Positions 1-64,000 of a stretch of 64,000 nucleotides of DNA are shown in pieces (positions within the stretch are counted from its first letter, which is position 1; every line of letters begins with the position of its first letter). This DNA comes from Asterias rubens (lineage: Eukaryota): positions 5,952,001 through 6,016,000 of the forward strand of contig NC_047068.1 in the NCBI RefSeq assembly GCF_902459465.1, written 5' to 3'. The notes below the pieces were generated by a model. It was given only the letters and a program-made list of their open reading frames with translations, ran no database searches and was not told where the DNA came from. A program made the position numbers and the translations under genes.

Positions 1-269
1 TCTGAAAGTAAGTACCAGTTTCAGGTAAACAAGCTATTGTCTAGTCAAACTAGTAAGTCAATAAAATATTTAACTAGTTTAATAACACTTTCACTAGTAG
101 AGTTTAGTTAACTAGTTCACAAGTTACAATATTAGTTAAATAGTTAACTAGTAACAGCCACAGTAGAAAATACCAGTTAAAAAGTTATAGGCCTACTAGA
201 TAACAATATCAGTCAAATTGATTAACTAGTTAACACACCAGAAAATATCTGCCCCGGTAACTTAGTTAC

Positions 270-460
270 TTATTAAACTTAAGAAAATAAAATTAGCTGT
301 TGCAAACAACTTACCAACCAAATGGACCGACAGTATAAATGCACAAAAAAAGTTAATGGCCTGACGTTTCGACCCTAGCAGAGTCTTTCTCGAAGGCTAA
401 ATGACAACCCAACAAACATGAACATTTGATAAATAGTTACCTAGCTTATACAATGGACAA
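270..460 (-). mobile_element. Penelope terminal-repeat fragment
   Basis: Near-identical reverse complement of 25230-25390; shorter copies at ~3520-3660, ~22385-22465 and ~31640-31690. Confidence 0.8.
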
Positions 461-1163
461 TATCAAAATCAGTTTATATTTATAGTCTTTAAGTATTACC
501 GGTAGTTAACTTTTTTGAATTTGTTACAGGAAATCACCAATCACAAGGCCCTAAAACAGGATACTCAATGTGATGACTTATAAGGAAGAAGGGGGATCCA
601 AGATGAGGAAATAGAAAGATGACCATTTATATTTATTGGTATACAAACAAAATGACCAGCAGCAGTAGCTGAAAGGGCCACGCAACAATGGTCAAAATAC
701 AAGTACATCTATAAAAAATAATAATAACAATCACATATTAAAGGGCAATATAGAATTGGGCAATATAGCATTTGAATTGGGACGAGTTGTAAGAAGAGAT
801 CAATGAGAAGCAGAAAGTCTACAAAGATCTAGTAGACAAGTGTAACATTTTACCAAGTCACAAACACGTACACAAGAAGAGATGCATGGCAACACATGTA
901 GATGTCAAACAGCATATTTCCCGTCCGAACTATAGGATATTTTAGACAATTAAGATGCATCTGAATATAAATAAGGTCAAGTAAAACAAATACAGCATGG
1001 TTCATTTTTGGTAGACATTCGATACAAAAGCTTCTCGAGGTATTTGAAGTTGACAGTTCCAAAGGCGAATCAAACCATGTCACATTTGTACATTATTTGA
1101 AAAAGTTGTAAAAAAACAGATACACGTACTCTAAACAATTGTTTTTTATTTTGTCAAACTCAC

Positions 1164-4100
1164 CCACTTATGATCACTGTATCATCAAAGATGAATATCT
1201 TAAGATGTGAAAGTCCAATGACCTCATTATACCTCTCAGGGATCAGCCTCTTGAGGATACCTCTGAGGTCTGGGGTGTGGTAGAGGGCAACTTGGACCTC
1301 GGCTGGGAAGGTCTGAAGGAGAGGTCTCAGCATCGTACAGGAGTTATGCTTCCCTCGTGTGCCTCTGGTGCAGTCGAGGAGGATGCGCAGCTTGAGAGGT
1401 GCCGAGGTGTTGCCGTTGAGGTGTGACCTCCTGCAGGCGTCATGGAGTGAGGCTACCTGAAAGAATCGATTCAAATTTGCTTTAAAGGCAGTGGACACTA
1501 TTGGTAATTACTCAAAATAATTATTAGCATAAAACCTTTCTTGGTAATGAGTAATGGGGAGCTGTTGATAGTATAAAACATTGTGAAAACGGCTCCCTCT
1601 GAAGTGACATAGTTTTCGAGAAAGAATTTTCCCTGAATTTGATCATGAGACCTCAAGTTTAGAATTTGAGGTCTCAAAATCACGCATCTAAAAGCACACC
1701 AAGTGAAAAGACTGGTTTTTGACAATTAGCAATAGTGTCCAGTGATTTTAACCATCCTGAATCTTAATCTCTGAGTCATTTAGTCACATCACACTAACAT
1801 CACACTTACTTTTGAGAAGACAATGAAACAAATCTAGTTTTACACAAAACGTATGAGGGAAAACTCCTGTAGGAAAAACCCATGCAGTCAGGTAGGAACT
1901 AAATCCCCAATCCACATGCAAGGCTACGGTCTGGGTATTCTATATCCCCGATAAAAATTAACATACATTCATAAATACCACAGACAGTTTTGCTATTCCT
2001 GTTGGTGGAGAGCGCGTCATGTGGGGGTGTTTAAACGGATTGATAATGACCAGCTGGAGCTCTGTTTATAACCGGTTGTTTTCGGATAATACGTGCTAGT
2101 CTTGGTGCAAGACATTTCTTGTTATGGGCGATGAGTTGGCCGTGCTGTGTGTGAAAGGAAAACCCGAACATCTTGCACCAAGACTACAACGCGCACGAAC
2201 GGAAATGATCCGGACACTGAGCGTCTCAGTCATAACAATGCAACACACAGACGTCGTAAATACAGAGCTCAAGCACGTTGGAAACGGACCAGTTTTACAG
2301 AGTTTCTTACTTTATTACGCCTTTTTACCAAAAAGCAATTATGAATGGGAATAAAAGAGTAGTGACTCGTTCTTAAACGGCCGTTTAAAACCTTGCAGGG
2401 TCGTTCTCGTGCGATAAAGGCCCTCCCCTTCGGCTAGGGCCTTTATCACTTGGCAACGACACTGCCGGTTTAAAACGGCCATTAAAGAACTTGTTGTATC
2501 CTTTTATTCCCTTATTACAAAACTCACCAGTTCCTCTTCTTTGGGTCCTGTTCCTAAATACAGAGAAGTCAGAACGATCCGATGTTTGCTGTTTTTAATA
2601 CGCGCCTAGAAATGACAAGGAAAATACACAAACGGTATATAGAGTACACTATCTCAAAGTGAATCAAGAGTCTTTTTCATTTCATTTTATTCGCCAGCAA
2701 ACATTAAACAAATACATTTCTATTAAAGGCAAAGTTTATTTTGTTGCCTCTAGTTATAAGACTGAATACCAAAAGTATACCTACCCTTTAAGAAGAATAC
2801 AAAAATGTAAACAGTATTCAGTACTGAGCAACCCAGCTTGGCGGGCAGATACACTCAGAAAACAACCTCAAGCGTAGGTGGTACACGACACTGCCAGTTT
2901 TAAACGGCCGTTAAAGAACTTGTCGCTACCAATTTTTATTTTAACAATTTTCTTTTAGAAGGGAAAGAGGGGTGGATAACAAACAGATTTCTAGTTAAAA
3001 ACAGAGAAATCACATCACTGATCGGTGTAAATGGGAAAAACAAATTTTATTCTTTATCCACGATGCAACAATAACATCTAACATCGAATTGGTGGCTATG
3101 GCTGCGGCTACGACCGTTGCCTGGGGTGTTGCTAAGGGCGTCCTATACTTCAATGCATGTTGACGCAGCGATCCGGCCGTAGCCGTAGCCGCCAATTCGG
3201 ATACGGCCTTACCTTGAGTGTGTTGTAAAAGTCTGTAGGTCCTTCCAGAATTGTAATCTTATCACCGCAGACAGGGAACGCTGGGGATTTCTCAGACAGC
3301 CATTTAAAATGCTGAAAGACGTTGGGCTGTTTCCCAAGATGTTGCGTTGCATTATTAGCTGGAGTAGAGCACTTTGAGCAAGGGCTTTGGTGAAAGCATC
3401 TCGCTGAAACCAACTTGATGGTTTCTTCTTGTCTGGTAGTGACTGAAAAGTATGTTCCTCTTCCATAGAACCTGTTCAAAAGAAGATAAAAATGAGAAAG
3501 TAGAATTAGCTGATGCAAACTGCTTACCAACCTAAAGGACCTATCGTCTACCTGCATAAAACAGTTAATGGCCTGAAGTTTCAACCCTAGCAGAGTCTTT
3601 CTGGACTAAATGACAACACGACAAACAAGAACAGGTAACGTGTTCATGTTTGTTGTGATGTCGTAAGGAAACTGTTTGGTGATAATTGTGTTGTCATGTA
3701 GTATTCCAGAAGGATGCTGTAAGGCTCAAAACAGTAGACAATTTTTTGGGGCACAAAAGAAGATAAATAAAACCAACTCATTTGTTGCATTTGTTGCTGT
3801 TGTTTGCTAAATCCTGAAAATCATGTGGAAACTTTGTTGGTAATCCTTTTTTTATCAGGGAAGTTATTTCATGCTATGCAACTTTTTGTGCTTAGCAACT
3901 CATGAAATTGGGCCCTGGTCTGACAACTCGATCGGTCAGACAACTCGATCGGTCAGACAACTCGATCGGTCAGACAACTCGATCGGTCAGACAACTCGAT
4001 CGGTCAGACAACTCGATCGGTCAGACAACTCGACTGCTGGTACGGTCACCAACAATAAAACAAGTCGACTTTTGATCAGACTGAGCATGCTCCGTGATAT

Positions 4101-7100
4101 AGATCAGTAGATCAGTCAGTGACTGCTTGTCAAGTTGTCGAGTTGTCGGACCTGCCGAGGTGTCAGTTTGTAGATTTTTTCGTTGGACAGCGGCATAACT
4201 TGATTGTCTTTTTAGTCTGCAAAAAAAAATCTGTATGAGTGGTACCTTGAAGGTTGGGTGTAGTTATTTGATTGTGCACTTTGAGAATCTTTGCAACCAT
4301 ACATGTTGAGTGACGCAAATCGAGGTTTATTTTGACTTTGGCTGAAGATTGACTACGTCATTGTGGTTTCTTTTAGGTGTTCGTAAAAATTGCAATAGGG
4401 GTGGCCAGTGTGTGGTGAAGAGGTTTTCAAGTCTGAGGTATTTATGAATGTTTGTTTAAATTTGTCAACGTAGTTTGTGCATTTTAGTTTACGTTGTTGG
4501 TCTTTAAGTAAGAATAAATGTTAAAAAATAAGTGTAATTTCTATTAAAAGATATTTTTTTTGTGTTTATTGTTAATTTTTTTTATTGTAATTATTTTTGA
4601 GGGACAAACATTTTTTATTGGTACTTTTTAATTTTTTTAGTGTATTTTTTTTTCTAATGGATTATTTTATTGGATAGTTTTTTTTTATTGTTAATTTCAT
4701 GTGTGTATTTTCACGGGACAAACATTTTTTTGTTATTAATTTTTATTATTATTTAGTGTTTTTTTTTGTTATAATTGATTATTTTATTGGATAGGTGTTT
4801 TTTTATTGTTAATTTAAAAACATTTTGTGTAAGCAGCCTACCCGCAACCAATGCCTTTTAATGAGCTTTTGCTCGATTTTATCTGCAGTGTTTGGTGTGG
4901 TTTTTTCTGCGTGACCTCGGTTTGAATATATAATTCGTCCAAAGGGCTTCTGAAATTCAGTCTTTTTCGGCCTTATCTGAAAAGTATTGACAGAAATAAT
5001 GTAGCAGTACATTGAAATGAAGAGCATATCTGTCGTTTTTTATGAAAAAAATCGGTGCAACTCAAATTTTATAAAGAGAAATTTGTACATAAAAAATGGC
5101 TTCAAAAAGAAATAAAACAAGTCACAAAAACTCGGCAAATTTTCCCGTTAAGAATGTCGGCAACAGTCCCCAATTAGTATACATGGATAGATTATTTAAT
5201 ATTTTTCCTGGAAATGTTAAAAGCAAGACCGGATTGACCTAGTCCAGGAGAGCGCTTTCCATCTGGATTTGAATGCATTTGGTCATTGTGAACATTTGGT
5301 AGAGATCGGATAAAAAATAGCGATGATATCAAACATTTTCCTTTTTTTGCCTCCTATATCGTAAGAGGTCCTGTTTTCAGGGTGTCCCTAAAATCGTGGC
5401 AAATCCTTCACCTCTCTGTGCGCGATGTGAACCGTCCCTAGATAAAAATTATGTGGTTTTATTTGCCAAGCAAAGAGTCTCCTCTCCCTTGAGCAAAACT
5501 TAGAAACACGTAAGGCTGTACTGGTTATTTGCACTTGTAAGTGCAAAAAGTTTGGTATAAAGGTACAAAAATATGTCATAATGTTGAGGCCATATAAAAA
5601 AAATTGCCCACCGAAAAAGTTTCATCAAACACTATTTTAATTCACAATTAACGATGATCAAATCATGTGACTGAACATTCTGCTGAGCATTCTGAATTTA
5701 AAAAAAGGCTTAAAGAAGCCATGTGCCTTGTATTACTTTCTAATATTTTTTGAGATTTTTTTTTACCCTCGTATCAATATTATTATAAATATTAAAATTT
5801 TAACATCGGCTTGGTGATTCAATTATCACTTTTTATTTTTACGCTTTATTATAAATATTAAGGGGAACATTTTTTTTTTTAATAAATAAAAGTCAGATTA
5901 AAAAGCCAATGTCATAAACAATATTTTGAATAAAATGAAGACAACTGCTGGCTATAGAGTCATACACAGAGTTTCACAGAACACTTGCAGTCACTGCAGA
6001 TATTTCTTCCACTTATGGCTTCACCGGGAAATCATTCTTTCTCATTTGCCTTGAAAACCGGAAAAACTCAAAACAAATGGGACCAGTTGAGTTGAAGTCA
6101 TTGAAGATTGGTGTGTGGTGTGAAAACTTCAATGTCCATCAAGTTTTAATTTATGTTGAGAAGGCCGGCAAACAGTCTTATTAAACAAATGAAGATAATT
6201 AGGCCTTTCTAGGGCATCGGTTGAAATATCGCATCATTATTTTTTTTCCAATTCAAAGAAAAAGGCATAATACCGTGAAAACTGGTAAGAGTTGAGGATA
6301 TGTATAAAAACGCTGTGTATTACTATAATGGTGCCGTGTGTGTCCTTCCATTTATTATTATAACTAAAAAATATTATGGCGATGGTCATGGTCGTTCGAA
6401 ATAAACAAATGAAGATAATTAGGCCTTTCTAGGGCAAAAGCTAAATTTTTTAATTAAAAAAAAAGTATAGCCGGGGATTAGCCCAGGTTGGACTCCTCCG
6501 TTGCATGCAACGCTACGGAGTCCAGGGTATAAAGGTAGGGCCACTGATTTTCCGCGATCGCGGAAAACGGACGGAATTCGCGGAATCGGCCCTTTGAAAC
6601 GGAAAACGGGATTTCAGAAAATTAGATTTTTTTTTTTTTTTTTTTTTTTCGACGCCAAAACTATTGAAATTGCATTCTTTATTAAGATTCTTCTTGTTAA
6701 ACTAAAAAGGCATCAGAAATCAGACCATTAAAAAGTACGAGATCGTAACCGTGGATCGTTCTGTTCTACTTCACACCATCCTCAATGTTTACACACATGA
6801 TGTACACACGTTGTTAACATGGTTAAGCGAAGGGCATTATTCGCGGCACGTTTTAAACATTTTTTGTTCACCCAAATTGCATTTTCTCCCTCTCTTTTAC
6901 CAACAATAATACACAAACTAGCTTACCTATGACCTGTAAGAACACATACAATGTTTTTTCATCTCGAAAAGGTCTAAAATAAAACCGTAAACTGTCAACA
7001 TTCTGTCGCCAAAACGAAAACAAAATGGCTGACATTTTGTTTGTGGATGGAGAATGGTCACGTCCATAGACTTGTTCCCAAGTCTTTGATCATGCTGAAA

Positions 7101-8324
7101 CAGCGCCCTCTTGTGGATACACTCCTGTCATTAGCCTACAATGTGGCTGATGCAGAGAATCAATTGCAGTTTTAGACTTGGAATCAAGTCTATCACATTA
7201 TGTGCATTAATACTGCAGTCACAGTGCAACCTTTTTACCCTGACTACATGTTTTTGTTTCATCGAACAGCAGTATACAAAATAATCCACAATTATAAAAA
7301 AAGTATTTTTTTGAAATTTGTCAGTTCAAATGGACATTTTACGAAGTCGGCAGTGCAACTTATCTTAATTTGATTTTTATAAGTGTGTCCCTGGGTATTA
7401 AACAACCTTTTATCTAATTAAAAAAACATGAAACGGAATTTGTTGTGCCTGAAACGGAATTCATGTTTTTGCCAAACGGAATTTGCACTTTTCTGAAACG
7501 GAAAATCAGTGGCCCTATAAAGGTCCCTACCATTGCGAAAATTTTTCAAAAATCTGTTAAAAATGTTTCTACCTAAGTCGGGAAGACAATGCGCTGCACT
7601 CAAAGCCATGCGCACTTGGGCTCACACTATCATTGGTAGGACGTCAGTCAGTGCCACTGCACTGACGTCCTGGGTATAAAGGTTCTTTACAATGCGAACA
7701 CAAATTTGACTACAATTTTCTTTATTTTTTATCTGATTTGAGAAGTTGAAATTCCGCCCATATATTCATAGTGTCTCTCACTATATTTTCAACGAGTTTA
7801 CAGCTAACAAATATATCCATGGAAGAAATTATTTCCGAAAATATGTCGAAGTTCTGCACTGGCGATGTTGATCATCGTAAACCATTTGATAATACCAGGG
7901 CTAGGCCTATTAAAAAAGTATTATATTTATAATAATATCTCAAGAAAGGAAATACTCCATACATATAACTTTCCAATGGTACTCATTTTGATGCCGTGGG
8001 GAGCATACATTTTTTCACATGAAACCCCTACTGTTTCTACCTCCATGAGTCCATCATGGTCAGTGCTCGTCGTCGTGGCCATGAGGCATCATTCATGGAT
8101 GGTGGTGGGCGTGGGAAAGTTTTTTGTCAAATTTCTTTACGGCATGACCCAGCCAGTCCCAGCCCAGCAAGAAATTAAATCCACAGTTAAATTAATTGTC
8201 GTAAACTGAAATTTACTGTCAATTGTATTTGCTATATATTCCATAAATCGTTACGTAAATACCTTGAAAGCTGAAATATTCTTCTGGAATACGCAGCACA
8301 ACATACCCGCATGGGCGCAGCCAT
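1164..8324 (-). CDS. PGS1: Mitochondrial CDP-diacylglycerol--glycerol-3-phosphate 3-phosphatidyltransferase, 5' partial; exons 8324-8263, 3471-3213, 2605-2528, 1456-1164; continues beyond window start
   Basis: Spliced translation MAAPMRVCCAAYSRRIFQLS|RFYGRG...FQHFKWLSEKSPAFPVCGDKITILEGPTDFYNTLK|ARIKNSKHRIVLTSLYLGTGPKEEEL|VASLHD...ILLDCTRGTRGKHNSCTMLRPLL...LIPERYNEVIGLSHLKIFIFDDTVIISG matches remembered PGS1 blocks (SLYLGTG, LLDxTRGxRG, first HKD-like motif). All introns are GT-AG with consistent phases (2,0,0,2). Exon 1 rests on a mitochondrial-presequence-like peptide and phase fit, so it is less certain than exons 2-4. Confidence 0.92.
1486..1747. mobile_element. Kolobok-like TTAA MITE, family A (internally deleted copy)
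   Basis: TTAA|AGGCAGTGGACACTATTGGTAATT ... AATAGTGTCCAGTG..|TTAA; family present about 20 times in the window. Confidence 0.8.
3922..4033. repeat. 17-bp tandem repeat GACAACTCGATCGGTCA x~6.6
   Basis: Direct reading; related inverted units at ~4135 and ~28145-28205 suggest subterminal repeats of a transposon. Confidence 0.95.
6537..7516. mobile_element. Non-autonomous cut-and-paste element with 8-bp TSD (hAT/P-like), 980 bp, in PGS1 intron 1
   Basis: TIRs AGGGCCACTGATTTTCCG / CGGAAAATCAGTGGCCCT; identical flanks ATAAAGGT at 6529-6536 and 7517-7524; subterminal AAACGGAA repeats at both ends. Confidence 0.85.
7066..7193. mobile_element. Small MITE with self-palindromic termini (copy 38028-38194), nested in the 6537-7516 element
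   Basis: TAGACTTG.T.CCAAGTCT ... AATCAAGTCTA termini; shared GCTGAAACAGCGCCCTCT and CATTAGCCTAC blocks. Confidence 0.65.
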
Positions 8325-8649
8325 CTTGTTGTATGTAGTGAGGTCTAACTTCTTTGGAACAATGAGGGCGGTACAGCTCTAAACCAAAAGAAGAAAGATG
8401 GGCCTTTTCCTTCCAGCTACATCTTGGCTTGGCCTGCGTCTCCGATCATTTTGCTCGGGTACAGTGTCTTCGGCTTCGACTGTTGACACGTGGAGGTTAA
8501 GAAAGGTTGTCGTAAATATAGAATTGTAGCCTAAACCTTAGATCATGGCAACATCTCAAATGAAAGAGATTAAACTCGATTAACTGGCCTGGGTAAAATT
8601 TAAGTGATTTGGGGTTTGGGGTCAAAGAAGTTGAAGTTTTGCCACACCT

Positions 8650-9080
8650 TTAAATTAGTTGATATGCGGGATGCCACTGCATTGGGATTGTACAATTTGT
8701 AGATGTGCTGGGTCTCGATCATGTGTCAAAAGTCTGACCATTGATTTTATAGTTTCACCCCGCTCCAAAGCAGTGGCTAGCTCAGGACGCTTTAGAACAT
8801 GTATGTTCATCGCGGCAGGTATACGCCAAGTTCCTTCAAACTTTCTCAACTCCCTGTGGAGCACAACCCCCAAGCTACTGACACTCATACCGAAGGGTAA
8901 TTGTTCCAACCTTGGCTCCATAAACCAACACAGCTCGGTCTCGACCCTCTCAGGTTCCCAATCCATACATCTGGGTTAGAGAAGCAATCATTGTTAAGTG
9001 CTTTGCTATAGGACAATAGTGTAAAAATGACCGGGAATCGAACCCACACCCACGGTTCAGCTATCAGATCCTTGTCTGAT
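8650..9080 (-). mobile_element. tRNA-type SINE remnant
   Basis: B-box-like GGTTCGATTCCC, then the TGTCC...AAGCACTTAAC...ACCCAGATGTAT core and a LINE-like TAAAGCG tail. Explains the spurious ORFs at 8655-9115. Confidence 0.6.
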
Positions 9081-11048
9081 GCACTAACACCGATCGGCAA
9101 CAACTCGACATGCAAGAAGAATTGAATGACGAAAACAGCAATATTATTTGCCTGAAAGCCGGACTTTGAGAGAGTATTATTTTAATATTACCCACTCACC
9201 ATTTCGCCTTGAATGTTATTTGGGGCACGAATAAGCGAGGAGTGTGTGTGAACCTCCTTGACGGTTAATTACGGTAAACCTAACGTGTGGGAGTCTTCGT
9301 TCCACAGTTCAGGGCACCTCAAGGGTAGGCCTCCCCCTGTACTCGCATGGCTTTCTTATAATCGAAGTCGCGCCTTAATAGCTCCCCTTATGATCCAGTG
9401 ATATGACAAAATAGGCTGCCAAGAAGTGATGGGTGTTTTGAGGGCGTCATATGAGGAAGCTGCCGTTGTCTCTTTTCGGCAGTTGGAACTTCCAAAAGCC
9501 GTCTATCGAACTCACTGGACTCATCTTGCTCATTGGACCAACTGTGTTTTTGTTGCAGTTACAATTGTTTTTATTAAAATAATTATAACGTACCTTGTGG
9601 TTGGGTTTCTTTGACTGATAAAAATATATAAAATTAGAACTGTGGGAAAAATCTCATCACTTTCTTTTTTAGTTCACAATAAAAAGAATCAGTAAGAAAG
9701 TTTCTTGTTCTAAACATAATATTTATTTATTTATTTATCTACTTTTGTGTGCATCAGAGAAACACAATTTCAAGATTATTTTGATTTATTGGAAGGAATT
9801 CGGATCCTAGGAACTTATCGCATTATACACTACAAAATAGTTAACTAAACCAAAAGTGATTTTTCTAACAGCTGTATATCTGCTTATTGTTTGTTTAAAA
9901 CCTTCAAGTGCGCGCAAGACTGAGCCCATTGTGGATTTTTTTTTTTTTAATAAAACCTTGCCATTATGGCCATTATTATGTAAAATTTTTACGAATGGAA
10001 ATAATGACATCCCACAGGGAAATGTGATTTCAACTAGGCCTACTGTAAACTCATACACTGCGAGTAATAACAAAAAAATACATGCTTATTGCTTAAGCCA
10101 TTGCTATCTGTCAGCTGAACTCACTACGCTAAGAAAAGGCAATCGTAAGTCTTGATAAATTAAACCCACATTTTATCATTAAATTTTTTAAAGTTGCTCA
10201 TTAGTTTCATCAAATTTTACTTTCAATTTTGAAACTGTTTTCAACTTACACAATGTGTTCAACCAACTCTCTCCGGAGCTTAAACCAAACCCACATACCC
10301 CGAAAGCCAAAAACAGACTTTTGCACAAGACACCTTTCACAACATAAATAATGGGACGTCTACCATTTTGATGGTTGTTTAGTTTCATTAAAGACACTGG
10401 ACACTATTGGTAATAATTATCAAGACCTGTGAAAATTTGAGCTCATATATTGGTAGGTCGTCGAAGTTGCGAGATAATAATGGAAGAAAAAAACACCCTT
10501 GTCCCACGAAGTTGTCTGCTTTCAGATGCTTGATTTCGGGACGGGTTGGCTCAATTTAAAGTTACTTTAAAGTACCTTATTAAACGGAGCATGCCTTCGC
10601 TATAATAGCACTACATGAACAAAAATGGGTCGTCTATTTACGAGAGAAACGTAACTAACTAAAATAGTAAGTAATTAATGTAACATTTACATTATTTGGG
10701 GTTTTGGAAAACAAACATTTGAATTCAGTGGACGACTATTATTCCCTACCAGCCTCGTTTTAAGTAACATCGCCCACTACAGGGGAAAATTCCCTAATAT
10801 GACTGTACCATAAATAATGTCATTGAAGGATTTCTATTGTTGAGTCAGATTTGACGGCTTTACACACGGCCAGGGCTCAATTTGTAAATTGAGCAGAAAA
10901 TATTGCTTTAAACAATTCTGCTTCAAGCATACCGGTCACAGATGCTATTATTCGAAATCATGTTTTACCTGTTGTTAACATTGGTCGGAAAACATAAATG
11001 TGTTCTGGTTTAGCAGATATACTTTTTGTTCAATGAAATTAGTCCCCC

Positions 11049-11518
11049 GGGCCCAATTTCATAAAGCCTGTCAGCATACCAAATTTTCACGTGATTTTCA
11101 TTTAACAGCTGAATGCCAGTAACAAGCAATAGGCTATGCAACAAATTAAAATTTGGTTGGAAATCCTGTTTTTATTAAGGAAGAAATTTCATGCAAAGCA
11201 AATGTTTGTCCCCCTGATCGCAACAAATGCCCTTTGTCAACGCAGTATCATGCACCTAGTAGCCATAGCCATAAGCCAAAGTCGTTTCATATACAGATAA
11301 AACAGGAGGAAATTGTTTCAGGCTATTTCTTATATCAGTGACAATTTCAGGGAGCTGCTAGAACAGAAGTGCCTAACAATTCTGCCAAGCGAAAAGGACA
11401 TCAGTTACAACTGAATTGTATTTTGTCTGATGGAAAACTCGTTCCGGTATAAGCATAATGTTGTTGTGCTTAGAGCTCCGTATTTGTGCTTATAAACAGC
11501 TCTATGAAATCGGACCCA
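11049..11518. mobile_element. Family C MITE (other copies ~3690-3915, 40230-40322, 43550-43700, 50290-50500, 55503-55722)
   Basis: TIR GGGCCCAATTTCATA / TATGAAATCGGACCC; shared internal blocks. Confidence 0.7.
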
Positions 11519-11591
11519 GGTTTAAAAGAAAACAAAACACGAATTGATCGTCTTATTGGCGAGAAACCAAGCTCGACGATGGGGGCGCTAT

Positions 11592-13483
11592 TTAGCCTAA
11601 CCATGCGTTGACGGGGCAGTTTTTTCTGGGGTTCTTTGCCCGAACCACGTTGTATTGACAGTTATCTTCATCGAAGATTGCCACGCACTTCTTCGTGTCG
11701 TACTCAGCAGGATAAGGAATGCTGTAAGGATATAAGAAGGAGAAACAAAGTTCAGAGGCGGAAGGAGAGAGGGGGGCTAGGCTCTTCGCACGTGACGTCA
11801 CCCTTTAACTTTCTCTACTGCTTTTTCATTTTGGAAATAGAAAAGCAACCTGTACTATCGCGCATTGTTCATGTATTTGGTGGATGCGTATAGTAGGCCC
11901 AAGGAGAAAGTTACAATAATCATACAAAACATGATGCAGAGGTACGCGCAAAAAAAGACCATTCGAACGTGACGTCACCATTTTCTCTACCGCTATTTAA
12001 TTTTGGAATTATAAAGATAACCCATATTACTATTATAGCGAATTGTTTGTGATGTCGGTGCGTAACATATGCGCAAGTAGAAAGTTACAGTAATCATAAA
12101 AAAATGATGTAACTACGCACAACGTGGACAGAACACAAGCTTGCAAAAGTGTTGTGGTGTAAACTGATATCGGGTTTCATGCTCATTTATAAAAACCAAA
12201 CGAAGCCAAATAATGTGAAACCGTACAACGTAGCCTACTCTGTGTGCCACTGTGACTAGACCGTGCAAGTCTATTCATTATTTTTTTTCCCCAAAAGGAA
12301 GGTGTAAAATTTGTCAGTATTTGGCTTCTTCGTCTTGTGAAATGGAAGTCAAGATTTCACCTCACGATTACACTCTGCGACAATGTAGACTACTCATAAT
12401 GCATCCGATAATATGCTGGCAATATTTCTACCTCCACATTAACAGTCACTCATAGGCCTTGTTAGTCAACGGCGCAGGTGGATAAAACTAAACCTAATGG
12501 CCTGCCCATTAAGTTAATCGCAGTTCTAGGCGAATGGAGGACTACTTCTCATTTCTTTCCCGATCTGATAAGAGAAGTAAGCAGCCACTGAAATATGATA
12601 GTATTTCAATCTTACTTGTAACAGCAGCCAACAGCATCACCTTTGTCGTTACATGTGCACTCGAGACATTTTGTTGAAGTGCCGGGAATGTCATCGTAAT
12701 ATGGACCCGGTTCGCAAGACGCTATTAAGAAAAATAACAACAAGATGAATTATTACAACTTTCTGGATGATGCTTTTGTTCTCTTTTATTTTAATGGTTT
12801 TGTTTTGCACGATGAAACAGTTCGAAATAATCGCCGAAAGACCACTCGGCACTTTTTACATCTGAGTATGTTTTGTTTCTTTTGATGGGGCTGTTATTAT
12901 GAACTGAGACCGAAGGTGGTCCATTAAGTAATTTTGACCATCACCATAAATCGCTTCTCTCCGCACAGGAGTGATAATAATTGACTTTCTACAGGGGGTA
13001 TCCAGGGATCTTTGGTCAAAGTTATACAGGATTTACGAGGCGTAACGTTATGCTCTGGTGAATCTCACTTCAATCCAACTTCTTGTTTCAAATTCAAGAT
13101 TTTGTAATTTGTCATAATTTGTTGATTTCGCATGAATGGACATTGTTTGGACGGCCTTTATTACTGTTATCCATCATCTCATTATTTATAACGCCAGTCT
13201 GAATAAAAAACTCGTAATAAATGAAGCAAACACCGTTTCGCTGGGTTGGATCATGACGGCCTGTGCGTATTCTGGCGCTTGTTGCTCGTGCGCATGCGTT
13301 GTTGTAATCCATTTGCCCTTTTGTGACAACACCCAGCCACCCATCACACTTGCCTGCAATAAGTTGAAGATTTATATTTTGTAAATGACGTGGTCATGAC
13401 TTACTTCTCATTTGGAAACAGGAGGCATTTGCACCTGCCACCAGGAGCAGAGAACAGGCCAGGATGATGTAAAAACTCGCCAT
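11592..13483 (-). CDS. Beta-microseminoprotein (MSMB/PSP94)-like secreted protein, paralog A, 104 aa; exons 13483-13405, 12721-12616, 11721-11592
   Basis: MASFYIILACSLLLVAGANA-SCFQMRTSCEPGPYYDDIPGTSTKCLECTCNDKGDAVGCCYNIPYPAEYDTKKCVAIFDEDNCQYNVVRAKNPRKNCPVNAWLG. Signal peptide plus 10 Cys with CxxCxC, CC, then x13-C-x8-C-x13-C spacing as in MSMB. GT-AG introns, phases 1 and 2. Confidence 0.88.
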
Positions 13484-13640
13484 AGGAACTGTAAAAAAAA
13501 AAAAAGAGGGATTTAATTCTCTTTAATTCTCTTAATTTCGATGACCAAGTCCAAGTTTTCGCACTGTAATTGCATGCATTATGTTTGGATACGGATACAC
13601 CAAGTGAGAATACCGGTCTTTGACATTACCAAAGGTTGCC

Positions 13641-13825
13641 AGCAAACGATTTCACGAAATGCTAGTATTATATCTCCAGTTAGGACGAGTTACTTACTCG
13701 TCCTAACTTTGAATGGGTTCAATGCGTCCTTACTTGTATGTACATGTATATACGGAACTGAACTCGTCATCAGTCCTAAGATTAATAATCCTAAAGTTAG
13801 GAAGAGTTTGGTGAAATCGACGGCA
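13641..13825. mobile_element. MITE family D (second copy 35928-36155)
   Basis: TIR (G)CCGATTTCACGAAA / GTGAAATCGACGGC; shared AATGCGTCCT and ATACGGAACT blocks. Confidence 0.7.
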
Positions 13826-14299
13826 CGGTGCCTTTAAAGTTACCCCCATCCATAACACGTAATAAGTGATTGTCCAGACAACTTGTCACGTCTCATTTTA
13901 CTTTATAGTAGTGCCACATTCTTAGTGTTGAATGTTAAAGGGGAACTGGTGAATGAAGAGTGAAACAAAATTTAAAGATTTTCCCAACAAAAACAGATGT
14001 TTGTTAAGAGGGGGGAGTCGGCTGTTGATCCACGCCCACGGCGAAGTGATGCCGAGTGAACGAGCCGAAACAGGGCGATGTGAATGCACCGAGACGGTAG
14101 AGGGCCCACGGACAGAAGAATGTCATACGGTCACCTGTGTGGCCCAAGATTATCGCGGGCTTTCTTAATAGTCAATGAAGTTTTCACCCAATGGCCGCAT
14201 ATAGTGTGACGAAAAGGAGGCTGCGTGGAGAATTGGGCTGATACCTTATTGGTTCGTTTCGTTGGCTTACACGTGTTTTAATAAGCAACACGAACATGA

Positions 14300-14480
14300 A
14301 TAACGACAGCGACACCGACGACGACAACGGCTGCTTGCAGTTGAAACTGCAACAGCAACATCAACATCAACATCAGCAACAACAACAGCAACAACGACAA
14401 CGGTGACAAGGACAACGACATCGAAAACGGCAACGACATTGACAACGACAACGAGAAAACAACCACAGCGACGAACACAA
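14300..14480. repeat. Compound (CAA/CGA/CAT)n microsatellite
   Basis: Direct reading. Confidence 0.85.
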
Positions 14481-14578
14481 CAATAAACCCTTCTCTCTCC
14501 CAAAACATATTAAGTTAACACAGTACAGTTTATAAGAAACAAGGTTCAACCCAGACGAAAGGGAAAGTGATATCCTAC

Positions 14579-14698
14579 CTTTTGTTTTGTTGACCAGCGA
14601 CAATTAGTTGAGAGAAGGAGAAGTCTTGAGATAGTATCTACTCAGAATGAAACCTGGAACCGTCTGCCCAATCCTAGCCGTCAAAATTCATTTTTATA
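14579..14698 (-). promoter_or_regulatory. Candidate TATA and non-coding first exon of MSMB-like paralog A
   Basis: TATAAAAA (14698-14691) and an AAG|GTAGGA donor at 14579. Coding exon 1 begins with an acceptor only 5 nt before the ATG, so a UTR exon is required. Confidence 0.4.
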
Positions 14699-16459
14699 CC
14701 GCTATGCAACCATCCGAGCAAGCCGCAACACCCGCAGTACAGAAATACCTAATGAGAGAGAGAGAGTGATATACAAAAATAAAGAGCCCAACTTAATTAA
14801 TTCCAAGACGGCTGGCAATATTATTTCATAATGCGGAAAGCTTAACCACTCGTCACGGGAGGGCGGTCTTGCGTCACCGAAGCGTCAGAGAAGCACAGTA
14901 CATTTCTTCACATCTGCTAATGCTGTAATGAGGTCCAGATTTGTTATTAATAACGGATGATGATAAAACATTCTCTTGCAACACATCCATCATTAAAGGT
15001 GTATTACATCAATGGTTTTTAAAAGATTTACCACCATGCGTTTTGTTTTATGGTTGTTATTCAAAAATTGTTTTGGTTAAATTGGCCATCACTGGCCAGA
15101 GACCGAAACAGTTTCGGCCGCCAAAACGCACCATGTGTTTACAGTATCCTCCGAAGTCTTCCATTATGGACAGGGTTGAAAGGCAAAGATTACCTTTCGT
15201 TTTGGGAACCGTTCGATTGCTGTAATCATATGTAAATGTCAGTATATACAACAAAATAAAACATGCGAACATTTTCATTTCAAATGGTCGCTCTTTAAGA
15301 TATCGCCGAAAATCCGGAGCAAATAATGTACACATAGAAGAATAATCCCTAGGACTACACAATCTTTTTACATGACCACATTATTTCGTAATATACCTTA
15401 TCGCAAATACCAATGCGCAAGCGCAGACTGTTGAATGAGGTGCATTGTGGGATAGATATGGATAAAATTTGGATACCAGCTAGACCACAATGCATCTAAT
15501 TCCAAGCTTTACGCGCGCGCCCCAGTATTTGCGAAAAGGTCTCAATGTTTCTCAAACTTGCTGTATACTGTCGGAAGCTGATGTAGGCTTCTAGCCAAAT
15601 TGTTTTAAGTGTCAATTGTTGAAAGAGCCTATTACGAACTGCACATTCCCTTTGACCAGGGCAACAATGTAAAGCGCATTGAGACAGTTATTGTGAAATG
15701 CATAATTTAAAAACTGATTACCTTTAACTGCAGCGCTACATTTTTTAATTGTCTCGTATGAAGGATGATAAACAGTGACTGTTTTTGATAGGAGAAAATG
15801 AGATTGAAGACAGCTTTCCCACCGGCACAGGAGCAGATGGGAGATCAAAATAAATCTATCATTTTAATTTCCACTGGTTGGTAAAGATAAAGTAGAATAG
15901 TGGTGACTAATGGATGTACGAAATAAAAAACGAATCTATCGTAAGAGTGAGGATATACTTTGGTGCATTTATATCCAATACAAAATTAAACGGTTTGAAG
16001 TAACACCAAGGAGTTGACACTTTGCATACGTGGTGAGATTCTGTTTGCGTTAACACGAAGGCCTAAACATGGGTAGAATTTGAAATGTTGATATGGTGGA
16101 GAAGGGTTTGCAGTTACACCTTGTGCTATATGATTTGAAACTTTGCATGGTGGAGATACAATCTTGCACTCTTTGCGGTAACACCACGTACATAGGCAGA
16201 ATTTGAAACTTGTTATGATGGTGATACAATCTAATTTGCAGCAGCACAGCACCATGTACAGCATGAGTAGCATTTGAAACAATGCATGTGGGGATCAACT
16301 ATAGTACGGTTTCAAAACGATTTTGGAGCGGACAATAGTATGGTGCCGTTTATGTTTATGAGCATTAGTACTTTTATTGCCATACATTCACAGGGAACAA
16401 GACAAGTATGGCCACAGTATATGTGCAAAGTATTTTATTGTCAGATGAATGCTGAATGC

Positions 16460-16840
16460 AGACAGTGGACAGACACTATATTGGTAATTACTCAAAATAA
16501 TTATTAGCATAAAACCTTACTTGGTAACGAGTAATGGGGAGAGGTTGATAGTATACAACGAAATAACGAAGTAACGTAGTTTTCGAGAAAGAAATAATTT
16601 CCCCCGAATTTGATTTTGAGACCGTAGAGTTAGATTTGGAGGTCCCGCAATCAAGCACTTGAAAGTGCACAACTTAGAGTGGCAAGGGTGTTTTTTTTTC
16701 TTTCATTATTATCTCGCAACTTCGACGACCAATAATTGAGCTCAAATTTTGACAGGTTTGTTATTGTATGCATATGTTGAGATACACCAAGTGAGAATAC
16801 TGGCCTTTGACAATTACCAATAGAATAGTGTCTAGTGTCT
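16460..16840. mobile_element. Family A MITE
   Basis: Same TIR and internal blocks (ACTCAAAATAATTATTAGCATAAAACC; GAGCTCAA; CACCAAGTGAGA). Confidence 0.8.
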
Positions 16841-17215
16841 TTAAGAAACGACGATATAAACAAATCAATCATTCGAAGTAAGTGTAAAGCCGTTAACCGC
16901 ATTCAAGCATGAAATTATATTTCAAGATTTCTCAAAATGTGTATTCCATGTTTTATTTCTGTTATTTAGACAAATTGGGATATTTTAATGTTGTGTCATA
17001 GATTGCTAGTTGTATGCAAGTCGCCAGACACACAAGGCCCGAAGGCCACTTCAAGGTGTGGGCCACAAATCAACAATTTTTCTAAGGGGCATTGCCACCT
17101 ATTCCTCGGGCTGAAACAGGGTTACCCCTTTGCAGTCCATCTGATGTAGGCTTGGGTATCAGAAAGCATTACCTCCCCGACACTTACGAAGCAATCGTAG
17201 AAGTGTCTTGCTTAA

Positions 17216-17590
17216 AGACACTGGACACTAATGGTAATGTCAAAGACAGTCTTCTCACTTGGTGTATCTCAACATATGCATAAAATAACAACCTGTGAAA
17301 ATTTGAGCTCAATCGGTCATCGAAGTTGCGAGATAATATTGAAAGAAAAAACACCCTTGTCACACGAAGTTGTGTGCTTTCAGATAGTTGATTTCGAGAC
17401 CTCAAATTCTTAACTTGAGGTTTCGAAATCAAATTCGTGGAAAATTACTTCTTTCTCGAAAGCTACGCCACTTCAGAGGGAGCCGTTTCTCACAATGTTT
17501 TATACTATCAACCTCTCCACATGACTCATTACCAAGTAAGGTTGTATGCTAATAATTATTTTGAGTAATTACCAATAGTGTCCACTGCCT
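17216..17590. mobile_element. Family A MITE (opposite orientation to the 16460 copy)
   Basis: TTAA-flanked; TIRs at both ends. Confidence 0.8.
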
Positions 17591-18375
17591 TTTAAGGACA
17601 CAAGCGCACGACCGGGACTCGAACCCACACTCTGCTGACCAGAAACACAAAAAGAAAATAATTATCCAAACCACATCAGACAATATGTAGCCTTCTCAAA
17701 AATGGTTTATTTTAAAGTGCTTCATCAAGAAAGGTGTTACGGTCATTGTTGAGGCATGTACACGTTGACCCTCGTTGACCCTCGTTGACCCTCGTTGACC
17801 CTATACATTTTAATGATGGGTGTTGGTGTGCTTTATTGAAATAAAAATACCTGTTGTTGTATATTTTAATGACTTTAACAAATTATATGGTGTTTTTTTG
17901 GTAAGTGACGAATTATCATGCAGATGTTTAAGGTAGCCTTCATGCAGCCGTGAACTGAATACGAACTTCGTGGGTGTTGTTCTCCTGCCAATCGTGGTGA
18001 GATTGGGACTGATTTAGTGGGCGTGTGACCGCCGGAGCTTTACCCCCGCTTCATGTGACACCAGGCTTGAAGGTTATGCAAGATTTATATGAGATGTACC
18101 CACTTTTTTGTCACATGTATAACCTTAAACATTTTTAGATTGTGTGTGTGGGGGGGGGGGGGCATGTCTACTATTGATGACCGAGGACTTTAACAAAAGG
18201 GATCCGGGAAAAAGTCACACCGGGGACAGTCCTCGGTAGATTTTGTGTACAAAACCAATGGGGGCGTCTGAAAAATAAATTATGTCCAAACACTGGGAGA
18301 ACAAAGAGAAGTCCTCGGTCTGCACCATAAACATGCCTGTGTGTGTGTGTGTGTTTGAATGCTTCACAATTTTAA

Positions 18376-18716
18376 AGGAACTGAACACTATTGGTAGTTA
18401 CTCAAAATAATTTAGCATAAAACTTACTTGGTATTTTGGTGACGAGCAATGGAGAGCTGTTGATATTATACAACATTGTGAGTAAAAAAACGTAGTTATT
18501 TGTGAAAGAGGTAATTTCTCACAAAAGCCTTTTATTATTCATATGAAAGCACACACATGCAAAGTAATGCAACAAGGGTGTTTTTCTATCCTTATTCTCT
18601 TGCAAACTCGATGATCAATTGAGCCCAAATTTTCACTGGATTGTTATTGTGCAAATGTTGAGATACACCAAGTGAGAATGGTCTTTGACAATATTACAAA
18701 ACAATGTCCATTGCCT
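18376..18716. mobile_element. Family A MITE
   Basis: TTAA|AGG...CCT|TTAA; shared internal blocks. Confidence 0.75.
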
Positions 18717-18739
18717 TTAACTTTATGTTTTAATCGAGA

Positions 18740-19330
18740 CCCGCTGCTTCGTAATCCGCACCCTGCCTTGAATTATATCAAGTTGTAATTAGAATTAAAT
18801 TTCTGAATAATATTGCAAAATGTATCCGTAATTGGTAAGTAGCCGTAAGTGTATTTGCGTAGTATTTGCGTGTGGCCGTGACCAGCCTTCTGCCGGCCTG
18901 ATTGCATCGCTGCATTGGCTCCCTGTTAAAAAACGTATCAACTTCAAAATTTTCACTCATGTTTACAAAATCCTCCACACCCAATCTCCATCATATCTGG
19001 TTGAACTTGTTCATTCCCAAAACTCCAATACTGCTGATGAATACAGGCAACGACTCCGCTCATCAGCTGATCAGACCCGGCTTTCCGTTCCTAGAACTAG
19101 ACGGAAAGCTGGGGATAGCTCATTCTCCATAGCTGCCCCTCGCCTATGGAATGAGCTCCCCGCGGGTCTGAGAGAGGCGATCTCGTTGCCTGTATTCAAA
19201 AGCCTCCTCAAGACATTTCTTTTTCCCCACCCATCCTAGTTTGTTTGTTTTTCTTTTGTTTTGTTGTCATAGTCTCATGTAAAGCGCTCTGTTCTCCGTA
19301 GAGCGCTATATAAATGTTTCATATTATTAT
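18740..19330 (+). mobile_element. L2/CR1-group LINE, 5'-truncated 3' end
   Basis: LHWLPVKKRINFKI...YL...RLRS...LSVPRTRRKAGDSSFSIAAPRLWNELP...FKSLLKTFLF is the classic L2-clade ORF2 C-terminus. 3' UTR has a hairpin (19283-19307) and a TAT-type tail. Confidence 0.9.
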
Positions 19331-19492
19331 TAAGTGATCCAGGTGAACTAGTAGTTATATAGATTACGATTGAAATGCGATCGTGGCCTTCATACTTACC
19401 TTTGTTACTGTGAGCTTCTAAAGGGACAGGTACAATATGATTATGTTCGTCCCCTATGAATAACATTTCATTTTAAATTTTCCTTCCGAATG

Positions 19493-19632
19493 GGAGACTT
19501 TCTGGGACGATAGAGGGCAGCAGACTTACCGGGTAAATCCATTGTTCTCAGAATTATGCGCATGTTCAGAACTACGTAAACAATGGAAATTTACCCGGTA
19601 TGTCTGCTGCCGCCTAGCGTTGGAAAGTCTCC
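19493..19632. mobile_element. Small palindromic MITE (copy 58601-58742; partial ~32905-32990)
   Basis: GGAGACTTTC...GAAAGTCTCC TIR; internal TGCGCATGTTCAGAACTACGTAA shared. Confidence 0.75.
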
Positions 19633-20885
19633 TATTGTTATTTCATTCCTCTCCGAATCTTTTTGTTTTTCCTTCGAAAATATGATGAGAAAGCGTATTG
19701 AAAGGCATGGATGCTTCGTTTATGAGAGGGCAGGGGCACCAAGGCAGTTTCTCCGTAATAAAGGGCACCCTATGGGGAAATTGTAATTTTATACTGTAGC
19801 ATTTCAAGGGCACCAAGGCACGGATCCGGTGGCATGGAGTGTGCCCTTTGCCAAGTCAGGTGAGTCGGTGCGGGCGCTGTTGGTGAGTTGGCCGCGCTGT
19901 GCGTGAAATGAAAACGAGAAACGTCTTGCACCAAAGACTACCGCGATCTAAGACTTGAAACTAGTCTATGTGTACATGTACATGAAGATGGGCACTGTTC
20001 TTTCGCTGGTGTCGCAAACGGTACGCTGTTTCCATGCAAGAAACAAATATGCTAATGTGCTGTACATCTACATGTATGTAGGGATGTACGTGTATTATAC
20101 ATGTATGTTCCCACGTTGTTTTATTGTTGTACCAACTGAAACGGTTTCATGTTTGAAACGAACGTAGGCCCTACTCGAAATTATGAATGTTTTTTTGTGG
20201 TTCGAGTAATGATTTCAATAATATGTGATAATTACCAAGCGATAGAAGCTCATTTTGGGAGCCCAATCAAGCAGTTTTGCATGGAATATTTGCCAAGTGC
20301 CTCAGTCGTGCGGCATACATTACTGCATGAACAAAGAACCTCAGACCATGGACTCGAGGTAGAAAAACCATGCCCATATAAAGCAAACGGAGTGCTTTCG
20401 CAATGCACTGTGTGCAGCATGCATTATTTGCATGTAAAAAGAACCCCTCATAAAAAAGCCAAAGGAGTGAATGCCCATCGATCGAAGGTCATTTTCTCTG
20501 AACATTCTAACAACCATCAACTGTGAAGTTGGGGCTTTTGGAGGTCTAGCGCGGTTGTTGAAAATTTTCATGGTTAAAGTACTGCCCTTTCAGCCAAAGA
20601 GCAAGGAAACTCGACTGATAACACGTAGTATAGGCAATATTATTGCCTATGCATTTACAGTTCAAATTTTACTAACCATGGATGGATGAAGAACTTGTAA
20701 AAAGGGCAACACGCATTTTTATGAAAAGGGACAGGTACGCCAGGTAAAAAACTAGCTGGGAATCACTCAAAAGATAAAGGTTAGGTAGGTTAATATATTA
20801 AAGCGATAATTTACAAGCAAGTATTTATACATCAAATTTATTGTTATCAGACAGTAAAACTTCATCTCTTTTTAGAATATTTGGT

Positions 20886-20901
20886 GGCTCTGAAAAGAGC
20901 C
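20886..20901 (-). terminator. Histone 3' stem-loop GGCTCTTTTCAGAGCC
   Basis: Canonical 16-nt 6-bp-stem/4-nt-loop 32 nt after the stop. Followed by ACCAA, then purine-rich AAAAAGAGATG (~20874-20864, HDE-like) and AATAAA at 20842-20837. Confidence 0.92.
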
Positions 20902-20932
20902 GGGGGTGTTGTGTGATGCTTAGAACCACAAT

Positions 20933-21550
<618 letters not shown>

Positions 21551-24014
21551 TCAACATTTATCAATAGGCTTGCATCAGCTTATTTGTTAATTACGTCATT
21601 GTTCGCGGGTTCTTATGACTATTGAAACGCGTCTTCATTCATCAGGCAGGGGTTTCGAGAAGCACTTTCTCGTAAGTTTTGAAAGAGGATTTTACACAAT
21701 TTGAAACATCGAAAATAAGGGACACGTTTCGGATCGGGCGAGTTGGTCTACGAAAAGCGTTTGAAACCGTTTTTTACAAAAACAACAACAACAACAACAA
21801 TATATTTTAAAGTAGACTCGAAAATACCAATCCACGCAAACTAAACGAACTAGCAACTGTCGGCCATGCATATTTTGTGTGGATCTTTACACTTTTAAAA
21901 TATCTTAATAACCATAGATTTTATGTATCGGCGTCGTATGTTGTCAATATATCACACCAAAATAATAATATATATTTTTGTTTTTTTCCGATTTGTTTTT
22001 TTCCACACGGTTTGTTCTCGTCCTTTTTTATCCAGATGTTTGTTTTTCCATTATAAGATAAAAACCAACGAGAATCGTAGACTTGCACAGTCGGTCCAAA
22101 CCAGTGGAATGTGTACCCTCAACCAACGAGTACTACAAAAACTACCGTGGCTATAAAGACGAAACATAGGAAAATCGATCAAATAAATCTGTGGAAACTG
22201 ATTTGCACTGCCTGAAATGACGTTACTCAGAAAATGAGCGAAACAAATCTCTGATGATCTTAGATTTGAGTAAAAAAATTGACTTGCTTGCTCGTGACGC
22301 TGCTTACAAATTGAACCTCAACTGTGTCACTTGATGTTGTGCCCTGGCATTAAGCATCACCTAAAAAAGGGAACATGTCTTCACTAAGTTACCTGTTCAT
22401 GTTTGTTGTGTTGTAATTAAGCCTTCGAAAAAGACTCTGCTAGTTAAAGTCGAAACGTCAAGCCATGTTTTTGTAAAGAAATAGAATTCAACAACTTTGC
22501 TTTTTAAAGGCATATAGAGACTCTAAGTAATTGCTCTGAATAATAATCACAATCATGAAAAAACTTACTGGCTCAAGTAATGGAGAGCTAGCTGTTGATA
22601 GTATAAAACATTGTGAGAAACGGCTCCCTCTGAACTTTTCGAGAACTATGTAATTTTCCACTAAAATATTTGAATTTGATTTTGAGACCTCGGCATTAGA
22701 TTTTGAGGTCCCGGACAAGCATCTGAAAGCACTGGACACTACTCATGTGACATTGTTTTTATCTTTGACAATTACCAGTGTTTTTAACAGGACTTTTCAG
22801 ATGTGAGACTAGTCTTGTTTCAAGACGCTCCAGTTGTGTAGGGACGAACTAGCAGGGGGTACTGGATGTTGCGTGTGTGGTGGGGTTGGTGGGCGCGATG
22901 GGGATGGGGGCTTTGTTCTCATTTGACTGTCCAGAAGGTGAAATGGGTTGGGGAGGGTTCGGGGCTATCCAGGTATGGGTGTGGCAATACGAATTCAATT
23001 AATAACGTCGTTCCCTTTGTTTTTCTCGAATCATTAGTCAATACAATCGAACATCACGCATACTACCGAACAATAGAGAGATGTAATGACATTGGATTAT
23101 TAAAAAAACAAAAACACTAACAAACAAAATAAAACAGCTTTATGGATGACACGAGAAATTCTTGGTATTATGAAATCGATTTGTTTTGAAATTGAAAAAA
23201 AAAAAATAATTCAGCTCTATCATTATCAACAGCAAATCAATAACGGCAATTGTATTTATAATCGTAACAACGTCATTGACACACCTAAACATCACACTGT
23301 TTTGAACAACAAAAAAAACAGGCCTTTTGCTTGAGATCGACAATGTTGTGAAATTTTGTCTTTTTTGGATCAATTAATGACGGAATCTAAACATGGTTTT
23401 ATCTGGGTTTTTTGTTAATGGTTTACCTGTAAGTGGCGGCTATCCGCTTTTTGTAACAATAAACAATAACAAATAAACAATCATATCAAGTTCCAAAGCC
23501 TAATTATAGCTATTTTAATGTCCCGAGTTAAGATCTGAACTATAGTATCCACAAAGGCCTATCGGCATCTTACAACATTGGTGTATACAGGGAACCCGAC
23601 GAAAGAGTAAAAAATAATGCGAAATATATCAACAAAATGCCTATAGGCCTAATAAAAGACAAAATAATAAAATGGGACTTTGAATCCAAATGATGGAGAT
23701 AAACTTTCTACAAACGAAAAGATTGAGCTTTCAAAATTCCCTTCAGGACCATCCCCGGTTACATTACGATCATTTATAACAATTACAAAAAAAAACACTG
23801 TATCCGACTTTAAATTGTAATCATTTGAAATATCGATAATATTGGCTGATTTATGTTTTGATATGCATTGATTAAATGGCATGAAGGTTGTTAGTTCGAA
23901 TTTTTCACCCTACCAAGGCGCCATGATTGTTTTCATTCGGCAGTATTTTATCGGTGAAGGACACTTTTAACCAACAGTAAATTTTAATCAATTACCAAGC
24001 TAAACTGTACTTAA

Positions 24015-24385
24015 AGACACTATAGACACTAATGGTTATTTCTCCACATAATTGGTAGCATAAGAACTTACTCGGTAACGAGCAATGAAGAGCTGTTGAT
24101 TGCTTAAAACATTATGAGAAACGGCTCCCCCTCTTAAGTAACGTAGTTTTTGAGAAAGGAGTTATTTTGTTACTCAAATATTAAAAGACTCCAGCTGCAG
24201 CTGATGTAGCCTTTTATTATGCATCTTTTATTATGCAAAGTAATGCAGCTTAGGTGTTTTTTTAATTCTCTTGCAACTTAGATGTCCAATTGAGTCACAA
24301 ATGTTCACAGCTTTTATCTTATACTTTGGGATACACCAAATGAGAATGCTGGTCGTTAGAGATTACCGAAAGGTGTCCAGTGCCT
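24015..24385. mobile_element. Family A MITE just 3' of MSMB-like B
   Basis: TTAA-flanked, TIRs and internal blocks. Confidence 0.75.
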
Positions 24386-24444
24386 TTAAATGTCTGAATA
24401 GTGCACTCTATGTTGAACTTTCACAGGGAATGGAGATGTTAAGA

Positions 24445-26248
24445 TTATTCCTTATAACCAGTGATAACGCACGGCGCCGGGTCATCTTTGTTCTTTTTCT
24501 TGAGTTTAAACTCACAAGCTTCAGTGAAGCTGTAGTCCTTTTCACATTTGCTCTCGTCAAAAATGGGATCTCTTGGAGTTCTGAAACGAGATTTAAAACA
24601 TTTATGAAATATTTCTTAGTATTACAAAATAATTGTTTCTGACACTCTGTCTTCAGTTTATTTGTGAAGTTAATTTAACTAATCTTATTTATCTCATATC
24701 TTGCAGAGTCTGTGGTGAAACAAGAACTACACTCAAGAGGCGTTTCTACGGCCACAGATCTACAGTCAAGACCCAAAAGCTAGATACACCTGTAGGTCAT
24801 CACTTCAATCTTCCTAATCACTCCATTTCTGACATGATCTTACAGGGCATAGAGGCACTAGGCAACCACAGAGAGACTGTGCGTTTGAGTAGGGAGAAAC
24901 TCTGGATTAGACGCCTCCAGACCATTCAACCCCATGGTCTGAACATCCAAGAAGGAAACGACTAATAAACCTTTTGTTTTGCCGTCTCCTTTTTCCCCAT
25001 AGCCTTTTAGCCTGAGCCTCATTCACTAATAAATTACTGTTTACCCAACCTCACCACCCTTGATGTTGTCCTTTGTGTTTCCATCTTCTTGCTTGTGGTC
25101 AAGCCAGCCCTTCCCTTCACCCCCCCCCTTTTGTCCCCCTATTCATTGTTTACCCCCTGCTGTTTTTTATGTATGCTGTCTAACCCCATTCATGTATTTC
25201 CACTTCACTGCTTTTGTTTCAATTAGTTACCTGTTCATGTTTGTTGTGTTGTCATTTAGCCTTCGAGAAAGACTCTGCTAGGTTCGAAACGTCAGGCCAT
25301 TAACTTTTTTTTTTGCATTTATACTCTCGGTCCATTTGGTTGGTAAGTTGTTTGCAACAGCTAATTCTATTTTCTCAAGTTAATTTAAGCATGGAGGAAT
25401 AAATGTTTACACTATAACTGTAATGGTGAGATGTGATGCACCTTTGGGGCCAACATACGTTTTCGTTACAGGTTAATGCGGCTGATGTGGTAACCTTCAC
25501 ACGTTTATGTTAACTTGCTTACGGAGAGTAAAGAAGTCTCTTGACAAACCCAAACAATCTGTTTCGTGGTAGTAGAAGAATTCTACCTGTCAAGTTTTTA
25601 TATACCGCAAACCAACATATTTTGATACCTCACAATGCAATGCCCCAAACCCCATACAAGTAAGCTCTTATATTAACACATCATAAAGGCCTATTGTGTT
25701 GATAACAATCCATGTTGAATTTCAAATCAATTTGGAGACACTCACTCCGTACAGCAGTCCAATAAACAGGTAGTAGGCCCGTTAACAGTGCATGTACAGT
25801 TGTTGCATTTGGTAATCGGCTGGGCGTTGAGGGAGCCCCCAGTCACTTTGCCTGATTCGTCACGCTGAACAGACTCTGTGTCCACTGTATAGGGGGAAGT
25901 GATCAATAAGGAAAGCGAATTAAATGAAATTTAAAGAAATCGAATCTAATCAAATCAAAACGAATCAAACCAAATCAAGTTCAAATCAAATCAATTTAAA
26001 TCGAATAAAATCGAATCGTATCGAATCAAAACGAATCAAACCAAATTTCAAATCAGGTCAAGTAGAATACAACCGAATGGAATAAATTTGAATCGAATCT
26101 AATCAAATCGAAACGAATAGAACCAAATCCGATCAAATAAAATGGTTTCGAGGTTCGAGTACAAACCTTGCATCGAGTTGAAGCAATGCCTCTTAGCTTC
26201 TAACACTGCGAGCAGAGAGAACATGATAAGAAGGGAAAGTTTTCCCAT
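24445..26248 (-). CDS. MSMB-like secreted protein, paralog B, 118 aa; exons 26248-26167, 25884-25746, 24580-24445
   Basis: MGKLSLLIMFSLLAVLEAKRHCFNSMQVDTESVQRDESGKVTGGSLNAQPITKCNNCTCTVNGPTTCLLDCCTETPRDPIFDESKCEKDYSFTEACEFKLKKKNKDDPAPCVITGYKE. Same intron positions and phases (1,2) as paralog A; 10 Cys; GT-AG sites. Confidence 0.85.
24660..25390 (+). mobile_element. Penelope-like retroelement 3' fragment (GIY-YIG endonuclease remnant + terminal region), in intron 2 of MSMB-like B
   Basis: NLIYLISCRVC-GETRTTLKRRFYGHRSTV...PVGHHFNLPNHSISDM...REKLWIRRLQTIQPHGLN is a typical PLE GIY-YIG C-terminus with an internal deletion (QYV missing). Followed by a pyrimidine-rich UTR and a hammerhead-like motif. 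Confidence 0.88.
25920..26140. repeat. Degenerate (AATCG/AAATC)n pentanucleotide array, intron 1 of MSMB-like B
   Basis: Direct reading. Confidence 0.85.
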
Positions 26249-26879
26249 TTTGATCTGTAATGGGGGAAAAAAAGTCATGTCAATTGAAAGGTATTATATA
26301 TGATTGGTAGAACTGACAAAATCTCAGACAGTATTCATGTTTATGCCTCAAATCCAATAGTGTTCATGTTACGTTAGGGGACTAAAGCGTGATTAACTAT
26401 TTGCAATTGAAACCAACGGTTCTTTTCAGAACCGCCCCAACTCATGTTAAAAATTACCATTACATGGTGTTACCGCAAGCCTTTCTATTAATATTTTCAT
26501 CATGCAAAGTTTCAAATTCTGATGATTATTGAGAAATCAAATGTCTCTATAAGGGCTTATATTCGTCATCTGAGTCTGGAGAAACGTATTCAGCATGAGC
26601 ACAATGTTCTGCAGTTGTAACAAACGAAATCAGCTATTGCCTTGTTCTAAATCTGAGGTCTCGAAATCAACTTTCGTGGAAAATGACTTTTTTTCTCGAA
26701 AACTATGTTACTTCAGAGGGAGCCGTTTCTCACAATGTTTTATACGTTCAACAGCTCACCATACTTGTAACCAAGTAAGTGTCCACTGCCTTTAAGTCTA
26801 TCCGCCCAAACGCACCAGGCCTATACTCACTTCACTAAAACCAGTTAAAGGCACTGAACGAAGAGCTACATAAGTTTAA

Positions 26880-27211
26880 AGGCAGTGGACACTATTGGTA
26901 ACTACTCAAAATAATTGTTAGCATAAAAACTTACTTGGAAATGAGGCATGGAGAGCTGATAGTACATGTATATATAACATTGTGAGAAACGGCTCCCTAC
27001 GAACTTACGTTGTTTTCGAGAAAGGAGTAATTTGAATTCGAGACCTCAGTTGAGGTATCGAATTCAAGGCATCTGATGTTTTTCTTCCATTGTTATCTCG
27101 CAACTTCGACGACCAATTGAGTAAAAATTTTCACAGATTTGTTATATGTCGGGATACATCAAGTGATAATACTGTTTGTTTTTGTACAATTACCAAAGGT
27201 GTCCAGTGCCT
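26880..27211. mobile_element. Family A MITE (half copy in opposite orientation at 26610-26791)
   Basis: TTAA|AGGCAGTGGACAC...GTGTCCAGTGCCT|TTAA. Confidence 0.8.
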
Positions 27212-27755
27212 TTAAACACACATTGAACATTCCTTTGCTGTGTACACTTATAAGGAGAATCTCATTCTAAAGTAAATACATCTGTATGTCCATCTTGGTC
27301 CATATAGTGCTTCAAGCACGTATCATCCTTATCACTAGTTTCACAGCATCTATACCAAAAAACATTTACACGAAAAGAGTGTTTGACACCCTTAAAATGC
27401 GCCCACACACCCAGATTAACAGGTCTGTTGCTACCGCTCTCTGCAGCCTGTTAAGAGCACGGAGTGAAGTCTCCACGTTTCAACCACTGTGCTCTGCCTG
27501 TCTTCATCAAAGCACACAGCTTAAAGTAGTGGTATTCAACTCACCATTTAAAAAACAACCTCTTTGTCCAAAGAACAGTAAATAGTTTTCTCAGATTTCA
27601 AGCAGTTTCATTTAGCCTATTCCGCCATAAACCATTACACTGTTGTATTGTTTAGAAATCGTTCCAGACCAAAACAAATTGTGTCAATCATTCAGTTGAC
27701 ACACACAAGTTAGTTTATATTTAAAAAAAATGATAACAAAATATCTAAATTTCAC

Positions 27756-27845
27756 TTACCAATTTTACAAAAATGCTGACGACTGCTGAATAACTGGTGC
27801 GGACTATTTCTGTTCGTGAATGGTCAAGTGATGCTATTTATGAAC
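27756..27845 (-). promoter_or_regulatory. Candidate TATA-like element and non-coding first exon of MSMB-like paralog B
   Basis: CATAAATA about 30 nt upstream of CCATTC and a TTG|GTAAGT donor. Paralog B's coding exon starts just after an acceptor. Confidence 0.35.
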
Positions 27846-28339
27846 AATAAAGATCTGATGGTGCTAATTATAGCTAACAATCAACCGATATGCAAATTGG
27901 TTATTAGAACGTGAATCACGTGACTCAATAAGTGTCAGTTCAATACGACTATTGTATCAATTTGCTTTTGATGTCATTCTTATCTAAGCACAGAAAATCT
28001 ACACTCACTAGAAAAAGGTTACCAGCCAATGCCGTCTGGTTTGTATTATTGGTGCAGCTGGGTTCTAAAGTGTGTCGGATAAACCATGGTGGTTAACACG
28101 TGACAGGACAGCATTAACCTTTTTGATATTTTTATGGTTGACACTGTTGAGTTGTCTGACCGGACGAGTTATCTGACCCGTCGAGTTTTCAAAGGACGAG
28201 TTGACTGAACTCCCTTGAGACGGTGGTTGGACCATGGAGGTAGACCTCCATGACCTCCAGTAGGATCGTGGGGTAGAAAGGCGAAGAGAGCGTTCTGTAA
28301 TGCGTTCTGCACCAAGAGATAAGATGAATAGGAGAGTCT

Positions 28340-28620
28340 TCTATGATGCTAATAAGTGATCTTTATTTATGCTGCCCGCGTCTTTAGGCTATTCATCAAT
28401 AAAACAAGGAGTTATAAGAGGGAGTTATTTCAAATATTTGATATCACCACTAGAAATCACAACCAACTTACCCTTAGAATCCCTTACTCTAGAACCAACG
28501 CCTTTCATAAGTCATACTTCCCCCAATACTGCAAAAGGTGGAATTCACTCCCCTACTTAAAACCAGCATCACTAGCCCCACTAAGTTTCGGCGTACACTC
28601 ATAGGTACGCATAAATCGAC
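28340..28620 (+). mobile_element. Decayed non-LTR retrotransposon ORF2 C-terminal remnant
   Basis: TRNHNQLTLRIPYSRTNAFHKSYFPQYCKRWNSLP resembles the LINE C-terminal motif (RTxxFxxSFFP...WNSLP). Confidence 0.65.
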
Positions 28621-30829
28621 GAGGAGTTCCTCCCTCCTGACCTAAACCTCATTGAGTGTTATTTCCAAAAGGAGCCGATCAATCAACTTATCAAGATCAA
28701 GATCAAGTAGGCAGTCTTTCGTGATCTTTTGTCATATGGAAATATGAAAACGAAAAATAACGATTACGAACGAGGGGCCCTTCCTCGTATACACATTAAA
28801 GTGTTTATTTGTTTCAAAACTTATATTGTTTAAAAATTGTCTTTCTTACGAAAATAGCTCCTGATGGCTTGCGCTTGTATCCGAATAAGTGAGTGCTGTT
28901 TGGGGAGAATTCATTATTTGTGTCAACAGAGGGCACTCGTTGGATTTTAGTGCAAGAGCTGGTGTCCCAGGAAATTCTGTTCCACATGTTCGGACCATAC
29001 GGTCCCCATATTATGGAAAATTAACATGGGCTGGAAGAGGATGCTTCAAAAGAGGGCGCCATCAGAAGAAGTTTGTTCATAGTTTGCCATATGGGGACAA
29101 AATATCCGGGTACAAAACCTCCTGGGACAAAATCTCATATCACACCGGTGGTGGGTGCTTACCAGAATGCAACAGAGTTTCTCAAATTTGGTCAACCCAT
29201 CGTTAATATTTTGCGTCAACATCAGTAAAACTTCACTGCAATTTAAAAAAGGTTTGCCATGCACAACCTGATGTAATTAAATCTAGAAAACCATGACAGG
29301 TTTAAAGATAGTTTTCGATGCTTTAAAAAAACAAATCCAGAGCTATAAACTTTCTTAAAAGGACACCCAAACCGCAAATTCTCACAATGCTTTTTACTAT
29401 CAACAGCTCTCCATTACTCGTTACCAAGTAAGTTTTTATACAATTTTTTGAGTAGTAATACTAATAGTGTCTAGTGCCTTTAACGTGTACGTACACAATA
29501 AGTCACGTGTACGTACACGATAAGGGACGTGTACGTACATGACAAGAGAGAGTTTTTTTTTATCCCCATGGTGGCAATACGCTTCAAAAAGTCACCCCGA
29601 AAATTGAAGCACAGAAGAAGAGGCTTGCAGAGACGCCCCTATAATCTATCTATGGGACACGGAGCTGTCTGAAAAACTTCAAACCATCTGAATTAAATAA
29701 TTATTCATTGCTGTTTGTCAAACTATTGATTCTCGATGTGTAAGCATTGTTGATATCATGACATTGGAATGGCTTAGTGGTGCTATTATTTTAAGCCTGT
29801 TGATAAATCCTAATATCAGGTGAGGGCTGTTGACAAACACAAAATATAGATTTTATAATTAAAAAAATCCTCAAACAACACAACTGTGTGTCTGCATGCA
29901 TTTATCAGACAGATCAATGGCAGATGGTTTAGAGGACATATTAAAATTTGCCATAGAGAAACAAAATAATTTATTGACCATAATAAAAGGGATTGTTAGT
30001 GTTGGTTTTATGCATCCGGCTTCAAAGCAATAACGTGATTGGATTTGCACTCACAAGGTTGTGGGTTCGTATCCGGCCAATCTATAACTGCTGATTTCAC
30101 CATTAGTACTCAAAACATCGTGTCTAATTACTGAATCACTATTTCTTGATTTTGTGCAATCACAGACGTTGGCCAATGTTTGTATGAGAGAGAGATTTGC
30201 TGTGCCAGCTTTGCGTTTACATCCCCTCCATGGAGTTGTGTCGAGTTCCTTTGTTGAAAAAACCCCACCCCGACAAACATCTAACCAGCACGAAAACGAG
30301 TCTGAGGTTGAGCTTAATTTTAAACAGCTACCTGAGCGGAATGGTTTCAACAGAAATGGTATTTTTACTTGTTTATAATGCACTTGTTCACCATTTTAAT
30401 GTAATTTTGATATGTGTACACTTCTGAACTTTTCGTAATTATCGATTAAAAAATCAGGCCCCTACCTAAAGGTTTTTTGAAAAACTAAAAACACTTCTGC
30501 CGTTGAGAGCGGGCGTCAAAGGACAATGCCGCTGACGTCATTTGTGAGAGTTTGCTTTGTTATACATCCACGCTGCAACAAAGCGGCTATATCTACTTAT
30601 GACGTTTTGAGAGTGATTACGTAACGGGGCTTTTCGCAAATCTCGCAAAAAAGCTCTGGACAAGGGCATACAAAATGATTGTTTTTTTTACACAATTGAA
30701 ACCTATTTATAATCATATGACTCGATTTCCTTATTCATCGAAAACATTTGAAGTGGAATTCAGCAAAGTTCACGACTTGACATTTTCGTTCAAGCAGGTC
30801 TTTAAGATTTACAAAAACATGTTAATGGG

Positions 30830-31192
30830 AGTGGACACTATTAGTAATTACTTAAAATAGTTATTATCATAAAACCTTTCTTGGTAACGAGCAATGGGGA
30901 GAGGTTGATAGTATTAAACATTGTGAGAAACGGCTCCCTCTGAAGTGACGTACTTTTCGAGGAAGAAGTAATTTTGCACGAATTAGATTTCGAGACCTCA
31001 GATTTAGAACTTGAGGTCTCGAAATCAAGCATCTTAAAGCACACCACTTCGTGTGAGAAGTGTGTGTTTTTTCCGCATTATTATCTCGCAACTTCGACGA
31101 CCGATTGAGCTCAAATTTTCACAGGTTTGTTATTTTATATACACCAACTGTGAAGGTTAGTCTTTGACAATTACCAAAAGTGTTCTCTGTCT
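30830..31192. mobile_element. Family A MITE
   Basis: Internal blocks and TIRs; shares its right TTAA with the adjacent family B element. Confidence 0.8.
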
Positions 31193-31196
31193 TTAA

Positions 31197-31579
31197 AGGA
31201 ACACGTTGCCTTGGATCGGTCGAGTTGGTCTTTGAAAAGCGTGTTGTGACCGTTTGTTATAAAATGCATATGGTTAGAAAGATGATTTAAAAGTAGTATA
31301 CAATGATCTACACAAATATGCCTCGAAATTGCGTGGTTTTCTTTTTACCTCGTCCAAGAACACGGTCGGCCACTTATGGGAGTCAAAATTTTGACTCCCA
31401 TAAATGGCCGACCGTGATAGTTCGCGACGTAAAAAGAAAACCGTGCAATTTTGAGTGATACTTGTGTGGATCATTATATTATACTTTTAAAACATCTTTC
31501 TAACCGTATACATTTCATAACAAACGGTTTCAAACGCTTTTTATAGATCAACTCGTCCGATCCAAGGCAACGTGTTCCT
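31197..31579. mobile_element. Kolobok-like TTAA MITE, family B (foldback, 383 bp)
   Basis: TTAA|AGGAACACGTTGCCTTGGATCGG...CCGATCCAAGGCAACGTGTTCCT|TTAA; near-palindromic throughout, with a central ~28-bp-stem hairpin (~31341-31396). Fragments at ~21720 and 47424. Confidence 0.85.
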
Positions 31580-33563
31580 TTAAGCTAAAATTCGTGTTCG
31601 ACAATAGTCGTCACAGACTAAAAATTTGTCACCAAAAGTGACCTGAGGTTTCGACCCAAGCACAGTCTTTTTCAAAGACTCTGTTGCATACGTTACATTT
31701 AAAATAATACATGACAAACAGGCCTACAGTGGATAAACAGATGTTGAAAAATTGATTCACCTCAAAAAACTTTTCAATCCGTTTTACATTGAATTCACGG
31801 CCTTGATATCGTCGCTTTCAAATAATCGCTAAATATTTTTGGGAGAACTAATAAATCGAAATACACGACACTACGGTGCATTATGATGTAGGCATAACAT
31901 AATAGTAACGTTATTATATATCTGGTAAAGCACAAATTAATTACTAATGACCTTTATCATGACGCAGCCATCTTGAATTTATCTCGTTGATATCAATGTT
32001 ACCAAACTGAGGCTGGAGAACAATGATAGTCTGGTTCCCTTTTGTAAAATGATTACCAGCATTCATTGTTGTTAATCGATACGAGGAACGTGACCAAGAT
32101 GCAGCACGATGTTAAAAGGTCTATAGCAGTATGACATCAGACATGAAGACACCTGGGTAGGTAAACACATTCAAACCGGGGACCTATAACAATAGAGGAC
32201 ATTATGTCCACACAGTTCGGGAAGGGTCCACGGTTTGAAAACGTGTACAAAACCAAAGGGAGATGCTGCAAAAAGTTAAGGTATAAACAAAAGAGGGACA
32301 ATTTATGGGAGGTCCATGGTGGCTGGCGTATACACACTTGTGTGCGTTGAGAAATGGATGAAGATATCTTGGTTTTGAGGGAAATTTTAATTTCGAAAAA
32401 CAATTGACATGCTTAGCGTCATTACGTGTGTCGATTTATTCATATCTAACCTCATAGAGATCCATACGGATGTACAGTTATCAACCAACTTTAACAATAT
32501 CAATTTCTTAATATATTTTTCAATGCCCTTTTAAGATAATGTTACATACTGTTACGTTAGTTGATTTATAAGTGTTTAAAGTTCTAAAGTTTCCGAAAGA
32601 AGTCGTCGTTTGAAGAAATTTCACGTATCAGGATGCCACAATCAAACCCGTCATAATTATATAATACACGGTGACGAAAGTAGGAACATTTTTCTTCAAA
32701 TCTGCTCTTTTAGCATCTTAGTTTTATTTTATTTTTATGGAGCGATTACTCAAATTTTGAGTTGTTCACCTAAAACTATTTTTAATAAACTTTTGTCGAG
32801 ATGCTTCAGAAATTATTCAATAACCAAAAGCAAGTCAATAGGAGATGTCTTTTGGTACGCCTGGTCCCAAAATTGGTCACCAAATTTAAAACTTATTGAT
32901 CTTGATTATGTGCGCATGTTCAGAACTACGTAAGCAATGGAACTTTAACTAGCAAGTCTGCTGTCACCTAGCGTTTTAAATTCTCCAATTGGAGTTTATC
33001 ATGGCGCGGCCATATCTTGCTTTTCTTCCCTTCAAAGCAACGCAACACAAATAAGGTAGTACGGGAATGTTATAGGCTGGCTCTTTTGTTAAATTAAGTG
33101 TCAAAACTCTCAATACCAAGGTAGTTACAGGGAATCAGACAAAGATGGTGCTAAAGATATTTTTCTACGACTCATACACGATACCAAATTTTTATAGTTA
33201 CTTTCAAAAGGTGTAAGATCCAACAAGAAGCAATATTTCAGTCTTGACACCAGAATGAATAACCAAACCAAATCATCATCCGGCTCGTCACCAAATTGTT
33301 AATAATCTGTTATTGTTTTTATTATTTATATTGTTATTTGTTTATTTCTGGTGTGAATCAAAAGATCAGTTAATAATAATCCAACGGGAAGAATAATAAA
33401 ATAAATGAAAATAAATAAATAAAATAAAATGTTCTGAAAGTGTTCAGTCAGTTATAATGTGTTGTGTCATATTATTTTAAACTAACGTAAAGCTAATCAC
33501 CCCTTTGACTATAATTATTTCCTTTTTCTTAAACAGATTTTCATTCGCACTTCTCCATTCTCA

Positions 33564-35739
33564 TCAAAATCCACCGTCGTCCTGTGCAGGGGGAGGGCAC
33601 TCAACTGCTGGGTCTTGTTTTGTAACAGTCTTCCAATTACAAACTCCTGTTGAGTCCCTTTTCACAATGTTTATGCATTCAGCAGCAATACTAATTGGGG
33701 CTGTATTCTCTGCCCTGCAAAAAAATGAAGAAAATATAATTCATTTTTAAAGGCCGATAGAATTCATTTTTAGGCCGTTAAAAGGCACTGAAAACAATTG
33801 GTAAATACTCAAATCAATTGTTAGCACGAAAACGTACTTTGTAACGAGCATTGGAGAGTTTTTGGTAGTAAAAACATTGCGAGAAACGGCTTCCTTTGAA
33901 GTAACGTAGTTTTGGAGAAAGATGTAATTTCTCACTTAAATATTTGATTCCATTATTTTCTCAACTTCGTCGACCAATTGGGTCAGCCAGTCAGCCAGCC
34001 TGCGACTCAGCCAGTAAGCAAGTAAGCCCAACCAGCCAGTCAGCCAACCAGCCAGTCAGCTAGCCTGCGAGTCAGCCAGTCAGCCAGCCTGCGTGTCAGC
34101 CAGTAAGCAGGTTAGCCAACCAGCCAGTCAGTCAGTTAGCCAGTTAGTCAGTTAGCCTGTCAGCCAGTCAGCCAATCAGCCAGCCTGCGACTCAGCCGGT
34201 AAGCAAGTAAGCCAACCAGCCAGTCAGCTAGCCTGCGAGTCAGCCAACCAGCTAGCCTGCGAGTCAGCCAACCAGCCAATCAGCTAGCCTGCGAGTCAGC
34301 CAACCAGCCAGTCAGCTAGCCTGCGAGTCAGCCAACCAGCCAGTCAGCTAGCCTGCGAGTCAGCCAATCAACCAGTCAGCCAGCCTGCGAGTCAGCCAGT
34401 AAGCAGATCAGCCAAACAGCCACTCAATCAGTTAGCCAGTCAGCCAGTCAGTCAGCCAGTCAGTCAGCCAGTCAGCAAGTCAGCCAGTCAGCCAATCAGC
34501 CAGTCAGCCAGTTAGCCAACCAGCCAGCTAGCCAGCCTGCGAGTCAACCAGCCAGTTAGCCAACCAGTCAGCCATGCCTGCCAGCCAGCCAGCCAGCCTA
34601 CGAATCAACCATTTAAAAGAAAACACTAAATCAAGTTTAAACACTAAACGCTAAATCAAGCTTACTCTATGCAGCAAGCCACGAACGACGTAAGACCACC
34701 CTTGACCAGCCTACATGAACATGTGTAACAGTCGCAGTCAGAGTGGCCATCAAAATCAGCTGGATCACACGCCTCGGCATCTGTAAAGTATTTTTTGTTG
34801 AGGGGGGGGGGGGGCACAACAAAAACAAGTCACACAACGTTTCCCCCATTGTGGAATAACAAACCCATAATAAACTATAAACAAAAAACCAAGTTTCAAA
34901 TTAAATTTAAGTTTTTTATTTTATTTTAATTTAATTCGGAATCTGCTTAGCACAGATAATGGTTACCAGATTAATTTGTATGACACCGACGCGTGACTGA
35001 TACCCAGGTATTCTATAATATTAATGAAGGAAACACAGTGATACTTCTGGGGGCGGTCAGGTTAGGGTATAAGGTGATCTTTCCTTGCATACCACTTTTG
35101 GGACCCCAGTATGAATCCTGTCGTGTGGAATAATTATGCGGATTGGGTTTCAAATTCCCGCCTGATCGCCCGGGTTATATTCACTGGAATAACTCTCTGG
35201 GATTTTTCCTCCGACTTTTAAAATTGAAATTCCATTCTTCGTTTCCTTGACTTATAGTGATTTAAAGTTCCTTCTCTGAGAGTCATTGGTTTCATTAAAC
35301 CAGAATTCATAACATTGCTTAATGACATCTTTGAATAATGTAATTTGAGGCACTGCACGAACAAGGCATCTGGTCTGTGGTATCTACAGGTACAGAACTG
35401 TCTTTCTATATTCTACTATGCGGAGTAGTTTTATCGGATATTGTTCGGGAGACTTCTCCATTCTAAAAAAAAAAAAAACTATCCTGCTTGAGTGTATTTG
35501 TCTACTTGCCGGGTAGATTTTTTGTTCTCATGAGAACTTTATCACTACTGCGGAGTAGATTTTCGAATGTCGGGAGACTTCTTAGTTCTTACATCTATGA
35601 AAAAAGGAGGAAAACGAATCTGTTTAATTCATAACTGCCTACCTTGTATCTCGTGGCAGCTTCCATCACACGGATGCTCCAATTGGCCAGCTACAACCAG
35701 AACCAGAGAACATAATACGACCAGACAGAGCCTTGCCAT
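33564..35739 (-). CDS. MSMB-like secreted protein, paralog C, 120 aa; exons 35739-35643, 34780-34666, 33714-33564
   Basis: MARLCLVVLCSLVLVVAGQLEHPCDGSCHEIQDAEACDPADFDGHSDCDCYTCSCRLVKGGLTSFVACCIEAENTAPISIAAECINIVKRDSTGVCNWKTVTKQDPAVECPPPAQDDGGF. Same exon phases (1,2); CxxCxC and CC motifs; V.K.DP..C ending; start context cag-ttcc(g/t)-ATGGC shared with paralog A. Confidence 0.85.
33985..34610. repeat. (CAGC/CAGT)n compound array with higher-order CAGCTAGCCTGCGAGT units, intron 2 of MSMB-like C
   Basis: Direct reading. Confidence 0.9.
35050..35320 (+). mobile_element. SINE-like repeat (family also at ~1840-1930 reverse and 62835-63025)
   Basis: Shared GGATTGGGTTT...GGAATAA..CTCTGGG(G)ATTT.CCTCC.AC...AAAA(C/T)TGAAA block; the 62835 copy ends in an (AAATG)n tail. 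Confidence 0.6.
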
Positions 35740-38700
35740 CGGAACTGCAACAGCGATCTGAAAAAATAATGTCAAACAAAGGGGACAAAATACGTATCAG
35801 CATTGATGTTGCCACATTTTGTTTAGGTATTTATAGTTCCATGTTTTCTATAGTTGTTTTGAATCGTTGCTGTTGTCTCTGCCTAATTGTTTTAAACTTA
35901 TGTGTGATGAAATATGTTAGTGCCCTGCAGCCGATTTCACGAAACGCTAGGAATAATCCCATCTCGAGTTGGGACGAGTAACCCGTCCTAACTTAGGATG
36001 GGTTTAATGCGTCCTACGTCTTCGGATACGGAACTTTACTCGTTCTAATAATAATAATAATATCGAAGTCTTATAAAGTGCACGTATCTACCGAACGTAT
36101 CTACGTCTTAAGATTAATCCTATGTTAGGAAAAGTTTTGTGAAATAGACGGCTAACCTTTCGAACATATAGCAGAATCTCTGTCAAACAGGGATGTCGAG
36201 AAATTGCTTAATTTAAAAAACTCACATTCAATTTGAGTTTTGGATATTCAGATCATTACTTTCCGAAATTAAACTACTTTCCAACAAAACACAATTAAGA
36301 AAACAAATTAAAAAAATCGCAAAATAAAAACTTGAGAAATTTGGTTTTCTCCGATGGGAAATCGGTAAAAACAAGAAGGTTGTATTTAGTCGAGTGATTT
36401 TCTGATTCCCTTTTCTGGTTTAAGTATAAATTCGTAAATAATTGAATACTTCATTAATATGTTCTTTACATTTTTGTATGTATTTGTTTTATCTACAGCT
36501 GCTTTACGCTCTTAGGGTGGACAAGTGTACATTTAAGTTGTTTGTTATTGAAGTTTTGGACTGTTATTATCAACGGGGTTTAAAAGGGTGTGATAATAAA
36601 AATGTTGGTGCTACCCTATCCAATGTAGCTGTATCTGTTGACTTGTTGTATTTTGAAAAACATACATTTGTGACAAAAACTGAAACTGTGTGTATGACTA
36701 TTTCCACTAGTGTTTTTTTTTGACTGGGAAAAGGTTGGGAAATAGTTCAAAGAAATTATGACCATGAACTGTTTCTTTTTCTCTATAAAAATGATCTTTT
36801 GAAGATCTTTGGACTCTCTACAATATTTGTCTTTTCGCACGAGGCACACTTTGGTGTTTTTAAAGCCTTGCTAAAATTTAGCAAGAGACCCTTGCTAAAT
36901 TGCTCTCGTGTGAAAGAGGCTTTAGAGTCGCAGTGGCTTGTTTACTCCTCGGCACTCGCTAAAGGGGAATAACATCAACTTAATCATAAATAATACGCTA
37001 GAATAAGCGAGTGTCATAGCTTACCCTTTTCCTTAATATTCAGCAGAAATAATGAATTTCTCTCTGAATTAACTGATGTCGGACGTTGCGGCAAATCCAG
37101 ACGATCCTTCTTCATCTGTCGATGTGTGTTCTGTTTTCTTGATTTCGTAATGCGACACACCAAAGTGTCATCGCAGGGGTGGATTAAATAATTGATATTA
37201 TGCAAATGACTTTGCCCAAAATAGACTGCTAAGCGGATCTAACAATTGGAAGGACGTTTATTGTGACTAGGTGACGAATAAACCTATATTCAGCTCGAAT
37301 TGAAGGGATGGATTATTGTTGATTAAAAACAAACACCTTAAAGGGCAAGGTATACTTTTGGTAATAACTTTTAAAATGAATGACAATACAAACATTGTTT
37401 TAGAAGTAAAACAGCTTTCGATAGTATAAATCAATAATTTCAGAATAGTTTTAGTAAAATATATTAGTTATCCGATAAAAGTTTTATCTGAGAAACGTTA
37501 CTGTCAGATGCGTTTCTCAGATTGTTTATTCAAACAATGTGTTTTTTTTCCTGCGTGGACATAGCGGTTCCAGATTTTCGATGCTGTTTAAAATACGCGA
37601 CTATTTTGAAATGAATAAACGAATTTCACTTTTCAGTACATTTGCACTCTTCGCAGGATCCCGAGACTAATTCAAGGTTTGGAAAAAGCCCAAAGCCGTG
37701 TGTATATGTATGGCTTCATGCAGTGGCTACGCCCTCAACGCCGAGTGAATGACTTGTCTCTAAACAGCCGTAGCCGTAGCCAAAGCCAACACAAAAGTCA
37801 AATACTCAACGAAGTAACAGATGTTATTCTTTAATGGGAGAAATATATATTGACATGTTAAATTGAATAAAATAATTTATACACACCACTACGATTGCCT
37901 TCAATAAAACCCATAATACTGCTCTAAAAAGACACATAATATTAATAAACAGCTCTGAATAGACCGAGTAAAGGTTTCCTAAGAGGCATTTCGGGGCAAA
38001 CATGGCTCATTTTAGGGGGGTCTTGCGTAGACTTGGTTCCAAGTCTGTGATTGTGGCTTTTAGTCGTCATGATAACCGCTACACTATTGGCTGAAACAGC
38101 GCCCTCTCGTCATAAATCTCCCTCATTAGCCTACGATCTAAGGCCGGGCGCGTGGATAGCTAATACTGTTGGGGCCTTTTTAAAATCAAGTCTAGGTCTT
38201 GATTAAGGTGGTTAATTGAAAAAAAATAAAGGATAAAGGTATGCAGTTTTTGTCATGAATTGAACACAAACCATTGTAGGCCTAAATCTAAACTTGCATC
38301 TTCATAAAGTTTGTTTATTAATGTGTGAAAAGTAGCAGTGAATGTTGGTTGGGATGAAAACTAATTCTTTTACTTTGTTTTACTTTGGCGTGTTGACGAC
38401 GCTAGAGGGCGCAGCGCTCGTAATTTCATTCGAGTAATAACGGTGCACTCGCACAGCAGAGATTGCAAAATGCTACATATTAAAAAATACACGAAGAAAT
38501 ACTTACAAGTCTCACAGCTTTTAACTGTTAAGGGGAAATCATTCATCGAGTCTTGGATTCTCATCATCTGCTCAAGTTGATGTTGTCACAGAATGAATTT
38601 CAAACTTTTTATGAAACTACGTGTGCGCTTCTCTTACGGAAGACCCACGTCAACTTTATTTTGTATAACCATAGTTCCCGTGCGCCAACCGAAGCTTCTG

Positions 38701-39864
38701 AAGTGCTAGAGGTATATTTTGCAAGACTCAACGAAACTTTGGTTTAATTTATACTATACTTAAATTATCATTGATGAAAATGCGTAGTCAAAGAATAAAC
38801 CTAGTCACGGTAAAGTGACATTTTGCAATGCTTTTTTGATAGGTCTGAATGCAATAGAAAATGTGGCCGATTTTGTTTTGAGTGGAATACACATGATCTA
38901 AAACCGTACTTATGACATGATATTGATAGGTAAATGTGTTTTCCATTCAACTTTGTCGTTTTCATTAATGGCGTCACCGATAAATATAAGAGTATGTTCG
39001 GGTATTAGTAATTACCTTTGATTATAGTTTAAACATCACGCATGCATGGCGTGCATTTTCACTCGGAGAGGCATCTATATGGTCGATTACATCGTCAATG
39101 TCATATTAATTTGCCATGGCAACGACTTAATGGCAAGATAAAATGTGTTCGTTCGCTCTGCTCTCAGTAATTTTGATGGCAATTATTTGGTAAAATTTAA
39201 ATTGAATTTTGGTTTGAAGGCGTTATCGGGAATTATTGCAATACAAATCTATCGCACAGGCAATCATCACCATAATCGGCCTCGCACGGCTGAACAGCGT
39301 GCCGTTTTTGGTAACTGTTTTGTCACTAACCCCTGGTATTGACACTGCGCTGCCCATGTTAGCGAGGCTGGAGCAAAAGGTCACGGCGAGATCGATCACC
39401 CCGACGAACGAGGTTGCATCGTGGTGAGAGAATGCTTTGGTTTAAAGGCACATTCACGCAACAAATCTGCAAGGGTTTTCCCCCCAAAAAGCACTGTCAG
39501 CTATAAAGAGGGATGGAGCTTCCAATCACTCACAGGACAAATACCACAACTGCTAAGCCTAATTGACAGCATAAGCACAAAGCAAAACATGGATTTTGCA
39601 ACCCACCCTCTCCAGGACAGCAGCAATGCTTTTTGAATAGTACACTACAATATTACGAGGTTAAAGATTCAAAATAAGAAATACAAGTACTGTCATGGGA
39701 GGAATAAACACAATGGGTGGTAAAGTTTAAACCACTGTCATTTAATGACTCTCGTTTGACAAAAACTTTACATTTCCTGTCAAACTCACTGGCCGATGAA
39801 CATTCCCTCTGGATGTCACCATGTCATCCTTTTTGTTTTACACGAGACCAATAAGCAACGACTA

Positions 39865-40215
39865 ACAGCAGCAGCAACAACAATATTCACAACAGCAGCA
39901 CAAGAAATGCTAACCCGCGCAGCAACAGCACCTTTAACAGCAGCATCATTCACAGCAGCAGCAACAGCATCATTCACAGTAGCAGCAACAGCAGTATTCA
40001 CAGCAGCAGCAACAGCAGTATTCACAGTAGCAGCAACAGCAGTATTCACAGCAGCAGCAACAGCAATATCTACAGTAATTCATGTTAACAGTAGTAACAA
40101 GAGCAACAACAACAACAACAACAACAATATTGACAGCAACAGCAGCAGCAGCAGCAACAACAGTTACGGTATTAACAGCAGCAGCAACATCAATTTTAAC
40201 AGCATCTGAAACAGC
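39865..40215. repeat. (CAG/CAA)n compound trinucleotide array with a 24-bp higher-order unit
   Basis: Direct reading (ACAGCAGCAGCAACAGCAGTATTC repeats). Confidence 0.9.
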
Positions 40216-40373
40216 ATCAGAAAAAACAAATTCCTGGTTGGTAATCCTGTTTTTATCAAAAAGGCAACAATTTCATGCTAAGCAATTTTGTGTGTGCTTA
40301 GCTGCTCGACGAAATTGAGCCCTGGTGTTTCACCAGAATCGAAGGGTGACTAATGAATACCTCACATGGAGAT

Positions 40374-42304
40374 TTATTCTCGGTTTTGGCATCCAAGCCA
40401 GTTCCTAATCTCAACTGGGTCCCGACCGACAACCACGGTGTCCATGAACTTCACCGGGTACTGCCGGGCCGTGGTTTGGGTGTTTATGCCCCCGAGACGG
40501 ATCCGCTTGCAGAGGCATGGATCGGGCTGAGGTACGAGCCATCGAGCGCGGTTATTAGACTCGGGATCGGGCTCCATCATGACGTAGCATGTCCCAGATT
40601 CTACAAAAAAAGGAAACAAAAGACACAAATTAATGATTAATTTATAAAATATTGCAATTTGGTTGAGTTTATAATATTACCGTGGTTTAATACCAACAAG
40701 TTCTTGTGAAATGGCACCTAAAGCCAAACTGTTTTTACATATAAAGCCATTTTGAGATATGGAGGACACGTACTACAACTATATTAGGTTTGGGTAAATT
40801 TATCTGTCTATACGCCCAACAGTGCACTCCTTGTCGAGTCTACAGGTGACATAAAGGCAGTGGACACCATTGGTAGTTGTCAAATACTAGCCTTCACAGT
40901 TGGTGTATCTCAACATATGCATAAAATAACAAACCTGTGAAAATTTGAGCTCAATCGGTCATCGAACTTGCGAGATAATAATGAAAAAAAAAAAAACACC
41001 CTTGTCACACGAAGTTGTGTGCGTTTAGATTGTTGATTTCGAGACCACAAGTTCTGAGGTCTTGAAATCAAATTCGTAGAGAATTACTTCTTTCTCGAAA
41101 ACTTTGGCACTTCAGAGGGAGCCATATTTTATACCATCAACCTCTCCCCATTACTCGTCACCAAGAAAGGTTTTATGCTAATAATTATTTTGAGTAATTA
41201 CCAATAGCGTCCACTGCCTTTAACAGCGTCGCCATTCAAAACTAACTTTGTATTGGCCCTTTGAGCCGGTAATTGCAAGATGAAAATCTGGTCATCAAAA
41301 CTAGATCTGTTCTATCAGCCCTACCTTCGTTTGGTGAGCTGCTATGAACAGTCACCTTATCGGACGGTTCGGGTGCCTTCACTTGTGTAGTCTCAACGGG
41401 GCTCTTTCCACCAGTCGAGGTCGTGCTCACTACGGTCGACATCTCGGTCTGTACTCTCGTGTTTAACTCTGAACTGGGCTCGGCTAGGATCTGATCTAAA
41501 TTTTGAGGAGCTGTCGAAGTTACTGGTGAGGTAGTCTCGCCAGTAAACAAGGTCTTCGTGGTTACTTCTTCGCTGGTTACCACTTCGCTGGTTACCCCGT
41601 TGCTGGTTACTCCTTTGCTGGTACCCCCTTCGCTGGTTCCCCCTTCTCTAATTACCACTTCGCTGGTCACCACGTCAGTTGTCACCACGGCAGAGGTTAC
41701 CAAGGGAGCAGTTCCGGCACGGGTAAGAACATGATAAGTCGTCCTGTAAGTCTCGGTTGATCCTTCCGTGGTTGCCACTCGGGTAGGCTCGGGCTGAGCC
41801 TGACCTAAAGTGGAGGGGACGTCCGTCATTGCAGGGTCAGTGGTGATCACATTATACTGCGTGTTGGTCGGTGCTTGTTCGCACAGAATAGTCGAGGATA
41901 GCAGTGAGCCACACGAGAGTGATGTCAAGACTCCATTGCCAAGTTCATCCACCACGTTCAGCACTAGACATTGACTACTAGCCATCGATGAAGGTTGGCC
42001 TTCTTTCCAAGCTGATGAAAGGGATACCAGAAATACACCAAAAATATTGTTTACTGAGATGACAGGACAGAGACGGCCCCTTTAATAAAAAAAAACCCCA
42101 TCATTAATACCACAGTGTATTATACGACAGTGCCACAGCTGTGTACTAAAAGAGTTGCTACGAGGTGGCAAGTTTTCTTTGGTAACGATGTTGCTGGAGG
42201 ACGACATTTCTGTCCAATGTGTAGAACAACCCATTGCATTGCAATGTGTACCAAATCATCGAATAATTGTAGGGAGAGGTCATGTAAGCCCCCCCCCCCC
42301 CCCC

Positions 42305-42337
<33 letters not shown>

Positions 42338-44226
42338 CAAAAATACACAAAAAAACCACACACACACGCACACAGGGGCCTAACTCCTCCCACTATGTTG
42401 AATGGTCAATTCTAGGATATCAATGAATTTGACGTCCATCATACAGTAATTATGCTTAAAGTTTTTAAATAGTGTTAAAGAGTCCCGAAAACGCCTATGA
42501 CGAGCAAAGTTGACAATCTACTATAGACTTGACTCAAGTCCTAATCGCGTGCCATCACCAGAAAAATATTGTTTTGTGATGCTGTGCGTTCGGGACGACA
42601 TTTTGACGGCGGATGCGCACTGCTATACGGCTTGTTTGCTATGTTGGCGTGGTATGGTTAGGGACCTCTCACACCAGAACGGGACTTGAATCAAGTCTAC
42701 ATGATATACGGCTTGTTTGCTATGTTGGCGTGGTATGGTTAGGGACCTCTCACACCAGAACAGGACTTGAATCACGTCTACATGATATACGGCTTGTTTG
42801 CTACAGTTGGCACGATATGCTTAGGGACCTCTCACACGAGAACGGGACTTGAATCAAGTCTAAATCTACTCACGCCAGTGTCCTCTGGAATTCTCCGAGT
42901 TGTAGAATGAGTCGTGGTCTACGCAGGTGAACTTCTCCCATGAAGAAGAATTACATCCTAACCACGCGTTGTTACTCAACACCTCGGTGAGCGTGTACAG
43001 TGCGTCGAACTCAGCAGCGGTGTCGATGACGGGAAGGTCGGCCCCCATTTTGAGGCAAGTTTGCCTCGCTGTGGCCCATGTGAGTGATGTGTAGGTGGCG
43101 GTAGGATTGGCATAGTAACACTGATTACCAATTGCATTCCATTTAGATAAACACTCAACTGTTCATTAAAAAAAGAACAAAATAACAACAATTTCTTTTT
43201 ACGTGTTTTTGTTTTATATTAACACCATTTCAAAAGTCACGGCAAGAGGCCGAATTGAATTTGAGTAACTATTGTGTGCAAAATCGGTTTGTCATTATTG
43301 TCAATGTTGTAGATGAAACCAAATTATAGTTTGTTTTTAATAAATCAAATTGGAATAGCCTATAGAACACCTGGACATGTAAACAACACATACTTATTTA
43401 AAAAAAAAAAAAACGGTCAAAAGGAAATGCAAAACGAACCCTATGGAAAAGGCATGTCAATGTGCCGACAACATGCCACAGGAGCGTTGCAACTAAACAG
43501 ATCCCTTCAAACAGCTGATAATTAAGCAACACATCTGCTCATCAGCAAACCTCTTTGCTGAGCAAACAATGTGTGGGGCACCAGTCACACCAAAGAAAAC
43601 AAACATAATTTTGGCTGGTAAACTTTCTCTGCTAAGCAATTCGTTTTTAAGCTTAGCGGGTTTGTGTGTTTACATGAAGGCTTTATATGAAACTTGGCCA
43701 AGGGTGAGGGTTATGAATGAACGTAACTTATCGCAATAGCAGTTAACACTATTAAAAGAACATCATCACTTTAAAAAATAATTTGAAAAGTCGCCTTTGA
43801 ATTCGTTCACGTCAAATAAAAACTTCCTGTGANNNNNNNNNNNNNNNNNNNNNNNNNNNNNNNNNNNNNNNNNNNNNNNNNNNNNNNNNNNNNNNNNNNN
43901 NNNNNNNNNNNNNNNNNNNNNNNNNNNNNNNNNNNNNNNNNNNNNNNNNNNNNNNNNNNNNNNNNNNNNNNNNNNNNNNNNNNNNNNNNNNNNNNNNNNN
44001 NNNNNNNNNNNNNNNNNNNNNNNNNNNNNNNNNNNNNNNNNNNNNNNNNNNNNNTATTGTATATCCCCAAAATACTTGTTTAATTTATGGTAAACTTACC
44101 GGCGTTTGAGTAAGGCATGCCAACAACCAATACGAGCAAACCCACGATTATTTGCCTGTGAATGTAAACAACATTACAACAACAGCAATGTCAGCCAATA
44201 ATGTGAAATTAATTATTGCGTCACAT
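40374..44226 (-). CDS. Secreted C-type lectin domain + Thr/Ser-rich mucin-like stalk + Cys-containing C-terminal domain, ~418 aa; exons 44226-44225 (AT), 44155-44100, 43158-42874, 42011-41325, 40600-40374
   Basis: MQIIVGLLVLVVGMPYSNA|VECLSKWNAIGNQCYYANP...WATARQTCLKMGADLPVID...NAWLGC...TC...W|PWKEGQPSS...QCLVL...SCGSLLSSTILCEQ is a long-form CTLD. It is followed by a T/S/E-rich stalk and a 75-aa terminal exon. All junctions GT-AG and phase-consistent (2,1,1,1); 1257 coding nt including stop; AATAAA overlaps the stop. One intron contains an N gap, so an extra exon cannot be excluded. Confidence 0.85.
40795..41219. mobile_element. Family A MITE in the last intron of the lectin gene
   Basis: TIRs AGGCAGTGGACAC / GTCCACTGCCT|TTAA. 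Confidence 0.8.
42625..42862. repeat. 81-bp tandem repeat x~2.9
   Basis: Units start at 42625, 42706 and 42787. Confidence 0.95.
43833..44054. other. Assembly gap
   Basis: N run. Confidence 1.
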
Positions 44227-44245
44227 GGTGAACGCACATTGTTAA

Positions 44246-44278
44246 GAATGAAAACTAAAATGTTCAATGATTTATATA
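44246..44278 (-). promoter_or_regulatory. TATA box + initiator of the lectin gene
   Basis: TATATAAA (44278-44271) lies 29 nt upstream of an Inr-like TCATTC (A at 44249), 23 nt before the AT|G. Confidence 0.7.
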
Positions 44279-45559
44279 CAAATAAACTAATATAACAATT
44301 GTCAATAAATTATTTTTGATATTATCTTAAAAGGAAAATGAGATTTCGCGTGACCGCGCGTTTAAGTATATATGACGTCCATAGCAACACACTTAATTAT
44401 ATATTGAGAACACACATAGGAATATGAAATAGAGAATTAAATAATATAATGAGAAACCTCAAAGGAATATGACGTTAAGGATTAAATGTATAATTAGGAC
44501 AAAAAAGACAGATTGCGTAAAGGATTTATTATATAATGAGGACAATGCAGGAAGATTGCGTCAAGAGGACTCACAAAGGAAGGGTGCGTAAAAAAAAAAA
44601 AAAAAATGAGTAAACACAAATGAATGTGACGTAGATGATTGGTATAGGACACAGCGTGGGAATTGAAGGATATTTGATTCTATTTGTACCTAAAGTAAAC
44701 TTTAACAATATTATATTTCATATGAATAAAATGATACCTCCTAGATAATTTAAAAAAAAGTGAACAGGCATCGAGTATTCGGTTGTTACTTCAATTGAAA
44801 GATTTACGGTGAGAATCATTTCATTCCCAGTTCGTTTAGATGAAAACGCACTCACAAAACGTATAGTCGTTTTTTGCATCAACTATTTTTCACCATGAAA
44901 TTTCATTTTGACTTACAACACATTCCCAAGTTTGGGTCAGCTTATAATCCAAAACACTATTTTAAAGTGCACATTGTTTTTACAACTTTAGATGACGCCA
45001 GTAAGAAATTGCGTTAATTTACGTCGAGGAAGAGATGGCGTGAAATATGATAAGTGCTATTGTCGTCTGACACGCACGGTAAAAAAACCATTCTGTTTGT
45101 ATTTAAAACTGAATAAATGGGGAATAATTTGTAGTTCCAAATAATTGAGCGTCATTAAAAAAAAAAGTTTCATAAAAGAGATAGTATACGCTGAGTGCGT
45201 TTTTTTCGAACACACTGGTAATTTATTCTTCTTTGTAAATATTTCACTTAGATACAATTAAGAGTTGAGTATTCAATGACTGGTCCACAGTACAACGCAA
45301 AATTGAAGGACGGATCGTTTTACTCTTCTATTTTTCATCCTTTACGCAACCTTCCTTCGTGTGATGACCTACACTTTCATATTAATCCTTTTTTTCATAC
45401 ATTTCCTTTGATTGTCCGCATTATATATTTTCTTTTGTGTGTTATCTATAGAAACGTGTCTTACATTTACGCCAGGGAGGAATAGTGTCCTTGGAAAAAA
45501 GCCGAACTATCAAAATCCAGAATCATAAAGAGTCAATTCAGGTAAATAATAAATTGACA

Positions 45560-46640
45560 TAGTTGCTCACGGTCAAAAATGATTTTTTTTTAATACTTTG
45601 TGGGTGGAAGGGCCTTGGTGTGCAAGTAAAAAAAATTGCATTTTCAATTCCATATATAGCCCGTTGCCATGGTTACGGCTCATTTGGTGTTTTGGCCATT
45701 TTAGGCCGATTTTGGGGTCTGAAAAACAACTCCACCCCACCAAAATGCAAAATTATTTCAAAAAACCTGGTATATCACTACAAAGTATCATCCTTGGCCT
45801 TCCTTGAGAAAAAAAATTATTGCTTTAAATATCACCCTTGTGCTATTTTTGCATCATGCATTAGAGTATGTTTTTAGAATTTTCAAAATCGCCATTTTTA
45901 CCCTAATTTTTGACCCCAAAATGTCAACTTGCCAGGGGTCTCAGAAAATTTTCCTTACGGCTGTGGTTAGGGCCAACATTGGTATTTTCATATCTGGTGA
46001 GAAAAACTTAGGCAATCGTATCCTGTTGTGACAGTACTGCCTCAAAACTAGACTTTTTTCCCCAAAACGTGAAAAAAAGCTTTTTAAGGGTCTTTTCAAA
46101 TAATATTGACATACGTGTCCACGGTGAAAAAAAGGAATATTTTTTCGTATACTTTGTGGATGGTAGGGACTTGGGGTCCAAATAAACAAAGTTTACATTT
46201 CAAATCATTATATAATACGTTGCCATGGTAGCAGTTCATTTGTGTTTAGGCCACTTTAGGCCGATTTGGGGGTCTGAAAAACTGTTTTTTAGTTAATATT
46301 TACAAGTCCACCCCACCAAAAAACACAAATATTTCATAAAACCTTTTACATCACTACAAAGTATCATCCTTGGATTTACTTGAGTCAAAACATTATTGCT
46401 ATAAATTTCACCCTTGTGCTATTTTAGATTGTGCATTAGAGTATGTTTTTCGAACTTGCAAAATCAAAATTTTTACCATATTTTTTGCCCTCAAAATTTC
46501 ATTTTTTCAGGGGTCTCAGAATATTTTCCTTTCGGTTTTGATTAGGGCCAAAATTGATCTTTTTATTTCTGGTAAGAAAAACTTGGGCAAGTGTATCCTG
46601 ATGTAAAAAATAATATACTTTTTTTCCCAAAACAGAAAAA
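45560..46640. repeat. Diverged ~550-bp tandem duplication (probably transposon-internal)
   Basis: Blocks TTAGGCCGATTT.GGGGTCTGAAAAAC, ATCACTACAAAGTATCATCCTTGG and CACCCTTGTGCTATTTT each occur twice about 570-590 bp apart. Confidence 0.8.
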
Positions 46641-47423
46641 TGCATTTTGAATTGTTTTTTCTTCATATTAAATTTATAACATTAAAAAGTAATAATTCTA
46701 TCAATCTTGCAGCTCTTCCTAAGCACTCTGCAGGCTTAGTGGATTACCCAACATTGATCAGGAACTGTTGATGACATAAATTTTATAATTTGGCGGCCCA
46801 GCCCCAATCATATTCCTTGACATTGCATAAAACAATGTTTTGTGAATAGCGCCTCTTTTCTGAAAGTGTTCCCTTTCGGTTGTGATTGGGGCGATTATTT
46901 GTGTTTTCATGTCTTCTGGGGAGAAACACTTGGGTTTATTGTATCCTGTTGTGACACTATACCTGCCTCAAGTATAGTAAAAAAAAAAATTAAATTACAA
47001 ACAATGCATGCTTGTAAAAATCTGGCACTGTTTCCATGCCCTTTGAGTATTGAATACAAAGTTTTTATTTAAACATAATGGTATCCAACCAAGCCATAAC
47101 CAATGCTTTGCCCACTGAGAGTTCTTGATTTGGCTACTTTACCTATTGTATCTGGGTATGATTCCCATTGCAAGTAGAGTGCGCATTCTTTACAAGTTGT
47201 CTTTAATACAGGGCCTTCTCTCCTTGGTCCCTGCCTGCTACTAAATGTAAAACTTTTCATAAAGATAGAGATCATAAACAATATAGTTTCTGGGCTGCAG
47301 ATGGTTTGGAGCATCCAATCATGTCCAACACAAATGTGGGAAATTAAAAAGCCTCCGCTTAAAAGTGTTGGAAAAAGTTTGCCAAGATCTTATTAAAAAC
47401 AATGATACTAACGTATCATTTAA

Positions 47424-47780
47424 AAGGAACACGTTGCCTGGGATCGGTCAAGTTGGTCTTTGAAATGCGATTGTAACCGTTTGTTATAAAATGCATATGA
47501 CAAGTTGCGAGATAACAATGAAAAAAAAATATCCCTGTCAAACGAAGTTGTGCGCTTTCAGATGCTTGATTTCGGGACCTCAAATTCTAAATCCGAGGTC
47601 TCGAAATCAAATTCGAGGAAAAATTACTTCTTTCTCAAAAACTACGTTACTTCACAGGGAGCCCGCTTCTCAAAATGGTTTATACTACCAACAGCTCCCC
47701 ATTACTCGTTACCAAGGAAGGTTAATATATATTTATGCAAAAAATCAGTTTGAATAATTACCAATAGTGTCCACTGCCTT
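47424..47780. mobile_element. Chimeric MITE: family B left end joined to family A right half
   Basis: Starts AGGAACACGTTGCC (B), switches at ATGCATATG to family A internal sequence, ends GTCCACTGCCT|TTAA. Confidence 0.7.
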
Positions 47781-47942
47781 TAAGACACATCGATATAAGG
47801 TTAAAAACCAATTACATAACATAACAATTGCCGTACACTATATTCATTCAAGGGACGTAATATTGGCAGATAGCCAACACTATAGCCTATACTAGACAGA
47901 CATATCCGCTGACTTTTAAAGCGAGCAGCCACACTGTATCAA

Positions 47943-48319
47943 AGGCAGTGGACACTGTTGGTAATTGTCCAAGACTACCCTTCACAGTTAGTGTATCTCA
48001 ACATATGCATAAAATAACAAACCTGTGAAAATTTGAGCTCAATCGGTCGTCGAAGTCGCGAGATAATAAGGAAAGAAAAACAACCTTGTCAAACGAAGTT
48101 GTGTGCTTTCTGATGCTTGATTTCGAGACCTCAAATTCTAAACTTGAGGTCTCGAAATCAAATTCGATGAAAATTACTTCTTTCTCGAAAACTACTTCAC
48201 TTCAGAGGGAGCCGTTTCTCACAATGTTTCATACTATCAACCTCTTCCCATTACTCGTAATCAAGAAAGGTTTTATGATGATAATTATTTTGAGTAATTA
48301 CCAATAGTGTCTACTGCCT
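47943..48319. mobile_element. Family A MITE
   Basis: Full TIR-to-TIR copy. Confidence 0.8.
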
Positions 48320-48324
48320 TTAAA

Positions 48325-48480
48325 CGAACCCCGGTGACCGGACTCAAAGTGTTTCTGACTAAGCAGCAGAGTGTAGGTTGGAGTCCCGGTCCTGGCACTA
48401 ATGAGCCATGTATCATAGTTGCTCTGTCTTTCGGATGGGGACATTAAGCCGTAGGTATCGTGTACCAGTAGTGCATGATT
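48325..48480 (+). mobile_element. tRNA-SINE head remnant (another at 17595-17650 reverse)
   Basis: CAGCAGAGTGT(A/G)GGTT(G/C)GAGTCCCGGTC B-box block shared between the two sites. Confidence 0.5.
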
Positions 48481-50815
48481 CCGGAATACTTTATACCCAT
48501 GTTTCTGGTTCTCATAGCAATCACCCTTGTCTTACAGGTTTCCTCAGTCTTGCAAGAAGCCACAGTGGTAAAGTTCACCTTAAGGTATCCATAGTCTCAT
48601 TACCAGAAATATATATAAAAAAATGGCTAACAAAATTTATGAATTAAACTTACATTTTTTATAGTTTTTCTTCGATGCAGCCTGCAGCAACAAGCACAAT
48701 TCCTTCTTTAAGCGAACACGGAGGAACGCGTCTGGTTGCGTCTTTACTTTAAGTCAAAATGTGGATTTTTCATCACTGTATTCGCAAAGCATAAACGATT
48801 TAAGGCCATACCAAAACTAAACTAAGTTTCCAGTCCGGTAGCGTGGCTCCTATAAACAATTTTTTTTTTAGATTAAGTATTATTTGATGTCTGATTTATG
48901 CCCTTCACTGTCTTTGATCGGCACAACGGTAATTATATTAATTACAGTAATAGTAACTATAAAAAAAAACCTAATACAAACAATAACATTTACATATACA
49001 TGTGCAATGGTCAAAATGGAAACGTAAGCTTAGCTAAGAAATCAAGAAAAAAATTAAGAAATAAAACATAACAAATATTTGTAAAATATCTAAGGGTAAA
49101 AACAAACCATTTTACTCAAATACTTGATTGACAAGATGATTCTTACGAATTTTTTTTTTTAAATTGGGTTAAACAAACAAGTATTTGAATACACTTGCCC
49201 TCAGGGGTAATATTAGTATCATAAAAAAAATGCAATAATGGGAAAGCAATAACTTAGATCTACCAGTATATTGCCAATCATTACAAGGACGCGACGAATA
49301 AAAGAAAGAAAGAAAGAAAAACCCAAAACGAGAAAAGAATATCCAACGCATCATTTGTTTTAAAGCCAATTAAGCCTTTGAGCCTAATGGCATTAATAAA
49401 CAAATTAGAGACTACTTATATTGTCATATTGAAGTTGGAAATGATCGCCTCAAACATTACTTTAATGAAAGACAAATTAATGCTAGTCAGAGCATGGAGG
49501 AATAAATGGTCAGAGTGAGTGCCGCGGTCTGGTGCATAGCCAAGCTGTGTGTTGCATGGTGTACCCCCCCCCCCCCCCCACAAACACAATGGCAATAGAA
49601 ACTTGGGGCACTCCCCGCCATGCATTCCTGCCACATTGTTGGGTATGCTGTAATATTGTGCAATATTGTGCAGTGGGACTCGTTTCTAGACATTGGATTG
49701 GAATCAAGTCATGATTATCTCTTCATCAAGACACTTGAACATTACGTCTAAGCGGTCCACCATTTTGAAGATCCGCATGTTTGACTCAACAAAATGGCGG
49801 ACGTGTTAATAAAGTAAAATGAAAACCACAATTTCGAGGTATACTCGTTTGGATCAATATATTCTACTTTTAAAACATCTTTCCCACAATTTTGTTTAAT
49901 AACAAACGCTTTTATAACCAAAAGACACACAAACCCGAATGCAATTGTCCCTCTAAAGTGCTGCCAGGCTAAATTTATCCAGATATGAATATTTTACTGA
50001 CATGATTAAAGTTGGTCCATAAATACACTTCAGATATACATTTACCTCACAAGGGATTGTTATAACTAAATATTTTATGAGTTATACAGATCTGGAAAAG
50101 CCCATAATCGACACTGTATGTGCTGTATACCACGTCCAATTGCACTTAGACCCGTTACGATAGTGCATCTACACTTCCCTCATACCACCAACGACCAATT
50201 TGATAGACGTAGATGGCCAAAAGCACTCTCTCACTAGTCTATTTATATTAGACACCAATAAGTTGGACTATTGTTGTTTGTGACGCAGGGCCAAATTAGT
50301 TTGTGCTTACTCTTTATAGCGCTGCTAACCGTATAAGCACACGAAAATCAATGACGTCATCACATAGCAAATCCATAGTGAACTAGCAAGATGGCCGCAT
50401 GCTTTTCTTGCTAACCTCTGAAACGTTTACACTTTAGCAAATGTTTCTGCTACTAGTAAGCACGGACATTTGCATTCCGTTAGTTAAATGCAAATGTCCG
50501 TGCTTGCTAGTGATATATTGGTAATTACTCAAAATAATTGTCAGCATAAAACGTTACTTTGTCACAAGCAATGGAGAGGTTTTCGATAGTTATAAAACAT
50601 TGTGAAAACGGCTCCCCCTGACGTAGTTTTGAAAAATATTCGAGACCTCATAATTAGATTCTGACCAATAATTTGAGCCCAAATTTCCACAACAAATTTG
50701 TTATTTTACGTTTGGGATACACCAAGTGAGAACACTGGTCTTTGACAATCTTATTACCAAAGGTGTCCAGAGCTCTTTCCAGATGACGCAGGTACAAAGC
50801 CCCGCTCTATACTTC

Positions 50816-50846
<31 letters not shown>

Positions 50847-51464
50847 TCCCCTGCGGTTCATTACTTACTTTATTTTAGTTGTAAGCCCAATGCAGCTTTT
50901 GTGCATTGATTGTTTACGCCTCAATCAAGCAACCACACCGAACAGATTCCCGGTCAAAAATGGCTGTCTTTTTTTATTATATAAAATGTTTCATTAACTC
51001 CATAGATGCAAGTTTTAGCCACACAATAAACGGGTAATAAATTATTATAAAACAGAACGACATTCAGCGCCAACAATCGCCATTATCGAAAATTAATTGC
51101 CGTCAAAGGAACCGTCCATTAGCTCACAATGAGGGGGGAGTTTAAAACAAAGACAGAAAACGCATATACAACATACAAAGAGAAAGACACCCTTTTTCAG
51201 CGCAACTTTGTGGAATTGCATCAACGCAAAGTTCCACACTGTTTTGTTGTTTAAAATATTACAAAATATGAAAGGTTGACTGGATTGTCGCATTTTTCTG
51301 TTCACCTGTTCCCCCTGTTGTGAACATTTCCAATTCTTGAAGCAATAAAGGAATGATAAAGCCCTGAGTTGATCCCAAGGTAATGTTTATATTTTTGTAA
51401 TGGCAAGACTAGTGGGTGGGAGTAGAGCGCCTCAGCACCTAGAAAAACATTGCCACTTTGGTCG

Positions 51465-51809
51465 TTAAAGCCCTGGACATACACCTTTGGTATTTATTGT
51501 CAACAACTAGTATTCCCACTTGGTGTTTCCCAACATATGTATCACCTAACAGATCTGTGGAAATTTGGACTCAATTGGTCATGGAAGTTGCAAGAAAACT
51601 ATCAAAGGAAAACACACTTGTTGCACAAAAGTGTGTGTTTTCAGATGCCTAAAACATGCTTCGGTCTGAAGTATTGTAATATTTGAGTGAGAAATTAGCC
51701 CTTTCTCAAAAACTATGTTACTTCAGAGGAAGCCGTTTCTCACAATGTTTTATACTAAAGGTTTTGTGCTAACAATTATTCAAGTAATAACCAACAGTGT
51801 CCAGTACCT
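51465..51809. mobile_element. Family A MITE (further copies/fragments at ~10390-10545, 13560-13640, 22500-22790, 29370-29480, 33780-33990, 50515-50770)
   Basis: Shared internal blocks and TIR remnants. Confidence 0.75.
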
Positions 51810-52308
51810 TTAAAAATCACTATCACTACGGTCTTATTGTTAGGCATTTATTACGTGGGCAAACCATTAAAATAGAGAGAAAACAGAGCCTTGTGAACAT
51901 TAATTTGTTGTATATAGACCCGTAAAATATTCGATTATTTAAATATAGGTCTGAGAGCACAATAAAGGGGACACCCAATTGTGACCTGGGGGTTGACTTC
52001 AGGTGAGGGGACATTTTTTCAAGATTGCCGCTCAGACTTTGGAAAAGTGTAAGAATATGTTGACTTCAGGTGAGGGGACATTTTTTCAAGATTGCCGCTC
52101 AGACTTTGTAAGTGTAAGAATAACTCGACCGCCTTTGGGATTCTCCATGTCAAATTAAGCAGAGAATACTGCTTAACAATTATCTGCTGAGCAGAAATGA
52201 GCAGGATGCCAGTCACGCATTCTACAACACAAGTGACATGGTAGTTTGGCTGGTAACCTTATTATTGTAAGCATAGTTTTGTTGTGCTAAATTGCTTTCT
52301 GCACTTAA

Positions 52309-52671
52309 AGGCAGTGGACACCTTGGTAATTACTCAAAATAATTATTTTACATAAAACCTTACTTGAAATCGAGTAATGGGGAGAAGTTGATAGTAAAAA
52401 TCATTGTACGAAACGGCTCCCTTTAAAGTAATGTAGTTTTCGAGAAAGAAGTAATTTTCCACGAATTTGAATTCGACACCTCAGAATTAGAACTTGAGGT
52501 CTCGAAATCAAGCATCTGAAAGCACACAACAATGAACTTCTTTCATTATTATCTCGCAACTTCGACGACCAATTGAGCTTAAAGGTTCACAGGTTTGTTA
52601 TTGTATGCATATGGTGAGATACACCAAGTGAGAAGACTGGTCTTTGACAATTACCAATAGATCCAAGGTCT
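52309..52671. mobile_element. Family A MITE
   Basis: TTAA|AGGCAGTGGACAC ... TTAA. Confidence 0.8.
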
Positions 52672-53074
52672 TTAATCAGCTCTATGAAATCGGGTCATAA
52701 AAATTATAGTTGGGGTAAGTTCCTTTAAGGGAGGGAGTAGGCATGGAACATTGGGCCTCAAAAATGGACAAATGGATTTTCAAGGGAATTGTTAATTAAC
52801 AATGGACTAAATATTGAAATAAAATTCAGAGCTGTATTTCATTTTTCTTGTTTATTTTAAAGCACATAAATAATGTTAGTATATATATGTTTCCCGGAAA
52901 ATAAATTGGGTTTTATTTTTTACTTTTTTGGTTAGTTATGTTAGCTGATATAATTTAAATAATAGATGAACAGGTTTACTAACTAAACATTGTAATTACA
53001 CGCATATTCAGCTATGAAATCAATCAAACTTTTCGGTAATTGTCAGGTTGCTAAAAACACAAGACGAAACCAAT

Positions 53075-53660
53075 CAACCCTTAACAATCCTACTGCGTGA
53101 CCATTCAATATGATTCACTGTGGTTTTGAATGATGGATAGACTATTTCAGCCTGCAATATGATGTCACATTGTGAATGCAAAGTACACAGTCAACCCTCC
53201 TACTGCCTGACCATCAAATATAATCTATTGTGGTTTTAAATAATGACAGATCATAAACTTCGTGCAAATTCGAATGTGCCCACCCAAACTTGCTCCTTGC
53301 CAGCATGAATATGATGTCACAGTACACAGTTAACCCTCTTACTGTCCGACCATTCAATATCATCCACTGTGGTTCAGAATGGTAAACTATGCCAGCCTGC
53401 ATGATGATATCATGTGGTGAACCATACCACACAGTACAAAGTCAAATATCTGGTCATTCAATATATCAGACATTTTGGTTTGATACAGTACAGAGCTAAC
53501 CCTCCTACTATCTGACCATTCAATATCACCCATACCACTATGGTTTTGAATGATAGATAAACTATGCCAGCCTGCAATATGATATCATGTGGTCAATGCA
53601 TATACACAATACACAGTCAACCCTCCTACTGTCTGACTTATCAATATCACATCCACTGTT
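53075..53660. repeat. Degenerate ~100-115-bp tandem array (x~5)
   Basis: Recurrent AACCCTCCTACT..CTGACCATTCAATAT...TGGTTTTGAATGA...CAGCCTGCA.TATGAT blocks. Confidence 0.8.
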
Positions 53661-54590
53661 AATTCAAACGCCTGGGTCATTTTGGGCGGATTTTTGGTCG
53701 ATTGGACAGAATTTTTTTTTCATTTACAAGTAGTTAACTTTTTGTGTTTTACTTCGGCCAACAACAGTTTTGGTTTTTGTGTGAACATTTTATATGCAAA
53801 CAAACTGTATATAAAGAGCAACTTTTCCCATCAAATAGATCACTTTATTTTAATCAATTAGACATGCAAACTATGCTATGCTTCCTATTTTTCAAAAACT
53901 AATCAGATTAAACTATCTTTTTTTAAATGGAATTGACAGGGTAGCATGCAAGGCAGGAATTATCTTCAAGCCAATTTGGCTCCTTGACTCTGTTTGGTTG
54001 ACCTATACAAACAAGAGGTTTTATATAAACTCATGTTGAATGTGTTGTGCTGTTCTAACTCTGTGTATTGCGCAGCTGCGCTATTCTAAGCTATACGCAA
54101 AAAGTACAGCTGTTCCAACAGCTCTGATTGCGTTGAGATGCACGTCAAGTTTGCTGGAAGATAAATTTGTCATCACGCACACTCTTGTGAAACATCAAAA
54201 AATATAGCGCTTCACACTCTTGTGAAATATGGAAAAATATAGCGCTTCTGCGTCCCATATCCAACTCACCCTTTTGCCTTGTTGGATCGATATAGGATGC
54301 AGAGGTGCTTTACTTTTCTGTATCCCACTTAAGCTTGTGTGACACTGATAACAAATACAACTAGACAATAATTAAATTGTATTGAAGGCATGGTACAACA
54401 TCAGCGATCTTGGCGAAATATCTTACAACCTTCAAAGCAGCCCTGATACACCTGTACTTGGTTCTCATACAGACAAGACCGGCTTTCCCTAGTAAAGGGC
54501 ACCTCTAGCAAGGTACTGATTATTTTTACTGGAACGTTATCATGGCAAGTAGCAATGCTGGTATTTTAAACAATTGTACCTAGTGGCATT

Positions 54591-55014
54591 CTGTGGTAAC
54601 AGTGTCAGCTGTACGAACAAAACAAATACATGCACCCAAGTGCTAGCCTAGAAGGTATGGTACTTTGCGGCAATCTGTGGTAACAGTGTCAGCTGTACGA
54701 ACAAAACAAATACATGCACCCAAGTGCTAGCCTAGAAGGTATGGTACTTTGCGGCAATCTGTGGTAACAGTGTCAGCTGTACGAACAAAACAAATACATG
54801 CACCCAAGTGCTAGCCTAGAAGGTATGGTACTTTGTGGCATTCTGTGGTAACAGTGTCAGCTGTACGAACAAAACAAATACATGCACCCAAGTGCTAGCC
54901 TAGAAGGTATGGTACTTTGTGGCATTCTGTGGTAACAGTGTCAGCTGTACGAACAAAACAAATACATGCACCCAAGTGCTAGCCTAGAAGGTACGGTACT
55001 TTGCGGCAATCTGT
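54591..55014. repeat. 84-bp tandem repeat x5, nearly identical units
   Basis: Units start at 54591, 54675, 54759, 54843 and 54927. Confidence 0.97.
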
Positions 55015-55896
55015 AGTGCCAGTGTATAGGATGGTTTTAATAAGAAAAGTAGGAATTAATACAGCTTTCTAGTTTTAAAAAATACCAACAATGGGTCAAA
55101 GAGCTATGAGATGAATGAAACAACAACCATAATTTTGTAATGAAGTTTTCATTCTCTACCCTCTCTTTCATTTCAAAGAAATGTTGCAACTTGCCTTTAA
55201 AGGCACAATTTATAACTGTAACAAATATTTAAAATAACTAGTAAATAATGTCTTTATAAATATGGAAATAGTTAGGCTGTATTAGGTTTGATATTCACAA
55301 TCAGTTATCTTATGTACACATTACCACTATTAGGGGTGGATAATGGGAGCTGGTAAAACTTTAAATACTTTGTTACATGTATGTATATTAAATAAACACA
55401 ACACAACAGTAAAACGAAACATAAACACAAGAAAAGTGTTAAAATATTGAAGAGAATGCTATAGTGAACCCGATTCATACACAACTCCAGGCCTGCTGTT
55501 ACAAGGACCCAATTTCATACAGCTGCTAAGCACACATTTGCTTAGCATGAAATTTTCATTTGTTGCATATTGCCTGTCACTGGCATTTAGCTTTTTCTTT
55601 TTTTTTTGCTTATCCTGAAAATCGTGTGGAAATTTTTTGGAAAATCATGTTTTTATCATGGCAAAAATGTCATGCTATTAAGCAAATTTGTGTGCTTATC
55701 AGCTCTATTAAATTGCACCCTTGAGGCAACAAAGACCATCGTCGCTATTGCCCCAAACTGTAATCATCAGTACTAAGGTCTTCTTTTAGTTTTTGTGGAT
55801 TTAAGGAAAGCATTTCGAAGCCACGCATATAAATATTTATGTTACCTGCAACAAGAAACAACTTGTGACAAATCAAGTTCTTTTGGGGCCATGCAT

Positions 55897-56031
55897 AAAG
55901 TTTAAAGTTAGTTTGACTGTCTCCTTTCTCTGTGACATTTGAAAGTTTAAAGTTAGTTTGACTGTCTCCTTTCTCTGTGACATTTGAAAGTTTAAAGTTA
56001 GTTTGACTGTCTCCTTTCTCTGTGACATTTG
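55897..56031. repeat. 45-bp tandem repeat x3
   Basis: Units start at 55897, 55942 and 55987. Confidence 0.95.
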
Positions 56032-56393
56032 ATTACTATCGTGTCTCAGACCAATGTACAAATGTACAACACTTTGAAATCTGTACTGGACGGCACAATG
56101 TATTTTGCTCCGAGTGCTGGGAAAACACTGTGCCTCCTGAGCAGGCACGCCCACCACCTCCCATCGTAGCTACAACATTTAATGCAACATAATTTGTCTT
56201 TCTGTGTGCCTTTTGGGTGGAAAGATAAAATAGTTGTTTACTTCAGCTAGTTTGTACGTGTTCGTTGACCTATGAGCAGCCACATCTTTGCATAGAGGGC
56301 GCCCTTGCATGAAAATGCCCAAACCAGATTGCACTAGTCTAGATTCTAACTTTGATTTTAAAGTCTACATTTCTACCCCCAATTAAATGATGG

Positions 56394-59300
56394 TTATGTG
56401 TCTTCCCTAAACGTACCATTCATTCTTTCTAGCCTTGCAAAGTGGGCGTTACGTAGAACCCTGTTGACCGTCTCGTAATGGGCGCATTCACCCGTGGGTT
56501 CCTCACTGGGCGTATCCCCGTGTTCCCCGGAGACGAGATTCAGGTTACTGAGTGCTGTGCATGTGGAGGAGTCTATGTTTACTGAGTTTATATGTTGTGG
56601 ATTATTATTGTGCGGCGATGGCAAGTGGCCGTTGACGTGGTGTGGTGGAACGGAAGACGCGAGATTTTGATCCGATGAACAGTGTGGTTGAGCGGCTGCA
56701 GCTGATTGGCCGTTGAAGCAAGCGCCATTCTGCTGCAGAAAACGAAATTTGAGTCAAGGTCATTTCGACACCACTGGAGATATTACTTTAGGAAAAAATT
56801 AGCTATACGCTTTTCCAAGGAAAACACCTGTAATCATGTTTTATTTGTTTTGCTTTTTCGGACTTTGTCAGGCATGAGGGGTTGGAGGCAGGTAAGGCTC
56901 ACAAAGTCATTGAACTCTTGCAGACTTCAAAAATTAGGTTCAATAATTGGGAATGATGATTCAAATCTACGTTACCTGTAAATATCTTCTTGAGTCGTCC
57001 AATTCATCAGTTCCATTTAAACCATTTAAATGATTATTGCTAAGAAGAGCACTGTAAACAAAGAAATGATTAATTGTCATAATTATTAAAAGAAATGAAA
57101 AACTGATTGGTGGACGCAGCAAAGATGTTGTGTTTTTACAGAGAAAATAAGTTGAAATATTTGTGTTTTTTTTTACTTTGGTTTAAAAACATTTGACATT
57201 GTTAAAAATTACATGCGTACAAAATCAAACATTATAATTACAAAGACAATCAACATCAAAGTCCAAGTATAGTCGGATGAAAGGAAAAACCTTAAAATAC
57301 TATGATTAAAATACAATTAGCAATGCAAAAGTTATCACAGAGAAGTACAAAAACAAAAGGATTGTTTTTAAACGGAATAATGCAGCACATGTTTTATACA
57401 ATTTAAACAAAAGCAAGTCATGGCCTGGTTTACAGCCACAAAGCTGTGCTTAAAAAAATAGGACATATTTTCAGAAAACTGGCAGTGCAAAACACGGCTG
57501 GCTAGCTAAAATGTTGAATAAGATACAAATAACTTTAAAAGACAGGACATACATCATTATATACAATTGATTTATAAACACTTCAAAATGTTGAAATACT
57601 TAACAAAGAAAAAAAATATCACAAAGGATAAAAAGATACAAAATACAAAACATCAAGGGTTCTGCCAAGGATTTTTTGACTGGTGGAAAAATGTTTCTCT
57701 GGAAACCATTGCGAGATGGATCAGTTACATGATATTCATATAATAGACTCAAATCGAAGAAGTGACAAAAAATAAATGCTTTGGATACCATGTTTACGTC
57801 GAAAGGAAATTGCAAGTGTAATTCAAATTTTGTTTAAATGTACAGTGGTCGGAAACCGAGGAAATTCCTCCAGTGGTGGTTGGGGAATCCTGAGTGCCAG
57901 GCGGGTTTTCTGGCACCGACCACTGTAGGTAGAACGCTAGATACATCTAGTATAAAATATTTTTTTAAAGGAAAATTGTGATTAAATATAAAGATGTGAA
58001 TAACAAACCTATTTAGGTTGAAGTCATTTCTCTTAGGTGAAGGTAAGAGGTCTGTCTCCTCTTCCAGGTCACGATTTCTTTTCCTGCTAAAAGTATATTA
58101 AAAAAATAGAGAATCTCTCACATCTCTATTTTCTTCACAAATAAAAAAATAATAATAATAACTTGATTTATATAGTGCCAAATTACCAAAGGATGCAAGG
58201 CCTTTATAACTTAAAGGGAAAAGTAAAACAAAAAAAAAGTCTTGAGAACAGCACTTGAGCTTCGCTATTGTTTTTAGGGCAAGGGCACCAAGGTGTTTTT
58301 TACTTTGTAAAGGACTTTGTAAAGGGCACCCCCATATTGTTAGCCATAGTGATGTCTGTGTGTCCTTTGGACACCCTGTTGTAAACTTGGAAACCCTGTT
58401 TTGTCTGGCATTTCAGAATTGTAAGTGAACAATTTGGACGCCCAGTTTTTTATATTTTATTTCCCGGCAAACTTGAACACCCTTTCACCCAATCCAAGCT
58501 GAAACCTTGGGCACCTTTATGTATGGGGAAATTGTAAATTATGTTCTATTGGAATATTTCAATGGGTATCAGGGCAATGACCAGGGGCAACGGAGGCAGT
58601 AGGAGACTTTCTGGGACTAAAGGTGGCAGCAGACTTACCCAGTAAAGCCATTGTTCTCAGAACTATGCGCATGTTCAGAACTACGTAAACAATGGAAATT
58701 TACACGAAAAGTCTGCTGCCACCTTGCGTAAGAAAGTCTCTCATTGCCTCGGTTGCCTGCATGTAAAGTATGAGTCTTGCACTAGAGTTTAAAGATGTCT
58801 ATAAAATAACACCTTTAATGTTATAGCAAAACAACCGTTTCCCATCCAACCTCAATTTCAGTTTAATTAAAGGCCATCTCAGCAACCATGCCGGTTTCGG
58901 CACAGTGTAGTATTAGAAGATGCAGATGATCATAAGTGGGCGTCGACCTGTCGACAATTGTAGCAGTCATTTTTGGTCTACGACCTTTATTAAGGTACAC
59001 TCCATACAGTTAGAACACGGACCTGCCTTCGGTCGCACTAAATACCGAAACCTCACGACCCCTCACGACCCCAATTTTTAAACATAAGTCAACCATTAAA
59101 TATATGCACAAGAGTCATATGCATCAAGAGTCATATGCATCTAAATCACTTTTAAACTGTTCAAAATTTTGTTCTTTTAACTGTAAAAAAAAGATGTTTT
59201 TTACCCCGAATTTAGTAGCAAACGGAAATATTCGCCATGTTGTCTTTCGACGTACTTGGACGATTCTATTACACCGCAAGTGGCATGGGTAATTTCTGAG

Positions 59301-60362
59301 GGATGAGTTTGTTTTTTTTTAGTGTTTTTTTTAGCTGCTGTTTTTTTTCTTCTTTCTTGTTTGTAACTAAGCCGTCACTCTGGAATTTGATAAAAGGGAA
59401 GGTGTAAATATAATATTTTTAAAAACTTTATGGGGACGTGAGAGGCACATAAAATGGTAAATAATCAACTTGCATATTGTATCACCCCTGCGGTGTAATG
59501 GAATCGTCCAAGTACGTTGAAAGACAACATGGCGGATATTTCCGTTCGTTACTAAATTCGGGGTAAAAAACACTTTTTGTACACCCCCTGGCCCTGCCTT
59601 TGCTTATTAATATTTAAAGACCTTGAAATCATTACCAAAATGCAATGACCTTTCATACAAATTTACAGCACCAACAGTACACCTCAGGGACCCACCTCAG
59701 AACCCTCTGTCTGTCAGTGTCTGTACTAGGAAAAGTTTCCGTATGGCGCCACCACTTTTTCATTCGCAATAAAATAATATAGTATCTAATTTACCTGATT
59801 GATATATCCCTTTTTGTAAAAATGAGTGAAAAAGTGGTGGCGCCATACGGAAAGTTATCCCTGTACTAAACTACAAGCCCTGTGTGTTTGTACTTTCAAC
59901 AAATCTCAATCTGTCTCTACTCTCTGGGACTCTGTCGTGTCTTCCTCCTTTTTTCTGTTCGGCCCAAAAAATATATCTTACATTTTACAAAAGTAATCTT
60001 TGAAATTTCAAGTAGAAATACAGAATGGACAATATAGAAATATATTCTGAATACTTGGCTCGAATGTATGCATGGTTTTCATTGTGTTGAGCAAGTGAGA
60101 AATTCCGACTTGATTGAAATCGAGAGGGCTCAGTCTCTAGAAAAATAGGAGTCCAGTCTCAACTGTTGTTTCCATGATTCTTAAAGTTAAAGTGCCGTGT
60201 TTGTGACTGAACTTTTATACACTTTCCATTTCCACGGTGTCCCAAACCCATCAACTCTTTTCACCTTCTAATATTATACGGGGAGAAAGGAAAACTCACA
60301 ATGAAAAATGGAAATTACAGTCAAAGTCTGAGGCATATTTACCTGGATTTTGTTTGTGTCAT
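56394..60362 (-). CDS. FAM104: FAM104 / VCP nuclear cofactor (VCF)-like protein, 170 aa; exons 60362-60343, 58086-58009, 57051-56976, 56732-56394
   Basis: MTQTKS|SRKRNRDLEEETDLLPSPKR (NLS-like, cf. the RKR...KR of FAM104A) ... C-terminal HYETVNRVLRNAHFARL, resembling the FAM104 helix YxxINxxLREAHFxxL. Four GT-AG exons, phases 2,2,0, total 513 nt. Confidence 0.72.
57841..57927. mobile_element. Tiny TA-flanked MITE (Tc1/mariner-like termini)
   Basis: TA|CAGTGGTCGG ... CCGACCACTG|TA. Confidence 0.65.
59736..59853. mobile_element. Small MITE
   Basis: Inverted arms TTTCCGTATGGCGCCACCACTTTTTCA / TGAAAAAGTGGTGGCGCCATACGGAAA. Confidence 0.7.
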
Positions 60363-60570
60363 TTTCGCTCGATCATCGATCCTCAGTCAGCCAAACAGCG
60401 CCCTCTCGAGTTTGTTATTTTGTTTTTCCATAATTCAAGAGGTCATTGACCTTTAACATGTGCGAAAAATGTCAACACAAGTTCAGCATAGTTCTCAGAC
60501 GTCATTCATGCTAATTTGAACGTAAAGAGTGCAGGAAGTCTGACTACTCAATATATTTTTGCTTGCAAGC
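60363..60570. promoter_or_regulatory. Bidirectional promoter between FAM104-like and GRWD1
   Basis: Divergent ATGs only 208 bp apart; contains CAGCGCCCTCTCG (CTCF-like) and TGACGTCA-like sequence (AGACGTCA). Confidence 0.7.
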
Positions 60571-63403
60571 ATGGCTTCTAACTCGGAAAGCACCTCGGAA
60601 GAGGCCCCGTTTTCGGGGGAAGTTGAAGAGATCATGGAGGTTGTCGGCGACCCTGAGAACAGCGACATGGAGGACTCGGAAGGGGAAGGTGATGGGGAGA
60701 GGAGAGTCTTTCTTCCTGGTGACTCCCTCAACGAAGGGGAGATGCTTGTTCGAGATGACTCCGCTTACCACATGTATCATCAAGCACAAACAGGTAGGGT
60801 TTGTGTGCAGGTGCCCAGTTTACGGACAATAGATGTTTGGTTGTTCCATGATGTGTTCTTATTCCTCCACAAATTATTAAGGATAATCTTCCGGACGTCG
60901 CCACCAATTTATCCGCCGTTAATTAACTCCAAAACCACTGAATTTTTTTCTTACCTGTGAAAATTTAGGCTCAATCGGTCATCGGAGTCGGGAGAAAAAA
61001 ACGGGAAAACCCACCCTTGTTTCCGCAGGTTTCGCCGTGTCATGACATGTGTTTAAAATAAATCCGTAATTCTCGTTAACGAGAATTTATATTGTTTTGC
61101 TGTTTTCTCAAAAAGTAAAGCATTTCATGGAATAATATTTCAAGAGAAGTCTTTCACCATTGCCTTCTGTAAACCCTGTAAGTTATTTGTAAATCTGTGA
61201 ACTTTAATTTTTTTTCTGAACCGAAAGGGTCCAATGGCTCCAAAAAAAGAATTGTCATGGTTTTGAGAAATTTCAAATAAAATTGTATTGTCAGAATCAG
61301 ATTGGATGTTTTTCAATATTTACAAACTATTTTTAGCTCCACTTGTATCACCAAATTGATCAGCTTGGCCACGTAACTTTGTTATGTTCATGTATTAATT
61401 TAATCTGTTATTAATTTGTTTGTGAAACAGTGTTTTTAAACATTGTTGTTGATCTATGACACAGGACTAAATGTTTACGAGCAGAAATCACTGATCATTT
61501 ATTCTCTGGATAAAATGCTGTGTCAGACCGCCACATATTAATTAATGACAAAAATAACTAAAAAGACCAACTTTCTGAATGTAAAGAGAAAACAAGATAA
61601 AGGGTTGTTCTTTACTTTGCCTTGTTAAATAGTTGACTACTTTGTTACAGGTGCACCGTGTCTGAGCTTTGATATTCTGAGAGATACCTTGGGAGATGAC
61701 CGTAAATCCTACCCACACACAGCATTCACAGTGGCTGGTAAGAACGAATACTGAAATCGTACAGTTCAACATTCACATCATCAGGCCTGGCGTTGCATCT
61801 TTGAGAAGGCAAATTTTCATTTTGCAATAGGCACTTCCTGTTGGAAATCATAAAGGAACTTTTGAAGGGGTACCAAGGCCATTACCATGGCAACAGAGGC
61901 AATGGCCTCATCATAGGAGGGAGGACAAATTTTTGGTCTATGTGCATTTGAACAGCAAAAAAGTTGTTATTCTCTCCAGATAAATATAATCCATGCTCTT
62001 ACCTCTTGGACCTATTTCTTTCCAGGAGCTCCTTGGAATCTTTATCTTCTATGGTATTAAAAGGTGGAATAGCCATCATTTTGAGAAACCTCCTGAATTT
62101 TGGATCATAGTTTTCCTGTTGTAATTTGTAGGAAGAGCCAATTGGGCAGAAGAGTATACCAAAAGTATCAATAAAGATCCTTTTTATTAGTAATTTCACA
62201 TAAATTATGTATTCCCCTTTTTTTATTACTCTCCACAAGGAACTCAAGCAGAGAAGGCTCATCTAAACAATCTCATCGTCATGAAGATGAGTAATCTCAA
62301 TCGCACCCGGCAGAAGGCATCGGACGATGAAGACTCGAGCGACTCAGACAGTGACAGCGAAGATGAAGATGAGAAGCCGGAGCTGGAGACGGCCATGCTG
62401 AAACACCTTGGAGCAATCAACAGAATAAGAGTAAGGGCTTAGCGTNNNNNNNNNNNNNNNNNNNNNNNNNNNNNNNNNNNNNNNNNNNNNNNNNNNNNNN
62501 NNNNNNNNNNNNNNNNNNNNNNNNNNNNNNNNNNNNNNNNNNNNNNNNNNNNNNNNNNNNNNNNNNNNNNNNNNNNNNNNNNNNNNNNNNNNNNNNNNNN
62601 NNNNNNNNNNNNNNNNNNNNNNNNNNNNNNNNNNNNNNNNNNNNNNNNNNNNNNNNNNNNNNNNNNNNNNNNNNNNNNNNNNNNNNNNNNNNNNNNNNNN
62701 NNNNNNNNNNNNNNNNNNNNNNNNNNNNNNNNNNNNNNNNNNNNNNNNNNNNNNNNNNNNNNNNNNNNNNNNNNNNNNNNNNNNNNNNNNNNNNNNNNNN
62801 NNNNNNNNNNNNNNNNNNNNNNNNNNNNNNNNGTTAGGGTAGTGGTATCTATCCTCCCCTGCCACCTCTCGGGGCACTATGTGGATTAGGTTTTAGTCCC
62901 TTGAATAATTATCTGGGGATTTCCTCCCACAATAAAAACTGAAACTCCTTCCTTGTCTTCTCTCCATTGGGTTCTTGGCTAGTCCTTGGATTCACAACCA
63001 GAATAAATGAAATGAAATGAAATGGCTGAGTTCCTTTGAGGCGTGTTGGTACACGACTGCTTGTCTAGACCAGTCGTGAGTTAACTGTTGTAAAAATGTT
63101 AAAAATAACTGGCCAAGGGCAAGCAGCCCAGTTTAAATTTCAAGCCCTGTGTTTGTTTTTTCATTCACTGAACTCCTGGTTTTTTTTCTTAACAGAGTAC
63201 CACCATTGGACAGAAACAAGTTGCTGCAACGTGGTCGGATACAGGTTCAGTTCACTTGTGGGATTTAAGCGAGGCCCTGTCGGCCGTTGGAAATGCACAG
63301 CGCATGGCACGGTTCATGAGGCAGGCATCGCATAAACCTCTCTTCACATTCACTGGGCATCAGACTGAAGGTTTTGCAATGGACTGGTGTCCGACAACAC
63401 CAG
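60571..63403 (+). CDS. GRWD1: Glutamate-rich WD repeat-containing protein 1, 5' partial; exons 60571-60793, 61651-61737, 62240-62430, 63196-63403; continues beyond window
   Basis: VFLPG...EGEMLVRDDSAYHMYHQAQTG|APCLSFDILRD...|GTQAEKAHLNNLIVMKMSNL...acidic tract...KPELETAMLKHLGAINRIR|...WSDTGSVHLWDL...FTGHQTEGFAMDWCP matches remembered GRWD1/Rrb1. GT-AG sites, phases 1,1,0,1. Confidence 0.95.
62446..62831. other. Assembly gap
   Basis: N run. Confidence 1.
62835..63025 (+). mobile_element. SINE 3' half with (AAATG)n tail, in GRWD1 intron 3
   Basis: Homologous to 35100-35310; tandem AAATG tail at ~63005-63025. Confidence 0.6.
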
Positions 63404-63432
63404 GTAGGTTTGCTGTAGTATTTTACATAAAT

Positions 63433-64000
63433 GGGCCCAATTTCATAAAGCCTGTAAGCACAAAAACACGCTAAACACAGAAAAGTATTGTTACTGTTGG
63501 CAGAATCAGGTTATCAGCCCAAATAATGTTAAGTTTGCATTGTTGTGGCTTGGGCCCAATTCACTTTTTGCTAAGCAAAGAAATTTGTCAAGCAATATTT
63601 TCTGCTTATAAAGGCGATGGACACTATTGGTAACTACTCAAAATAATTAGTGATAAAACCTTATTTGGTAACAAGTAATGGGGAGAGGTTGATAGTATAA
63701 AACGGCTCCCTCTGAAGTGACGCAGTTTTCGAGAAAGAAGTAATTTTCCACAAATTTGATTTTGAGACCTCAGATTTAGAATTTGAGGTCTCGAAATCAA
63801 GCATCTGAAAGCACACAACTTTGTGTGACAATGGTATTTTTTCTTTCATTATTATCTCACAACTTTGATGACCAATTGAGCTCAAATTTTCACAGGTTTG
63901 TTATTTTATGCATATGTTGAGATACAGTAAGTGAGAAGACTGGTCTTTGACAATTACCAATAGTGTCCAGGGTCTTTAACAGTTTGATGAAATTGGGCCC
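63433..64000. mobile_element. GGGCCCAATTTCAT-TIR MITE (family C) with a family A MITE nested at ~63612-63975
   Basis: Begins GGGCCCAATTTCATAAAGCCTG and ends ATGAAATTGGGCCC at the window edge; family A TIRs inside. Confidence 0.75.

Follow-up and report, generated by a model that had tools for sequence, protein, structure and literature searches.

A probable conserved tandem array of three beta-microseminoprotein (MSMB/PSP94) family genes in Asterias rubens, with an unannotated but transcribed member

Beta-microseminoprotein (MSMB/PSP94) genes have been described from vertebrates, molluscs, and echinoderms. Primate MSMB comprises exons of 35, 106, 106, and ~230 nt with the ATG forming the last three letters of exon 1 (PMC2746217), from which our own arithmetic derives vertebrate intron phases 1 and 2; the first exon of vertebrate MSMB genes is almost wholly non-coding (PMC2746217; PMC3268785). 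Independent tandem bursts in this family are on record for opossum, lizard, marmoset, and sea cucumber (PMC3268785; PMC2746217; PMC5638244). The sea cucumber Apostichopus japonicus carries 11 PSP94-like genes on one scaffold that are induced in gut regeneration (PMC5638244); the crown-of-thorns starfish has a testis-enriched beta-microseminoprotein-like gene (PMC9759900); and a passage of PMC9759900 citing other work describes a squid beta-MSP-like protein as affecting mating behavior. Because both the PSP94 family and its lineage-specific tandem clusters are already published for echinoderms (sea cucumber, crown-of-thorns), the array described here adds members to a known family, and knowledge of the family as a whole is unchanged by it. 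What is new is that one of its genes (g3) is expressed yet missing from the A. rubens annotation, and that two (g2 and g3) have diverged beyond what the standard family model recognizes.

The window, the whole stretch of Asterias rubens DNA that was analyzed (64,000 nt), holds the genes g1, g2, and g3 on the minus strand of 11592-35739. In all likelihood, they are paralogous members of the MSMB/PSP94 family in a conserved tandem array. All three are conserved in the sister species A. amurensis, where their reading frames are intact, and dN/dS lies below 1. The gene models are as follows:

g1, minus strand, coding exons 13483-13405, 12721-12616, 11721-11592: product of 104 aa
13405..13483, minus: g1 coding exon 1, with ATG, putative signal peptide, and first cysteine; next intron phase 1
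12616..12721, minus: g1 coding exon 2, 106 nt, with Cys, CxxCxC, and CC; next intron phase 2
11592..11721, minus: g1 coding exon 3, with C-x8-C-x13-C tail and stop codon
g2, minus strand, coding exons 26248-26167, 25884-25746, 24580-24445: product of 118 aa
26167..26248, minus: g2 coding exon 1, with putative signal peptide and first cysteine; phase 1
25746..25884, minus: g2 coding exon 2, with CxxCxC, an extra Cys, and CC; phase 2
24445..24580, minus: g2 coding exon 3, with C-x9-C-x14-C tail and stop codon
g3, minus strand, coding exons 35739-35643, 34780-34666, 33714-33564: product of 120 aa
37025..37121, minus: g3 5' non-coding exon, 3' end exact at 37025, 5' end at least 37121
35643..35757, minus: g3 exon 2, with an 18-nt leader, ATG at 35739, putative signal peptide, and two cysteines; phase 1
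34666..34780, minus: g3 exon 3, with Cys, C-x-C-x2-C-x-C, and CC; phase 2
33564..33714, minus: g3 exon 4, coding part, with C-x11-C-x13-C tail and stop

All introns between coding exons are GT..AG, with phase 1 followed by phase 2 in each gene. The N-terminus of each protein is a hydrophobic run of 17-20 residues that is helical in the models and is a putative signal peptide, and each protein contains the pattern CxxCxC...CC plus C-x8-11-C-x13-14-C; pairwise protein identity among the three is only 23-29%. A first-pass annotation made from the sequence had proposed three same-strand genes of three coding exons with phases 1,2, and all nine exons lie on the minus strand exactly where it placed them, with cysteine spacings as it described. 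Its remark that a single exon appears in the open reading frame track is at odds with an ORF list cut at 40 aa, where several of the exons appear. A histone H3 gene interrupts the three-gene array. Three side ORFs (24633-24965 +, 41242-41985 -, and 18832-19239 +) gave no match in Pfam.

A PSP94 profile from which all Asterias sequences were excluded was run over the whole window. Among 2158 six-frame open stretches, the top three were the last exons of g1, g2, and g3 (g3 at rank 2, g2 at rank 3), followed at ranks 4-5 by the middle exons of g2 and g1. That the top hits are exactly the three last exons indicates an arrangement that is more than chance. The same scan of all 2158 stretches found no fourth copy in the window.

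The spliced product of g1 equals XP_033631163.1 (P0004) letter for letter, and NCBI already names it "beta-microseminoprotein J1-like". Full-length g1 scores 56.9 bits against Pfam PF05825 (PSP94; gathering threshold 22 bits). Its coding exon 3 alone scores 46.2 bits (E 6.9e-12) and was the only match in single-exon Pfam scans of all three genes. A word-index search with the last-exon frame returned the A. amurensis orthologue only, and g1 is 56% identical to Patiria miniata XP_038069527.1. Judged by its sequence, g1 is certainly a member of the MSMB/PSP94 family.

The other two genes lie further out. Full-length g2 (P0002, P0003) and g3 (P0005) had no match to Pfam PSP94 even at E up to 10; the only matches they had in Pfam were weak ones, to Pacifastin_I (g2, E 0.037) and CofB_pilin (g3, E 0.032). 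In a language-model search, the three clusters nearest to g2 were PSP94 (0.90, 185 shared features); for g3 the search was at noise level (best score 0.68), with PSP94 first at rank 12, and its nearest clusters, at 0.64-0.68, came variously from toxin, TIL, neuroparsin, and SVWC families. Direct comparison of g2 with g3 by hhalign was not significant (probability 1.3%). The absent PSP94 matches, the mixed neighbors of g3, and the failed g2-g3 comparison would all suit a different origin for g3 and, with lower probability, for g2: a small secreted Cys-rich protein of another kind (a single-domain VWC-like, pacifastin-like, or toxin-like knot) that reached MSMB spacing by convergence and has a true MSMB gene next to it by coincidence.

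We consider such convergence quite improbable. Strand, tandem position, coding-exon number, and intron phases are common to all three genes, and the last exons of g3 and g2 stand second and third in the window scan. Nine cysteine columns are invariant in a five-sequence alignment (A3), and the ten-cysteine order C, C, CxxCxC, CC, C, C, C is present in g1 and in A. amurensis g2. (Two MAFFT alignments of exon fragments on the g1 orthologue, A1 and A2, were set aside because they misplaced the last exons.) A search profile built from g1, g2, g3, and their orthologues retrieved 76 proteins, of which 72 were aligned and 68 of those carry PF05825; PSP94-family proteins among the matches come from all five echinoderm classes. 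With hhalign against a 65-protein PSP94 profile, the mature parts reached 95.6% (E 1e-8) for g2 and 91.5% (E 9e-7) for g3, whereas column-shuffled controls reached at most 5.5% probability; our own HMM of 65 PF05825-positive non-Asterias proteins gave 34.8 bits for g2, 39.1 for its A. amurensis orthologue, and 15.5 for g3, against 9.4 bits for the best of 2000 shuffled sequences; the members of the 65-protein profile came via a query that included g2 and g3, which could favor proteins resembling them.

The best PDB matches of the AlphaFold models of g2 and g3 (pLDDT 77.6 and 73.4) are PSP94-family chains only (3ix0, 2iz3, 1xhh, and 6rwc; for g3 also 6imf_B), which likewise speaks against an unrelated protein; these matches are weak (Foldseek E 0.03-0.8, TM 0.26-0.43, Z 3.0-4.4), and since PSP94 proteins dominated the AlphaFold input alignments, the likeness is partly circular. 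The PDB title of 6imf_B reads only "TOXIN/ANTITOXIN complex"; we regard the chain as a small serum protein of snakes in complex with a venom CRISP. The alignment-free Atlas model of g2 matches an MSMB cluster at TM 0.42-0.44, and that of g3 is poor (pLDDT 0.44). The models thus lend weak and partly circular support to membership.

Overall, profile-profile matches, gene structure, cysteine columns, and best PDB matches make it very probable that g2 and g3 are divergent PSP94 members. The first-pass annotation's central claim of tandem paralogous MSMB/PSP94-like genes therefore stands, for g1 through Pfam and for g2 and g3 through profiles, gene structure, and cysteines; the check it proposed against the Pfam PSP94 model succeeded for g1 and failed for g2 and g3. 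Its word "hidden" does not fit g1, which already bears a family name.

All three genes occur in A. amurensis in the same order and between the same neighbors. Every splice site is conserved there, and the coding sequences built in that genome translate exactly to P0001, P0003, and P0005. Between A. rubens and A. amurensis, dN/dS is 0.36 for g1, 0.31 for g2, and 0.50 for g3, values that rest on 7-23 substitutions per gene. The identity of only 23-29% among paralogues implies an old split, and assembly GCA_014845345.1 has a contig with a g2-like last exon at only 53% identity. A maximum-likelihood tree of 27 family members, half of whose forks lack support and in which long branches attract each other, joins g2 with the Acanthaster planci paralogue XP_022109913.1 (support 88/78, both on long branches), a pairing that we read as a weak hint.

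These observations bear on whether the array is a recent Asterias-specific expansion under positive selection or a set of old paralogues now under purifying selection. Speaking for a recent expansion are the very long stem branches of g2 and g3 in the tree (3.0 and 2.7 changes per column), a second coding exon of g2 that has diverged between the two Asterias species like its introns (89.9% vs 84-93% identity), and the precedent of tandem bursts published for the family (PMC3268785; PMC2746217; PMC5638244). The shared gene order in A. amurensis, the dN/dS of 0.31-0.50, the distant g2-like exon, the Acanthaster pairing, and the low identity among paralogues run counter to it, and we judge a recent expansion improbable. 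The earlier description of the cluster as "lineage-specific" is doubtful, given its presence in A. amurensis, the g2-like exon in GCA_014845345.1, and the weak Acanthaster grouping. "Rapidly diversifying" fits the long stem branches but not the dN/dS between the two Asterias species, which is not above 1.

The spliced product of g2 is identical, letter for letter, to XP_033629943.1, annotated only as "uncharacterized LOC117292123", and in several RNA runs a fraction of 0.1-0.35 of the words from this stretch is present. No exon differs more between A. rubens and A. amurensis than coding exon 2 of g2, which holds a moved cysteine. Whereas A. amurensis g2 keeps the full ten-cysteine order, A. 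rubens g2 has ten cysteines with one relocated: the cysteine aligned with the second conserved Cys is gone (R35 replaces it), and a new one (Cys66) is gained between CxxCxC and CC. It is conceivable, though we hold it rather unlikely, that g2 and g3 are starfish branches of the PSP94 superfamily that are old, evolve fast, and escape standard models, and that a g2 disulfide has been re-wired between sister species. Under such re-wiring, A. amurensis g2 would retain the ancestral cysteine of the N-terminal segment where A. rubens has Arg, and the new A. rubens Cys would sit 7 residues past the would-be partner Cys, by analogy with vertebrate pairing.

No gene is called at g3 in the A. rubens annotation, and the exact g3 protein is absent from the protein collection. 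Nevertheless, g3 is spliced and expressed. RNA contigs of runs X1, X3, and X4 contain both the joint 35757/37025 (GT..AG, minus) and the joint 34780/35643; the X1 contig reaches a word depth of 527, with depth zero in the intron. Mapping of RNA contigs covered 34600-38600, and the joint between exons 3 and 4 rests on the X1 contig: its tail, unaligned at 34665, maps uniquely to 33684-33713, the start of the next exon. The 3' UTR of exon 4 extends toward lower coordinates beyond 33564. The spliced-RNA check set out in the first-pass annotation was thereby borne out for g3, and its suspicion of under-annotation holds fully for g3, which has no A. rubens model, and half for g2, which is annotated but unnamed. 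Intron 3 of g3 contains a 617-nt tandem array. Upstream of the gene is a stretch with huge read depths, which we treated as a dispersed repeat; an Rfam search of 35700-38700 matched no family.

The missing gene call, together with a dN/dS (0.50) that is the highest of the three, could mean that g3 went unannotated as a copy in decay or without function. The frame of 120 codons is intact, however, and all 12 cysteines of the mature protein, the ten plus two extra near the N-terminus, are conserved in both species; the A. amurensis model has the same length (120 aa) and 93% identity. Both species have the same canonical splice sites, three runs contain correctly spliced RNA, and the 5' exon with its upstream stretch is 97% identical between species, more than the introns. 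Decay is extremely improbable, and with the conserved frame and the spliced RNA we rejected a pseudogene reading of g3.

Taking g2 and g3 as family members, each gene would yield a protein of ~85-100 residues once the signal peptide is removed, presumably resembling vertebrate MSMB, an all-beta fold of two domains (a Greek-key sheet at the N-terminus and a four-strand sheet at the C-terminus), and locked by five disulfides (six in g3). On this model, g1 would have retained recognizable sequence, and in g2 and g3 divergence would have left little besides the scaffold of cysteines, the exon-intron structure, and a handful of C-terminal residues. How the three proteins act we can only infer by analogy to solved complexes and to the literature on the family: they are most likely small extracellular binders, for example docking on CAP/CRISP-type partners, and/or may be antimicrobial or chemical-signal proteins, and each paralogue would have its own partner. 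The first-pass annotation had suggested a possible immune, mucus, or gamete role.

For annotation, the array means that the A. rubens gene set is without a well-expressed gene, g3, and that two "uncharacterized" starfish proteins can now be assigned to a family. Since the curated PSP94 model misses divergent echinoderm members, invertebrate family counts are probably too low, and the echinoderm family would be larger than annotated if g2 and g3 are old starfish branches. MSMB-type proteins have been linked to reproduction, defense, and chemical signaling in vertebrates and molluscs and, in echinoderms, to gut regeneration (sea cucumber) and testis-enriched secretion (crown-of-thorns starfish); an array conserved in two Asterias species supplies defined candidates for such roles in laboratory starfish. 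The relocated g2 cysteine offers a small natural experiment on disulfide plasticity. If the paralogues turned out to serve as external signals specific to a tissue or a sex, or as factors of regeneration in the manner of the sea cucumber cluster, they would form a tractable model of a cysteine scaffold that tolerates near-total sequence turnover.

Finally, the array can be set beside the known systems. Like vertebrate MSMB/PSP94 (PF05825; 3IX0, 2IZ3, 1XHH; chicken MSMB3, 6RWC), the starfish proteins are predicted to be secreted, with ~90-100 residues and ten cysteines in the same order. The coding-exon layout with the derived phases 1,2 is shared by g1, g2, and g3; the middle coding exon of g1 has the same length, 106 nt, as marmoset MSMB exon 3 (PMC2746217); a (nearly) non-coding first exon is seen in g3 from its RNA joints; and fast sequence change with tandem duplication is a habit of the family. 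Unlike the vertebrate proteins, g2 and g3 fall below the Pfam model that g1 passes, mature g3 has 12 cysteines, A. rubens g2 has a relocated cysteine, and the whole start codon falls within exon 2 in g3, 18 nt from its beginning, and presumably within exon 2 in g1 and g2.

Among echinoderms, comparable "beta-microseminoprotein-like" proteins are found in Patiria miniata (XP_038069527.1), Acanthaster planci (XP_022109913.1 and XP_022091409.1), Lytechinus, and crinoids, and Acanthaster likewise has at least two divergent paralogues; g2 and g3, in contrast, are without a named counterpart. The A. japonicus cluster is similarly an echinoderm tandem array of divergent PSP94-like genes recognized mainly by cysteine topology, but it has 11 genes where Asterias has three split by the histone H3 gene; one A. 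japonicus protein (P0063) was among our profile-search matches, on a long branch without resolution in the maximum-likelihood tree. Snake small serum proteins are PSP94-family inhibitors of venom CRISPs. The chain 6IMF_B shares only its fold family with the g3 model, at a weak match of Z 3.0. The snake proteins and squid beta-MSP offer parallels for the starfish genes, as cases of what divergent members of the family do: binding to a partner of the CAP/CRISP type, or signaling outside the body.

The window is eukaryotic, and three minus-strand beta-microseminoprotein-like (MSMB/PSP94) genes, named g1, g2 and g3 here, could be rebuilt from its raw sequence:

11721-11592, 12721-12616 and 13483-13405, minus strand, coding exons 3 to 1 of g1, product of 104 amino acids
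24580-24445, 25884-25746 and 26248-26167, minus strand, coding exons 3 to 1 of g2, product of 118 amino acids
33714-33564, 34780-34666 and 35739-35643, minus strand, coding exons 3 to 1 of g3, product of 120 amino acids

The rebuilt models agree exactly with the three genes and coordinates of the first-pass annotation, which run from the A of the g3 ATG at 35739 to 11592, where the g1 stop codon ends. All six introns are GT..AG with a pyrimidine run preceding each AG, and phases are 1 then 2 in every gene. A hydrophobic leader opens each product, and the cysteines after it are arranged as C, (C), CxxCxC, CC, C-x8-11-C-x13-14-C. Identity among the three proteins is 23-29%, and they are co-linear when aligned, with nine invariant cysteine columns. 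The window holds no fourth copy according to a profile of g1-g3, which matched none of the 2158 six-frame open stretches apart from the nine exons of these genes. An intronless histone H3 ORF of 136 amino acids (20933-21343, minus strand; Pfam Histone) lies between g1 and g2, and a histone H3 gene also separates their orthologues in A. amurensis.

By sequence, g1 certainly belongs to MSMB/PSP94. The proposed check against the Pfam model PSP94 (PF05825) succeeded for this gene (56.9 bits, cut-off 22; 46.2 bits for the last exon on its own) and failed for g2 and g3, neither of which matched even at E up to 10. More sensitive tests connect these two to the family. A profile of five Asterias proteins, searched exhaustively against 1.84 billion representatives, returned 76 proteins with E values no higher than 0.001; PF05825 is present in 68 of the 72 aligned matches, and the remaining four are the g2 and g3 proteins plus one g2-like fragment. 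Ten profile matches followed up by name include “beta-microseminoprotein-like” or unnamed proteins of starfish, sea urchins, crinoids, a brittle star and a sea cucumber. Another match, the 153-amino-acid library “protein” P0073, is g1 exon 1 continued into its own intron, a case where an ORF called from an assembly without splicing takes the place of a real gene.

An HMM built from 65 PSP94 proteins of that search, none from Asterias, scored g2 at 34.8 bits, its A. amurensis orthologue at 39.1, and the g3 pair at 15.5 and 15.2, with 9.4 bits for the best of 2000 composition-matched shuffles; all conserved cysteines were paired in the alignments. With signal peptides removed, hhalign comparison with the family alignment gave 95.6% (E 1e-8) for the two-species alignment of g2 and 91.5% (E 9e-7) for that of g3, and column-shuffled controls reached at most 5.5%. 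In a six-frame scan of the whole window, the non-Asterias profile gave the three last exons the top three ranks. An alignment-free protein-language-model search with g2 was topped by three PSP94 clusters (0.90, 0.90 and 0.89; 179-185 shared features); the same search with g3 gave noise level only.

AlphaFold2 models of g2 and g3 (pLDDT 77.6 and 73.4; the A. amurensis orthologue was used for g3) had only PSP94-family entries as top matches among 350,542 PDB chains: human PSP94 (3ix0, 2iz3), porcine 1xhh and chicken MSMB3 (6rwc). The g3 model additionally matched 6imf chain B; the entry, titled only “TOXIN/ANTITOXIN complex”, is taken here as a complex of a venom CRISP with a snake small serum protein. 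Since these matches are weak (Foldseek E 0.03-0.8, TM 0.26-0.43, VIA-align Z 3.0-4.4 over 71-83 aligned residues) and the AlphaFold2 input alignments were dominated by PSP94 proteins, the models are consistent with membership and are not independent proof of it. An alignment-free Atlas model of g2 gave TM 0.42-0.44 over 87 residues against an MSMB cluster.

Gene structure can be compared with that of vertebrates. Marmoset MSMB exons measure 35, 106, 106 and about 230 nt (PMC2746217), and the MSMB ATG is the final three letters of exon 1 (PMC3268785). By arithmetic, these values give vertebrate intron phases 1 and 2, the same as in g1-g3, and g1 has a middle coding exon of 106 nt too. Overall, the original interpretation of family and architecture is largely right.

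The description of the cluster as hidden and under-annotated holds only in part. Database matches and the A. rubens record show that g1 is not hidden, being XP_033631163.1, “beta-microseminoprotein J1-like [Asterias rubens]”; that g2 is annotated and merely unnamed, its product being letter for letter XP_033629943.1, “uncharacterized protein LOC117292123 [Asterias rubens]”; and that g3 is missing, with its exact product absent from a 15-billion-protein collection and the 10 kb on the upstream side of g2, where it lies, free of gene calls in LR699098.1 (assembly GCA_902459465.3). All three have orthologues in A. amurensis, where the gene order is C-type lectin gene, g3, g2, H3, g1, PLD-like gene.

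Asterias amurensis orthologues and substitutions between the two species (dN/dS by Nei-Gojobori)
g1: P0001, “beta-microseminoprotein J1-like”, 96% identity; dN/dS 0.36 from 3 synonymous and 4 non-synonymous changes
g2: P0003, “uncharacterized”, 90% identity; dN/dS 0.31 from 10.3 synonymous and 12.7 non-synonymous changes
g3: P0005, “uncharacterized”, 120 amino acids, 93% identity; dN/dS 0.50 from 6.5 synonymous and 11.5 non-synonymous changes

The A. amurensis gene upstream of g3 encodes a 419-amino-acid C-type lectin protein. In the window, a 247-amino-acid Ser/Thr/Val-rich ORF without a Pfam match (41242-41985, minus strand) lies upstream of g3 and, given that neighbor, may represent a mucin-like exon belonging to the orthologous lectin gene.

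The g3 gene is transcribed and spliced as predicted. Logan contigs of four RNA runs were aligned to 34600-38600, and those of three (X1, X3 and X4) carry the joint 34780/35643, the predicted first coding intron (GT..AG, minus strand), with a word depth of 527 for the X1 contig and zero in the intron. At 34665 the X1 contig has an unaligned tail whose sole mapping position is 33684-33713, where the predicted last exon begins; thus, both coding introns are confirmed. A second joint on the same X1, X3 and X4 contigs, 35757/37025, identifies a 5’ non-coding exon from 37025 to at least 37121 and puts the acceptor of that joint 18 nt ahead of the ATG. Identity to A. amurensis is 97% in this exon and in the sequence upstream of it, compared with 89-94% in the introns. 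For g2, 0.1-0.35 of the words of its 2.1-kb stretch are present in several RNA runs.

The g3 5’ exon also contains an out-of-frame upstream ATG (37113-37115, minus strand), which would open a frame of ~60 codons that overlaps the g3 start codon. It is ATA in A. amurensis and, being unconserved, probably has no regulatory role in the gene. Three stretches in and around the 5’ intron (35806-36207, 36878-37011 and 37950-38083) show word depths between 10^3 and 10^5 in each of the four runs and occur in dozens of variant contigs with many internal 70-150-nt skips, a pattern suggesting a transcribed dispersed repeat of very high abundance; they have no Rfam match. The last intron of g3 holds a 617-nt tandem array (33982-34598; ~77 copies of the 8-nt unit GTCAGCCA, 69% matches) that translates as a long false “LADWLTG” repeat.

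The A. amurensis coding sequences, rebuilt from fetched loci, keep all splice sites and give products identical to the database proteins. The dN/dS values suggest moderate constraint between the two species, on few changes, and among those few changes no gene shows a sign of dN/dS above 1. Changes in g2 are concentrated in the N-terminal half. A. amurensis g2 has Cys35, in the alignment column of conserved cysteine number two; A. rubens g2 has Arg35 (25782-25784) and an inserted Cys66 (25689-25691) between CxxCxC and CC. The total is ten cysteines in both species (one assembly per species), and a disulfide relocation is possible. Intron 2 of g2 (24581-25745) is 1165 nt in A. rubens versus 449 nt in A. 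amurensis; the extra ~700 nt hold a 110-amino-acid ORF (24633-24965, plus strand) with no Pfam match and are probably a mobile-element fragment inserted in A. rubens.

A g2-like last exon, only 53% identical, occurs on a contig of another assembly, GCA_014845345.1, and a tree of poor resolution groups g2 with an Acanthaster paralogue. Judged by these two observations and the 23-29% identity, the paralogues are old, not recent, and the earlier term lineage-specific was overstated.

In summary, g1-g3 are each expressed or annotated, encode small proteins with a leader and a conserved cysteine scaffold, and are intact in two species. From family knowledge, the products would be secreted, act outside the cell and fold as two disulfide-locked beta-sheet domains; likely modes are partner-protein binding, antimicrobial action or signalling. 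CAP/CRISP-type proteins of the vertebrate and snake examples offer an analogy for partners, and the paralogues may have diverged toward different ones. The gains here are an expressed gene without annotation (g3), two family assignments and the possible disulfide relocation.

Finally, MSMB has undergone independent tandem bursts in opossum (14 copies), tammar wallaby and lizard (PMC3268785), and marmoset carries multiple copies (PMC2746217). A squid family member affects mating behaviour (as cited in PMC9759900). Among echinoderms, a sea cucumber genome encodes 11 tandem PSP94-like genes, known by cysteine topology and induced in gut regeneration (PMC5638244), and beta-microseminoprotein is among the most highly testis-expressed secreted factors of the crown-of-thorns starfish (PMC9759900); an echinoderm cluster of divergent tandem MSMB-like genes is therefore already known in kind.
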